NCBI GenBank assembly: GCA_963693095.2
Contig: OY843768.1
Coordinates: 320,001 to 384,000, forward strand
From: Cenarchaeum sp.
GTDB taxonomy: Archaea; Thermoproteota; Nitrososphaeria; Nitrososphaerales; Nitrosopumilaceae
Reading direction: 5' to 3'
DNA: 64,000 nucleotides
Part shown: in pieces, positions 1 to 64,000 of the stretch
How positions within the stretch are numbered: position 1 is the first letter of the stretch
How the letters are laid out: each line of letters opens with the position of its first letter
Program-made: the position numbers and the translations under genes
Notes under the pieces: generated by a model
The model's database searches: none
Seen by the model: the letters and a program-made list of their open reading frames with translations, nothing else
Told to the model about the DNA's origin: nothing

Positions 1-171
1 AAACAGCCTCCCGACTGTCTCGGGGGTGGGTTCGGCAAACCATGACACGCCGCCCTGCCCGTCGTCGAGCTTTGAGGGCGCATGAACCGTCCAGTCCGGA
101 TAGAGCTCACCCAGGCGCCTTCCGGTCTTTACGCCGTTCTTTGTGATCGCGACAACTGCGACTCGCTCCAT
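1..171 (-). CDS. cbiG: Cobalamin biosynthesis protein CbiG, N-terminal part (runs off the window start)
   Basis: Not in the ORF track. My translation from ATG at 171 is MERVAVVAITKNGVKTGRRLGELYPDWTVHAPSKLDDGQGGVSWFAEPTPETVGRLF, which resembles the CbiG N-terminus (AVxAITKNG). It follows cbiD on the same strand, with a TATA-like ATATTATA at ~193-200. Confidence 0.8.
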   Translation of the reverse strand, partial: MERVAVVAITKNGVKTGRRLGELYPDWTVHAPSKLDDGQGGVSWFAEPTPETVGRLF

Positions 172-201
172 GCCGCAGCGCGCGCGTGTTGGTATAATAT
201 C

Positions 202-1284
202 CTATTCTGGCGGCCACTCGGCGAGAACCCCGCCGTCAAAGCCAAAGAGCGTGACCCTCACGGCGAGCCCGCCCCCGCAGTGGCCATACATCTCGGCGTG
301 CGCACGGCGCGCTATTCCCCCAAAAAAGCCGTCGATCTTGCGTTCTGTGGCGATCTCTCCGGCATGCCTGGCCGTGTTGGCCGCGGCGATCGCATCGACG
401 GCCTCTGCGCCGGCGCCGCACTCGCGCGCTATGCCGGCGAGAAACCCCATGTCCACCTTTGAGCCCTTGACGTGCGTCTGCTTTACGCCTGCGGCGATTT
501 TGGCGAGCTTGCCGACAAACCCGACGACATGCGCACTGCGTATGCCGGACTTTGCGCACTGGCGTATGGCATACCCGCCAAAGTCGCCCATCTGCACATA
601 GCAGTGGTCATTGAGCGATACGATGCGCCTCGCATACTCCTCGCTGCGCCCACCCGTGCTGAGGACTACATCCGTCTCGCCCATTGCCACTGCCACGTCG
701 ATGTTTTGTCGTATCGACGCCGCAAAGGCCGCAGTCGAGAACGGGACGACAATCCCGCTCGTTCCCAGTATGGATATGCCGCCGACTATGCCGAGCCGTG
801 GGTTGTCCGTCCTTGCGCCAATCTCCGCGCCGCCTGCGACTGACACGGTGACCCTGACGCCGTGGGTTGCTAGCTGCGCTGCGCCTGCCTCGCGCACGCC
901 GCCCTCGATCATGGTGCGCGGCACGGGATTTATGGCCGCCTTGCCGATCTCGAGGCCGAGTCCGGGCTTTGTGACTGTCCCGACACCCTCGCCTCCGAGT
1001 ATCTCGACGGCTCCTGCATCACCGACAAGCTCGCACTCTACGGCAATCTCGGCGCCATGCGTCACGTCAGGATCATCACCGCCGTCCTTTATGACGGTGC
1101 ATCTCGCGCGCTCTGGAGAGAACTCGCACGTCGCTATCGCTATCTTGATCGAGCCGCCGCGCGGGAGCGGAACGTCGACTGTGTCGGTGCGCGACTGTGA
1201 TGCGATGCTTGCCATGCACGCGCGCGCCGCCGCTGCCGCTGACGTTCCGGTCGTAAACCCCGTGCGCATCCCCTTTTTGCCCAA
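202..1284 (-). CDS. cbiD: Cobalt-precorrin-5B C1-methyltransferase CbiD
   Basis: Motifs RTGFTTGTSAAAAA, KDGGDDPDVTHG, GVGTVTKPGL, AINPVPR, T.NPRLGIVGGISILGTSGIV.PFS. Start trimmed from the ORF-track 1722 to TTG 1284 (MGKKGMRTGF), about 30 nt after an AT-rich box. Confidence 0.95.
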   Translation of the reverse strand: MGKKGMRTGFTTGTSAAAAARACMASIASQSRTDTVDVPLPRGGSIKIAIATCEFSPERARCTVIKDGGDDPDVTHGAEIAVECELVGDAGAVEILGGEGVGTVTKPGLGLEIGKAAINPVPRTMIEGGVREAGAAQLATHGVRVTVSVAGGAEIGARTDNPRLGIVGGISILGTSGIVVPFSTAAFAASIRQNIDVAVAMGETDVVLSTGGRSEEYARRIVSLNDHCYVQMGDFGGYAIRQCAKSGIRSAHVVGFVGKLAKIAAGVKQTHVKGSKVDMGFLAGIARECGAGAEAVDAIAAANTARHAGEIATERKIDGFFGGIARRAHAEMYGHCGGGLAVRVTLFGFDGGVLAEWPPE

Positions 1285-1443
1285 CGTGCGCCATGGGGAG
1301 CCACCTTGTGTAATATCTCTTGGCGCGCAGTGGGCGCCTTTTGGCGCGCCTGGCGCGCAATTGCGTGCTGATGGCATGGCCTGGGGCGCCATGCGTGGCA
1401 CGCGTGCTCGCCGGTTATGGGACAACGCCCGCATGGCAGAGCC

Positions 1444-1450
1444 TTTAAAA
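1444..1450 (+). promoter_or_regulatory. Archaeal TATA box of the epimerase gene
   Basis: TTTAAAA about 24 nt upstream of GTG 1474 in otherwise GC-rich DNA. Confidence 0.55.
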
Positions 1451-1473
1451 TCGCCCCGCCTGCGTCGTGCCCC

Positions 1474-2304
1474 GTGCGCAGCGGCATTGCGGTAACTGGC
1501 GCGACGGGGTATGTGGGAAAGAACCTGCGCCGCCTCTTGGCGCGCCGACGAATTCCGGCAGTCTGCCTCTCTAGGAAAAAGTTTGCCGCACGCCGCACGG
1601 AGACTGCCGTGCGGTCCGGTGACTGGACCTCTGCGCGCGCCACATCTGCGCTGCGCTCGTGCCGCGCAATGGTCCACCTTGCCGGAGTCGGCAGGCATTC
1701 GGGTCCCGGAGGCTATGCGCAAAATGTTGCGCTCGCCGAGGCTGCCGTCCTGGCGTGCCGGCAGGCGCGCATCCCAAAGATCGTCTTTGTCAGCGGGCTT
1801 GGGGCCGACTCGGCGGCGACGGGATACTTTGCCTCAAAGCTTGCCGCCGAGCGGGCCATATCGTCCTCACGCGTTGCGCACGCGATATTTCGCGCCTCGT
1901 ACATTGTGGGCCGGCAGGACGCGCTGAGCTCAAAGATACGGCGCATGGCGCGCTCTGGGGGGGTCGTCGTGCCGGGCAGCGGGCGCTATGAGATACAGCC
2001 GATCCATGTCGATGACGCGTGCGCCGTCCTGCTCGGCGAGGCGCTGCGCGCCGGCGGCGCGCGCACGCTTGACCTTGTTGGGCCCCGGCGCGTGGCATAT
2101 GGCCGCTTTGCGGCAATGCTCGCCGGCACACGTTCCGTGCGCAGGGTCACGATGGAGTCTGCGCTGCGCGATGCCGCACGCAGCGCCAGCGCGCCGTATG
2201 ACATTGACGAGCTGGCCATACTCGCCGGCAGCTTTGTCGGCGACCATGATGCGCTCCGGCGCTCCTCGGGACTAGAGTTCTGCGACCTGCGCGAGATGCT
2301 ATAG
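1474..2304 (+). CDS. NAD(P)-dependent epimerase/dehydratase (atypical SDR, NDUFA9-like)
   Basis: Rossmann motif [19 protein letters not shown] (YFASK), QPIHVDD, LVGP. Start moved to GTG 1474 behind the TATA box. Confidence 0.85.
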
Positions 2305-3462
2305 GCCGGCGGCGCCACGAAGCGCGTCCACCATGTCCGTGCGCTCCCACGTAAAGCCCTCGCCGCTGCGTCCAAAGTGGCCATACGCCGCAGTCTGCGC
2401 GTATATTGGCCTCTTGAGGTCAAGCCTCGATATTATCGCAGACGGCCTCATGTCAAACGTGCTTCGCGCGCACTCCTCTATGCGCGTCTCGGGCAGCTTT
2501 TCTGTCCCAAACGCGTTGACCATGAGCGACACGGGCTCGGCCACTCCTATGGCATAGGCGACCTGGACCTCGCACCTTGAGGCAAGGCCGGCGGCGACTA
2601 TGTTCTTTGCGACATAGCGGCACATATAGCACGCCGAGCGGTCGACCTTTGAGGGATCCTTGCCAGAGAACGCGCCGCCGCCATGCCTGCCAAACCCGCC
2701 GTACGTGTCGACGATTATCTTTCTGCCAGTCACTCCGGCGTCCCCGTGCGGGCCGCCTATCTCAAACTTGCCGGTTGGATTGACGTGAATGTCAATCCCG
2801 TCGCGCCAGAGCTCCCCGCACGATGGCGTGATCACCCTAGAGACGACCGTGTCGCGTATCTCCTCGTTTGAGACGTCTGGCGCGTGCTGCGTCGAGACCA
2901 CTACTGCATCGATGCCAGTCGGCCTGTTGTCCTCGTACATTACTGACACCTGCGACTTGCCATCAGGGCGCATCCACGGCACCTCGCCGGACTTGCGCAG
3001 CTCTGAGAGGCGGCGCGTCATTGCGTGCGCCATCATTATCGGCATTGGCATGAGCTCTGGCGTCTCGTCAGTCGCATACCCGAACATGAGTCCCTGGTCA
3101 CCGGCACCCTGCTCGCCATTGCCGGCCGTGACCCCGCGGCTAATGTCCGGACTCTGGGGATGGAGCCTCATGTCGACCTTGCACGAGTCAGCGTCAAACT
3201 CTAGTGCGGGATCGTTGTAGCCTATGTCGCGCACGGTCCTCCTCACGATCTCTTCTTGCTCGGCCTCGCCAATCCTTGCGCGCGTCGTGACCTCGCCGGC
3301 AACGGCGATAAACCCCGTCGTTATCAGCGTCTCGACGGCGACCCTCGAGTCGGGGTCCCCGGCAATGAACGCGTCGACTAGCGCGTCTGATATCTGGTCA
3401 CATATCTTGTCGGGATGACCCTCCGTGACGGATTCGGAGCTAAACTGGGATCTGCGCGCCAT
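2299..3462 (-). CDS. metK: S-adenosylmethionine synthetase (bacterial/eukaryotic type)
   Basis: [87 protein letters not shown]. Confidence 0.97.
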
Positions 3463-3477
3463 GCGGGCTTGCACCGC

Positions 3478-3720
3478 CTAGAGGTCCTTTTCGAGCTTTA
3501 TGAACAGGACATTGTTCCCGCGCAGTATGGCGCGCGCATAGTTGGCCACCGGCTTGCCATCGCGCAGCTCCTTGGCGTCAGTCATTATGAGGTTCATGTA
3601 CGTGTCGACGCTGTCCATCCTGCCCTTGTACTCTGTCTCGTTCTTTAGCCTCACGACGACCTGCTTCTTGGTGCACTTTTGGAGCGTTGGGAGCGGCCGC
3701 TTGCCCTGGGTTGATGACAC
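3478..3720 (-). CDS. Sm/Lsm family RNA-binding protein
   Basis: RPL..L...V.VRLKN..EY.G.M...D.YMNL.M.DA.E and Sm2 motif ILRGNNVLFI. Likely start is GTG 3720 after SD-like AGTGAT; ATG 3741 or 3750 is possible. Confidence 0.92.
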   Translation of the reverse strand: MSSTQGKRPLPTLQKCTKKQVVVRLKNETEYKGRMDSVDTYMNLIMTDAKELRDGKPVANYARAILRGNNVLFIKLEKDL

Positions 3721-3798
3721 TATGACATCACTTGAGCGCATGGACCGCATGGTAGGTTAAAAGCCTTTATGCAAATCCCGGTGCAACCGCTTTAAGAG

Positions 3799-4488
3799 TT
3801 GGGCACGCCGGCCCATGATGCCTTGGGAGAGCCCACCGGATTCACCCGCCTCGACTCGCTGCTAGGCGGCGGCCTGGGCGCCGGCGCGATCACTGACGTT
3901 TATGGGGCCGCCGGCTGCGGCAAGACGCAGCTCGTAAAGCAGGCTGCGGCCTCGTGCCTCGCGCGCGGCCGGCGCGTCGCCATGGTCGACACGACGGGCA
4001 AGTTCCGCCCCGAGAGGGTCCTGGCGATGCTGCGCGCCATGGGCTGCGCAGACGGCGCGCTTGGGCGCCTAGATGTCATTCGCGCAACTGGCGCGTCTGA
4101 GCAGGCCGCCTCGACTGCGACCCTGGCGTCTTCGGGAGCAAGCCTCGTCATCATCGACAGCGCATCTGACCTGTTCTCCCTAGAGTATGGCCGTGAGGCC
4201 CAAATCCCAGAAAAGAACTCGCTGTTCATGGTGTACATGCGCGGCCTGGCCGACCTTGCGCTGCGCCTCTCGATCCCAATTGTCATCACCAACATGATCC
4301 GCGAGTTTGACGGAGTCGAGCGCGAGAACCTGCAGGCGTCGATCAGGCAGTTTGCGCACGCGAGGATCCGCCTCTCGCGCACCGGCGGGCGCTATTCGGG
4401 AAGCGTCATGCTGCCCGGCCGAACCCTGGCGTTCGGATACCGCATAGGCGAGGCTGGCCTGTGCGATGACGCTGCCCAAGATATTTAA
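3799..4488 (+). CDS. RadA/Rad51 paralog (RadB-like recombination ATPase without the N-terminal HhH domain)
   Basis: TGF..LD.LLGGG, Walker A GAAGCGKT, VDTTGKFRPER, Walker B LVIIDS, IVITN; only about 229 aa. Confidence 0.85.
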   Translation: MGTPAHDALGEPTGFTRLDSLLGGGLGAGAITDVYGAAGCGKTQLVKQAAASCLARGRRVAMVDTTGKFRPERVLAMLRAMGCADGALGRLDVIRATGASEQAASTATLASSGASLVIIDSASDLFSLEYGREAQIPEKNSLFMVYMRGLADLALRLSIPIVITNMIREFDGVERENLQASIRQFAHARIRLSRTGGRYSGSVMLPGRTLAFGYRIGEAGLCDDAAQDI

Positions 4489-4516
4489 CTCGCCGCGCGC
4501 GCCGCACGGCGAGAGC

Positions 4517-4636
4517 TTGGCAGGAATCTTTGACGCAATACCCGCACTCGCCCTGGTCCTCTTTGTGGCGGGACTAGTGGGCGCTATGGCTTATGAGAGG
4601 TTCAGGCCAAAGGGGACACGGGCGGGTTCAGACTGA
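4517..4636 (+). CDS. Putative 39-aa single-pass membrane micro-protein
   Basis: Below the ORF-track cutoff. TTG 4517 to TGA 4636 reads MAGIFDAIPALALVLFVAGLVGAMAYERFRPKGTRAGSD: a hydrophobic helix then a basic tail. TATA-like ATATTTAA at 4481-4488 lies ~29 nt upstream. Confidence 0.55.
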   Translation: MAGIFDAIPALALVLFVAGLVGAMAYERFRPKGTRAGSD

Positions 4637-7346
4637 GCCGCGCTTTGCCGCGGCGTTTCGCTCCCTGGGCTTTGAGCGCCTGACGCCAATACAGGCAAAG
4701 GCGATCCCGACAATTGCGCAAAAGCGCGACACGCTCGTCATTGCGCCGACGGGCTCAGGCAAGACAGAGTGCTCGGTCATACCGGTCTTTGCCGGCGTGT
4801 CGCGCACGAAAAAAAGGGGCCGCACAAAGGTCCTCTATGTGACGCCGCTGCGCGCGCTAAACAAGGACGTCTTTAGGAGGATAGGGCGCTATGCAGAGGC
4901 CGCGCAACTGTCGATGGCCATACGCCATGGCGACACGCCCCAGTCAGCGCGCCGCAAGATTACGGCAAACCCGCCTGACGTGCTTATCACGACGCCCGAG
5001 ACGCTCGTGGTCCTCCTCTCACAGGAGCGCATCCTCGAGGCCCTCTCGGAGCTAGAGTGGATCATCATAGACGAGGTCCACGAGCTGCTGCCAAGTGAGC
5101 GTGGCGCGCAGCTCGCAATGAGCATGGAGCGCCTGGCCCTCAACTCCTCGCGCGAGCTCACGCGCGTGGGCCTCTCGGCGACCGTTGGCAACACCGGCGA
5201 GGCCGCAAAGCTCGTCTCGGGGACCTCGCGCAGGTGCAGGATTGTGCGCGACCGCTCGATTCGCCGCTATGACGTTGACGTGATGCTCGTCGAGGGCGGC
5301 CTACCTAGCGTCGCCGACGAGATAGTGCGCGTTGCCGGCCCCACTGCGCGCTCCTCGCCGGTCCTCCTCTTTACCAACACGCGCGGCGAGGCCGAGCTAC
5401 TTGCCGCACTCCTGCGCGAGAGGGCCGCCGGAATCGCCATCGACTTGCATCACGGTTCGCTCTCGCGCGCCGTGCGCGAGGAGAGCGAGGGTGCGCTGCG
5501 CGAGGGGCGCGGGGGCATCGTCGTGTGCACGTCGTCCCTCGAGCTGGGCCTTGACATTGGTTCAGTTGATCTCGTGGTCCACTATGGCTCACCGCGGCAG
5601 GTCTCGCGACTCGTCCAGAGGATCGGGCGCAGCAGGCATGCCGGCTCGCAGTCTGCAAGGGGAATAATCATCGCGCCGGGGCCAGATGACTATATGGAGG
5701 CGCGCGCCATACTCGACAGGGCGCGCGAGGGCTCGATCGAGGACCAGTCGGTCCACCATGGAGCCCTTGACGTGCTCGCGCACCACCTAGTCGGCATGAC
5801 GCTGCAGCTCGGCACGGTCAGCGTCGGCCTCGCCCTTGACACGGCCCGTCGCGCGTACCCCTTTCGCGGCCTCACGCACGATGACCTCCTTCGCACGCTT
5901 GGGATGCTAGAGTCGGCCTCGCTCATCTCGCTTGACCGCAAGTCAATGTCGTTCCGGCGCCTCGCGCGCACCCTGCGCTACCACTATGAGAACCTCTCGA
6001 CCATTCCGGACGTGCTAAAGTTTCGCGTTATCGACACTGCGACAAACTCGTTTGTCGGCACGCTTGACCAGAGGTTTGTCGGGGACCATGGCGAGCGCGG
6101 CAACATCTTTGTCCTTCGTGGCCTGCACTGGAGAATACTCAACGTTGATGAAAAGGACCTGCGCGTCAACGTCGAGCCAAACCGCTCAGGCGGCATGACT
6201 GCGCCATACTGGGAGGGCGAGAACATTCCTGTTGACTCTGAGACTGCGCGCCGCGCCGGCGCGTTTCGCGCGCGCACCTCAGGTGCCGCCGGCAGGGCTG
6301 CATCGCGCGCCATGGCGCGCGCACCGCCTGGTGCTGCCTCTGCCTCCACAATCGTCGCCGAGTCGTGCCGAGCTGACGGCGTCGTCGTCGTCCACGCGTG
6401 CCTGGGCACGCGAATAAACGCGACGCTCGCCACGCTCCTCTCCTCGATGCTCTCCTCCATCATTGGCCGGACAGTCGAGTCGCGCTCTGATGCGTACCGG
6501 ATTGCGCTCTCCTCGCAGGCGCGAATCACCGAGGCGATGCTGCGCGATGCGCTCTGCGGCGACTATGGCGATATAGGGCCACTCGTGCAGGCCTCGCTTG
6601 CCGGCACGCACAACGTCAACTGGCGCACGTGGTGCGTCGCAAAGAGGTTTGGCATAGTCGAGCGCGGTGCGGTGTATGACCGGCGTGATGCGCGAATAAT
6701 ATACGAGCGCAACCTCTCTACACCGCTGGCGCGCGAGGCCGTGCGCGAGCTCTACCATGACAAGTACGACCTGGCCGGCACGGCCGGTGTCCTGGCCAGC
6801 ATACATGACGGCGCAACGGGCCTCGTGTGGGCCGACGTGCAGGCGTTCTCGGCGCTCGCCGAGCCGATACTCGGGCGCGCCGCATACCGCGCATCGCCCT
6901 CAAGCGTGGATCGCGGCATACTCGACATGGTTCGCGACCGCCTCCTTGGCACGACCAACCGCCTCGTGTGCGCGCGCTGCGGCATGTGGGACAGGCTCGT
7001 CGTGACATCAGAGATGAAGGCCGGCGTGTCATGCCCGCTATGCCACGCGCGCCAGGTCGCCGTCGCACACAGGGCCGATGAGGACATTGCGCGGATTATC
7101 CAGAAAAAGAGGGCGGGCCGGCCCGTCGGCGATGACGGCGAGCGCCTGTATCGCAGGGCGTGGAAGACAGCCTCGCTAGTCGAGACGTTTGGGCAGGCGG
7201 CCCTCATTGCGCTCTCCGGATATGGCGTTGGGGCCGACACGGCTGCGCGCATACTGCGCGACATGGTCGGCGAGGACGGCATCTATAGGCAGGTCTATGA
7301 GGCCGAGAGGCAGTATGTCATGACGCGCGGGTTCTGGGACGACTAG
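4593..7346 (+). CDS. lhr: Lhr-family SF2 (DEAD/DEAH-box) ATP-dependent helicase with C-terminal Zn ribbon
   Basis: APTGSGKT, YVTPLRALNKD, RHGDT, ITTPETL, IIDEVHEL, GLSATV, HHGSLS, TSSLELGLDIG, QRIGRS.H, STIPD, PYWEGE, CxxC...CPxC, GVG..TAARIL. Confidence 0.92.
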   Translation: MRGSGQRGHGRVQTEPRFAAAFRSLGFERLTPIQAKAIPTIAQKRDTLVIAPTGSGKTECSVIPVFAGVSRTKKRGRTKVLYVTPLRALNKDVFRRIGRYAEAAQLSMAIRHGDTPQSARRKITANPPDVLITTPETLVVLLSQERILEALSELEWIIIDEVHELLPSERGAQLAMSMERLALNSSRELTRVGLSATVGNTGEAAKLVSGTSRRCRIVRDRSIRRYDVDVMLVEGGLPSVADEIVRVAGPTARSSPVLLFTNTRGEAELLAALLRERAAGIAIDLHHGSLSRAVREESEGALREGRGGIVVCTSSLELGLDIGSVDLVVHYGSPRQVSRLVQRIGRSRHAGSQSARGIIIAPGPDDYMEARAILDRAREGSIEDQSVHHGALDVLAHHLVGMTLQLGTVSVGLALDTARRAYPFRGLTHDDLLRTLGMLESASLISLDRKSMSFRRLARTLRYHYENLSTIPDVLKFRVIDTATNSFVGTLDQRFVGDHGERGNIFVLRGLHWRILNVDEKDLRVNVEPNRSGGMTAPYWEGENIPVDSETARRAGAFRARTSGAAGRAASRAMARAPPGAASASTIVAESCRADGVVVVHACLGTRINATLATLLSSMLSSIIGRTVESRSDAYRIALSSQARITEAMLRDALCGDYGDIGPLVQASLAGTHNVNWRTWCVAKRFGIVERGAVYDRRDARIIYERNLSTPLAREAVRELYHDKYDLAGTAGVLASIHDGATGLVWADVQAFSALAEPILGRAAYRASPSSVDRGILDMVRDRLLGTTNRLVCARCGMWDRLVVTSEMKAGVSCPLCHARQVAVAHRADEDIARIIQKKRAGRPVGDDGERLYRRAWKTASLVETFGQAALIALSGYGVGADTAARILRDMVGEDGIYRQVYEAERQYVMTRGFWDD

Positions 7347-8749
7347 GGCGTCGTGAGGGACATTGACGAGTACGGCGTGAGCATTAGGTCGATCCTGCCC
7401 TCCATGCCGGATCGCGCATTGAGGCCGGTGATCTCGTATATCTCGCCGGGCTTGCACTTTGAGACGACGTCGGCCTGGTCACGCCACCCCTTGACCCACG
7501 CCTGGCCCGTCTTGTCCTCGACGTATATCTCGGCTAGCGCGACGGCATCGCCGCTGCGCGTCTGGATCTCGCGGCGCTCGTTGACCTTTAGGACTATGGC
7601 CTTTATGACGTACGTGCCGCCGGACTTTGCCTCCTTTATCTCGGTCCGGATCTCCTCAAGCGTTGGGACCTTTGCGTCCTCATCGCCCATGCGGCGCACA
7701 AACGAGCTAGAGTCTAGCGTTACCGAGCTGCCAAACGCAGTGGTCGGCATGAGCTCGACAATGTCGCCGGCTGCGAACTCGCCTGTCTTGTTTGCCGCAT
7801 CTGATATGAACACAATGTTCTTGGCGGCGTCTGCGCCGAGGACCATCGAGCCTGCCGTCCCCTCTGACCTTGACAGTATGCGCACAATGACGGCCTGCAC
7901 GTCATCTGTCCCGTCCATCTCTACGATCGTCGCGTCATTGCCGTGCACCTCTAGGCCCTGGTTTCCAGGCTTTGCGTCAACGCCGACTAGCCTTACCTTT
8001 GCGTTGACGGGTATCGACTTTGGCACGTCGGCCTTTCCCTTTCCCCAGAGAACCGCGCGCAGCGCGCTGCCGGACTTGCCCCTGATGCTCACCTGCATGA
8101 CCTTGCCCGGCCTGCCGTCGCTCTTTCGCGTAAACTCCCTAAACCCTATCTGCCCGTCGAGTGCGCCCCTGACGACCATGTTGCGGCCCTCCTCGGTAAC
8201 CTCGCCGGCGTCGATCTCTAGGGACTCTATTCCCCTAATGTCGCTGTCCTGGTCCTCGTCGCGCTCTAGCGTGCCGCCAGAGCCTATGTTCAGTGCCGGC
8301 GTCCCGTCGCGATCCTCCTTTACGTACGCCTTTATGATCTTGACCATGTCGCCGGACTTTATCTCCTCGATGCCCGGCAGGACCGCCTTGTCGTTCCATA
8401 GCTTTACGTTCACCCTCTCGTTGCCGTCATACACGGTCATCGTGCGTATCGATCCCTGCGAGCCGTCCTTTCCGGTGAACTGCCTGACCGGCGAGATGTT
8501 CATGACGCGCGACCTGACGGAGAGCTCCTTTGCGCCGGCCCTGATGCCCCCGAGGTCAGCTGTCGCCTCGGCACCGGCCTCAAACGTGACGCCGAGGTCA
8601 GATGCTACTAGGTGGATAGCGCCCCTCTCGGTGAGAAACCCAGCTCCGACCCTCTTCATCTTTTCTGCAATCATCTCGTCTAGCGCGGCCCGCGTGATCT
8701 CGGGGCGCGACTCTAGGACCGAATTGACAGCATCCTCGTATTCGCCCAT
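7343..8749 (-). CDS. rpa: Replication protein A / multi-OB-fold ssDNA-binding protein
   Basis: N-terminal K...GAGFLTE.GA..LVA..LGV, then OB folds with R.F..KDG..G, V.D....VKLW, RAVLWG and EDKTG..WVKGW. Start at ATG 8749. Confidence 0.88.
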   Translation of the reverse strand: MGEYEDAVNSVLESRPEITRAALDEMIAEKMKRVGAGFLTERGAIHLVASDLGVTFEAGAEATADLGGIRAGAKELSVRSRVMNISPVRQFTGKDGSQGSIRTMTVYDGNERVNVKLWNDKAVLPGIEEIKSGDMVKIIKAYVKEDRDGTPALNIGSGGTLERDEDQDSDIRGIESLEIDAGEVTEEGRNMVVRGALDGQIGFREFTRKSDGRPGKVMQVSIRGKSGSALRAVLWGKGKADVPKSIPVNAKVRLVGVDAKPGNQGLEVHGNDATIVEMDGTDDVQAVIVRILSRSEGTAGSMVLGADAAKNIVFISDAANKTGEFAAGDIVELMPTTAFGSSVTLDSSSFVRRMGDEDAKVPTLEEIRTEIKEAKSGGTYVIKAIVLKVNERREIQTRSGDAVALAEIYVEDKTGQAWVKGWRDQADVVSKCKPGEIYEITGLNARSGMEGRIDLMLTPYSSMSLTTP

Positions 8750-8967
8750 GCAGGGGGCACTCGATCCGCCTTGCAATATTAACCGATCCCGGCGTGCGTG
8801 GGCCAGTGGCGGGATCTCCTACCGACGCCTGTGCGGCATCACCGTGCGGCTTTGCCCGCGGGCACGCATGGCTGCGATCAGGTCGTGGGCTGCAGGACGC
8901 CTGTGGGCGCCCTGCCCACGCCTGATTATCAAGTTACGGTTATATTCCGCGCCGATGGCGGCTTGCC

Positions 8968-9282
8968 ATGGTTGACGCGACCATGATCGTAGGAACTGCC
9001 ACAGTGGCGATCACGATGATCGGCGTACTTTCGTACATTGCGTTTGAGTGGCGCAAGAGCTCACGTTATTCTGAGGCGAAGCGCCAGGCCGAGCGGGAGG
9101 CAGGCCGCAAGGAGCTCTTGAGCGTTATAGCGGAAGACCGCAAGGAGAGACGGGCGAGGGATTTAATCGTGGACGCCAAGTTCGCAGATGTCTGCGATCG
9201 CCTTACTAGACTCGAGACAAGGTTTGATGATCACTTTGGTGTGACGACTAGCACTGAGGGTCACCCTGGAGCCAGGACATAG
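8968..9282 (+). CDS. Hypothetical protein: N-terminal TM helix plus charged coiled-coil
   Basis: Hydrophobic MIVGTATVAITMIGVLSYIAF then an E/R-rich helix ending RLTRLETRFD. TATA-like TTATAT at ~8940-8945. Confidence 0.65.
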   Translation: MVDATMIVGTATVAITMIGVLSYIAFEWRKSSRYSEAKRQAEREAGRKELLSVIAEDRKERRARDLIVDAKFADVCDRLTRLETRFDDHFGVTTSTEGHPGART

Positions 9283-9582
9283 GTGCAGCTTGTCGGTATG
9301 GCGTTTCACTACCTTGGCATGCAGGTTGCGGACATATTCCGTATCGTGAGGCTGGATGCGAGCGACGAGTTTGTGACGATGATAATGTACGTGCTGTTAT
9401 TTGCAGTGTTCGCCGCATCGGTGTTTCTTGCGGCCTCTTTCCGTTATTTCCGCATTGCCGATGAGCGGGATGCAAAGCGCTGGGCCGAGCGGGATGCAAA
9501 GCGCCTGGCTGAGCGAGAGGCAGACCGCAGGGATCTCTCAAACACTGACGTAAGACCGCCAGGAACGCCAGAAGAGGTATAG
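9283..9582 (+). CDS. Hypothetical membrane protein with ERDAKR repeats
   Basis: Abuts the previous stop. TM segment IMYVLLFAVFAASVFLAASF followed by ERDAKRWA-ERDAKRLA-EREADRR. Start uncertain. Confidence 0.6.
   Translation: MQLVGMAFHYLGMQVADIFRIVRLDASDEFVTMIMYVLLFAVFAASVFLAASFRYFRIADERDAKRWAERDAKRLAEREADRRDLSNTDVRPPGTPEEV
9463..9528 (+). repeat. 24-bp coding tandem repeat, ~2.7 copies
   Basis: GAGCGGGATGCAAAGCGC at 9463 and 9487, with a degenerate copy at 9511. Confidence 0.8.
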
Positions 9583-9682
9583 TGTTTTATGATGATTGCA
9601 AGATGGTTACGTACACGTCAATACTGTGGTGACTATGGTATGTGTATTTTGAGCAACCCTGACTCGCGACGCAATTGCGTTA

Positions 9683-12643
9683 ATGTGGCATCTCGACTTG
9701 CACGCACCGTTGCACTATTGTCGATTGTGGTGTGTGCACTATCTTCCTTGGGGGGGGGGAGAGATGGACACATTTCCCAAAGCTCACGCAATAAACGCAG
9801 ACCGTGGTGATTTCATTCTTGAAGTGGAGCCCAGTCTGTCAGACCCTGACATTGCGCAATTTGTAAAGGAACTTGACTATTTTGAACTCCAGGTGGAGTT
9901 TCTTAACGACACGTTTGTCCTCCCATATGACCTCACAGTCAAGATTCTTGACTGTGGCGTAAGTAATGCTTTTTACGATCCGACAAACCATGAAGTGCAC
10001 ATGTGTTATGAGATTGTTCGCGACTTTATGCGCACTGCCTATGATCTTTACTACTATGACGATGATGCGGCACATGCTCACATACTTGACACAATTGATT
10101 TTGTGTTTTACCATGAGGTGGGCCACGCGCTGATTGACGCATACAACATACCTATTCTTGGGCGAGAAGAGAACACGGCTGACTCTTTTGCCGCATATGT
10201 TATCCTTGAATACACTGATAGTGATGGCCAATATATTGTGCTTGGTGCGGCCAAACAATTTCGGGCATGGGAAGAGGAACAGTCACACGACTATTCCGCA
10301 ATTCACAACCTACACATCCAGAGATTTTATGATCTTGCGTGCTATATGTACGGAAAGGATCCCGAAACAAGTGTCGCGTTGAGCACCGCATATTTGCTTC
10401 CTAGTGAAAGAAGAGACTACTGCCAATACGACTACGAGAAGCTCGTCAGGGATTGGGACGGCCTGCTGTACGCGTGGTCACACCAGTCTGAGGGCCCGCC
10501 AGTCTTGTCACTCGAGCTTGATCAGGCAGTCTATACCTGGTCTGACAGGGTCTACATCACGCTAATCGCACCTGACTACAATGTGGATTCCCGGTGGATT
10601 GAGCAGATTGGCGGGACGTCGCAGTTACACTCGATCAACATATCCACTGCAGAGGGCGGACTCCTGCAGGGTGTCGCCCTCACAGAAACCGGTACGGATA
10701 CTGGCATATTTTATGGGGAGATTACGCTCACGGGCTTTGCCCATGATGCTGACGGTGATCCGTCTACGGGCGACTCGGCCGGAAATGACATGCTTGGCCG
10801 GACGGTATCAGACACGCGCTCATCGGAGGGACAAATAGCGGCTGGTCGCAATGATAACATTACCGTCACGCTTGACTCCGTCTCTGGTGATGGCGCCACC
10901 GCAAGCGCACTGATAAGGTGGAATGTTGGTGACGTTGTGTGGGTTGCTGACACCTATGAGGCACTTGAGCGCGGGACGGTCAGGGTTGTTGATCCTGACA
11001 TGAACCTTGACCCCGGCAGGGCTGATGCCTTTGACGTGCACGTGCACTCTGACACTGATCCCGATGGGGCGACCCTAACCGTCACAGAAACGCATGACGC
11101 ATCGGGAATATTTGAGGCACGCGTAATGTTTGTGCTAACCGGCGAGTCCTCCGGCGACCAACTGCTGGTCGGCGGCGGGGATACCGTGACGGCCAGGTAT
11201 GTCGATCACACGCTCCCAGACCCGTTCACGACTGGTGATGACCTGCATGTCGAGAACACGGCACTAATTGACCGCGTTCCCGGCTATGTGACTACGACTA
11301 CGCCGCCAGAGCTGGCCGAACCTGATGTCCAGGAGCGGCCTGACCCACCGGCCGCCGATGCCCCGGTCGTCCACTCTGTGGCCTCAAATGCGGCATTCTA
11401 TGACCTGGATGACACAATCACGTTTAGCGGAACCACGCGTGGGACTGATGTTAGCCAAATAATCACTGTGGCCGTGCGGCATCCAGGGGGCAGCTCTGAG
11501 CTCCATGACGGAATATCCAACCCAGACGGCACGTTCGTCCTGTCCCCGCTGGTAGTGGGTGACACATTTGATGGCGTGGGCGTGTACACGATAATGGCGT
11601 TCACTAGTGGCCAGGATCTTGGCACGGCGGCAACAATGCAGATGGAGCATGACGGAAGCCGCATCAGTGTCACGCGCGGCAGTGTGGCGCCTACTGTATC
11701 GTCGGGTGGCAGTGTGCCAGACACACAGACTGCCGAGCCTGCGCCCGGAGAGACCCTAACTGGCCCGCATCCGGACTTTGCGCAATACATGTCACAGGGT
11801 GACAGTCCGGCAACATATGTTGACAGGTATGCATCAGATCCAGTGTACGCGGCATGGTTTGACGAAAACTTTTCGTCCATAACGGTGTGGCAGGCAGTTG
11901 GCTTGGTGTCACGCGACGGCCCGCATCCGGACTTTGCGCCACACATGTCGCAAGGTGACGATCCCGCCACATATGTTGCCAGGTACGCAGGCGACCCGTC
12001 ATACGCTGCATGGTTTGACGCAAGCTTTCCAGACATTACCATACGGCAGGCAGTTGGCCTTGTCGACGAGGACACTGGCGTGCCGGATCCGCCTCCGGCA
12101 CCACCCCCGGTACCGCAGGATTTGCCCGAGCCCGAGAGTGCCACCGTGGAGCCTGAGCCGGACACCGCAGCCCCTGTCACTCTCGAGTGCGGAACAGGAA
12201 CGGTGCTAAGTGATGGCAAGTGCGTGCCGGCTGCGCCACGCGCGTCAGGCGGCTGCCTCATCGCCACTGCCGCACACGGAACCGAGATGGCCGAGTCTGT
12301 GCAGTCACTTCGCGAGGTGCGTGATTCTGTGCTCCTCACCACTGCATCGGGCACGGCGTTCATGTCCGCATTCAACGGCGTCTACTATGCGTTCTCGCCG
12401 ACGGTTGCCGACTGGGAGACGCAGAGCCCCGAGCTGCGCCAGGCCGTGCGCGCGCTCATCGCTCCAATGGTCGCCTCGATGTCGCTAATGTCCGCAGTCG
12501 GGGCAGGCTCGGAGGCCGGCGTGATTGCAGTGGGCACGTTCGTCATCGCGCTAAACGCCATAATGTACGTCGGCGCTCCGGTGGCGCTCGCCGTTGCCCT
12601 GCGAAAGCTGTCCAGGATGCGCCGCTCCGGCCTGCTCGGTTAA
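9683..12643 (+). CDS. Surface-anchored multidomain protein: DUF4344-like Zn metallopeptidase, thaumarchaeal surface domains and CFI-box-type C-terminus; signal peptide frameshifted at a G10 tract
   Basis: CG..NAFYDP, HExxH (FYHEVGHALID), GREE..AD, QRFY..AC.MYG; TETG.DTGIF.G and V.DPDMNL.P surface domains; Pro-rich linker, CGTGT.L.DG.C, GGCLIATAAHGTEMA...LRE.RD, C-terminal TM and basic tail. The true start is probably GTG 9685 in the adjacent frame. Confidence 0.8.
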   Translation: MWHLDLHAPLHYCRLWCVHYLPWGGGEMDTFPKAHAINADRGDFILEVEPSLSDPDIAQFVKELDYFELQVEFLNDTFVLPYDLTVKILDCGVSNAFYDPTNHEVHMCYEIVRDFMRTAYDLYYYDDDAAHAHILDTIDFVFYHEVGHALIDAYNIPILGREENTADSFAAYVILEYTDSDGQYIVLGAAKQFRAWEEEQSHDYSAIHNLHIQRFYDLACYMYGKDPETSVALSTAYLLPSERRDYCQYDYEKLVRDWDGLLYAWSHQSEGPPVLSLELDQAVYTWSDRVYITLIAPDYNVDSRWIEQIGGTSQLHSINISTAEGGLLQGVALTETGTDTGIFYGEITLTGFAHDADGDPSTGDSAGNDMLGRTVSDTRSSEGQIAAGRNDNITVTLDSVSGDGATASALIRWNVGDVVWVADTYEALERGTVRVVDPDMNLDPGRADAFDVHVHSDTDPDGATLTVTETHDASGIFEARVMFVLTGESSGDQLLVGGGDTVTARYVDHTLPDPFTTGDDLHVENTALIDRVPGYVTTTTPPELAEPDVQERPDPPAADAPVVHSVASNAAFYDLDDTITFSGTTRGTDVSQIITVAVRHPGGSSELHDGISNPDGTFVLSPLVVGDTFDGVGVYTIMAFTSGQDLGTAATMQMEHDGSRISVTRGSVAPTVSSGGSVPDTQTAEPAPGETLTGPHPDFAQYMSQGDSPATYVDRYASDPVYAAWFDENFSSITVWQAVGLVSRDGPHPDFAPHMSQGDDPATYVARYAGDPSYAAWFDASFPDITIRQAVGLVDEDTGVPDPPPAPPPVPQDLPEPESATVEPEPDTAAPVTLECGTGTVLSDGKCVPAAPRASGGCLIATAAHGTEMAESVQSLREVRDSVLLTTASGTAFMSAFNGVYYAFSPTVADWETQSPELRQAVRALIAPMVASMSLMSAVGAGSEAGVIAVGTFVIALNAIMYVGAPVALAVALRKLSRMRRSGLLG
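9750..9759 (+). repeat. G10 homopolymer in the signal-peptide coding region
   Basis: TT GGGGGGGGGG AGAGATG; removing one G joins the signal-peptide frame to the main ORF. Confidence 0.9.
11762..12064 (+). repeat. Two 156-bp (52-aa) internal repeats
   Basis: GPHPDFA..MSQGD.PATYV.RYA.DP.YAAWFD..F..IT..QAVGLV starting at 11762 and 11918. Confidence 0.9.
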
Positions 12644-12652
12644 TATCGGGGA

Positions 12653-12834
12653 GATCCGCGCCGCTCGTGCGCCCTAGAGCAATGGCGCGCAGACGGATCG
12701 CCGTGACATGGCCGTCTTGGCCCGAGTGAGCCGCGATTCACCCAGGCGCGCCACAGAGGGTGCCCCGGTTAAGGAACCGGCCTAGGCAATTGGCTTGCCC
12801 GTGAGGCCGCGTCAGTCAGAGCCGGGGAACACTC
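12653..12834. ncRNA. Candidate structured ncRNA (three hairpins, each followed by ACA; H/ACA-guide-like)
   Basis: Intergenic stems GATCCG/CGGATC, TGGC-CGTCTTGG/CCAGGCG-GCCA and CCCCGG/CCGGGG (inner GGCCT/AGGCC). ACA at 12706, 12753 and 12829. Strand and family unproven. Confidence 0.35.
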
Positions 12835-12896
12835 TACGTCTCTGCGCCTGCGTGGCGCCGATTCGTTGATATAGCGGCGTGTCCCCACGCGGCGGC

Positions 12897-13136
12897 ATGG
12901 CGACAGCATACGTGCTCATCAACTGCGAGCTGGGCTCAGAAGAGGCCATCATACAGCAGCTAAAGGGCATAGAGGGCGTTCGCGAGGTTCACGGAACCTT
13001 TGGCGCCTATGACATCCTGGCAAAGATCGAGTCAGACACGGTCGTAAAGCTCCGCGAGACGATAACGTGGAAGATACGCAAGATCGAAAAGATTCGCTCG
13101 ACGCTCACGCTGATGGGCATCGAGGGTCAGAGCTAG
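12897..13136 (+). CDS. Lrp/AsnC ligand-binding (stand-alone RAM) domain protein
   Basis: MATAYVLINCELGSE...V.EVHGTFGAYDILAKIE...LRE.I..KIRKI..IRSTLTL; no HTH. TATA-like TTGATATA at ~12866-12873. Confidence 0.9.
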   Translation: MATAYVLINCELGSEEAIIQQLKGIEGVREVHGTFGAYDILAKIESDTVVKLRETITWKIRKIEKIRSTLTLMGIEGQS

Positions 13137-13173
13137 TCAGGCCTGAGGGCCGGCACCGGCGTGGACCAGGGGC

Positions 13174-13737
13174 TTGATTCTCCAATTTGTATTCATGGCG
13201 CACGGCGACGAGCTCGAGTCGCGCGCCGGCGAGCTCGAGTACGCGCGGCGCATGGCGCAGTTCTTCAAGTCGTGGATTGGGAATAACTTTGGGCGCGAGC
13301 TGGACGTTCGCTTTGACGCAATGACAGTCTCGCGCACCGGCCTGCTCGCGCGGCCCGGCGTGCACACCTTGTTGCAGGACCACAAGACGCGCGACGAGTC
13401 GACATGGCACTTTTACCTCGCAAACTTTAGGCCGTTCTGGACCGACTCGATGGCCGAAGGGTACCACTCGGAGAACATGTGCATGTCGATGTGGCGCAGG
13501 CCGCGCGGTGATGGCGAACACGTGGGGTATTTGGCAGAAAAGAACTGCACCGAGGTCTCATACGAGCTCGCACACGAGCTCCTGCGGCAGGCCGGACGGA
13601 GGGACTCCGTTGACGCGGTCAATGCGGCGTGGTCGAGGCACTTTTCTGGCGAGCTCCCCTTTGTTGCGTATGGCGCCGACCATGAAAGGACTGATGGCCC
13701 GCCAGAGTTCCTGACACTCGACGCGTCGCTTCTCTAG
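13174..13737 (+). CDS. Hypothetical protein
   Basis: Protein-like 187-aa ORF with host codon bias (WHFYLANFRPFWTD, YLAEKNC..VSYELAHELL). Start uncertain. Confidence 0.7.
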   Translation: MILQFVFMAHGDELESRAGELEYARRMAQFFKSWIGNNFGRELDVRFDAMTVSRTGLLARPGVHTLLQDHKTRDESTWHFYLANFRPFWTDSMAEGYHSENMCMSMWRRPRGDGEHVGYLAEKNCTEVSYELAHELLRQAGRRDSVDAVNAAWSRHFSGELPFVAYGADHERTDGPPEFLTLDASLL

Positions 13738-14366
13738 CACGACACAGTCGAGAATATGTTGTTCTCAAAGTTTGCCGCGCGAAACGCGATCGCGCCGTCT
13801 AGGCTCTTGCCCTTTATCTTTGATATTCGCGCAATTTCAGTCATTGCCTCCTCCCTGAACCCAACTGACGAGCAGTATGTCGCCTCCCCAAGCTGCGTTC
13901 CCTGGTCCCCGCGCTTTATGTCGTATGCGACCTCGTGCATTCGCGCCATGTCAGCCCTGCTGACGGGCCTGCCCGTTGCCTTGTTGAACGCAATTGCGAT
14001 ATAGACCCCGTTGCTCTTTACGGCGATTGGGATCTTGTGGTTCTTGCCGGACATGCCCTGTATCACCTCGTTTATGATGACCTCGCACCTGTGGTGCGTG
14101 CTAGAGACATACGCGTAAAACCTGTACGTCGCGTACCGGCCCGCGACGTCAAACTCGCCGTTGACAAACGTTCGGTACAGCGTCTCGAGGGCCTCCTTGT
14201 TTAGGCTCTGGAGCCTCTCGTCGACCCTGCCCCTCTCCTGGAGCGTCGACTTGCACTGCTTGGCGACTAGCCTGAGTATGAGGTCCGGGACGTTGTACTT
14301 GCGCAGGGCCGTGATATGCGCGCTCTCCTGCGTGACGCCAAACTTTGGAAATCCCGTGTTTACCAT
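13734..14366 (-). CDS. Hypothetical protein
   Basis: MVNTGFPKFGVTQ...IQGMSGKNHKIPIAVK; protein-like composition with a 4-nt convergent overlap. Start trimmed to ATG 14366. Confidence 0.75.
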   Translation of the reverse strand: MVNTGFPKFGVTQESAHITALRKYNVPDLILRLVAKQCKSTLQERGRVDERLQSLNKEALETLYRTFVNGEFDVAGRYATYRFYAYVSSTHHRCEVIINEVIQGMSGKNHKIPIAVKSNGVYIAIAFNKATGRPVSRADMARMHEVAYDIKRGDQGTQLGEATYCSSVGFREEAMTEIARISKIKGKSLDGAIAFRAANFENNIFSTVSC

Positions 14367-14517
14367 GTGTGTGTGACCCCGTGGTCGGTGGGCCGAGTGT
14401 GTGCTGCCATCCGCATATGCGCCGCGACGGGGCGCAATTGCGCTTATAATTGTTGGCTGCGGGACCGGCATGCGACCATACAAGCGTTAAATTCGGGTTC
14501 GCAGGCGCACGCTGACA

Positions 14518-16770
14518 ATGGAGATTGGGTGCAGCGCCGAGTCAGTCAGGGCAGTCTATGCGCGCCTCGCCGAGCGGGCCGACGCGTATGCGCGCCTCGT
14601 CGGCCGGCCGCTCTCGCTCTCTGAAAAGATACTCGCCGGCCACATGGCCAAAGCGCCATCCTCTGATCTCGACGGCAATGCCGGCGCGTATGCGTACCTG
14701 CAGCCTGACAGGGTCGCCCTCCAGGACGTCACGGGCCAGATGGTCATGCTGCAGTTCATGACGACCGGACTGGCGCGCGCCGCGCTGCCCACCACAATCC
14801 ACTGTGACCACCTGATCAGGGCAAGGGTCGACGGCGAGGCTGACATGGCCGAGTCACTCGGCGAGAACGACGAGGTCTTTCGCTTCCTCCAGTCGGCTGC
14901 CGCCGCATACGGCTGCGGGTTCTGGAGGCCCGGGGCCGGAATCATACACCAGGTCGTTCTCGAGAACTATGCGTTTCCCGGCGGCCTGATGATAGGGACC
15001 GACTCGCACACGCCCAACGCCGGCGGCCTCGGGATGGTCGCAGTCGGAGTCGGGGGCATCGATGCTGCCGAGGCGATGGCGGGGCTTCCATGGGAGGTTC
15101 GCTATCCGCAGCGGATAGGCGTGCGCCTGACGGGCCGGCTCGGGGGCTGGACTTCCCCAAAGGACGTCATACTGCGCGTCGCCGGCGAGCTCACGGTGTC
15201 TGGCGCGACTAATGCGATCGTGGAGTACTATGGGCCGGGCACCGAGTCGATCAGCTGCACGGGCAAGGCGACGATCACGAACATGGGCGCCGAGATCGGC
15301 GCGACGTGCTCTATATTTCCGTATGATGCCAGGATGCGCGACTACCTGCGCGCGACGCAAAGGGCCGACATCGCGGCCCTCGCCGACGCGCACGCGGGGC
15401 TCCTGCGCGCCGACGAGGGCGCACGCTATAACCGCACGCTAGAGATCGACCTCTCTGCCCTCGAGCCGCACGTCGTCGGGCCGCACACGCCAGACCTTGC
15501 GCGACCCATATCGCAGCTTGCGCGCGATGCCCGGGAGAACGAGTATGTCGAGGAGATATCTGCGGCCCTCATAGGGAGCTGCACAAACTCGTCGTACGAG
15601 GACATGACGCGCGCAGCCGGCGTGGCCGGCCAGGCCGCCTCGAGGGGAATCAGGGCCGCCACGCCGCTCCTCGTCACGCCGGGCTCCGAGCAGGTTCGCG
15701 CGACGATCGAGCGCGACGGCCAGATGGGCACGCTTCGCAGCATAGGGGCCACGGTCCTTGCCAACGCGTGCGGCCCGTGCATTGGCCAGTGGAGCCGGCC
15801 CGAGCTAGAGCGCTCGCGCAAGAACACCATCGTGACGTCCTTTAATCGCAATTTTCCCGGCCGCAACGACGGCAGCCGCGACACGATGAACTTTATCGCA
15901 AGCCCCGAGATAGTAGTCGCGCTCTCGCTTGCCGGACGCCTCTCGTTCAACCCGCTCACCGACACGCTCGAGGCCGCCGACGGGACGCGTGTTGCGCTCG
16001 AGGAGCCCGTGCCGGCACCAGACGTTCCGGAGGGCGGGTTTGTCCGCGGTGACGGCGCGTACGTCGCCCCGCCGGCCGGCGGCGCGCACACAATAGAGAT
16101 CGACGAGTCGAGCAAGAGGATCCAGGCGCTAAAGCCGTTTGCGGCCTGGAACGGCGGCGACCTCGTCGGCCTGCGCGTCATGCTCAGGGCGCAGGGCAAG
16201 TGCACAACAGACCACATATCGCCGGCCGGCCCCTGGCTCTCGTTTCGCGGACACCTCGACAACCTGAGTGACAACATGCTCCTTGGCGCCGTGAACGCGT
16301 TTGGCGGCCATGTCGGCAAGGGAACCAACGAGCTCAGCGGAAACGTAGAGCCCTTTCCGCAGATCGGCCGCGCGTATCGCGCCGCCGGAATCCAGTGGGC
16401 AATAGTCGGTGACTCGAACTATGGCGAGGGCAGCAGCAGAGAGCACGCGGCGATAACGCCGCGCTATCTCGGGTGTGCCGCAGTGATTGCGCGCAGCTTT
16501 GCGCGCATACACGAGACAAACCTCAAAAAGCAGGGCATACTGGCACTTGTGTTCTCTGATGCGTCTGACTATGACAGGATACTCGAGGGCGACACGCTTG
16601 ACCTGCTAGAGCTCGCCTCGATCGCGCCGTCGGCCCCCGTTCGCTGCGCAATAGGGCATGCCGATGGGAGCTCCGAGGAGATTGCGCTCTCGCACTCGTA
16701 CAACTCTACACAGCTCGAGTGGTTCCGTGCCGGCTCGGCGCTAAACGTCCTTCGCGCCGGCGCGCAATAG
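14518..16770 (+). CDS. acnA: Aconitate hydratase (mitochondrial-like AcnA family)
   Basis: PDRVALQD.TGQM, TIHCDHLI, GIIHQVVLENYAFPG, GTDSHT, Fe-S ligands IGSCTNSSYED and NACGPCIGQW, NRNF.GRND, KCTTDHISPAG, NYGEGSSREHAA, SFARIHETNLKKQG. Confidence 0.96.
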   Translation: MEIGCSAESVRAVYARLAERADAYARLVGRPLSLSEKILAGHMAKAPSSDLDGNAGAYAYLQPDRVALQDVTGQMVMLQFMTTGLARAALPTTIHCDHLIRARVDGEADMAESLGENDEVFRFLQSAAAAYGCGFWRPGAGIIHQVVLENYAFPGGLMIGTDSHTPNAGGLGMVAVGVGGIDAAEAMAGLPWEVRYPQRIGVRLTGRLGGWTSPKDVILRVAGELTVSGATNAIVEYYGPGTESISCTGKATITNMGAEIGATCSIFPYDARMRDYLRATQRADIAALADAHAGLLRADEGARYNRTLEIDLSALEPHVVGPHTPDLARPISQLARDARENEYVEEISAALIGSCTNSSYEDMTRAAGVAGQAASRGIRAATPLLVTPGSEQVRATIERDGQMGTLRSIGATVLANACGPCIGQWSRPELERSRKNTIVTSFNRNFPGRNDGSRDTMNFIASPEIVVALSLAGRLSFNPLTDTLEAADGTRVALEEPVPAPDVPEGGFVRGDGAYVAPPAGGAHTIEIDESSKRIQALKPFAAWNGGDLVGLRVMLRAQGKCTTDHISPAGPWLSFRGHLDNLSDNMLLGAVNAFGGHVGKGTNELSGNVEPFPQIGRAYRAAGIQWAIVGDSNYGEGSSREHAAITPRYLGCAAVIARSFARIHETNLKKQGILALVFSDASDYDRILEGDTLDLLELASIAPSAPVRCAIGHADGSSEEIALSHSYNSTQLEWFRAGSALNVLRAGAQ

Positions 16771-16780
16771 TGGTTGGATG

Positions 16781-16935
16781 TGGGGCCGACCGGAATCGAA
16801 CCGGCGACCTACGGGTCACTGCAGCTCCAAACCCACATCATCCCGTGATGGTCAGCAGTTCAGACTTTGACCTCTGGAGCCCCTAGCGGTGATCGCGTGC
16901 GTCACTGTCGCCCTACCGGACTAGGCTACGACCCC
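16781..16935 (-). tRNA. tRNA-Trp(CCA) with two introns
   Basis: Reverse strand: acceptor GGGGTCG/CGGCCCC+A, D arm, anticodon arm AC[24-nt intron]GGG-CT-CCA-G[57-nt intron]A-CCCGT, T arm GCCGG-TTCGATT-CCGGT. TATA-like TTAAAA at ~16963-16968 on the minus strand. Confidence 0.9.
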
Positions 16936-17053
16936 ACGATAGGGCGCCGCCGGATGCCGGGATTTTAAGCTATTTGGGCCACTCTGCGCCTGTGGTGCCA
17001 GAACCGGCCTTTCTCCTCCGCCGACGCCGTGCGGCCTGCCCTGGCCGTTTATT

Positions 17054-17067
17054 GGGGGGGGGGGGGG
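17054..17067 (+). repeat. G14 homopolymer upstream of the giant-gene promoter
   Basis: ATT G14 CGTTTT, ending ~27 nt before the TATA-like element. Confidence 0.9.
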
Positions 17068-17094
17068 CGTTTTCACCTTCAATTTCACGCCTAG

Positions 17095-17103
17095 TATTAT
17101 ATA
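17095..17103 (+). promoter_or_regulatory. Putative TATA box of the giant gene
   Basis: TATTATATA ~25 nt upstream of ATG 17128, the same leaderless spacing as other genes here. It sits within the imperfect palindrome TAGTAT-TAT-ATACTA. Confidence 0.6.
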
Positions 17104-17127
17104 CTATGATAACACCCGCGTGGCACA

Positions 17128-20100
17128 ATGCGTGGCGTGGTATGTGGCCTAGCGCTAGCGATCGCAGTGATCTGCATCGCTACGACGGCCGGAGACGTGA
17201 TGGCGCACACCTCTCCTGCCTTTCATGCGGTGAGGGCGTCTGGTGACGTCGGGGCAGTGGAGGACATCACGTGGAGGGGCGTCGCCTCCTCGGCCCTCTC
17301 GCACACCAACATTGGCCCCATCAACAACGCCGCCGAGTTTACGTCGCTGAGCGGCATAACTGGCGCCCTTGACCGCCTCGCGGCAGGCACTGCCCAGATA
17401 TCGCGAATCAGCTTTGATCCGGTGTTTACCACACATGCGACTGTGACGCCCACGCAGGACATATCAGAGTGGACGCTCATAGAGGGCAGTGCCGGCGACG
17501 TGAATGGCATGTGCGCCAGGGTGGGCAGCCAGGGGACACCCCGGGACATGCTCGGCGTCATTGCCGTGCGCGATGATGCGTCTGTCGTGTTTGTCCACGA
17601 GGCGCTCTCCACGACGGCCTCGCGCATGCACGCCATATACCACCCTGATGCCGCGCCGTCAGTTTCGGGAACGCAGCCCAGCTCGCGTGGCTGCGCGTAC
17701 CTTGCCGACGGCGTCTCGCCGTACATCGAGTCGGCCACGTTTACGGCCTCTAACATGATCAGTGTGACGTTCACAGAGACGGTGACCAGGAACGTGGGAA
17801 CAGGATCGATGGGCTGGTCGGTGAGCGGCCTGACCGTGTCAAACGTTGCCCACACCGGCACGACGTACACGCTCACCGTATCTGGCGCCACGTCTGGCAC
17901 GGCGTACACGATCAGCGCAGCCAATGGGATCGCCGACCTCGCCTCGCCGACGGCAAACGTGATCCGCAATGACGCCACGGCGACGGCGACATACACGGAC
18001 ACCACGCCGCCGACGTTCACGGCGCGCGTGTACAACGTCACACATGTCGCAGTAAAGTTCGACGAGCCCATACAGGGCACGACAATGGCCGCCGAGTGGG
18101 CAGTGGGCGTGATTGACGCCGACCAAACGACCCTGACTACGGCAGCGATAGCGACCACGGACGTGGGTGAGACAGATTCAACAAAGAGGTCGCGCGTCAC
18201 GATACCGCCTGACCCGCCGTTCACCGGCCTGCTGTATGTCGGGATTTTGAACTCCCTCGACCATAGTCTCAGGTGGGCGCTAACGGAGACCCCCATGGTG
18301 AGGTTTACGATGCCGTCTGGCGGGCTCTCCGACGTGGTGCCCGGCGGCACGGCCAACAGCCTGCAGACTGCAACCGTGGTCGCCTCCGCCAATGACGGAA
18401 CGGGCCCGACAGTCGCGTCTGCCGCGTTTACGGACGCCCGCACGATCACAGTCACGTTCAGCGAGGATGTCGTGTTCACCATGGCCCCTGCCGACCTGGT
18501 GCACGAGAGAAACTATGCGACAGACGACGGGTGGACGGTGACGTCGCCGAGGGGCAACCTGGCCGTGACGTCCGTCGCGCAAACTGCCACTAACGCGTAC
18601 GCGCTCACGCTGGGAGCCGACGCCGCCTTCGGCAGGGCGTACACGGTCACCCCCGACGCGCAAGTCAGTGACCTTAATGCCAATACCGTGCCCATCATAC
18701 CTCGTAGCGACCCCAGAGTCGCCATGCCATTCCCAGTGCAGGCCTACGACGGGCCGTTTGACGCCGAGACGAGGACGTCCACCACGACGCTCGTCACGTT
18801 TGCCGGCGGGAGCATCACCGCCACGCTCGACGTGGCCAACTGGGCAGTCGACGAGGCGGCCCCCGAGGCCGCCGCGAGCATTGCCATATCGAGCATCGCG
18901 ACGGTGACTGCCGACGGGACGGGCCAGGTCACCGCTACGCCGGTTGTCGGCTCGACGCCGGCAGTCACGCACGTGCTGGGATCCACGCCCGCAGTCACGT
19001 CGCTGCTTATCACGCACGAAGATCTCGACTCCACGGCCTCCACGCCCATAGTCACGTACACGCGCCCGGCGTCCGGCGGCCTGGTGGCCGGCACGACTGC
19101 CGTGCCGGCAGGCCCCGTTGACGCCGCAGACGGCGTTCCGCCCGAGCTTGACGACGGCGACTCGCTGAATATGCGAACAAGGGAGAACAGTCTGAGTCCA
19201 AGAATGCCAATTGCGCCGGCCGGCCTGAGCAGCGACGGCCCTGAAGGCGTGTGGGTGCGCATAAATCCCACCGAGCCTCTCTATGCGGCGGGCAGGCTCA
19301 TCCAAAATGACTTCGCTACCGGTGGCGCCGGCGACGCCGTTGCGCCCGCCGACATCAAGTTCTTCCCCGGCACGGACTCTGAGGTGACGGGTCAGCGCGC
19401 CGCAGACGCCGGTGATGGGAATTACAACTATTCGCACAGTGTCGTGGGTACATCGCCAGAGGGCCCCGTCACGTTCGAGCTCACGGTGCGCGACGCCGCC
19501 GGCAACGCCGCGACGTTCACGCACGATGACCTCACGACAGGGGCGACTGACGATAACGGCATCGCCATACCGAACGCGGGATACCGCGTGAGCATCGACA
19601 CGACCGCCCCCACGGTCATGTCCTCCGCGTTCACCGATACGGACGAGCTCACCATCACGTTTAGCGAGCACCTGGCGGCGCTTGATCCAGCAGCCGAATC
19701 GAAGTTTAGCGTGGTGGCGGTTCCGACAGACGTTAATATGTACCCCACAACGATCCCCGGCGGCACCGTGACCCTCACCGGCTCGGCCGTCTATGCCGAG
19801 CAGGCCACCACCTCGACAGTCACACTCATGCTGGCCTCGGCCTCGGCGCCCGGCACGGTTCACACGGTCCAGCTACCCGACAACATAGTCGATGACGCAC
19901 TCAACCGGCTCGCCGCTAGCGCTACGGCGAGCGCGAGTCGCACGGTATCGGACATGACGGCGCCGGTCGCAAGCTCGATAGCCTTCCGGGTGTACGACGG
20001 CACGCCGGACGCCGGCACGCTAAAGTCCGGCGACAGCAAGCTGCTCGCAAGCGACGGGGACACGATCCGCCTGATACTGACGCTCAACGAGGCCGCGGCC

Positions 20101-23100
20101 GGCACGCCGACGATAGAGGTGGTCGGCAGGACGCCGGCGGGGACCGCGATGGGCGACAACGGTGACGGTATGGACACGACGTGGCACCACGACCTGCTCG
20201 TGACGTCCTCCTCGGGCGAGGCGGCCTATACGTTCACGATCAAGGCCGCTGACGCGGCGAACAACATGGCGACCATAACGCGGACCGCCGGCCTAGACAC
20301 GGGAGTCACCGTCACCGTGCCGACCATAGACCTGACTGCGCCGACGCTCTCCTCGGCGGCCACGGCGACGACGGGCACGCTGACTGTCACGCTCTCCGAG
20401 GCAGTCACGGGAGCCGGCGTCATCGCCAAGTGGTCTGCAGAGGACGGCGCGACGGAGGCTGCGATCTCCAACGTCGACGTCTCGGGCAGCACGATAACGC
20501 TCACTTACGCGACGATCGACGACACGTCATTTGCGCCGACAGTCAAGTACACGGGCACGGGCCTGGCCGACTTGGCCGGCAACGCCATAACGCTTGATGC
20601 CACAACGTTAGATGCCACGGTAGCTGCCACTGACGCCCTGAGGCCGACGATAGCGCTCGTCACGTTTACGGCCTCCAACATGATCAGTGTGACGTTCACA
20701 GAGACGGTGACCAGGAACGTGGGAACAGGATCGATGGGCTGGTCAGTGAGCGGCCTGACCGTGTCAAAGGTTGAGCACACCGGCACGACGTACACGCTCA
20801 CCGTATCTGGCGCCACGTCTGGCACGTCGTACACGATCAGCGCAGCCAATGGGATCGCCGACCTCGTCTCGCCGACGGCAAACGTGATCCGCAATGACGC
20901 CATGGCGATGGTGATATACACGGACACCACGCCGCCAACGTTCAGCGCAAGCCTCACGTCTGCGAACACCGTGACGATCACGTTTGACGAGAATGTCAGC
21001 GGCACGACGGCGCCGGCCGAGTGGACCGTCGCCGGCTCGACAGTCAGCACGGTCGCGCCCTCCTCGCCGTCCTCAGTCGACGAGATCGTCCTCACGCTGT
21101 CGGCCTCGCGCGTGGGCACTGCACTGGCCGACCCGGACGGTGATGGCCCGCTCGAGGAGATCACGCAGGGAAGCGTGGTCTATACGCGCCCCGCGACCGA
21201 CTCGGCGACTGCGTCTAACACGCTTGCCGACGGCGTCGGCAACGACCTCGCCGCCGCCGGCAGGACGGCTGCGGCCACGGCAGTGACTGACGGCGCGCCA
21301 CCGACGGCCAGGGCGGCCTTTTTGGGCAGCGCGATCGTCATCCTGTTCAGCGAGCCGGTCAACGGCGTGCCGGGTACGCTGCAGGTCACGCAGCCGGGCG
21401 CGTCGGCCGGCCCGCTTGGGGCAGACCACGCCGACGGCACCGCCAGGGCGTCAGTCACGATCTCCTCGCCGTCTGCCGGCGAGTACTCTGTCGCGCTGCC
21501 CACGGGCATAGACGACGCCTCGGACAACGAGCTCGCCGCTGCCTCCGTGACTGCCACGTACGCGGCGGACACGACTGCGCCGACGTTCAGGGCCGAGCTG
21601 ACCTCGGCGGAGACCGTGAGGATCATCTTTGACGAGGCCGTCTTTGGCGTGACTGCCGGCTCCGAGTGGGCAGTCGCCGGCTCGAGCGTCAGCACTGCGG
21701 TGCCGTCCTCGCCCTTTGACGCCACAGAGATCGTCCTCACGCTAGACGACGCGGAGCGCCGCCCCTACACCAGCCTGGCCGACCCAGACGGTGCTGGCGA
21801 CCTGACTGCGATCACCGCGGCGAGCGTGGTCTATACGCGCCCGTCGACGGGTGATGACACGCTCCGGAACTCGGCGGAGCTCCGCCTTGCAGCCGCCGCC
21901 GGCGGCTCGACGGCTGCCACGGCCATCGCCGACAAGGCCCCGCCGACGTTCACGGCGCGCACGTTGACGACGGCGACGATAGCCGTCACGTTCAGCGAGA
22001 CGATACACAACACGGGTTCACACAGTAATCACACCCCCTACCGAGCCGTGGGGAACTGGGCCGTGGACGGCGCCCCGCCGAGCGGCCTGGCCGCGGCCAA
22101 CGTTACGCAGGGCGGCGCTACATACACGGTCTTTACGCTCACCGTGGCGACCCTTGGCGTGGACGACATGCCCACGGTCACCTATACCCGCCCCGCCTCC
22201 AGATACCTCGCCGACGCGGTGCAGGGTCAAGGTGCCCCTCAATTCGACAATGACAGGAACAACCCTGTCATGGACGGCGCGTCGGCGATCGCCGCCGACG
22301 GCATAGCCGCCACGGCTGGCCCCTTCACGGCCGCCACGAGGAGCCTCACTACGACGCTCGTGGAGTTTGACGGCGGCGCGCTGGCCGGCACGCTCGACGT
22401 GACGGACTGGACGGTCACCGACAACGACACCGGCTCGGCCGACGCGGAGCTGATTATATCGAGCGTGGCGACTGTGGTAGGGGACGGGCAGACGCCGGTC
22501 ACGGCTACGCCGGAGACCTCGGCGGGAGCAGGTGACGCGGTAACGCCGGCCATACCGTCGAGTCCTGCGTCCACGCAGCTCCTCATCACGCACGCGCCGC
22601 TCTCCTCGACGGCGGCCACGCCGCGCGTCGCGTACGCCGACGGCGATCTCAAGGAGGGCGGCACCGGCGGCTCTGACGTCGCCGACGGCGGCGCCGAGGC
22701 GACCGACGGCGTGCCGCCGCTGGCGACTGCGATGTCCTTCACGGTGTTCAACGGCCCCGCGTCCTTCGGCCATACAAAGTCCGGCGCCTCCGAGCTTCAC
22801 GCAAGGCTCACCGACACGGTTCGCATCCTGCTCACGCTCAACGAGGCGATCACCGCGAGGCCAGTCCTCACCGGGGGCGGTGTCTCGAGCGTCCAAATGA
22901 ACGCCGTTCCAGGGGACACCACCATGTGGACGTACGACCTGTCCGTGGGGGCAGCGACGCCCGAGGGCACGCTGGCGCTCTCGATATCGGTCACCGACGG
23001 CACGGCGACCGGCACGATAACGACGGCGTCAGGCATGGTGGCCGAGTCGGGCTTTGCGACCGGCAGCATGGCCGACGACCTGCCCGTCGTGGACAGGACT

Positions 23101-26100
23101 CCTCCGACGCTCCAGGACGCGGAGTTTGTGGGCAATGACATCGTCCTCACGCTCGACGAGGACGTCACGATCGCCGGCGGCATCGTGGTCACGCCGCCGT
23201 CTGGAAGCGTGGCGGTGTACGTGGCGACTGCGAGCGGCATGACTGTCACCGTCGAGGTCGGCGCTTCGGTGGAAGGGGGCTATCTCGTATATGTGCCGGC
23301 CACGATCCAAGACCTCGCCGGCAACGTGTTTGTGGCCGTGCAGAGGACGGTGCAGTACGTGACGCCGGACACCACGGCGCCGGTCGCAAGCTCGATAGCC
23401 TTCGAGGTGTACGACGGCACGCCGGATGCCGGCACGCTAAAGTCCGGCGACAGCGCGCTGCGCGCAAGCGACGGGGACACGATCCGCCTGATACTGACGC
23501 TCAACGAGGCCGCGGCCGGCACGCCGACGATAGAGGTGGACGGCCGGACGCCGGCGGGGACCGCGATGGGCGACAACGGCGACGCGCTGGCCACGACGTG
23601 GCACCACGACCTGCTCGTGACGTCCTCCTCGGGCGAGGCGGCCTTTACGTTCACGATCAAGGCCGCTGACGCGGCGAACAACATGGCGACCATAACGCGG
23701 ACCGCCGGCCTAGACACGGGAGTCACCGTCACCGTGCCGACCATAGACCTCACGGCACCCACGGCCACTGCGGAGTTCAGGGCAGTCAGAACGCTCGTCA
23801 TCATGCTCAGCGAGGCACTCGCCGGCACGGTATCGGCTATAGGGGGCTATACGTACGACGTGACGGTGCCAGACGCCGGCTCGGACGGCAACCCAGATGT
23901 CGTCCCCCTGAACAGCGCCATCCCGCCCGCCTATGACGCCACGGCCCGCACGATCACGCTCACGCTCGCCGGTGACGCCGCACCGTCCATCGTGCACACC
24001 GTCAAGCTGCCGGCACTGCTGGCCGACCTTGCAGGCAACGCGTTTGCCTCGCCGGCCGAGGTGACTGCGACGTACACGCCGCCGGCCACGCCTCCGCTCG
24101 CCACGTCAATATCGTTCAGGGTGTACGGCGACACTGACACCGGCGCCGACGACACGCTGGACCTCACGACGCTAAAGTCTGGCCCCACTGCGCTCATCGC
24201 CCGTGCAGGTGACACTATACGCCTCGCGCTCGAGCTCGACGAGGACCATCACGCCACGGCGCCGACAATAACGCTTGCCGGGAGGGGAGTCACGGGGGCG
24301 GCCATGGCAGACGCAGGCGATGACAGCCCGCGGACGTGGATATATGACCTGGCCGTGGCGCAGGGGACATCCGAGACCACAGCGCTTACGCCATTTGCAT
24401 TTTCGATCGCAGTCAGGGACATAGCGTCAGAGCCGAACACGATAACTGCGACGTCGGGACACGACGGCACGATTGCGGTGAGCCTTCCGACCATAGACCT
24501 GACCGGACCTGTGTTTGACGCCAACGCGCCCCCCGCGTTCACCATGGACGACAAAATAACGCTCACGTTCAACGAGGCCATTGATCCGGTGGAGGCAGTA
24601 AAGCCGACGAGGTACACCGTCACGTCAGGCGGCAGCAGCGTCGCGCTGTCGACTGCCACGCCGCCGTCGCACTCTGGAGGCCCGCCGGCGACGGTGGTCC
24701 TGACGCTGGCCACGCCTGCCACCGTGCCCGGCACCGAGTACACGGTCTCGACGACCGTTCCGGACATCGTTGGCAACGCCGCCTCGGCCACGGCCACGCC
24801 GACATATGCCGTGACGACACTGCTGTCGGCCAGGACGGCCTCCTCCACGCTAACGGTCGTCACGCTCTCGCACCCCGTGACGGGATCCGGCTCGCCGGGA
24901 TCATGGACGATCGACGGCAGCCTGGCCGGAGAGGAGCCGATGCCGGCCACGGGCATCGCCTCGGGTGCTGTCACGGGCGTCACGGCGGGCACCGCGGCGG
25001 TGCCGATAGCCTCCAACACGATCACGCTCCTCCACGGCGAGCTCTCGACGGCCTCGACGCCAAGGGTGACGTACGCGATGGGCACGGACACGCTCTCAGC
25101 GCCAGTCGGCCAGCTGGTGACAGACGCCACGGGAGTCACCGCCACAGACGGCGCGCCGCCGCGCGTGGTCGCCGCAGCGCTAGTCGACTCGCCGCTGGCC
25201 ACACAATCCAATCCTCGCCCCAAGGCAGTGGAGCTCACGTTCTCCGAGGCGGTGAACGCGCCGGCCGCATCGGCGTTTGCGCTATATACGGAGCCCACGG
25301 GCACGACGGCTGCCGCCTCGATCACCTCGGCGACGCGCTCCTCTCCTAGCGGCGGGGTGGCAAACTCTGTTCTCACCCTGGAGCGAGACGACGTTATCGC
25401 GAGCGTGCAGCCGCGCTACCTGCACATCTCCCCGACACTGCTGACGGACATGGCAATGGTGCCGGTGCCGTACGGCACTGCCCCGAGGATTCCGGTCTCA
25501 GAAGGCGCAACGACGCGGGTTGACTGGTGGATTGTCAGCCCTAGGCAAATAACGGTTCAGTTCCACGAGAGGCTAGACAACGATCCGCCGTTGGGTCCGG
25601 AGAGCTTTACAGTTCGAGTTTCCCGCGATGGGAGCAATGTCGTGCTGCCGTTTGCATCAACAAACCCCGTCATGTATGATGACGCCACGCGCACACTCAG
25701 GCTCATGATGGACGACGACCTTTCCTCCTCGGTTACCGTGCTCTACACCATAACAAAGCTTGGCAGCACGCCTTTCTCAGGCTCTCGCTTTCTCGCCTAC
25801 GAGCCACTATTTTCGGCAATGACCACTAGCGCCAACACGGCCAGGCTCACGCTTGCTACTGGTGCGAACTTCAGTGGGAACATGGCTGTCAGCGTGGCTG
25901 CCAGCGACTTTAGCGTCACTGAATCTGATGGCGCGACCTCAATTGCCGTCACCGGCATCTCTGCTGACGGTGTGAGCTTTTCGCCCTCGGCGACGCTCGA
26001 GCGCCCCCTTCGGAATTTTCACCTGCAATTCGACGCCGACCTTGCCTCGACTGCCTCGACTCCGGATGTGACATACACGCCTTCTGGGGATAGCGCCATC

Positions 26101-29100
26101 GCTAGAGACTTTCTCACACCTCCAACGTGGACGGCACCGGCATCAGACGGTGCGCCTCCGTCCATCGGGGACTCTGGGTTTATGGGTCCGACAAAGATAC
26201 GACTCGAGTTCACCGAGGCCCTTGATCAGGTCGAGGCCGTAAAGCCGACAAACTATGCCGTCACGTCAGGGGGCAGCCCAGTTGCGCTTGATGCCGCCAC
26301 GCCGCCGTCGTATGCCGACGGCCCGCCGGCGAGCGTCACGCTGACCCTTGATGATGACGCCGTGGACGGTACAGTGTACACGGTCACGCCGTCACGGAGC
26401 ATCACTGATGTCAACTCTGTCGCGTACGGGGGCAGTGGGGAGGACGTGACATACACGCCCACGCCGCCGCTCGCCACGTCAATATCGTTCAGGGTGTATG
26501 GTGACACCGACACTGGCGCCGGCGACACGCTGAACCTCTCGACGCTAAAGTCTGGCGACAGTGCGCTCATCGCCCGTGCAGGCGACACCATACGCCTCGC
26601 GCTCGAGCTCAGCGAGGACCACCGCGCCACGGCACCGACAATAACGCTTGCCGGAAGGGGAGTCACGGGGGCGGCCATGGCAGACGCAGGCGATGACAGC
26701 CCACGGACGTGGATATATGACCTGGCCGTGGCGCGGGGTTCCGCCGAGACCACAGAGTCCGCACCGTTTGCCTTTTCGATCGTCGCCACGGATGCCACAT
26801 CAGAGACTAGCACAATAACTGCGACGTCAGGACACGACGGCACGATAGCGGTGAGCCTGCCGACCATAGACCTGACCGGACCCATGTTTGATGCCAACGT
26901 GCCCCCAATGTTCAGCACGGACGACAAAATAACACTCACGTTCACCGAGGCCATTGATCCGGTGGAGGCAGTAAATCCGGCGAGATACACCATCGCGTCA
27001 GGAGGCAGCAGCGTTGCGCTGTCGACTGCCACGCCGCCGTCGCACTCTGGAGGCCCGCCGGCGACGGTGGTCCTGACGCTGGCCACGCCGGCCACCGTGT
27101 CGGGCACAGAGTACACCGTGTTGACGACCGTTCCGGACACCGTTGGCAACATCGCCTCGGTCACGTCCACGCTGACATATGGCGTGCCGACACTGCTGTC
27201 GGCCAGGACGGCCTCCTCCACGCTAACAGTCGTCACGCTCTCGCAACCCGTGATGGGATCCGGCGCGCCGGGATCATGGACGATCGACGGCAGCCTGGCC
27301 GGCGAGGAGCCGATGCCGGCCACGGGCATCGCCTCGGGCACAGTCACGGGCGTCACGGCGGGCACCGCGGCGGTGCCCATAACCTCCAACAGGATCACGC
27401 TCCTCCACGGCGAGCTCTCAACGGCCTCGACGCCAAAGGTGACGTACGCGAGGGGCACGGACACGCTCTCCGCGCCGGCCGGCCCTCTTGCGACAGACTC
27501 CACGGGAGTCACCGCCGTAGACGGCGCGCCGCCGCGCGTCACCTCTGCGGCGCTAGTCGACTCGCCACTGGCCACGCCCTCCAGTCCGCGCCCCAAGTCA
27601 GTGGAGCTCACGTTCTCCGAGGCGGTGAACGCGCCGCCCGCATCGGCGTTTGCGCTATATGCGGCGCCCACGGGCACGACGGCTGCCGCCTCGATCACCT
27701 CAGTCGCACGCTCATCTCCTAGCGGCGGGGTGGCAAACTCTGTCCTCACGCTAGAGCGAGACGCCGTGGTGCAAAGCACGCAGCCGCGCTACCTGCACAT
27801 CTCTGCGACACTGCTGACGGACAAGGCAACGGTGCCGGTGCCCTACGGCGTTGTCCCGAGGATTCCGGTCTCTGAAGGCCTGCCGACGCTGGCCAACTCG
27901 TGGATTTCAGGCCCCAGGCACATATCGCTCCAGTTCAACGAGCGTCTGGACAACGATCCGCCGATGGCTCCCGGCAGCTTTACGGTCACCACCGCCAGTG
28001 ACATGCCAACGCCCATATCGCTTGCCCCAACAGACCCCGTCGCGTATGATGACGCCACGCGCACAGTCAGGCTCACGCTGGCCAATGACCTCTCTGGCTC
28101 GTCACTAATTGTCACCCCCGCTGTCACAAAGCTTGGAAGCGCGGGCAGCTATTCCACTTCGCGCACGATCAGCGGATACACGCTGCTCTTTTCGGCCACG
28201 ACCACTAGCGTCAACACAGTCATGCTCACGCTTGCCAGTGGCCTGGGCGGAAGCGTGGCTGCCGGCGAGTTTGGGGCCATTGACGCCGGTGGCGCTGCCC
28301 TGATTGCGGCCAACGGCGTGTCCACTGACGGCATAACATTTGCCGGCTCTACGCAGCTCTCGGGCACGACGCTTCACCTGCGGCTAGGCTCCGACCTTGC
28401 CTCGACTGGCTCGACTCCCGAGGTGACGTACACGGCCCCGTCATCTGCGGGCATCACTGCCTTGACTAGCATACCGATAACGTGGACGGCCGTGGCGTCT
28501 GACGGCGTGCCTCCATCCATCGAGAACTCTAGGTTTATGGGCCCGACAAAGATACGCCTCGAGTTCAACGAGGCCCTTGATCCGCTGCAGGCGGTAAATC
28601 CGGCGAGATACACCGTCACGTCAGGGGGCAGCCCAGTTGCGCTGGATGCCGCCACGCCGCCGTCGTACGCCGACGGCCCGCCGGCGAGCGTCACGCTGAC
28701 CCTGCCCGGCAACGCCGTGGACGGGACGGTGTACACGGTCACGCCGTCACAGAGCCTCACTGATGCCAACTCTGTCGCGTACGGGGGCAGTGGGGAGGAC
28801 GTGACGTACACGGCCATGCCGCCGCTCGCCACGTCAATATCCTTCAGGGTGTACGGCGACACCGACACGGACGGCGCTGGCACGGCCGACACGCTGGACC
28901 TCTCGACGCTAAAGTCTGGCGCCACTGCGCTCATCGCCAGTGCGGGTGACACCATACGCCTCGCGCTCGAGCTCGACGAGGACCACCATGCCACGGCGCC
29001 GACAATAACGCTTGCCGGAAGGGGAGTCACTGGGGCGGCCATGGCAGACGCAGGCGATGACAACCCGCGGACGTGGATATATGACCTGGCCGTGGCGCAG

Positions 29101-32100
29101 GGTTCCGTCGAGACCACAGATTCCGCACCGTTTGACTTTTCGATCGTCGCCACGGATGTCACATCCGAGACTAGCACAATAACTGCGACATCGGGGCACG
29201 ACGGCACGATATCGGTGAGCCTGCCGACCATAGACCTGACCGGACCTGTGTTTGACGCCAACGCGCCCCCCGCGTTCACCATGGACGACAAAATAACACT
29301 CACGTTCAACGAGGCCATTGATCCGGCAGAGGCAGTAAAGCCGGCGAGGTACACCGTCACGTCCGGCGGCAGCAGCGTTGCGCTGTCGACTGCCACGCCG
29401 CCGTCGCACTCTGGCGGCCCGCCGGCGACGGTGGTCCTCACGCTGGCCACGCCGGCCACCGTGCCCGGCACCGTGTACACGGTCTCGACGACCGTTCCGG
29501 ACATCGTTGGCAACGCCGCCTCGGCCACGGCCACGCTGACATATGGATTGCCGACGATACTGTCGGCCAGGACGGCCTCCCCCACGCTAACGGTCGTCAC
29601 GCTCTCGCAACCCGTGACGGGATCCGGCTCGCCGGGTTCATGGACGATCGACGGCAGCATTGCCGGAGAGGAGCCGATGTCGGCCACGGGCATCGCCCCA
29701 GGCGAAGTCACGAGCGTCACGGCGGGCACCGCGGCGGTGCCCATAGCCTCCAACAGGATAACGCTCCTCCACGGCGAGCTCTCGGCGGCCTCGACGCCAA
29801 AGGTGACGTACGCGAGGGGCACGGACACGCTCTCCACGCCAGTCGGTCCGCTGGCGACAGACGCCACGGGAGTCACTGCCGTTGACGGCACGCCGCCGCG
29901 CGTCGTCGCCGCAGCGCTAGTCGACTCGCCGCTGGCCACGCCCTCCAATCCGCGCCCCAAGGCAGTGGAGCTCACGTTCTCCGAGGCGGTGAACGCACCG
30001 GCAGCATCGGCGTTTGCGATGTACACAGAGCCCACGGGCACGACGGCTGCCGCCTCGATCACCTCGGTGACGCGCTCCTCTCCTAGCGGCGGGGTGGCAA
30101 ACTCTGTCCTCACGCTAGAGCGGGACGCCGTTGTCGAGAGCGCGCAGCCGCGCTACCTGCACATCTCCCCGACACTTTTGACGGACAGGGCAACGGTGCC
30201 GGTGCCCTACGGCACTGTCCCGAGGATTCCGGTCTCTGAAGGCCTGCCGACGCTGGCCCACTCGTGGATCTCTGGCATCAGGCAAATATCGCTCCAGTTC
30301 AACGAGCGGCTGGACAGCGATCCGCCGTTGGGTCCGGAGAGCTTTAGGGTTGTAATTTCCCGTGCGGGCATTGTCGAACTGCCGCTTGCCTCGACAAGTC
30401 CCGTTATGTATGACGACGCCACGCGCACAGTCAGGCTCGTGATGGCCGAAGACATTCCCCAGCAGACAACTAGGGTGTATCCCGCCGTGGCCAAGCTTGG
30501 CAGCACGGGGACTTTCTCAGACTTTACCCAGATCCCACCTACCTCATTTCTCTTCTCGGCCACTACCACTAGCGTCAGCACAGTCAGGCTCCTGATGGAA
30601 GGCAGCCTGGACGGGAGCGTGGCTGCCGGCGAGTTTAGCGTCACTGACTCTGGTGGCGCTACTCCAATCGCCGTCAGCGGCGTCTCCTCTGACGGTGTGA
30701 ACTTTTTCTCCTCCGCGGCGAGCTCCAACAAGTTTGTTTACCTGCAACTCAGATCAGACCTTGCCTCAACTGGCTCGACTCCGGATGCGACATACACGCA
30801 TTCTGTGGATACCGCCCTCACTAGCCAGATCGCCATACCTAGAACGTGGACGGCAACGGCATCAGACGGCGTGCCTCCATCCATCGAGAACTCTGAGTTT
30901 CTGAGCCCAAAAAAGATACGCCTCGAGTTCACCGAGGCCCTTGATCAGGTCGAGGCCGTAAAGCCGGCAAACTATGCCGTCACGTCCGGCGGCAGCCCAG
31001 TTGCGCTGGATGGCTCCACGCCGCCGTCGTATGCCGACGGCCCGCCGGCGAGCGTCACGCTGACCCTGGCCAACAACGCCGTGGGCGGGACGCTGCACAC
31101 GGTCACGCCGTCACGGAGCATCACTGATGCCAACTCTATCGCGTACGGCGGCGATGGCGTGGACGCAACGTCCCCCGTGACAGACGCGATTGCCCCTACG
31201 GCCACTGTAGAGTTCACCGAGGCTGACACGATAGTGATCAAGCTGTCTGAGGCGCTGTCCAACACGCGCTCTGACATAGAGGGCTATACGTATACCGTGA
31301 TGAGGGGGAGCACCACAGTCGCGCTGGCCACGGCTGATCTGTCGGCCACGCCGCAGGTAAGGCCAGTCGTTTACAATGCGGCCGAGCGCACGATCACGCT
31401 CACGCTGGCCGACGCCGCGACTCCTGACGTGTTCCATGTCGTGACGCTGCCGTCGAGCCTGACTGACCTGGCAGGCAACGCGCTTGCGATGTCCAGGGTC
31501 TCTGTGATATATGCCACGCCGTACCCGCTCGCCACGTCAATATTGTTCAGGGTGTACGACGACACTGACATGGGAGCCGGCGACACGCTGGACCTCATGA
31601 CGCTAAGGTCCGGCGCGCTAGTTGCGGGTGCGGGCGACACGATACGCCTTGTGCTCACGCTAAACGAGAATCACCATTCTGATGCGCCGAGGATAACGCT
31701 GGCCGGAAGGGGCGTCACCAACGAGGCGATGGACAACGCAGGCGATAGTGACGCGAGGACGTGGATATACGATCTCGCAGTGACGGAGACGACTGTTGCC
31801 ACCTCAACGTCCGCACCATTCGAATTTTCGATCGCAGTGCAGGATGACGACACGATGCCCAACATGGGCACGATAACAGAATCCACCGGCCATGCCGGCA
31901 CGATGCGCATAGACCTGCCGACCATAGACCTGACCGGACCGGAGCTTGACGCCGATGCGCCAGCGGTGTTCACCACGGCCAGCGCCATAACGCTCACATT
32001 CAACGAGGCCCTTGATCCGACGGAGGCAGTAAAGCCGGAGAGATACACCGTCACGTCAGGCGGCAGCAGCGTCGCGCTGTCGACTGCCACGCCGCCGTTG

Positions 32101-35100
32101 TATGCTGATGGCCCGCCGGTGACGGTGGTCCTCACGCTGGCCACGCCAGCAAGCGTGGCCGGCACCGAGTACGCAGTCTCGACTACCGTTCCTGACGCCG
32201 TTGGCAACGCCGCCTCGGCCTCTGTCACGCTGCCATTCGCCCTGCCGACGATACTGTCGGCCCAGACGGCCTCATCCACGATAACGGTAGTCACGCTCTC
32301 GCATCGCGTGACGGGATCCAGCGCGCCGGGAGACTGGACGGTCGATGGCAGCATGGCCGGAGAGGAGCCGATGGATGCCACGGGAATCGCCTCGGGTGCG
32401 GTCACGAGCGTCACGGCAGGCACCACGGCGGTGTCCATCGACTCGAACCAGATCACGCTCCTCCACGGCCCCCTGTCGACGGCCTCGACGCCAAAGGTGA
32501 CATACGAGAGGGGCACTGCAATGATCTCCACGCCGGCCGGCCCGCTGGCGACGGACTCTACTGGTGTCACCGCCGCTGACGGCGCGCCGCCGCTCGTCGC
32601 CTCGGCCATCTTTGTGGATTCGGACACGGTGAGGCTCACCTTTACAGAGGCCGTCAACGTGCCGCCGGCGTCGGCGTTTGCGCTTTACCCTGCTGCCACC
32701 GGCGGAACCGCGGCGTTCTCGGGGACGGGAACGCCGGTGCGCTCCTCGCCTGCCGGCGGAGCCGCCAACTCGGTCATCACGATTGACTTGACGCCGGCCG
32801 TGTCAGGCTCGCAGGTGCGCCATCTTGGGATCACCGGCGCAGTCACGGACCAGGCCACGCCGCCATTGCCATACGGCAGCGCCGACAGGATCCCCATCGC
32901 GTACAACCCACCGACGCTTGCCGACTCGTGGGTTTCAGGCCCCAGGCACGTGTCACTCGAGTTCGGCGAGCGGCTCAACAATGACCCGCCGCTGGCCTCC
33001 GCCGACTTTGTGGTGACCGCCGGTGATCCTGCCGTCGCGCTGTCGCTCGCATCCACAGACCCCGTCGCGTATGATGACGCCACGCGCACAGTCAGGCTCA
33101 CGCTGGAGGACGACCTCACGGGCTCGGCATTCTCGGTAACCCCTGTAGTCACCAGGCTTGACGGCACTGCGCTCTATTCCACTGCACACACGTTTAGCGG
33201 CTATACGCTGCTCTTTTCGGCTAGCACCCGCACCACTGCGGCCATGGTGCTCACGCTGCCCAGTGGCCTGGCAGGCTCCGTGGCCGCCGCCGATCTTGCC
33301 GTCACCGACGCCGCTGACACTACATCCAGGACGATCCAGGTGTCATCTGATGACTCGACCTATGGCTCGACGGCAACGCTGTCTGGCACGGCACTCTACA
33401 TCCTGCTCAGTCCAGCCCTTGCCTCAACTGGCTCGACTCCAGAGGTGACGTACACGGCTCCGTCACCTGCGGGCATCACCGCCTCGACTAGCATACCGAG
33501 AACATGGACGGTCATGGCGTCTGACGGCGTGGCGCCCACAATAGCAACTGCCGCGTTTAGTGCCGTGGACAAGATACGCATCAACTTTAGCGAGGCCCTT
33601 GATCGGACCGAGGCAGTAAAGCCAGCAAACTATGTCGTCAGGTTGGGCACCACCACAACGACCGTTGCGCTGGATGCCGACACGCCGCCGTCGTATGCCG
33701 ACGGCCCGCCGGCGAGCGTCACGCTGACCCTTGATGAGGACGCCGTGGACGGGACAACGTACAGGGTCACGCCCCAATCCGCGCTCACCGATGCCAGCTC
33801 TGTCGCATACGGCATAGGCGGTTCGGTGGACGTGACTTACGACACACCGGATTTCGCCGCCCCCGTGGCAAACTCGATAGTGTTCAGGGTGTACGCCGAC
33901 ACTGACACGGACGGCGCCGGCACGGACGACACGCTGGATGAGACCACGCTAAAGTCCGGCACCGGCGCGCTGCTCGCAAAGGCTGATGACACGATACGCC
34001 TAGAGCTCACGCTTGACGAGGATCACAATATCATCCCGCCGACGATAACGCTGGCCGGCAGGGGCATCACCGACGCGCCGATGGTGATTGCCGGCTCCGT
34101 CGGCAGGTCAATGTGGATCTACGACCTGATCGTGACGGATACCACTGTGGACACGGCGTCTGCGCCGTTTGCCTTTGAGATAGCCGTGAGGGATGACGAG
34201 ACAGTGCCCAACACGGGCACGATAACAGGGTCCATGGGCATAGTCGACGGTTTCACCGTCGAGTTTCCCACAATAGACACAACAGAGCCAACTGCCACTG
34301 CAGAGTTCACCGAGGCCGACACGATAGTGCTCACGCTGTCTGAGGCGCTGTCCAACACGCGCTCTGACATAGAGGGCTATACGTATACCGTGATGAGGGG
34401 GATCACCACAGTCGCGCTGGCCACGGCTGACTTGTCGGCCGACACGCCGGTAAGGCCAGTCGTCTACGATGCGGCCGAGCGCACGATCACGCTCACGCTG
34501 GCCGCCAACACGGTTCGGGGTGTGCCACACTCGGTGTCGCTGCCCTCCGCGCTGGCCGACGTTGTGGGCAACACGGTCTCGCAGGCCTCGGTGAGTGTGA
34601 CACTGCCCCAGTTTGCGGTGTTGACACAGACCCAGACGACGACACTCGTCACGTTCTATGAGGGCGTGCTAGGCGGCACGCTGGCCACGGCGGACTGGAC
34701 AGTAACGGATAACGACACGGACGGCGCCGACGTAGAGCTGACTATAGCGAGCATAAGCACCATGGTTGAGACGGGAAGTGTCACGGCGACACCGGAGACT
34801 GCGGCCGGAGCCAATAATGCAGTCGAGCCGATAGTGCAGTCAACCCCCGCTGTCACAAAGCTAGTCGTCACGCACGAGCCGCTCTCCTCGACTGCGGCCA
34901 CGCCGGCCGTCTCGTACATGCCCGGAGCGCTGACCGTGGCCAGCACCCCCGTGAGCCTCAACAACGTCGAGGCTGCCGACGGCGCGCCGCCGACGTTCAC
35001 GGCGCGCACGGTCACGACGACGACGATCGACGTCACGTTCAGCGAGCCGATACGCAACACGCTTAGTGGCGAAGTCCTGAAGGCGGACAGCTGGACGGTG

Positions 35101-38100
35101 AACGGCGCCATGCCGGGTGTGCCCAGCGCTGCCAACTTTACGCGGGCCGGCCTCCTGACGGAACAAGTCGACGAGGCATACACGGTCTTTACGCTCACAG
35201 TCGGCACTCCCTTTGGCGTGGACGCCACGCCCACTGTCGCCTATGTTCGCCCCAACTCGAACTACCTCGCCGACGCGCTGGTGGAAGGCGGTGGCGACCC
35301 TGACGGGAACAACCCTGTTCCGAACGGCGCGTCGACGATCGCCGCCGACGGCATAGCCGGCTCTGCGCCCCCGTTCGAGGCCTCGACTGCCAGCCTAACG
35401 ACGACGCTCGTCGACTTTGACGGCGTGCTGGCCGGCACGCTTGACGTGGACGACTGGACGGTCACCGAGAACGACGCGGCCAGCGCCGCGGACAACGTGG
35501 CGCTGGACATATCGCGCATTGCGACTGTGTTCAGCGGCGTCGCGTTGTCGACTGTGGCGACGCCGGCCGTGCCGGGCGGCGCGTCGGCACAGACGCCGAC
35601 GATCCCGCCAAGCCCGGCCGTCATGCAGCTCCTCATCACGCACGATCCGCTCTCCTCGCCGGCTGCCACGCCGGCCGTTGCGTACGTGGCCGGCGGCCTG
35701 ACCGAGGGCGGCACCGCCGTCGACAGCGGCGGCGCGGAGGCCTCTGACGGCGTGCCCCCGGCGTTCAGTGCGGAGCTCACGGCGGTGGGCACGGTGAGGA
35801 TCGTGTTCACCGAGCCGGTCACCGGCGCGACGATGGCCTCGGAGTGGGCGTTTGACGGCGCGTCGGACGGCAAGCTGTTGGATCGCCGCCTCGGCATGGC
35901 CGTGTCGACGGACGTCGATCTGCGCAACGCCGAGGAGCTCCTCATCACGCTCGCCTCCCCGCGCGCGCGCACGGACCTGGGCGACGGCGCCGGCGGCACA
36001 CTGGACGCCGGTGACATCACGTACACCCCCCGCGCCACGGGCGCGCTGGCCGACGCCGCGCTCAACGGGTTTGGCACGGCCGGCTCGCCCGTCGAGGCCA
36101 CGGCGCTGGCCGACAGGGCGCAGCCGACATTTAGCGCCGTGATCACCTCGCAGACCTCGATAACGGCGACCTTTAGGGAGCCCGTGACTAGCGAGTTGGC
36201 GTCCGAGGTGCCGGGCGGCTGGCTTGTGGAAGGGGGCGCCGAGAACCCTGTGATCCTCTCGGTCGCCTTTGACGACGACGACACGTACACGATCACGCTC
36301 TTGGCCACGGACACTAACCCTGGCGCGATCCTTGGCACGGAGTATGACATCACCGCGAGCGACAGTATCTATGACCTTGCCTCCCCGACGCCCAACAAGA
36401 TCGTGGACGGCACCGAGGCGACGGCGACGTACGCGCCGCCGACGTTCACGGCGACGCTCGACTCGCCGACGTCAGTCACCGTCACGTTCCCGGAGGCGCT
36501 CAACGGCAGCACGTCGCGCACGGAGTGGAGCGTCGCCGGCGAGACGCCCGAGTCCGTCACGGTGGGCACGGCCACGACGTCCGACGACAGCGCGATCACG
36601 ATAGCGCCGACAGTCTCCACGATCACGTTCACGCTCGCGTCTGTCAACGCGCAGGCCGCCGACGCGGCGCCGCCGGTGGCGTACACGCCCGCCGCCGGCG
36701 CGCTGCTCGACTCTGACGACGTCGCCATGCTACCGACGGGCGACAGCCCAGTCACGGCCGCCGACATGATCGACCCGTCCATCGAGTCGGTCCTGTTCAT
36801 GAACGCCATGAAGATATTCGTGGAGTTCACCGAGCCGGTGACAGGTGACACGTCGGAGGCGAGCGGAATCGGCTGGTCGGTGAGCGGGGGCCTCATGATA
36901 TCGACCGTGACATTTGAAGGCGACGACACGTACACAATCGACCTCTCGTCACCGGGCGCCACGGTCAGCACAGGATACACGATAGGCGCAGCCGACGGGA
37001 TAGCCGACAGGTCCCCGGCGGCCAACTCCGTGGCCGTCGGCGAGGCCGTGACGGAGGAGTACACGGGGCCGGACACCGACCCGCCGACATTCAGCGCAAG
37101 CCTCACGTCGGAGAGGGTGGTAAAGATCACCTTTAGTGAGGACGTCGACGGCACGACGGCTAGCGGCGAGTGGGCAGTCACCGGCTCGACTGTCGCGTCG
37201 CTCTCGCTTACGGACGGCGGGGCCGCCGCGGCCGGCGACCTGGTGCTCGACGACGTGGGCGAGCTCTTTATCACGCTCACCGCCGCGCGCGCGGGCACCG
37301 ACCTGGGCGGCCTGACCGCGGCGGGCGTCACGTACACGCGCCCGTCGACGGGCACCAACACGATCCAGGACGGCGTGGACAATCACCTTGCCTCGACGGC
37401 AGGCGACACGGAGGAGGCCACGGCGCTGGCCGACGGGATCCCGCCGACGTTCCGCGCCGAGCTCACCTCGGCGACCACGGCAAGGATAGAGTTCACCGAG
37501 GCCACCGGCGGCATGACGGCGGCCTCCGAGTGGGCGTTTGCCGACTCTGATGTCGAGTCGCTCTCGCTGACGGCCGACGGGACATTTACGATGGGCAACC
37601 TCGCGCTCTCCGGCACCAATCTCTTTGCCACCTTTGAGAGGGCCCGCACGTTGACTAGCCTGACAAACGGCGACGGCAACGGTGATGGCACCGTCGTGGC
37701 CGTCACGCGGGATGTCGTGACGTACACGCGCCCGTCGACGGGCCCCAACACGATCACGGACACCACGGGCAACGACCTGGCCGAGGACGCCGGCGACGAG
37801 GAGATGGCCACGGCCGTCGCCGACAGGGCACCGCCGACGTTCACGGCGCGCACGGCCACGGCGTCGACGGTCGACGTCACGTTCAGCGAGGCGATACACA
37901 ACTCGGGGGATCCAGAGAGCAAGGGTATGCGCTGGGAGAACGAGGCTCACTGGAGGGTGGACAGTGCCATGCCGACCGAGGTCATGGCGGCCAACTTTAC
38001 GCAGGCAGGCGCCCCGATAGGGGGCGGCGGTGCATACACGGTCTATACGCTCACCGTGGCGACCTTTGGCGCAGACGCCACGCCGTCGATCCTCTACGTG

Positions 38101-41100
38101 CGCCCCTCCGAGTTCTACCTCGCCGACTCGCTGGTTGGAGACGAGAATGACGATCCCGGCAACAACCCAGTCCCGTCCACGCCTGCCGGAACGCCGGTGG
38201 CCGCCGCCGACGGCGTCGGCCCGACGCTGGTGCGCGAGGCCTTTGCGTCTGGCGGCACGGCCGTGACGCTTCTCTTTGATGAGGCGATCGCCTCGCCGCT
38301 TCCCTCCACGCTTGAGTTTACCCTGTCGAGCGACACGCAGGGCGCGCCGACGGTCACGGCAGGCACACCGACAGTCTCGGGCAGCATGGTGACGATCCCC
38401 GTGACGCCGGCAGTCTCGACGGCTGGTGACGGGGCGGTTTACAGGCTGGTGATCGGCGGCGACGGTGACATTGAGGACGTCATCGGCAACGCCTACGCCT
38501 ACGATGGCGTCGAGTCGCCGATCGACGTGACGTACGACGCCACGCCCCCGACGTTCACCGCCGCGTTCACCGCCGCGCGCACCATCGTGCTCACCTTTGA
38601 CGACAGGCTCGAGCCGACGACAGTCGTGGCGGCCAACTTTGGCGTGACGGTGCCTGACGGCGACGACGATGGCAGCGACCCAGATGACGTCGCGCTGTCC
38701 TCTACTGACCCCGTGGCCTATGACGACGCCGCACTCACCGTCACGCTCACGCTGGACGAAGACGCGTCGTCGGCGATCCACACCGTCACGCCGACGGACT
38801 TGCTGACCAACACGGCACACCTGCCGTACGCCGCCGGTGGCGTTGCGGCCATGCGCGCCGCCGCGCCGACGGCGACTGCCGTGGGGTACACGGTCTTTGA
38901 TGGAACAACGACCAACGCGAGGCCTGCCCCGTACGCCTCCCAGGCGCGCGAAGGCGACACGATCAGGCTGTCGATCACGCTTGACGGCGAGGCGAGCTCG
39001 GTCAGCGTGCTCTTTGTGGGCAAGACTGACGATCCGGACACGACGGCAGACGACGCCAACACGGTGGCCATGACGCGCGTCGGGAGCACGAACGAGTGGC
39101 GCGCGACGTACGTCGTCGAGACTATGGGCTCCATAGACGGCGCGTTCACGTTTGACGCGACGGTGGCTACCTCCTCGGGCACGACGCGCGCGGTGGACGA
39201 GACGACCGTGCCGGCGACGACGCCGCCGACGATCGACCGTGGCGCGCCGACGGCGACGCTGACTGCGAGCGTGAGGCTTGAGGGCCAGGGCACTGATGCG
39301 GAATCGGGCACGATCGCCGGAATCGGCGACGACGTCCTCGTCAACGTCGCGGCCAGCGAGCCGCTCGTCACGGCAGTCGGCGACATTGCGCTCTTTGGGA
39401 CGTCGACTGCCGCCGACTCGGTGGACACTGCCGCAGGCAACGCGTACTCGTACGTGCGCACAATAGTCGCCTCGGACGCCAACGGCCCACTCGCGTTTAC
39501 CCTGACGATACGCGATAGGGCAGGCAACGAGGCGGCGCTCACGCAGGCCGTCGTGGACTCGAACGTGACAGTCGACTCTGATGCGCCGACATTCAGCGCA
39601 AGCCTCGCGTCGGCCAGCACGGTAAAGATCACCTTTAGCGAGGATGTCGACGGCACGACGGCTAGGGGCGAGTGGACAGTCACCGGCTCGTCCGTCGAGT
39701 CGCTCTCGCTGACGGACGGCGGGACCGCGGAGACTGGCGACCTGCTGCTCGATGACGCCGAGGAGCTCTTTATCACGCTCACCGCCGCGCGCGCGGACAC
39801 CAGCCTGGGCACCCTGATGGCCATGGACGTCACGTACACGCGCCCGTTGACGGGCACCAACACGATCACGGACGCCGCGCGCAACGACATGGCCGAGAGC
39901 GCCGGCGGCACGGCGAGGGCCACGGCGCTGGCCGACAGGGTGCCACCGACGTTTAGCGCAAGCCTCACGTCGGCGACCACGGCAACGATAACGTTCAGCG
40001 AGGCAGTCACCGGCACGACGGAGGCCTCCGAGTGGGCGTTTGCCGACTCTGATGTCGCATCACTCTCGCTTACGGAAGACGGGACGGCCCAGGAGGGCAA
40101 CCTCGAGCTCTCCGGAACCACGCTCTTTGCCACGTTTGCCATGGCGCGCACGTCGACTGGCCTGGCCGACGGCGACGGCGACGGGGACGGCACCGCCGTG
40201 GCTGTCACGCGAAATGTCGTGACGTACACGCGCCCATCGACGGGCACCAACACGATCCAGGACGGCACGAACCACCTCGCCGACGCCGGCATGATGGCCA
40301 TGGCCACGGCAGTCGCCGACGGGGCCGACCCGATGTCGGTTCGCGCGGCCTTTGCGTCTGGCGGCGCGAGCGTGACGGTGACCTTTACTGAGGCGCTGGC
40401 TCCGCTGCCCGCAGGGCTCACCTTTGCGCTGACAACCATTGTGCAGGGCGCGCCGTCGGCCGCGCTCGGCACGGTGAACGTCGAGGGCAGCATGATAACG
40501 ATCCAGGTGACGTCTGACATCACGGCTGCCGCTGACGGGACGGTCTACACGCTGACGATCGGCGGCATGGGCGCCATAGGGGACACTAGCGGCAACGAGT
40601 ATGGCGGGGCAGCCGTGGATGCCATATACGACTCGACGCCCCCGACGTTCACACTCGAGTTCACCGACGCGCGCACCATCGTGCTGACCTTTGATGACGC
40701 CCTGGCGGCAGCGACATTCACTGCTGACGACTTTGACGTGACGGTGCCTGACGGTGATGACGATGACACCGACCCTGATGACGTCGAGCTGGCCTCGACT
40801 GACCCCGTGGCCTATGACGCTACCGCACGCACAGTCACGATCACGCTCGCCGAGGCCGCATCCTCGGCGGCCCACACTGTCACTCCAAAGGACTCGCTGG
40901 CCAACGCGGCACACGTGCCGTACGCCGCCGGTGGCCTCGAGGCCACGTACACGCCACCATTTGCGGCCAGGACGACTAGCCTTGCAACCACGCTCGTCAC
41001 ATTTGATGGCGTGCTGACCGGCACGCTCGACGTGGACGACTGGACGATAACTGACAACGACACGGCCGACTCTGTGGACGTGGATCGTGTGATATCGAGC

Positions 41101-44100
41101 ATTGCGACTGCGCGCAGCGGCGCCGCGACGTCGACTGTGGCGACGCCGGAGACCTCTGCGGGAGCCGACGACGCGGCCACGCCGACAATACCGTCGAGCC
41201 CTGCGGCCATGCAGCTCATCATCACGCACACAAACCTCTCCTCAAAGTCAGCCACGCCGCACGTCGCCTACTCGGGCGGCAACCTGGTCGATGGCGGCAC
41301 CGCCGTTAACGATGACGGCGTGGAGGCCTCTGACGGCCTGGTGCCGCTTTTGGTGAGCATAAGCTTTACGGACGCGGCCACAGTCGATGCCATCTTTGAC
41401 GAAGCCGTCGTGCGGACAGACGATGCGACTCTGACCGTCCTCGATTTCACTGACATTTACGCAAGGAGCATCAGCGCCGAGGCCTTTGACCCTAGCGTCG
41501 GGGGCACGGGGCCAACCACCGGCATGAGGTTCACGTTGGATAAACCTGTGGTCTTGGACGAGCGCGGCTATAGGCTGATCACGCAAAATGTGAAGGACGC
41601 ATCCGGAAACAATTCGGGGAATCAGCTTAGGTTGAACGTGCAGTTCTCGGGGGCCGACTCGGCGCCGCCGAGGGCAACGGTCACCACGGCCGTAAGGCTC
41701 GCCGGCGAGACTGCCGACTCTGAGACGGTGACTACGGCTGTCATCGGCGAGCAGGTTCGCATTACCGTCTCGTCCCACGAGCCGCTCGTCACGGCCACAA
41801 CTGACGTTGAGCTCTTTGGCAGGGTGTCGCCCAACGTCGTCAACGCCGATTCTGTGGTTCCGGGCACGGGCAACACGTACACGTACGTGCGCACTATACT
41901 GGCCTCAGACGCCGGCGGCCCACTCGCGTTTACCCTGACGATAAGCGACAGTGCGGGCAACGAGACGGTGCTCACGCAGGCCGACGTGGACGGCACGAAT
42001 GTCGCAGTCGACACCGACGCGCCGGCGCTCTCCTCGGCTGCCACAACGTCGGCCACGACGCTCACAGTCACGCTCTCCGAGTCGCTGCCGTCCACTGCCA
42101 CGACGGCTGCCGGCGATTGGTCGCTCAGCTCGCCCTCGCCGACAGTCACGGACGCCGTGCTCTCCGGTGACACCGTGACGATAACGCACGGGGGCGCCGG
42201 CACGTCATTTACGCCGACGGTGACGTATATGGGCACGGGCCTGACAGCCGAAAACCGCAACGCCGTGCCGTCTGGCTCTGAAGTGACTGCCACTGACGGC
42301 GCGCCGCCTCTCGTCGCCTCGGCCATCTTTGTGGACTCGGACACGTTGAGGCTAACATTTACGGAGGCCGTCAACGTGCCGCCGGCATCGGCGTTTGCGC
42401 TCTATCCGGCGGCCACCGGCGGAACCGCGGCGTTCTCGGGCACGGGCACGCCGGTGCGCTCCTCGCCTGCGGGCGGAGTCGCCAACTCGGTCATCACGCT
42501 TGACTTGACGCCGGCCGTGTCAGGCTCGCAGGTGCGCCATCTTGGGATCACCGGCGCAGTCACGGACCAGGCCACGACGCCCGTGCCATACGCCAGCACC
42601 GCCAGGATCCCCCTGGCGTATGACCCGCCGACGCTTACCGACTCGTGGGTTTCAGGCCCCAGGCACGTGTCACTCGAGTTCGGCGAAAGGCTCGACAATG
42701 ACCCGCCGCTGGCACCTGCCGACTTTGTGGTGACTGCGGGCAGTCCTGCCGTCGCGCTGCCGCTCGCATCCACAGACCCCGTCGCGTATGATGACGCCAC
42801 GCGAACGGTCAGGCTCACGCTGGAGGCCGACCTCACGGGCTCGGCATTCTCGGTCACCCCTGTCGTATCTCGGATCGGCGGCACTGCGCTCTATTCCACT
42901 GCGCACACGTTTAGCGGCTATACGCTGCTCTTTTCGGCTAACACACTGCCAACTGCGGCCATGATGCTCACGCTGCCCAGTGGCCTGTCAGGCTCCGTGG
43001 CCGCCGCCGATTTTGCCGTCACCGACGGCACTCTCTCCAGGACGATTTCCTCCGTGTCATCTGACGGCGCGACCTTTGGCCCGACGGCAACGCTGTCTGG
43101 CACGAGCCTCTTCATGCTGCTCAATGCCCCCCTTGCCTCCGGGGCCTCGACTCCAGACGTGACGTATACAACGCCATCGCCTGCCAGCATCACTGCCTCG
43201 ACTAGCATACCGAGAACATGGACGGTCATGGCGTCTGACGGCGTGGCACCCACAGTGGACTCTGTCGCGTTTACTGCCGCGGACAAGATACGCATAGAGT
43301 TTAGCGAGGCCCTTGATCGGGCCGAGGCAGTAAAGCCGGCAAACTATGTAGTCACGTTGGGCACTGCCACCATTGCGCTCGATGACGCCACGCCGCCGTC
43401 GTATGACGACGGCCCGCCGCCGAGCGTCACGCTGACCCTTGATGAGGATGCCGCCGAGGGAACATACAGGGTCACGCCCCAGCCCGCGCTCACCGATGCC
43501 AACTCTGTCGCATATGGCGATGGCGGCTCGGAGAGCGTGACTCGTGTCATACCGGATTTCGCTGCCCCAATGGCAAACTCGATAGTGTTCAGGGTGTACG
43601 CCGACACTGACACGGACGGCGCCGGCACGGCCGACACGCTGGACCTGACCACGCTAAAGTCCGGCGCCGGCGCGCTGTTCGCAAAGGCCGACGACACGAT
43701 ACGCCTCGTGCTCACGCTTGACGAGGATCACAACAGCAGCCCGCCGACGATAACGCTGGCCGACAGGGGCATCACCAATGCGCAGATGGTGCTTGCCAGC
43801 GTCTCGGGCAGGACAATGTGGCACTATGACCTGGTCGTGACGGATACCACTGTGGAGACGGCGTCTGCGCCGTTTGCCTTTGAGATAGCCGTGAGGGATG
43901 ATGAGACAGTGCCCAACACGGGCACGATAACTAGGTCCATGGGCATAGTCGACGGTTTCACCGTCGCCCCTCCCACAATCGACACAACAGAGCCAACTGC
44001 CACTGCAGAGTTCACCGAGGCCGACACGATAGTGATCACGCTGTCTGAGGAGCTGTCCAACACGAGCTCTGACATAGAGGGCTATACGTATACCGTGATG

Positions 44101-47100
44101 GGGGGGAGCACCCCAGTCGCGCTGGCCACGGCTGATCTGTCGGCCAACCCGCCGGTAAGGCCAGTCGTCTACGATGCGGTCAAGCGCACGATCACGCTCA
44201 CGCTGGCCGCCGACACGGCTCGGGGTGTGCCGCACACGGTGTCGTTGCCCTCCACGCTGGCCGACCCTGCGGGCAACACGGTCTCGCAGGCCTCGGTGAG
44301 TGTGACACTGCCCCAGTTCGCGGCGTCGACGCAGAGCCAGACTACGACGCTCGTCACGTTTTATGAGAGCGCGCTAGGCGGCACGCTCGACACGGACGAC
44401 TGGACGGTCACCGAGAACGACGCGACCAACGCCGCAGACAACGTGGCGCTGGGCATATCGCGCATCGCGACGATGACTGCCGACGTGCTGAGCCAGGTCA
44501 CCGCGACGCCCGAGAGCACGACGGGGGTCGTTGCAGTCACGCCGACGATCCCGTCAACCCCCGCCGTCACGCAGCTCCTCATCACGCACGACCCGCTCTC
44601 CTCGACGGCGGCCACGCCGGCCGTCTCGTACACGCCAGGAGCGCTGACCGTGGCCAGCACCCCCGTGCGCTCCAACAACGTCGAGGCTGCCGACGGCGCG
44701 CCGCCGACGTTCACGGCGCGCACGGTCACGACGTCGACGATCGCCGTCACGTTCAGCGAGCCGATACGCAACACGTTTAGTGGCGAGGGCTTCCTGGACG
44801 ATGATCACTGGACGGTGGACGGCACCATGCCGGGCATACCCAGCGCTGCCAACTTTACGCGGGCCGGCCTCCTGGCGCCAGAAGGCAGCGAGGCGTACAC
44901 GGTATTTACGCTCACAGTGCGCACTCCCTTTGGCGTGGACGCCACGCCCACGGTCACCTATGTTCGCCCCAACTCGAACTACCTCGCCGACGCGCTGGAG
45001 GAAGGCTCCGGCGACGTTGACGGGAACAACCCTATTCCGAACGGCGCGTCGACGACCGCCGCCGACGGCATAGCCGGCCCTGCGCCCCCGTTCGAGGCCT
45101 CGACTGCCAGCCTCACGACGACGCTCGTCAACTTTGACGGCGGCGTGCTCGCCGGCACGCTCGACGTGGACGACTGGACTGTCACCGACAACGACACGAC
45201 AGACTCTGTGGACGTGGTTCGTGCGATATCGAGCATTGCGACTGCAGCCAGCGGCGTCGCGACGACGACTGTGGCGACGCCGGAGACCTCTGCGGGAGCC
45301 GACGATGCGGTAACGCCTACGATCCAGTCGAGCTCCGCCGTCACGCAGCTCCTCATCACGCACGATGCGCTCTCCTCGGCGGCTGCCACGCCGGCCGTCG
45401 CGTACGCCGCCGGCGACCTGACCGAGGGCGGCACCACCGTCGCCAGCGGCGGAGAGGACGCCTCTGACGGCGTGCCACCTACGTTCAGTGCGGAGCTCAC
45501 GGGGGCGGGCACGGTGAGGATAGCGTTCTCCGAGCCGGTCACCGGCACGACGAGGGCCCCAGAGTGGGCGTTTGACGGCGCGTCAGACGGCATGCTGTTA
45601 GAGCGCCTCCTCGACACGGCCGTGTCGACGGACCTCGAGCTGCGCGGCGCCGACGAGCTCTTTATCACGCTCGCCTCCCCGCGAGCGCGCACGGACCTGG
45701 GCGACGGCGCCGGCGGCACACTGGACGCCGGTGACGTCACGTACACCCCCCGTGCCACGGACGCGCTGGAGGACGCCGCGCTCAACGGGTTCGGCACGGC
45801 CGGCTCCCCCGTCGAGGCCACGGCGCTGGCCGACAAGGCGCAGCCGACATTTGACGCTGTGATCACCTCGCAGACCTCGATAACGGTGACCTTTAGGGAG
45901 GCCGTTACCCGCGTGGTGACGTTCGGGGAGGAGGGCGGCTGGCTTGTGGGCGTGGGCATCGGTTTCCCGGGCGTCGCGAGCCCTGTGGTCTCCTCGGCCG
46001 CCTTTGTCGCCCCGTCCACCTACACGCTCGGGCTCGCGACCCCGGGCGCGATCCCCGGCACGGGGTATGTGGTCAGCGCGGCTGACATGATCTACGACTT
46101 TGCCTCCATGGCGCCCAACCAGATCAGGGGCGATGCAACGGCGACGGCGACGTACGCGCCGCCGACGATAACGGGCGCCACGCTTGAGACGTCGACGACG
46201 CTCACCGTGACCTTCTCGGATGATCTTGACGGCAGCACGGCGGCGTCCGAGTGGACAGTCGACGACACGCCAGTAGAGTCCGTCTCTGCCGCCGGCGCGT
46301 CGACGGCCGGCGGCACGGTCACGATAAGCGGTGCGGTCTCCATGATCACGCTCACGCTCGCGTCTGCCAACGCGCAGGACGACGACGCGACGCCGGACGT
46401 GGCGTACACGCCCGCCGCCGGCGCGCTGCGCGACTCCGACGACGTCGCCCTGTTCCCGACTGGCGCCAGCCCCGTCACGGCAGCCGACAAGATCGCCCCG
46501 TCCATCGACTCGGCCATGTTCACGGCGCCCAACAAGATATCCGTCACGTTCACCGAGCCGGTGACAGGGGACACGTCGACGTCGGCGCCGGACGGAACCG
46601 GCTGGTCGCTAACCGCCACGGTGGGCACGCTTAACGTGCAGAGCGCCGCGCACTCGGGCAGCACGTCAACGCTCACGCTGGACGGCAACGCCGTGGACGG
46701 CAGGATGTACACGGTAAACGCGGCAGACGGGATCAGGGACACGTCCACGGCCCGCAACCCGATAGGCGCCGGCGAGACCGAGTCGGTGGAGTACGACGAG
46801 TCGCTGGTGGACACCACTCCGCCGACGTTCACGGCGCGCGTGTACAACAGCACGCATGTCGCAGTAAGGTTCAGCGAGCCCATCCAGGGCACGACGGTCG
46901 TGGCAGACTGGGCGATCACCCTGGCGGGCACGACAGTGCCGACGCTGACCGCGGCAAATCCAGATAAAGGCGCGACCAATACTGCTGGATCCAGATTCAA
47001 GGGCAGCGCCACGATACCGGCTACCCACGAGTTCGACGGCCTGCTCTACGTCGGCCATAGTGTGGCCCGAAATATTGCCACCCTCTTCCTGTCGGCTAGC

Positions 47101-50100
47101 TCCGAGCCCACGGTGACGTACACGCAGCCGGGCTCCGGCGGACTTACCGACGTGGCGCCCGAGGGCGGCACGCCCAACAGGATGCAGGGAGCCAGCGTGG
47201 TCGCCTCGGCCCTGGATGGAACGGTGCCCACGATCACGTCCGCCGAGTTTACGGACTCGCACACGATCACAGTCACGTTCAGCGCGGATGTCACGTTCGT
47301 GACGGCCGCCATGCACTATGCTACAGACGACGGGTGGTCGGTGACATCACCGAGTGGCGCCCTGACCGTAGAGTCCGCAGTGCGCACGTCCTCGGACACG
47401 TACACGCTCACGCTGGACAGCAGCGTTGACACCGTGCCTGACAGGGTGTACACGGTTGCCCCCGACGCACAGCTCGCGTCCTTTAGTGGCCAGCCTGTAT
47501 CAGGCGGCATCGCGTCGACTACCGCAGTGTACGACGGGCCGTTTGACGCCGAGACGAGGACGGCGACCACGACGCTCGTCACGTTTGACGGCGGCGCGCT
47601 CGCCGGCACGCTCGACGTGACAGACTGGACGGTCACAGACAACGACACGGCCGACTCGACGGACGTGGTGCTCACGCCATCGAGCGTGGCGACTGCCTCG
47701 GCCAGCGGCGTCGCGACTACGACTGCGGCCACGGCGGGCTCCCCGATTGCCATACCGGGCACCTCGACTGCCACGCACCTGCTCATCACGCACGGGCCGC
47801 TCTCCTCGACGGCGGCCACGCCGCGCGTCGCGTACGTAATGCCTGGCACCGAGCCGACCGGCGGGTTCCTCGCCGAGGGCACCTCTGATGTCGCCTCCGG
47901 CGGCGCCGCGGCGTCAGACGGCGCGCCGCCGACGTTCACGGCGCGAACGGTCACGACGGCGACGATCGACGTCACGTTCAGCGAGCCGATACGCAACACG
48001 CGCAATGATGCGGAAGTCCTAAAGGCGGACAGATGGACGGTGGACAGCACAAGGCCAGGCTTGGTCAGCGCGGCCAACTTTACGCGGGCAGGACTCCCTG
48101 CACCAAACGAAGGCGAGGCGTACACGGTATTTACGCTCACAGTGAGCACTCCATTTGGCGTGGACGCCACGCCCACGGTCGCCTATGTTCGCCCCACCTC
48201 GAACTACCTCGCCGACGCGCTGGAGGAAGGCGGCGGTGACGTTGTCGGGAACAACCCTGTTCCGAACGGCGCGTCGACGACCGCCGCCGACGGCATAGCC
48301 GACACTGCGCCACCGTTCGAGGCCTCGACTGCCAGCCTCACGACGACGCTCGTCACGTTTGACGGCGGCGCGCTGGCCGGCACGCTCGACGTGACGGACT
48401 GGACGGTCACCGAGAACGACACGGACGACTCTGTGGACGTGGTTCGTGCGATATCTCGAGTGGCGACTGCGCTCAACGGCGTCGCGACGTCGACTGCGGC
48501 CACGGTGGGCTCTACTGTGCCCATACCTGGTGGCTCGACTGCCACGCAGCTCCTCATCACGCACATGGGCCTCTCCTCGGCGGCGGCCACGCCGCGCGTC
48601 GCGTACGTAATGCCCGGCACCGAGCCGACCGGCGGGTTCCTCGCCGAGGGCACCTCTGATGTCGACTCCGGTGGCGAGGAGGCCTCTGACGGCGTGCCAC
48701 CTGCGTTCCATGCGGAGCTCACGGAGGCGGGCATGGTGAGGATCGCGTTCACCGAGCCGGTCACCGGCACGACGAGGGCCTCGGAGTGGGCGTTTGGCGG
48801 CGCGTCAGACGGCGCGCTGTCGGAGCGCCGCCTCGCTACGGCCGTGTCGACAGACTTTGATCTGCGCGGCGCCGACGATCTCCTCATCACGCTCGCCTCT
48901 CCACGCGCGCGCACAGACCTGGGCGACGGCGCCGGCGGCACCCTGGACGCCTCTGACGTCACGTACACCCCCCGCGCCACGGGCGCGCTGGAGGACGCCG
49001 CGCTCAACGGGTTCGGCACGGCTGGCTCCCCCGTCGAGGCCACGGCGCTGGTCGACATGGCGCGGCCGACATTTAGCGCCGTGTTCACCTCGGAGACCTC
49101 GATAACGGCGACCTTTAGGGAGACCGTTACTCGCGAGTTGGCGTTCGGGGATGTGGGCGACTGGCTTGTGAGAGGGGGCACCGAGGATCCGAGGGTCTTC
49201 TCGGTCGCCTTTGACGGCGACGACACGTACACGATCAGGCTCGTGGCCACGGACACGAACCCTGTCGCGATCCCCGGCACGGCGTATGACATCATCGCAA
49301 ACGACGAGATCTATGACCTTGCCTCCCCGGCGCCCAACAAGATCAGTGTCGGCACCACGGCGACGGCGATGTACATGCCGCCGACGTTCACGGCGACGCT
49401 CGACTCGCCGACGTCGGTCACCGTCACGTTCTCGGAGGCGCTCAACGGCAGCACGGCGCGCACGGAGTGGAGCGTCGCTGGCGAGACGCCGGCCTCCGTC
49501 ACGGCCGGTTCGGCCACGACATCCGGCGACGGCGCGATCACGATAGGGACGGCGGTCAACCCGATCACGCTCACGCTTGACCCCGACGACGAGCAGGACG
49601 CCAACGCAACGCCGGCCGTGGCGTACACGCCCGCCGCCGGCGCGCTGCTCGACTCCGGCGACGTCGCCCTGGCCCCGACGCGCACCAGCCCCGTCACGGC
49701 CACCGACAAGATCGCCCCGTCCATCGAGTCGGCCACGTTCACAAGGCCCAACATGATCAGGGTCACGTTCACTGAGCCGGTGAGCGGGGTTACCGAGGGC
49801 TGGTCGCTGACCGACACGGTCGGCACGCTTGACGTGCAGAGCGCGGCGCACTCGGGCAGCACGTACACGCTCACGCTGGACGACAACGCCGTGGACGGCA
49901 GATCGTACACGGTGAACGCGCCCGGCGGGATCGTGGACATGGCCGCGGCGCCCAACACGATAGGCGCCGGCGAGACCGAGGATGTGGAGTACGACGAGGC
50001 GTCCGTGGACACCACTCCGCCGACGTTCAGCGCAAGCCTCACGTCGGCGAGCACGGTAGAGATCACCTTTAGCGAGGACGTCGACGGCACGACGGCTAGG

Positions 50101-53100
50101 GGCGAGTGGGCAGTCGCCGGCTCGACTATCGCGTCGCTCTCGCTTACCGACGGCGGAGCCGCCGCGCTCGGCGATCTGATGCTCGAAGAAGCAGGCGAGC
50201 TCTTTATCACGCTCACCGCCGCGCGCGCGGGCACCGACCTGGGCAGCCTGACCGAGGCGGGCGTCACGTACACGCGCCCGTCGACGGGCACCAACATGCT
50301 CCAGGATGCCGTGGGCTACGGCCTCGGCACGCCCGGCACCGCCCTGCAGGCCACGTCACTGGCCGAGGAGATCCCGCCGACGGCCACTGCGTACTTTTCG
50401 GCCGCCAACACGGTCGTCATCAGGCTCTCTGAGGCCCTCGCCGGCACGCCCATGGCCATAGAGGGCTACACGTACGCCGTGACGGTGCCCGACGGTGACG
50501 ACGCTGGCACCGATCCGGATCCCGTGGCGCTGACTACGGCGCCCGGGGTAAAGCCAGTCGACTATGACGCCACTGCGCTCACGATCACGCTCACGCTGGC
50601 AGGCGACGCCGACCTTGGCATCGTGCACACGATCATGCTGCCGACTGCGCTCACCGACATTGCCAGCATCGCGTTTTTCTCGTCGGCCGTGACTGCCACG
50701 TACGCGGTGCCGGACACGACGCCGCCGGGAGTCACTAGCCTCACGGTCACCGTGGCCGACAATATTGGCGGCACATTTGTGGATCGCACGGGAGGTCGTG
50801 CGACATGGGCGAACGCCGGCGACAGGGTCACCATAGCCGTGACGTTCAACGAGGCCGTCGTGACATCGCCGGCGCCGACGATAACGGTGCCTGGCGCGCA
50901 CAGGACACCGACGGCCACGGCGATGGGCGACGCCGGTGACTCTGATGGCCTGACCTGGTCGCACTCGTTCATTGTGGATGCCGCTGACCGCGGTGGTTTC
51001 GGCCTCACCTTTACCATCGTGGCCACGGACACGGCAACTCCCACCGCAAACACAAACCCCGCAACTGGGACAGGATCGATAACACACTCACAGATCACGT
51101 CTGGCAACAATGCCCTGGTGAACGCGCGGCCGCTGGCTCTGTCCTCTGCAGAGTTTACGGGCTCAAAGACGATTCGCATGCAGTTTGACAGTACCATCGA
51201 TATGTCCACCGTCACTACGTCCAACTTTGGGGTCACGGCGCCTGATAACACGTTAACTCCCCATGACACGGACAACATGCCAGACGTGATCACCGTGTCG
51301 AGTGTTGCGCGTACTACCGCCTTTGTCGCCACGGCCACGCTAGGCGCCAATGCGATCCCCGGCGTCGCGTACACCATCGTGCCAACATTCGAAAACAGCT
51401 ATGGTACCCCATTTGACCCCACAACGTGCGCCGCCACGTGCGAACTGACGCACACGCCGCCGTTCAGTGTGGACAAGGTCAGCGCAACCTCCTTTGATGT
51501 GACTTTTAAGGCCAGGGCATCAGGCACGATTCGCGCGTCAGAGATCACCATCGTCGACGCGCCTCACTCCACGACGCAAATACCAGTTGACAGCCTTGGC
51601 GTTCCACCCATGGATCTGTCTAGCACGTACACGTTCACCAACAGGGACGACTTTGTCATTCGAATATCCTCTGCCAACTCCCTGGGGGGCAACTCTGCGC
51701 CGACGTTCACGTACGTCTCGCCGTCCACGGGCGGCCTCACGTTTGGCGGCACGGCACTGCCCGCCGGGACGTGGGTGATCGTCGCAGCTGACAAGATTGC
51801 CCCCGTCTTTAGTGGGGATCCGTCCATTAGCGCTGATGGCACGCGCATGAGCGCCATATTTGACACCCCAGTCGCCGCAGCCCCGACGTCCGTCTTTCGC
51901 GTGTTCACCGAGAGCTCCCAGACGGGGGCTGTCGCAGGCGAGGCCAGGGGCAGTGCCATCTCTGTCTCGTCGACCAACCCCAACGAGGTGTTCGCAACAT
52001 TGAGCCCGCGCCTCAAGAGCGGCACATACTATCCCCTTGTGCAGGCCATTGCGGACACGGCCACGCAGCCAAACCTCTCCGGGATGAGGGGCGGGGAATC
52101 GACAGTCGACTCGTCGGCCCCCGAGATCGACGAGGCGCGCGCGACGAGCGAGCGCACGACGGTCGTCAGGCTTGATGAGGCCGTGAGCGGGACGCTCCGA
52201 GCTGCTGACTGGAGCCTCAACGACGGGACGCTCGAGGCTCCCGTGCCCAGGGCGATCCAGTCAGTCAGGACCGGCGCGCACGGCACAGTCCAGCTGACGC
52301 ACACGCCAACAGTCACGCTCGCCTCGGCGACCGAGTTTACGCTGACGCACGAGGCGATATCAGACACCGCGTCGCCGCCGTACATCCTGTTCGCAAAGCC
52401 CGCGACGCTTCTGGTGGGACAGGCGGCCCTGGCCGACTCGGGCGGCGACCCGATCGATAGCGACCCGTTCACGAGGGCTGAGCTGAGCTCGGTCCCCTCT
52501 GGCACCCCGATACCGCCGCCAAAAAGGGTCATCGACGCCACTCCGCCGACGGCCAATGCGGACTTTTTGGCCGCCAACACGGTCGTCATCACGCTCTCCA
52601 GGGCGCTCGCCGGCACGGTCTCGGCCATAGAGGGCTACACGTACGCCGTGACGGTGCCTGACGGTGACGACGCTGGCACCGATCCGGACGACGTTCCGCT
52701 CGCGGACACAAACCCCGTCGACTATGACGCCACTGCGCTCACGATTACGCTCACGCTGGCGGGCAACGCCGGCCCTGGCATCGTGCACACGATCATGCTG
52801 CCTGCCGCGCTCACCGACACCGACGGCATCGCGTTCTCCTCGTCGACCGTGACTGCCATGTACGTGCCTGATGTGACGCCCCCGACGTTCAGCGCCGAGC
52901 TCAGGGACGCGCGCACGGTGAGGATCGTCTTTGACGAGGACGTCAGTGGCACGACGGCGCCGGCCGAGTGGGCAGTCGCCGGCTCTACGGTCTCCTCGAT
53001 CGCGCCGTCCTCGCCGTCCTTGGCCAGGGAGATCGTCCTCACGCTCGCCCCGGCGCTCGCCCCTGGGCGCCCCTCCACGGACCTGCGCGACCCCGACGGC

Positions 53101-56100
53101 GCCGGCCCGCTCACGGCGCTCATTCCGGCCAACGTGGCCTACACGCGCCCGTCGCAGGATGCCAACGCGATCACGGACCGCGAGGGCAACGACCTCACCG
53201 CCGCCGCCACGGCAGTAGCCGACAGGGCCCCGCCGACGTTCACGGCGCGCACGGTCACGACGTCGACGATCGACGTCACGTTCAGCGAGCCGATACACAA
53301 CACGCTTGGTGGTGCGGACTTTCTGGACGATGATCACTGGACGGTGGACGGCGCCATGCCGGGTGTGCCCACCGCGGCCAACTTTACGCGGGCCGGCCTC
53401 CCGGCGCCAGAAGGCAGCGAGGCGTACACGGTCTTTACGCTCACAGTCGGCACTCCCTTTGGCGTGGACGCCACGCCAGCGGTCGCCTATGTTCGCCCCA
53501 GCTCGAACTACCTCGCCGACGCGCTGGAGGAAGGCGGCGGTGACGTTGTCGGGAACAACCCTGTTCCTGACGGCGCGTCGACGACCGCCGCCGACGGCAT
53601 ACCCGGCCCGCCTCCCCCGTTCGAGGCCTCGACTGCCAGCCTCACGACGACGCTCGTCGACTTTGACGGCGGCGCGCTGGCCGGCACGCTCGACGCGAGG
53701 AACTGGACGATCACCGACAACGACACGGCCGACTCTGTGGACGTGGTTCGTGCGATATCGCGCATTGCGACTGCGGCCGGAGGCGTCCCGTTGTCGCAGG
53801 CGTCGGCGATCCCGTCAAGCCCGGCCGCCATGCAGCTCCTCATCACGCACGATCCGCTCTCCTCGCCGGCTGCCACGCCGGACGTCGCGTACGTGGCCGG
53901 CGACCTGACCGAGGGCGGCACCGCAGTCGACAGCGGCGGAGATGAGGCCTCTGACGGCGTGCCCCCGGCGTTCAGTGCGGAGCTCATGGACACGGGCACG
54001 GTGAGGATCGTGTTCACCGAGCCGGTCACCGGCACGACGATGGCCTCGGAGTGGGCGTTTGGCGGCGCGTCGGGCGGCTCGCTGTCGGCAGGCCCCCCCG
54101 TATCGGCCGTGTCGACGGACATCGAGCTGCGCGACGCCGACGAGCTCTTCCTCACGCTCGCCTCCCAGCGCGCGCGCACGGACCTGGGCGACGGCGCCGG
54201 AGGAACACTGGACGCCGATGACGTCACGTACACCCCCCGCGCCACGGGCGCGCTGGCCGACGCCGCGCTCAACGGGTTCGGCACGGCCGGCTCCCCAGTA
54301 GAGGCCACGGCGCTGGCCGACAGGGCGCGGCCGACCTTTGGCGCGACGTTCACCTCGGCGACCTCGATAACGGCGACCTTTAGGGAGCCTGTTAGCCGCG
54401 CGGTAACGTCCGAGGTAGTGGGCGGCTGGCTTGTGGAGGGGGGCACCGTGAGTCCGGTGGTCCTCTCGGTCGCCTTTGACGACGACGACACGTACACGAT
54501 CAGGCTCGTGGCTACGGACACGATCCCCGGCGCGATCCCCGGCACGGAGTATGACATCATCGCGAACAACGGGATCTACGACCTTGCCTCCCCGACACCA
54601 AACCAGATCGTGGCCGGCACCAGGGCGACGGCGACGTACGCCCCGCCGACGTTCACGGCGACGCTCGACTCGCCGACGTCAGTCACCGTCACGTTCTCGG
54701 AGGCGCTCGACGGCAGCACGGCGCGCACGGAGTGGAGCGTCGCCGGCGAGACGCCTGCCTCAGTCACGGCCGGCGGGACCACGACGTCCGGCGACGGCGC
54801 GATCACGATAGAGACGGCGGTCAACCCGATCACGCTCACGCTGGATCCCGACGACGCGCAGGACGACGACGCGGCGCCGCCGGTGGCGTACACGCCCGCT
54901 GTCGGCGCGCTGCGCGACTCCGGCGGCGTCGCCATGCTGCCGACTTCCTCGCCCCACGTCACGGCAGCCGACATGATCGCCCCGTCCATCGACTCGGTCA
55001 CGTTCACGGACGCCATGACGATATCCGTAGAGTTCACCGAGCCGGTGACAAGGGACACATCGACGTCGGCGCCGGGCGGGACCGGCTGGTCGGTGAGCGG
55101 GGGCCTCACGATATCGACCGTGACATTTGACGATGACGACACGTACACGATCAGCCTCTCGGCACCGGGCGCCACGGACGGCACAGGATACACGATAGGC
55201 GCAGCCGATGGGATAGCCGACAGGTCCCCGGCGGCCAACTCCGTGGACGCCGGCGAGGCCGTGACGGAGACGTACACGGGGCCGGACACCGACCCGCCGA
55301 CGTTCAGCGCAAGCCTCACGTCGGCGAGCACGGTAGAGATCACCTTTAGCGAGGACGTCGACGGCACGACGGCTAGCGGCGAGTGGGCAGTCACCGGCTC
55401 GACTGTCGCGTCGCTCTCGCTGACGGACGGCGGGGCCATCGCGACCGGCAACCTGGTGCTCGAAGACGCAGGCGAGCTCTACATCACGCTCACCGCCGCG
55501 CGCGCGGGCACCGACCTGGGCACCCTGACGGCCATGGGCGTCACGTACACGCGCCCGTTGACGGGCACCAACACGATCCAGGACGGCGCGGACAATCACC
55601 TTGCCTCGACGGCAGGCGACACGGAGGAGGCCACGGCGCTGGCCGACGGGATCCCGCCGACGTTTAGCGCCGAGCTCACCTCGGCGACCACGGCAAGGAT
55701 AGAGTTCAGCGAGGCCACCGGCGGCATGACGGCGGCCTCCGAGTGGGCGTTTGCCGACTCTGACGTCACGTCGCTCTCGCTTACCGACGGCGGGACGGCC
55801 CAGATGGGCAACCTCGCGCTCTCTGGCACCGAGCTCTTTGCCACGTTTGGCATGGCGCGCACGCTGACTAGCCTGGACGACGGCGACGGCAACGGTGACG
55901 GCACCGCCGTGGACATCACGAAAGAGAGAGTGACATACACGCGCCCGTCGACGGGACCCAACACGATCACGGACACCACGGGCAACGACCTGGCCGAGGA
56001 CGCCGGCGACGAGGAGATGGCCACGGCAGTCGCCGACAAGGCCCCGCCGACGTTCACGGCGGCCACGGCGACTACGACGACAGTCGCCGTCACGTTCAGC

Positions 56101-59100
56101 GAGGCGATACACAACTCGGGGGAGCCAGATTTCAAGGGTTTGCGCTGGGAGAACGAGGCTCACTGGCGGGTGGACGGTGCCATGCCGACCGAGGTCATGG
56201 CGGCCAACTTTACGCGGACCGGCGCCCCGATAGGCGGCGGCGGTGCATACACGGTCTATACGCTCACCGTGGCAACCTTTGGCGCAGACGCCACGCCGTC
56301 GATCCTCTACGTGCGCCCCTCCGAGTTCTACCTCGCCGACGCGCTGGTTACAGACGATCTTGACAATCCCGGCAACAACCCCGTCCCGTCCACGCCCACC
56401 GGCATGCCAGTCGTCGCCACCGACGGCATACCTCCGCTGGTCTCCTCGGCGGCCACGACGAGCAGCGAGACGACGGTAGTAACGTTTAGCAACACGCTCG
56501 ACTCCGGAACAACAGATGCCGCAGACTGGACGCTCATGCCCGGCCCAATCAGCGTCACCTCGCTGCGGGCCGGCATGCATGCCGAGGCCGACGCCACGCC
56601 GTCGACGACGCTGGACATGTCTGCAGTCACGTCGACTGACATGATAACGCTCGTACACCCCACCATAGGCACCGGCGTCAGGCCGATCGTGCAGTACGAC
56701 GGGACGGGAACGATAACGGCCTCTGGTCAGCCGGGCAACGTGCCGGCCACGCTCGACCCGCACATCACGGCCACAGACGGAGTCGCGCCGCTCGTGAGGA
56801 CTGCGACATACGCTGACACCAACCGCGAGATAACGCTCACGTTCAGCGAGGGCCTTGACGCGACTACGGCAGTGGCGGCCAACTTTGAGGTGCGCGGGTT
56901 CACCGAGCCCACGACGCGCTCGGACGCGCTGGCGCTCAACGCGGCACACGGCACGGCCGGAGTCCTCTACACGGCCGGCGACTCGGCCTCTGACCCCTCC
57001 ACGGTCTCGATCCGCCTGAACGCAGACGACACGTACGACGAGTACAAGGTCATCATCGATGCAGCAGTCACGGACACGGCGACTAACCCATACGTGCCCA
57101 TATCCAACCCTGACGGGGACGCGGCGACTGACGACAGCGACATCACGGTGCAAAAGACCGACATGACTGCCCCGCGGGCCATGGCCCTGTCCGTCGTCGT
57201 CTACGACGGCCCGCCGGGCGCGAGCACCGAAAAGACCGGCGATCACAGGAACTTTGCCGGCATCGGCGACACGGTTCGCGTGGACATCACGCTCGATGAG
57301 AACGCCGCCGGCGTGCCGACCATAGACATAGCTGGCGCGACGGGCATATCGATGGCCGACAGGGGAGACGGCTTCGCGACGACATGGCGCCATGACCTCA
57401 CCGTGTCGACCACGACGGCCGAGACGGCATCGCTGGACTTTACGATAAGGGTCACTGACGGTATGAACTCTGGCCAGATAACTGCCACGACAGGGCACGC
57501 GGAGACGCTGATGGTCAGCCAGCCGACCATAGACAGGACGGCTCCGACGGCCTCGTCGGTCACGACGAGCGTCAGGCTCGAGGGTGCGGGCGCCGATGCG
57601 GCATCAGGCACCGTGGCCGGCATCGACGACGAGCTTCGCGTGACGCTCACGGCCAGCGAGGCGCTCGACGCGCAGGCCACTGACATTGCGCTCTTTGGCC
57701 TGACAGGCGCCAGCATCGTCAACGCCGACTCTGTCGCAGGCGCCGGCGCCAACGCGTACACGTACGTGCGCACGATAGCGGCCACTGACGTCGACGGCCC
57801 GATCGAGTTCACCATCACGTTCCGTGACAGGGCAGGCAACGAGTCAGCCGCGGCGGCAACGCACACCACGGCGAGCCCGCGCGTGACAGTCGACGCCACG
57901 GCGCCGACCCTCTCGTCTGCCGTGACGGTATCGACGAGCACGCTCACAGTCACGCTCTCTGAGGCAGTCACGGGAACGTCCATGGGCGGACACTGGTCGG
58001 CAATCGACACGGATCCCGCCGTGACGGCCGCAATCTCCGCAGCCGACGTCTCGGGCAGCACGGTAACGCTCACGTACACGGCGATCGAGGACACGTCGTT
58101 CAGCCCAGAGGTCACGTACACGGCACCGTCCTCTGGAGCGCCGGCTGACGCGGCGCGCAACGCGCTGGGCGGCAGCCCCGTCACCGCCGCTGACGGCGTG
58201 AGGCCGACGGCCACGGCGGCCTTTGTGGGCAACTCTATCCTCATAACGTTCAGCGAGCCTGTCGACAACGTGATGCCGACGCTGAGCGTCAGGCAGCCCA
58301 ACGGATCGATCTCCCTGCGCAATGTCGTCCACACCGACGGCACGAGCACTGCGACAATACGCATCACCGATTTGACGATAGAGACCGGCACGTGGCAGGT
58401 CATCATACCGGCCAGGGTCACCGACGCGTCTGACAACGTGCGCGCCACGGAGACCGTGGATGCCATGCGCACCGACGCGCCGACGGCGACAGTGGCATAT
58501 GAGGTGCAGGACATGACCAGCGGCAACGCGAGGCCCTCGCCGTTCCAGAACCACGCGCGCGCCGGTGACGTGATCAGGCTCTCGCTCACGCTCAGCGAGG
58601 CAGTCACCATGGCACCGACTGTCCTCTTTGTGGGCAAGACTGACCTTCCGGACACGACGGCAGATGACGCCAACACGGTAACCATGATACAGGAGGGAAG
58701 CACGATGGAGTGGCGCGCACCGTACACCGTCGAGACTGCCATGCAGAACTCCAACCTAGTCGACGGCCCGTTCACGTTTGTGGCGACGCTCAGGGGCAAC
58801 ACGGGCGCGGTGGGCATGGTGACAGAGGCCTCGATGACGCCGCCGACAATAGACCGCATGGTGCCGACGATCTCATCGGCAGCGTTCACCGAGTCCAACA
58901 CGATCGTCATCACGCTCTCCGAGCCACTCGCCGGCACCGACTCGGCGATCGAGGGATACGACTACACCGTGACGGTGCCTGACGGTGACGACACGGGCAC
59001 CGATCCGGACGAAGTCGCCCTCGCGGCCACAGACCCGGTAAACTATGACTCCACGGCCCGCACGATCACCCTCACGCTCGCAGACGGCGCGGCTGCCGAT

Positions 59101-62100
59101 GTCGTCCACACCGTCACGCTGCCGACGGAGCTGCGCGACAGGGCCGAAAACGCGTTCACCACGAGCGCAGATGACGCGACGTACAGCCCGCCAGAGGCGT
59201 CTTCGCTCGCGTTCACCGTGAGGGCCGGCTCGCCGATCGCAGACAAGTCCGGCACGTACGCCAACGTGGCAGGCATCGGCAACACGATACGCATAACCCT
59301 CGGCCTCGACGCTGCCGTGACTGCGGCGCCGCAAATAACGCTGGACGGCAGGGACACGGAGTCGGTGGCCATGACCGCAGGCGCCGCCATGACGTGGAGC
59401 CACGACCACGTCGTGGACGCAACGCACGACAGCACCACGACCTCGGCCCCGCTGGACATCCTCATCGTAGCCACCGGCGCCAACGGCAACGTCGCCAGGA
59501 TAACGAACGAGGACGGCCTGGCCTCGGGCACGACAGTCACGCTGCCCGAGATCGACACGGCACGGCCGGCCCTCTCCACGGGCAACGCGCTGGTGACTGG
59601 CATCCAGTCGGCCACGCCAGGAACGCTCACGCTCAGCACTGCCGGCGTTGATGACATACTCGTAGTCAGGGTCTTTCCCACCGAGAGGCTCGTCGGCGAC
59701 GACCTCGAGGACGTCATGAACGCAGCAAGCCACTCCGACCCCGCGGCCTCGAGGATCAACCGCGACATGGCCTTCTATGCCAGCGCCACGGCGGCAAACC
59801 ACGGCTTTGAGCGGAGCACCTCGCCGTTCCAGTACGACTTTACGCGCCTCGTCGCTGACGGCGTGGACGCCGCCGGACCGGTCACGTTCTCGCTGACCAT
59901 GCGCGACGTCGCCGGCAACACGGCAACAGTCACGCACACAGACCTCGCGACAGTCATGGCACGTGACACGACGCCTGCTGACGCCGACGTCTGGGGCTAT
60001 CGCGCAACAGTCGACTCGAGCGTGCCCAGCATGACCTCGGCTGTCACGGCCTCAACGGGCGAGCTCACAGTCACGCTTTCTGAGTCGCTCCCGTCCTCGG
60101 CCGACACTGCCGTAGGCGACTGGACCGCCATCGACGCGACGCTGGAGCCTGACGTGACGGCCATGATCCTCACCGCAGACGTCTCGGGCAGCACGGTGAC
60201 GATCACGTACAGGACAGTCGAGGACACGTCATTTGCGCCGGTCCTCACGTACACGGGCGCGGGACTCGCCGACGCCGGCCGCAACGCCGTGCCCTCTGGC
60301 GCGCAGGTCACCGCCACTGACGGCGTCGCGCCGACGGCCATGGCGACCTTCCTGGGCAGCACGCTCACGATCACGTTCAGCGAGCCGGTCAACGGCGTGT
60401 CTGACACGCCGCTAACGCTCACCAGGCCAAACGGCAGCACGATCAGGCAGGCGTTCACGCACGACGATGGCGATCGCACGGCGACGCTGAGGATGCCCTC
60501 AACGCCGGCGACAGGCACGTGGGGCATCGCCATACCGGCGGCTGTCACCGACGTGACGGGCAACGCGCGCGACGTGGACTCGGCGAACATCTCTGCTGAT
60601 GCGTCTATCGCGCCGATGGCGACTGCGATATCGTACACGGTCTTTGAGCCCGGCGGCACGACACCGCGCGCCTCGCCGTACACAAACTATGCGCGCGCTG
60701 ACGACGTGATCGAGGTCTCCGTCACGCTCGACGAGTCCGTCAGCGGGACGCCGACGATCCTCTTTGTGGGTCAGACGGCAAGCCCCACACCGATGACACG
60801 CGTCGGCATGACTGACGAGTGGACCGCGCGGTACACCGTCGAGGCCGGCATGACGGACATTGGATTCACCTTTGTAATGTCAGTCACCGGCGCGGTGAGC
60901 GGCGCGATGGGCGAGATACGTGACACGACGCTCCCTGCTGTGACGCCACCCGCAATAGACCGCACGGTGCCGAAGATCTCGGCGCAGACGGCCGGCCTCG
61001 ACGAGGTCACCGTGTCCTTTAGCGAGGACGTGTCGGGAACCACAGGGGCCACCGAGTGGACAGTCGGAGGCACTGCTGCCGAGAGCATCACCTCTGACGG
61101 CTCGGCGCAGACTGGCGACCTGGCGCTCTCGGATGAGCGCACGATCGCACTCGGCCTCTCGCAGGCCGGCGAGCTCGTCGGCGGCGAGGCGAGGCCCGCA
61201 GTCGCATTCACGGCCCGCACGCCGCCGGCCCTCCATGACGTCGCAGGCAACCCGCTTGAAACCGCCTCGACCACGGCAATAGACCGCATACGCCCGAGCC
61301 TCGTCTCCATGGAGTTCACGGCGCCCAACATGATCACAGTCACGCTGAGTGAGCCCCTTGACGCCAACACGCTGGGCACGACCATCCCGCAGGCCAGCCT
61401 TAGCCCGCACCTCGGGGGAATCACGGTCAACTATGCGATCGGCGCCGAGTCGCTCACGCTGAGAACCGTCAACAGTGCGGCCGAGCGCGCAAGCCACTCG
61501 CTCACGCTGCCCGCGCGCGTGACTGACGTGGCCAACCCCGCCGGCGTGTCGCGCAACGCCATCTCGCAGGCCGCAGTGGCCGCCACGCTGCCGGACACCA
61601 CGCCGCCCACGTACACGGCGCGCACGTACAACGCCTCGCACGTCATCGTGACGTTCAGCGAGCCAGTCCAGGGCACGACGGCGGCCTCCGAGTGGACACT
61701 TGACGTGCCGACATCTGACCTGGTGACGCCAGATGGCGCAGGGCGGGCCGTAAACGCGGTGGCTGACGTGCCTCGCCCGCCCGAGGCAGATAGGCTCGAT
61801 GACACGATCGACGCGTCATCTGCGTTCACCGGCCCGCTCTATGTCGGCCACAAGGATCCCGTTGTTAACACATTCCCCGTCTGGGAACCGGACGCCACGC
61901 CGAACGTGAGGTTCACGATGCCGTCAAACGGCCTCACCGACGTGGCTCCGCCCGGCGGCACGGCCAACGCGCTGGAGACGACTGCCACCGTGACGGCCAG
62001 CGACGGCATTGCGCCCACGGTGACCTTTGCCGTCTTTGTGACGACGACTGAGGTTCACGTCACGTTCAGCGAGGACGTCACCGTCGAGGAGGGCGGCGTC

Positions 62101-64000: not shown

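Follow-up and report, generated by a model that had tools for sequence, protein, structure and literature searches.

Organization of the Locus

The window, i.e., the whole 64,000-nt stretch of DNA analyzed here, is dominated by a single reading frame on the forward strand. When ORFs with open ends are listed, frame +1 contains an ORF at 17128..63999 (+) that encodes 15,624 aa, is open at its 3' end, and fills 73% of the window. The preliminary description had placed the ORF at this start and had stated that the ORF track displays only its antisense and off-frame shadows, and both points hold: many ORFs of 300–912 aa lie on the minus strand or off-frame inside the giant ORF, which was missing from the first ORF track because its frame is listed only when open ends are allowed. 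Translation of the frame beyond the window and inspection of the full translation for stops had been proposed as checks. In the whole genome, the frame runs 1,490 nt past the window end to a TGA, ending at C1:385490, and the translation contains 0 in-frame stops, compared with 137–938 in the other five frames. The complete ORF is 48,363 nt long and encodes a protein of 16,120 aa, with a mass of 1.64 MDa and a pI of 4.05.

The coding character of the frame is evident from several of its properties. Its GC3 is 0.81 (0.78–0.80 in housekeeping genes), and ~10 stops would already be expected in it at 1% simulated random divergence. Internal duplicates of the giant protein have diverged to dS values of 0.24–0.69, yet without any stop, and their dN/dS of 0.50–0.83 indicates that constraint on the module sequence is weak. 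The composition is acidic, rich in Thr, Ala, and Val, and poor in Lys and Cys, just as previously described (T 15.3%, A 14.3%, V 8.6%, K 0.6%, and C 0.09%, or 14 Cys), and 1,888 Asp and Glu versus 651 Lys and Arg residues give a net charge of about −1,240.

DNA repeats in the ORF are 74–95% identical, and the longest exact repeat anywhere in it is only 105 nt. Exact-match contig pieces from three sequencing runs in two studies fill all 30 bins of its first 20 kb. These short-read contigs are at most 864 nt long and break throughout the ORF, and their joints have short sides (19–59 nt) resembling repeat cross-joins. None bridges the repeats, so the exact module number is that given by the assembly. 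Overall, the giant ORF is a genuine, intact gene of an ammonia-oxidizing archaeon of the genus Cenarchaeum.

Upstream Flank and Putative Promoter

The last conserved feature before the gene is a tRNA gene at 16781..16935 (−), which matches the Rfam tRNA model at 40.8 bits and carries an insertion of ~80–90 nt in the anticodon loop, an archaeal-type intron. ARAGORN in bacterial mode missed it and found no tRNA in the window. Synteny with the closed genome of a congener, G012, ends at window position 16992 (blastn).

A TATA-like box, TTATATAC, is located at 17097..17104 (+), 23 nt before the ATG, and transcription would begin from it. The TTATATAC box recurs at 23 nt in the paralogues at C1:493170, 766200, and 776010, and TTATATAG precedes the 16,166-aa paralogue. 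Such a spacing suggests that the mRNA is leaderless or nearly so. In the giant gene, a G14 tract (17054..17067, +) on the coding strand lies 29 nt upstream of the TATA-like box and is a candidate hypermutable repeat that may switch or tune expression. Six module genes, including the giant gene, have a G14–G21 tract upstream of a TATA box that is itself 23 nt before the ATG. Across the module genes, the tracts are found 28–50 nt upstream of the TATA box. Six of the 15 G/C runs of at least 10 nt in the source genome precede module genes, and a control with the pattern reversed gave 0 matches in the source genome and in G012.

The poly-G tracts keep their position but vary in length when orthologues or recent paralogues are compared. 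Orthologous tracts measure G16/G19, G18/G17, G18/G19, and G13/G16 in the source genome and G012, respectively; the giant gene itself is without a G012 orthologue for such a comparison. Given this difference in length between orthologous tracts, phase variation is a candidate. As a separate observation, one contig of run X2 that crosses the tract of the giant gene has 2 extra letters somewhere in 17001–17781, and one of run X1 begins just past the tract, which is a hint only.

Bacterial contingency loci, as in Neisseria, Haemophilus, and Campylobacter, have homopolymeric tracts in or near surface-protein promoters, placed either between the elements of the promoter or within the coding region. 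The loci described here resemble them in having long poly-G tracts beside the promoters of surface proteins. Unlike in the bacterial loci, the promoter here is an archaeal TATA promoter, and the tract lies 28–50 nt upstream of the TATA box. In its available text, a survey of contingency loci covers coding-region tracts only (PMC2831843). A more ambitious reading, which we regard as tentative and rather doubtful, is that Cenarchaeum-type archaea switch or tune single genes of their giant-fiber repertoire (here 18 genes, with individual proteins of 16,000–25,000 aa) by means of hypermutable poly-G tracts upstream of leaderless TATA promoters. The genes would then be archaeal contingency loci that vary the cell surface towards host or viruses, with the C-terminal module fixing all passengers to an S-layer-only envelope.

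Signal Peptide and N-Terminal Domain

The start codon, which is the first in-frame start past the upstream stop, and the putative signal peptide occupy 17128..17205 (+). The peptide covers residues 1–26, with a hydrophobic core at residues 1–19 and a predicted V-M-A cleavage site. This assignment was made from the hydrophobic segment and a comparison of cleavage sites. In hydrophobicity windows, residues 1–19 are the sole hydrophobic segment in the 16,120 aa, and the N-termini of the paralogues close with similar A-x-A-type sites. These features are consistent with the signal peptide that had been proposed for the protein.

An N-terminal family domain follows at 17230..17784 (+), corresponding to residues ~35–219 and including Cys129 and Cys189. 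It had been characterized as a short, unique, Cys-containing domain. The cysteines are present, but the domain is not unique, as seven further copies with 44–53% identity occur in the genome, both at the N-termini of paralogues and within them (tblastn). The domain is weakly Ig-like, with matches to a de novo HMM (F1) scoring 25.3 and 46.9, and is without a family match in Pfam or NCBIfam.

The Module Array

The array extends over 17224..63705 (+) and consists of Big_5-type Ig-like units of ~95 aa together with a 59-aa unit. Iterative HMMs detect 132–133 modules of ~55–125 aa that tile residues ~33–15,526. Between the detected modules are 34 gaps of 50–245 aa, and the total may reach ~165 modules. 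For the Pfam scan, the giant protein was divided into 17 pieces, 16 of ~1,000 aa or less and one made up of the last 496 aa. Big_5 (PF13205) exceeds the gathering cut-off of 23.6 bits in 12 of them (24.8–53.4 bits), and the de novo module consensus is likewise a Big_5-like unit, ending in D.AGN. CopC is over the Pfam cut-off in four pieces. SWM_repeat (PF13753) exceeds its cut-off of 27 bits in one piece (55.1 bits) and stays below it in four others (18–22.9 bits); its matches share stretches with those of Big_5 and CopC. A Pfam comparison at E ≤ 1 that covered the large gaps between modules and residues 1–264 of the C-terminal region produced a single match, to the LtfC beta-sandwich (E = 0.66). 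The estimate of ~100 or more beta-rich Ig-like modules in a single secreted protein is therefore upheld by the number detected and the spread of Big_5 matches. The accompanying picture of a limited set of module families in shuffled order needs revision, as the array is mostly one Big_5-type unit in different registers, plus the 59-aa unit.

Within the array, four tandem superrepeats of ~790 aa occupy 24103..33840 (+), with 60–78% amino acid identity to the first copy. At the DNA level, the copies are 80–89% identical, with dN/dS of 0.56–0.58. The superrepeats exemplify the nested segmental duplications by which the giant gene was built. A search with one 791-aa superrepeat as query returned no homologous protein of 435–1,385 aa at E ≤ 1e-10. 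An AlphaFold model of the superrepeat based on five sequences reached a mean pLDDT of 47.9, and only its all-beta character is usable. Given the poor quality of this model, rod-like geometry of the array is an assumption.

The C-Terminal Module

The C-terminal region comprises residues 15,527–16,120, ~590 aa in all. It begins within the window (63706..64000, +) and runs 1,487 coding nt past it to C1:385487, with a beta-sandwich core and a helical tail located just beyond the window end. The region contains a module of ~330 aa with a CxxC.PPTLG motif, a second Cys pair, and a W.NYYNHG-type block. In an alignment of 70 sequences, C256 and C259 are nearly invariant and C378 and C386 are invariant, which correspond to residues 15782, 15785, 15904, and 15912 of the protein, respectively.

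The source genome has nine copies of the module, and its relatives form 623 representative clusters at E ≤ 1e-3, with occurrences in records titled Cenarchaeum sp., Thaumarchaeota archaeon S13, and Nitrosarchaeum sp. Among 150 relatives, the strict Cys motif is found in 44, at a median of 325 aa from the C-terminus. An N-terminal hydrophobic segment is present in 95 of these 150 and a C-terminal one in two. The passenger domains vary and include the NHL propeller, LVIVD, and Big_5. By these sequence features, the module defines a new family of thaumarchaeal proteins that are predicted to be secreted, with the module at the extreme C-terminus and a putative signal at the N-terminus.

Structure prediction folds the core of the region (residues ~260–440 of the region) with pLDDT > 90 as a V-set-like beta-sandwich. 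With this model, Foldseek against the PDB yields generic antibody and Ig matches only, and VIA-align gives Z ≤ 8.4 to beta-sandwiches of the V-set, CBM, and PKD-like types, a level that is common for the tool. Since the fold matches are generic (Z ~8), no function is assigned to the module. Sequence searches are similarly uninformative: the last 594 aa match 0 NCBIfam families at E ≤ 0.1 and no Pfam family, and the profile of the region against PDB sequences has a best E of 0.4 (mite allergens). A 1,400-aa piece of the giant protein compared with PDB sequences gave nothing at E ≤ 0.01, and the ESM Atlas returned a lone unnamed cluster at 0.75, under the lead threshold. The predicted complex of two copies of residues 245–594 of the region scored 0.00, which is uninformative either way.

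Hydrophobicity windows and family scans of the C-terminal region revealed neither a membrane anchor nor a sorting signal in the giant protein, nor any known domain for wall binding. A substrate of an archaeosortase or exosortase (PGF-CTERM, PEFG-CTERM) was considered and rejected, given the lack of a hydrophobic window beyond residues 1–19 and the 0 matches in NCBIfam, which presumably includes models of such C-terminal sorting domains. Retention of the giant protein at the cell is suggested solely by the constant C-terminal position of the module.

Paralogues and Source Organism

The source genome encodes an archaeal SSU rRNA (1457.6 bits), AmoA, and the intron-bearing tRNA. It is that of an ammonia-oxidizing archaeon of the Nitrosopumilaceae, whose named relatives are sponge-associated MAGs; the names of these relatives suggest a sponge habitat for the source genome as well. 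Eighteen ORFs of up to 24,633 aa bear the modules, and together they account for 356 kb, or 17.8% of the 2.0-Mb genome. Seven ORFs of the genome have at least 5,000 aa. The giant protein has siblings of 24,633, 16,166, 14,652, and 11,156 aa, and its ORF is thus not the longest in the genome.

G012 has a frame of 25,697 aa that belongs to the same module family but is located elsewhere in that genome. The orthologue of this frame in the source genome is the 24,633-aa paralogue, which has a 1-nt frameshift relative to it. The 25,697-aa gene was also considered as an orthologue of the giant gene and rejected (tblastx of the flanks, 0 hits). At the syntenic site of G012, the giant gene is absent, and only its last ~80 codons are left, as a frameshifted stub. 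As judged from the two genomes, the giant-gene repertoire turns over fast, and the congener has lost the giant copy. This deletion implies that the gene is dispensable at least there.

Relationship to Known Giant Surface Proteins

Adhesins of the SiiE, LapA, and MpIBP type are type-1-secreted; they carry RTX nonapeptide repeats and an N-terminal retention module, and Ca2+ rigidifies their linkers. Like the giant protein, they are megadalton, acidic proteins with tandem arrays of bacterial Ig-like domains, which project for attachment. Unlike them, the giant protein has an N-terminal Sec-type signal, an archaeal envelope, and a different C-terminal module. Only four GGxGxD matches occur in its 16,120 aa, none of them clustered, and no RTX family appears in the Pfam scans. 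The class of RTX, type-1-secreted adhesins was rejected on the basis of these unclustered matches, the N-terminal hydrophobic signal, and the archaeal host.

SwmB of marine Synechococcus, the source of SWM_repeat, is a giant (>10,000 aa) repetitive surface protein tied to swimming motility. The two proteins are alike in being giant, repetitive surface proteins of marine microbes, and the 55.1-bit SWM_repeat match lies in one 1,000-aa piece of the giant protein. In contrast, SwmB is bacterial and does not have the C-terminal module, and the four other SWM_repeat matches here are below the cut-off.

Halomucin of Haloquadratum walsbyi, with which the giant protein had been compared, is a secreted archaeal protein of very large size, with a presumed role as a cell coat. 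The likeness extends to size, secretion, and domain of life. By description only, the giant protein differs from halomucin in phylum and habitat, is longer, and has Big_5-type modules and a thaumarchaeal C-terminal module. The halomucin frame is misplaced, and a haloarchaeal reading of the gene was rejected on taxonomy, given the archaeal SSU rRNA, the AmoA, and relatives whose records bear the names Cenarchaeum or Thaumarchaeota.

The acidic S-layer proteins (pI 3.4–4.9) of Moeller et al. (2019; PMC6790972) are surface proteins of the same archaeal family; the available text of that paper mentions no size near 16,120 aa. The PDB sequence search gave no S-layer match for the giant protein, and the Nitrosopumilus S-layer entry was perhaps outside the set searched. 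Archaeal proteins of >10,000 aa are already on record, according to the available part of a preprint (bioRxiv 10.1101/2023.11.21.568195), and a 2024 UniProt survey gives, in its available text, at most seven proteins of at least 5,000 aa per archaeal proteome (PMC11573180). A prior description of giant Cenarchaeum proteins was not found in the searchable literature, and supplementary lists of S-layer proteins may contain a mention. Since giant tandem-Ig surface proteins are already known, the gene itself introduces no new principle.

Proposed Function and Alternatives

Taken together, the giant gene probably encodes a secreted, polyanionic surface fiber that serves host or matrix interaction, with the C-terminal module as its holder and possible control by poly-G. 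The chain would be exported by Sec and its signal peptide cleaved. The module array would then form an extended polyanionic fiber of ~0.5–0.7 μm, assuming ~4 nm per Ig-like module, and the shared C-terminal module would fix it non-covalently to the cell envelope. The most likely function of such a long fiber would lie in host or matrix interaction at the cell surface, either in attachment to the extracellular matrix of a sponge host or in recognition or camouflage within it. An adhesin, sheath, or spacer filament for host or matrix interaction had been suggested earlier. A long surface filament of this kind is plausible, and the adhesin or spacer function is a matter of inference. The available text of Moeller et al. 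(2019; PMC6790972) reports an enlarged group of acidic putative S-layer proteins in Ca. N. ianthellae and Ca. C. symbiosum and proposes that these act in adhesion within the sponge matrix.

An unlikely alternative is that the protein is released or forms a loose coat, acting as a polyanionic brush or matrix with a physico-chemical role, such as ammonium concentration or a protective sheath, and not in specific adhesion. The strongly negative net charge, the low pI, and the failure to find an anchor or sorting signal are all compatible with such a role. The source organism oxidizes ammonia, as its AmoA indicates, and the available text of Moeller et al. (2019; PMC6790972), with reference to Li et al. 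(2018), ties acidic S-layer proteins to ammonium concentration. However, a brush of this kind leaves unexplained why a constant C-terminal module is found on diverse passengers, as well as the rapid turnover, the paralogue diversity, and the variable promoter tract, and a housekeeping cation trap should be conserved. Moreover, PDB searches with a 1,400-aa piece and with the C-terminal profile found no solved structure of similar sequence.

The fibers could also be chiefly a variable shield or decoy against phagocytosis or viruses, with a large repertoire, fast-evolving and possibly phase-variable, serving antigenic or receptor variation and adhesion being secondary. This is quite improbable as the principal role. 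It would accommodate the 18 paralogues and their weak sequence constraint (dN/dS 0.5–0.83), the loss of the giant copy in the congener, the 1-nt frameshift in the largest paralogue, and the length-variable poly-G tracts at six promoters, and papers on sponge symbionts treat, in their available text, the evasion of digestion through surface changes (PMC7848895). Nevertheless, a shield overlaps heavily with a fiber for host or matrix interaction, and sequence cannot separate the two.

It is very improbable that the length owes something to misassembly, with repeat copies inflated in number or mis-joined, or that the ORF is an unexpressed relic in decay. In favor of this reading are the highly repetitive nature of the gene, the breaks of short-read contigs throughout it with repeat-type false joints, and the frameshift of the largest paralogue relative to its G012 orthologue. 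Against it, DNA repeats in the gene are only 74–95% identical (longest exact repeat, 105 nt), the frame is open over 48 kb though 1% random change gives ~10 stops, the promoter-like box, start codon, and signal peptide are as in the paralogues, and a frame of 25,697 aa occurs in the closed genome of a relative.

For an archaeon, such a scale is unusual, with a protein of 16,120 aa, giant siblings, and about one-sixth of the genome devoted to one protein family. The unnamed C-terminal module, widespread in ammonia-oxidizing archaea, is a concrete candidate for attachment to an envelope of membrane and S-layer. The promoter poly-G tracts suggest that Archaea may use phase variation, a hypothesis that can be tested directly. 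Finally, these genes are gained and lost fast, as would be expected of factors for host interaction in an animal-microbe symbiosis that ranks among the oldest.

Extent and coding quality of the giant gene

The giant gene is real and intact. Its product begins with an N-terminal signal, continues as an array of Big_5-type Ig-like modules, and ends in a conserved C-terminal module specific to the family. In an ORF listing with open ends, the gene occupies frame +1 from 17128 to 63999 of the window (15,624 aa, 3' end open), which itself corresponds to C1:320001–384000. A preliminary description had called this ORF invisible in the ORF track, and this is confirmed: because it is 3'-open, a closed-end listing would omit it, which left the track with only shadows. 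Antisense and off-frame shadow ORFs of 300–912 aa are indeed present alongside it. When the frame is followed past the window, as had been proposed, it ends at a TGA whose last base is position 385490 of the contig (C1), for a total of 48,363 nt and 16,120 aa in the whole genome. Stops, which would have spoken against the gene, number zero over the full translation, vs. 137–938 in the other five frames. Simulated random divergence of the sequence introduces ~10 stops at 1% and ~92 at 10%. GC3 is 0.81, alongside 0.80 for the neighbouring aconitase gene and 0.78 for the Lhr-type helicase gene. The protein (1.64 MDa, pI 4.05, 14 Cys) consists of 15.3% T, 14.3% A, 8.6% V, 8.6% S, 8.3% G, 7.9% D, and 0.6% K, in agreement with its earlier portrayal as acidic, Thr/Ala/Val-rich, and poor in Lys and Cys. 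Only 38 N-x-S/T sequons occur in the 16,120 aa, although Ser and Thr make up 24% and there are 427 Asn; this count lies below a rough, uncomputed expectation from composition and may reflect avoidance of N-glycosylation sites.

Independent sequencing data contain the first 10 kb of the gene in part, in eight runs from five studies. Sampled words were present at 72–81% in four runs of one study and at 47% in one run of a second. For window positions 17001–37000, many exact contig pieces from three runs (two studies) cover 30 of 30 bins, and the giant's sequence therefore exists in several samples; no RNA run was among those listed. The listed pieces do not exceed 864 nt and the listed joints resemble repeat cross-joins, and pieces this short leave the repeat order uncorroborated.

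N-terminus and module array

Residues 1–19 form the only hydrophobic window in the whole protein, and the N-termini of its paralogues carry similar signals ending in A-x-A-type sites. The domain that follows (residues ~35–219) had been described as unique; it is instead a family domain, with seven further copies in the genome at 44–53% identity. Iterative within-protein HMMs detected 132–133 modules covering 11,351–11,357 of the 16,120 residues. Since 34 inter-module gaps of 50–245 aa remain, the true number may be nearer 150–165. Repeated beta modules were correctly anticipated, but the proposed limited set of families partly dissolves: by their consensus sequences, three of the five de novo families prove to be a single ~95-aa unit shifted in register and the fourth is a half-unit variant, leaving a distinct 59-aa unit as the fifth. 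The Ig-repeat assignment is upheld by Pfam, with Big_5 above cut-off in 12 of 17 pieces of the protein. SWM_repeat (1/17) and CopC (4/17) also score above cut-off, and three of the 17 pieces have no Pfam match; all three families are Ig-like beta-sandwiches. RTX-type motifs are rare (four matches), and DxDxD occurs 11 times.

The array also repeats on a larger scale. Four tandem superrepeats of ~790 aa are 60–78% identical to the first copy, and blocks of 1.4–1.7 kaa recur 3,241 and 6,082 residues downstream at 69–72% identity. At the DNA level, duplicate copies share 74–95% identity, with a longest exact repeat of 105 nt. The dN/dS between internal copies (0.50–0.83) indicates weak purifying selection on module sequence, with the frame strictly maintained. 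A structure model predicted for one superrepeat was of low quality (mean pLDDT 47.9); its Big_5-like parts, which are all-beta, were the only ones to reach 60–83.

The C-terminal module

No module HMM and no Pfam or NCBIfam family matches the last 594 residues. A HMMER scan of 1.84 billion representatives with this region as query returned 623 clusters at E<=1e-3 and 156 at E<=1e-30. The nearest relatives match over the full 594 aa and are proteins of 687–6,000 aa, while most others share only a common core (query residues ~250–440) in proteins of ~400–700 aa. Among the best 150 matches, 95 have an N-terminal hydrophobic segment and only two a C-terminal one; the strict motif CxxC.PP[TS].G is found in 44, at a median of 325 aa from the C-terminus. 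Aligning 70 sequences shows two Cys pairs, and blocks including NGFSYNG and W.NYYNHG, to be invariant or nearly so, the four Cys corresponding to giant residues 15782, 15785, 15904, and 15912. AlphaFold2 models the region with a mean pLDDT of 81 (>90 at residues ~260–440), predicting a beta-sandwich core followed by long helices at 521–540 and 561–592. Fold searches with this model gave generic V-set, CBM, and PKD-like matches only (Z<=8.4). The N-terminal parts of the relatives vary (NHL propeller, LVIVD, Big_5), and such a constant module on variable secreted passengers suggests a device for anchoring or sorting. Alternatively, the module may be a lectin-like tip.

Paralogous family and turnover

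Nine copies of the C-terminal region are present in the genome. Module-bearing ORFs, taken stop to stop with at least 300 aa and at least 150 residues covered by module HMMs, number 18 and comprise 118,672 codons (356 kb, 17.8% of the genome). Seven reach at least 5,000 aa: 24,633; 16,166; 16,125 (the giant, stop to stop); 14,652; 11,156; 6,067; and 5,268. Two ORF pairs outside the window overlap. The 24,633-aa ORF, the longest in the genome, overlaps by 268 nt a following 1,061-aa ORF that bears the C-terminal module (C1:1247710–1324529, minus strand). Its orthologue in G012, a congener, is a single 25,697-aa frame (95.7% nucleotide identity over 1,186 nt). Because one G missing from the present genome is the sole gap in this comparison, the pair is a single ~25.6-kaa gene interrupted by a 1-nt deletion or an assembly error. 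The 16,166- and 14,652-aa ORFs (C1:515953–608168, plus strand) lie in different frames and have a 244-nt overlap that contains no homopolymer of at least 6 nt. The 14,652-aa ORF lacks its own signal peptide at the first ATG and terminates with the C-terminal module; together they may form one ~30.7-kaa gene with a frameshift.

In a sample of 81 genomes of the family Nitrosopumilaceae, the C-terminal module occurs at E<=1e-20 in 20 genomes and 10 of 27 genera. Frames of at least 5,000 aa bearing it are confined to four: the present genome, G012 (25,697 aa), G061 (up to 9,068 aa), and G019 (up to 8,617 aa). The 2.3-Mb G061 has 16 C-terminal-module matches, with open frames up to the length stated, and G019 has four such frames of 5,130–8,617 aa. 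Both belong to other genera, and the protein family has therefore expanded outside Cenarchaeum too.

The 25,697-aa gene of G012 was rejected as the giant's counterpart, as it is not syntenic. At the syntenic site, the aconitase (93% aa identity) and redoxin genes of G012 lie ~2.8 kb apart vs. 51 kb here. DNA homology ends at C1:336992, 136 nt before the giant's ATG, and resumes at C1:385243, within its last 82 codons. Since G012 retains a recognisable, frameshifted stub of the C-terminal tail there, the common ancestor had a family member at this site, of which G012 lost all but the end.

Promoters and poly-G tracts

Upstream of the giant, a G14 tract (window 17054–17067) is followed by 29 nt, TTATATAC, 23 nt, and the ATG. 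This arrangement recurs at five other module genes, with tracts of G21, G14, G16, G18, and G18; the TATA-like box lies exactly 23 nt before the ATG in three of these and ~22–23 nt in one. At the 24,633-aa gene, the only TATA-like sequence is a weaker one. Of 15 G/C runs of at least 10 nt in the genome, six precede module genes, always as coding-strand poly-G. Ten runs reach at least 13 nt, where base composition would presumably yield well under one, by an uncomputed estimate. In orthologous G012 promoters, the tract keeps its position, with conserved sequence on both sides, but differs in length: 16 vs. 19, 18 vs. 17, 18 vs. 19, and 13 vs. 16. This conserved position with varying length makes the tracts look like hypermutable contingency repeats, with switching as a candidate role. 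A scan of the 81 genomes for at least G12, a gap of 25–52 nt, and TTATATA found the pattern in five; the reversed pattern, used as a control, gave no matches in 80 genomes and six in G071, another family member. Further runs (G12–G18) not preceding module genes lie at C1:16806–16823, 780478–780490, 813399–813410, 1328123–1328135, and 1959854–1959868. The G13 run at 1328123 corresponds in position to a G16 run in G012, and the flanking sequence is conserved.

Organism and flanking genes

The genome comprises 2,003,945 bp in two contigs (GC 60.4%) and carries archaeal SSU rRNA (1457.6 bits) and archaeal AmoA (389 bits). Records that contain relatives of the C-terminal region are titled MAG: Cenarchaeum sp., Thaumarchaeota archaeon S13, and Nitrosarchaeum sp., and four genomes, among them the closed 1.6-Mb G012, are classed in the same genus. 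Together with an intron-type tRNA, these markers, relatives, and grouping identify the organism as a Cenarchaeum-type ammonia oxidiser; it is not a haloarchaeon. The relatives' names suggest sponge association. The tRNA gene (window 16781–16935, minus strand), just upstream of the giant gene, has an ~80–90-nt insertion in its anticodon loop and was overlooked by ARAGORN in bacterial mode. It is conserved and adjoins the synteny break with G012.

Gene content on either side of the giant is unremarkable. Upstream lie the genes for CbiD, MetK, an Lhr-type helicase, a DUF4344 metallopeptidase-like protein, and aconitase; those for a redoxin and a class-I tRNA synthetase follow downstream. The S-adenosylmethionine synthetase (window 2299–3474, minus strand) belongs by its Pfam domains (S-AdoMet_synt_N/M/C) to the bacterial/eukaryotic MetK type rather than to the type usual in archaea. 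A 986-aa ORF (window 9683–12643, plus strand) has an N-terminal DUF4344 putative metallopeptidase domain. GC around it (window 8001–12000) is 0.55–0.57 vs. 0.60–0.65 in the surroundings, and this stretch may be a foreign or island segment.

Known systems and proposed function

The giant resembles the giant tandem-Ig adhesins of bacteria in its proposed working but lacks their RTX/T1SS features. It has a Pfam repeat in common with SwmB in one piece only, and its link to halomucin, the benchmark of the preliminary description, is size alone. The nearest published statement found reports an expanded set of acidic putative S-layer proteins in the ammonia-oxidising archaea of sponges, Ca. C. symbiosum among them, with adhesion perhaps as their role; its list of S-layer proteins is in the supplement (Moeller et al., 2019; PMC6790972). 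The available parts of two huge-protein surveys report that archaeal proteomes contain no more than seven proteins of at least 5,000 aa each and that SGL/Lactonase domains occur in Thaumarchaeota (PMC11573180), and few archaeal proteins >10,000 aa, mostly Asgard (bioRxiv 10.1101/2023.11.21.568195); those parts make no mention of Cenarchaeum or Thaumarchaeota giants of the module type.

The giant would be exported through Sec, and its signal would then be cleaved. Its modules would form an extended polyanionic fibre. Ig-like modules are about 4 nm long each, and on this assumption the fibre would measure roughly 0.5–0.7 µm. Retention at the envelope may occur through the C-terminal module, and the giant could have a role in adhering to the host matrix or in recognition inside it, with possibly phase-variable expression. 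As a rival to this retained fibre, the protein might be released as a cation-concentrating or protective brush; another possibility is a variable shield or decoy. An artefact or relic is the least likely rival, and the stop-free frame speaks against it. The giant is a member of a large, fast-changing paralogous family of Cenarchaeum-type archaea, in which the uncharacterised C-terminal module and the poly-G promoters are the new elements.
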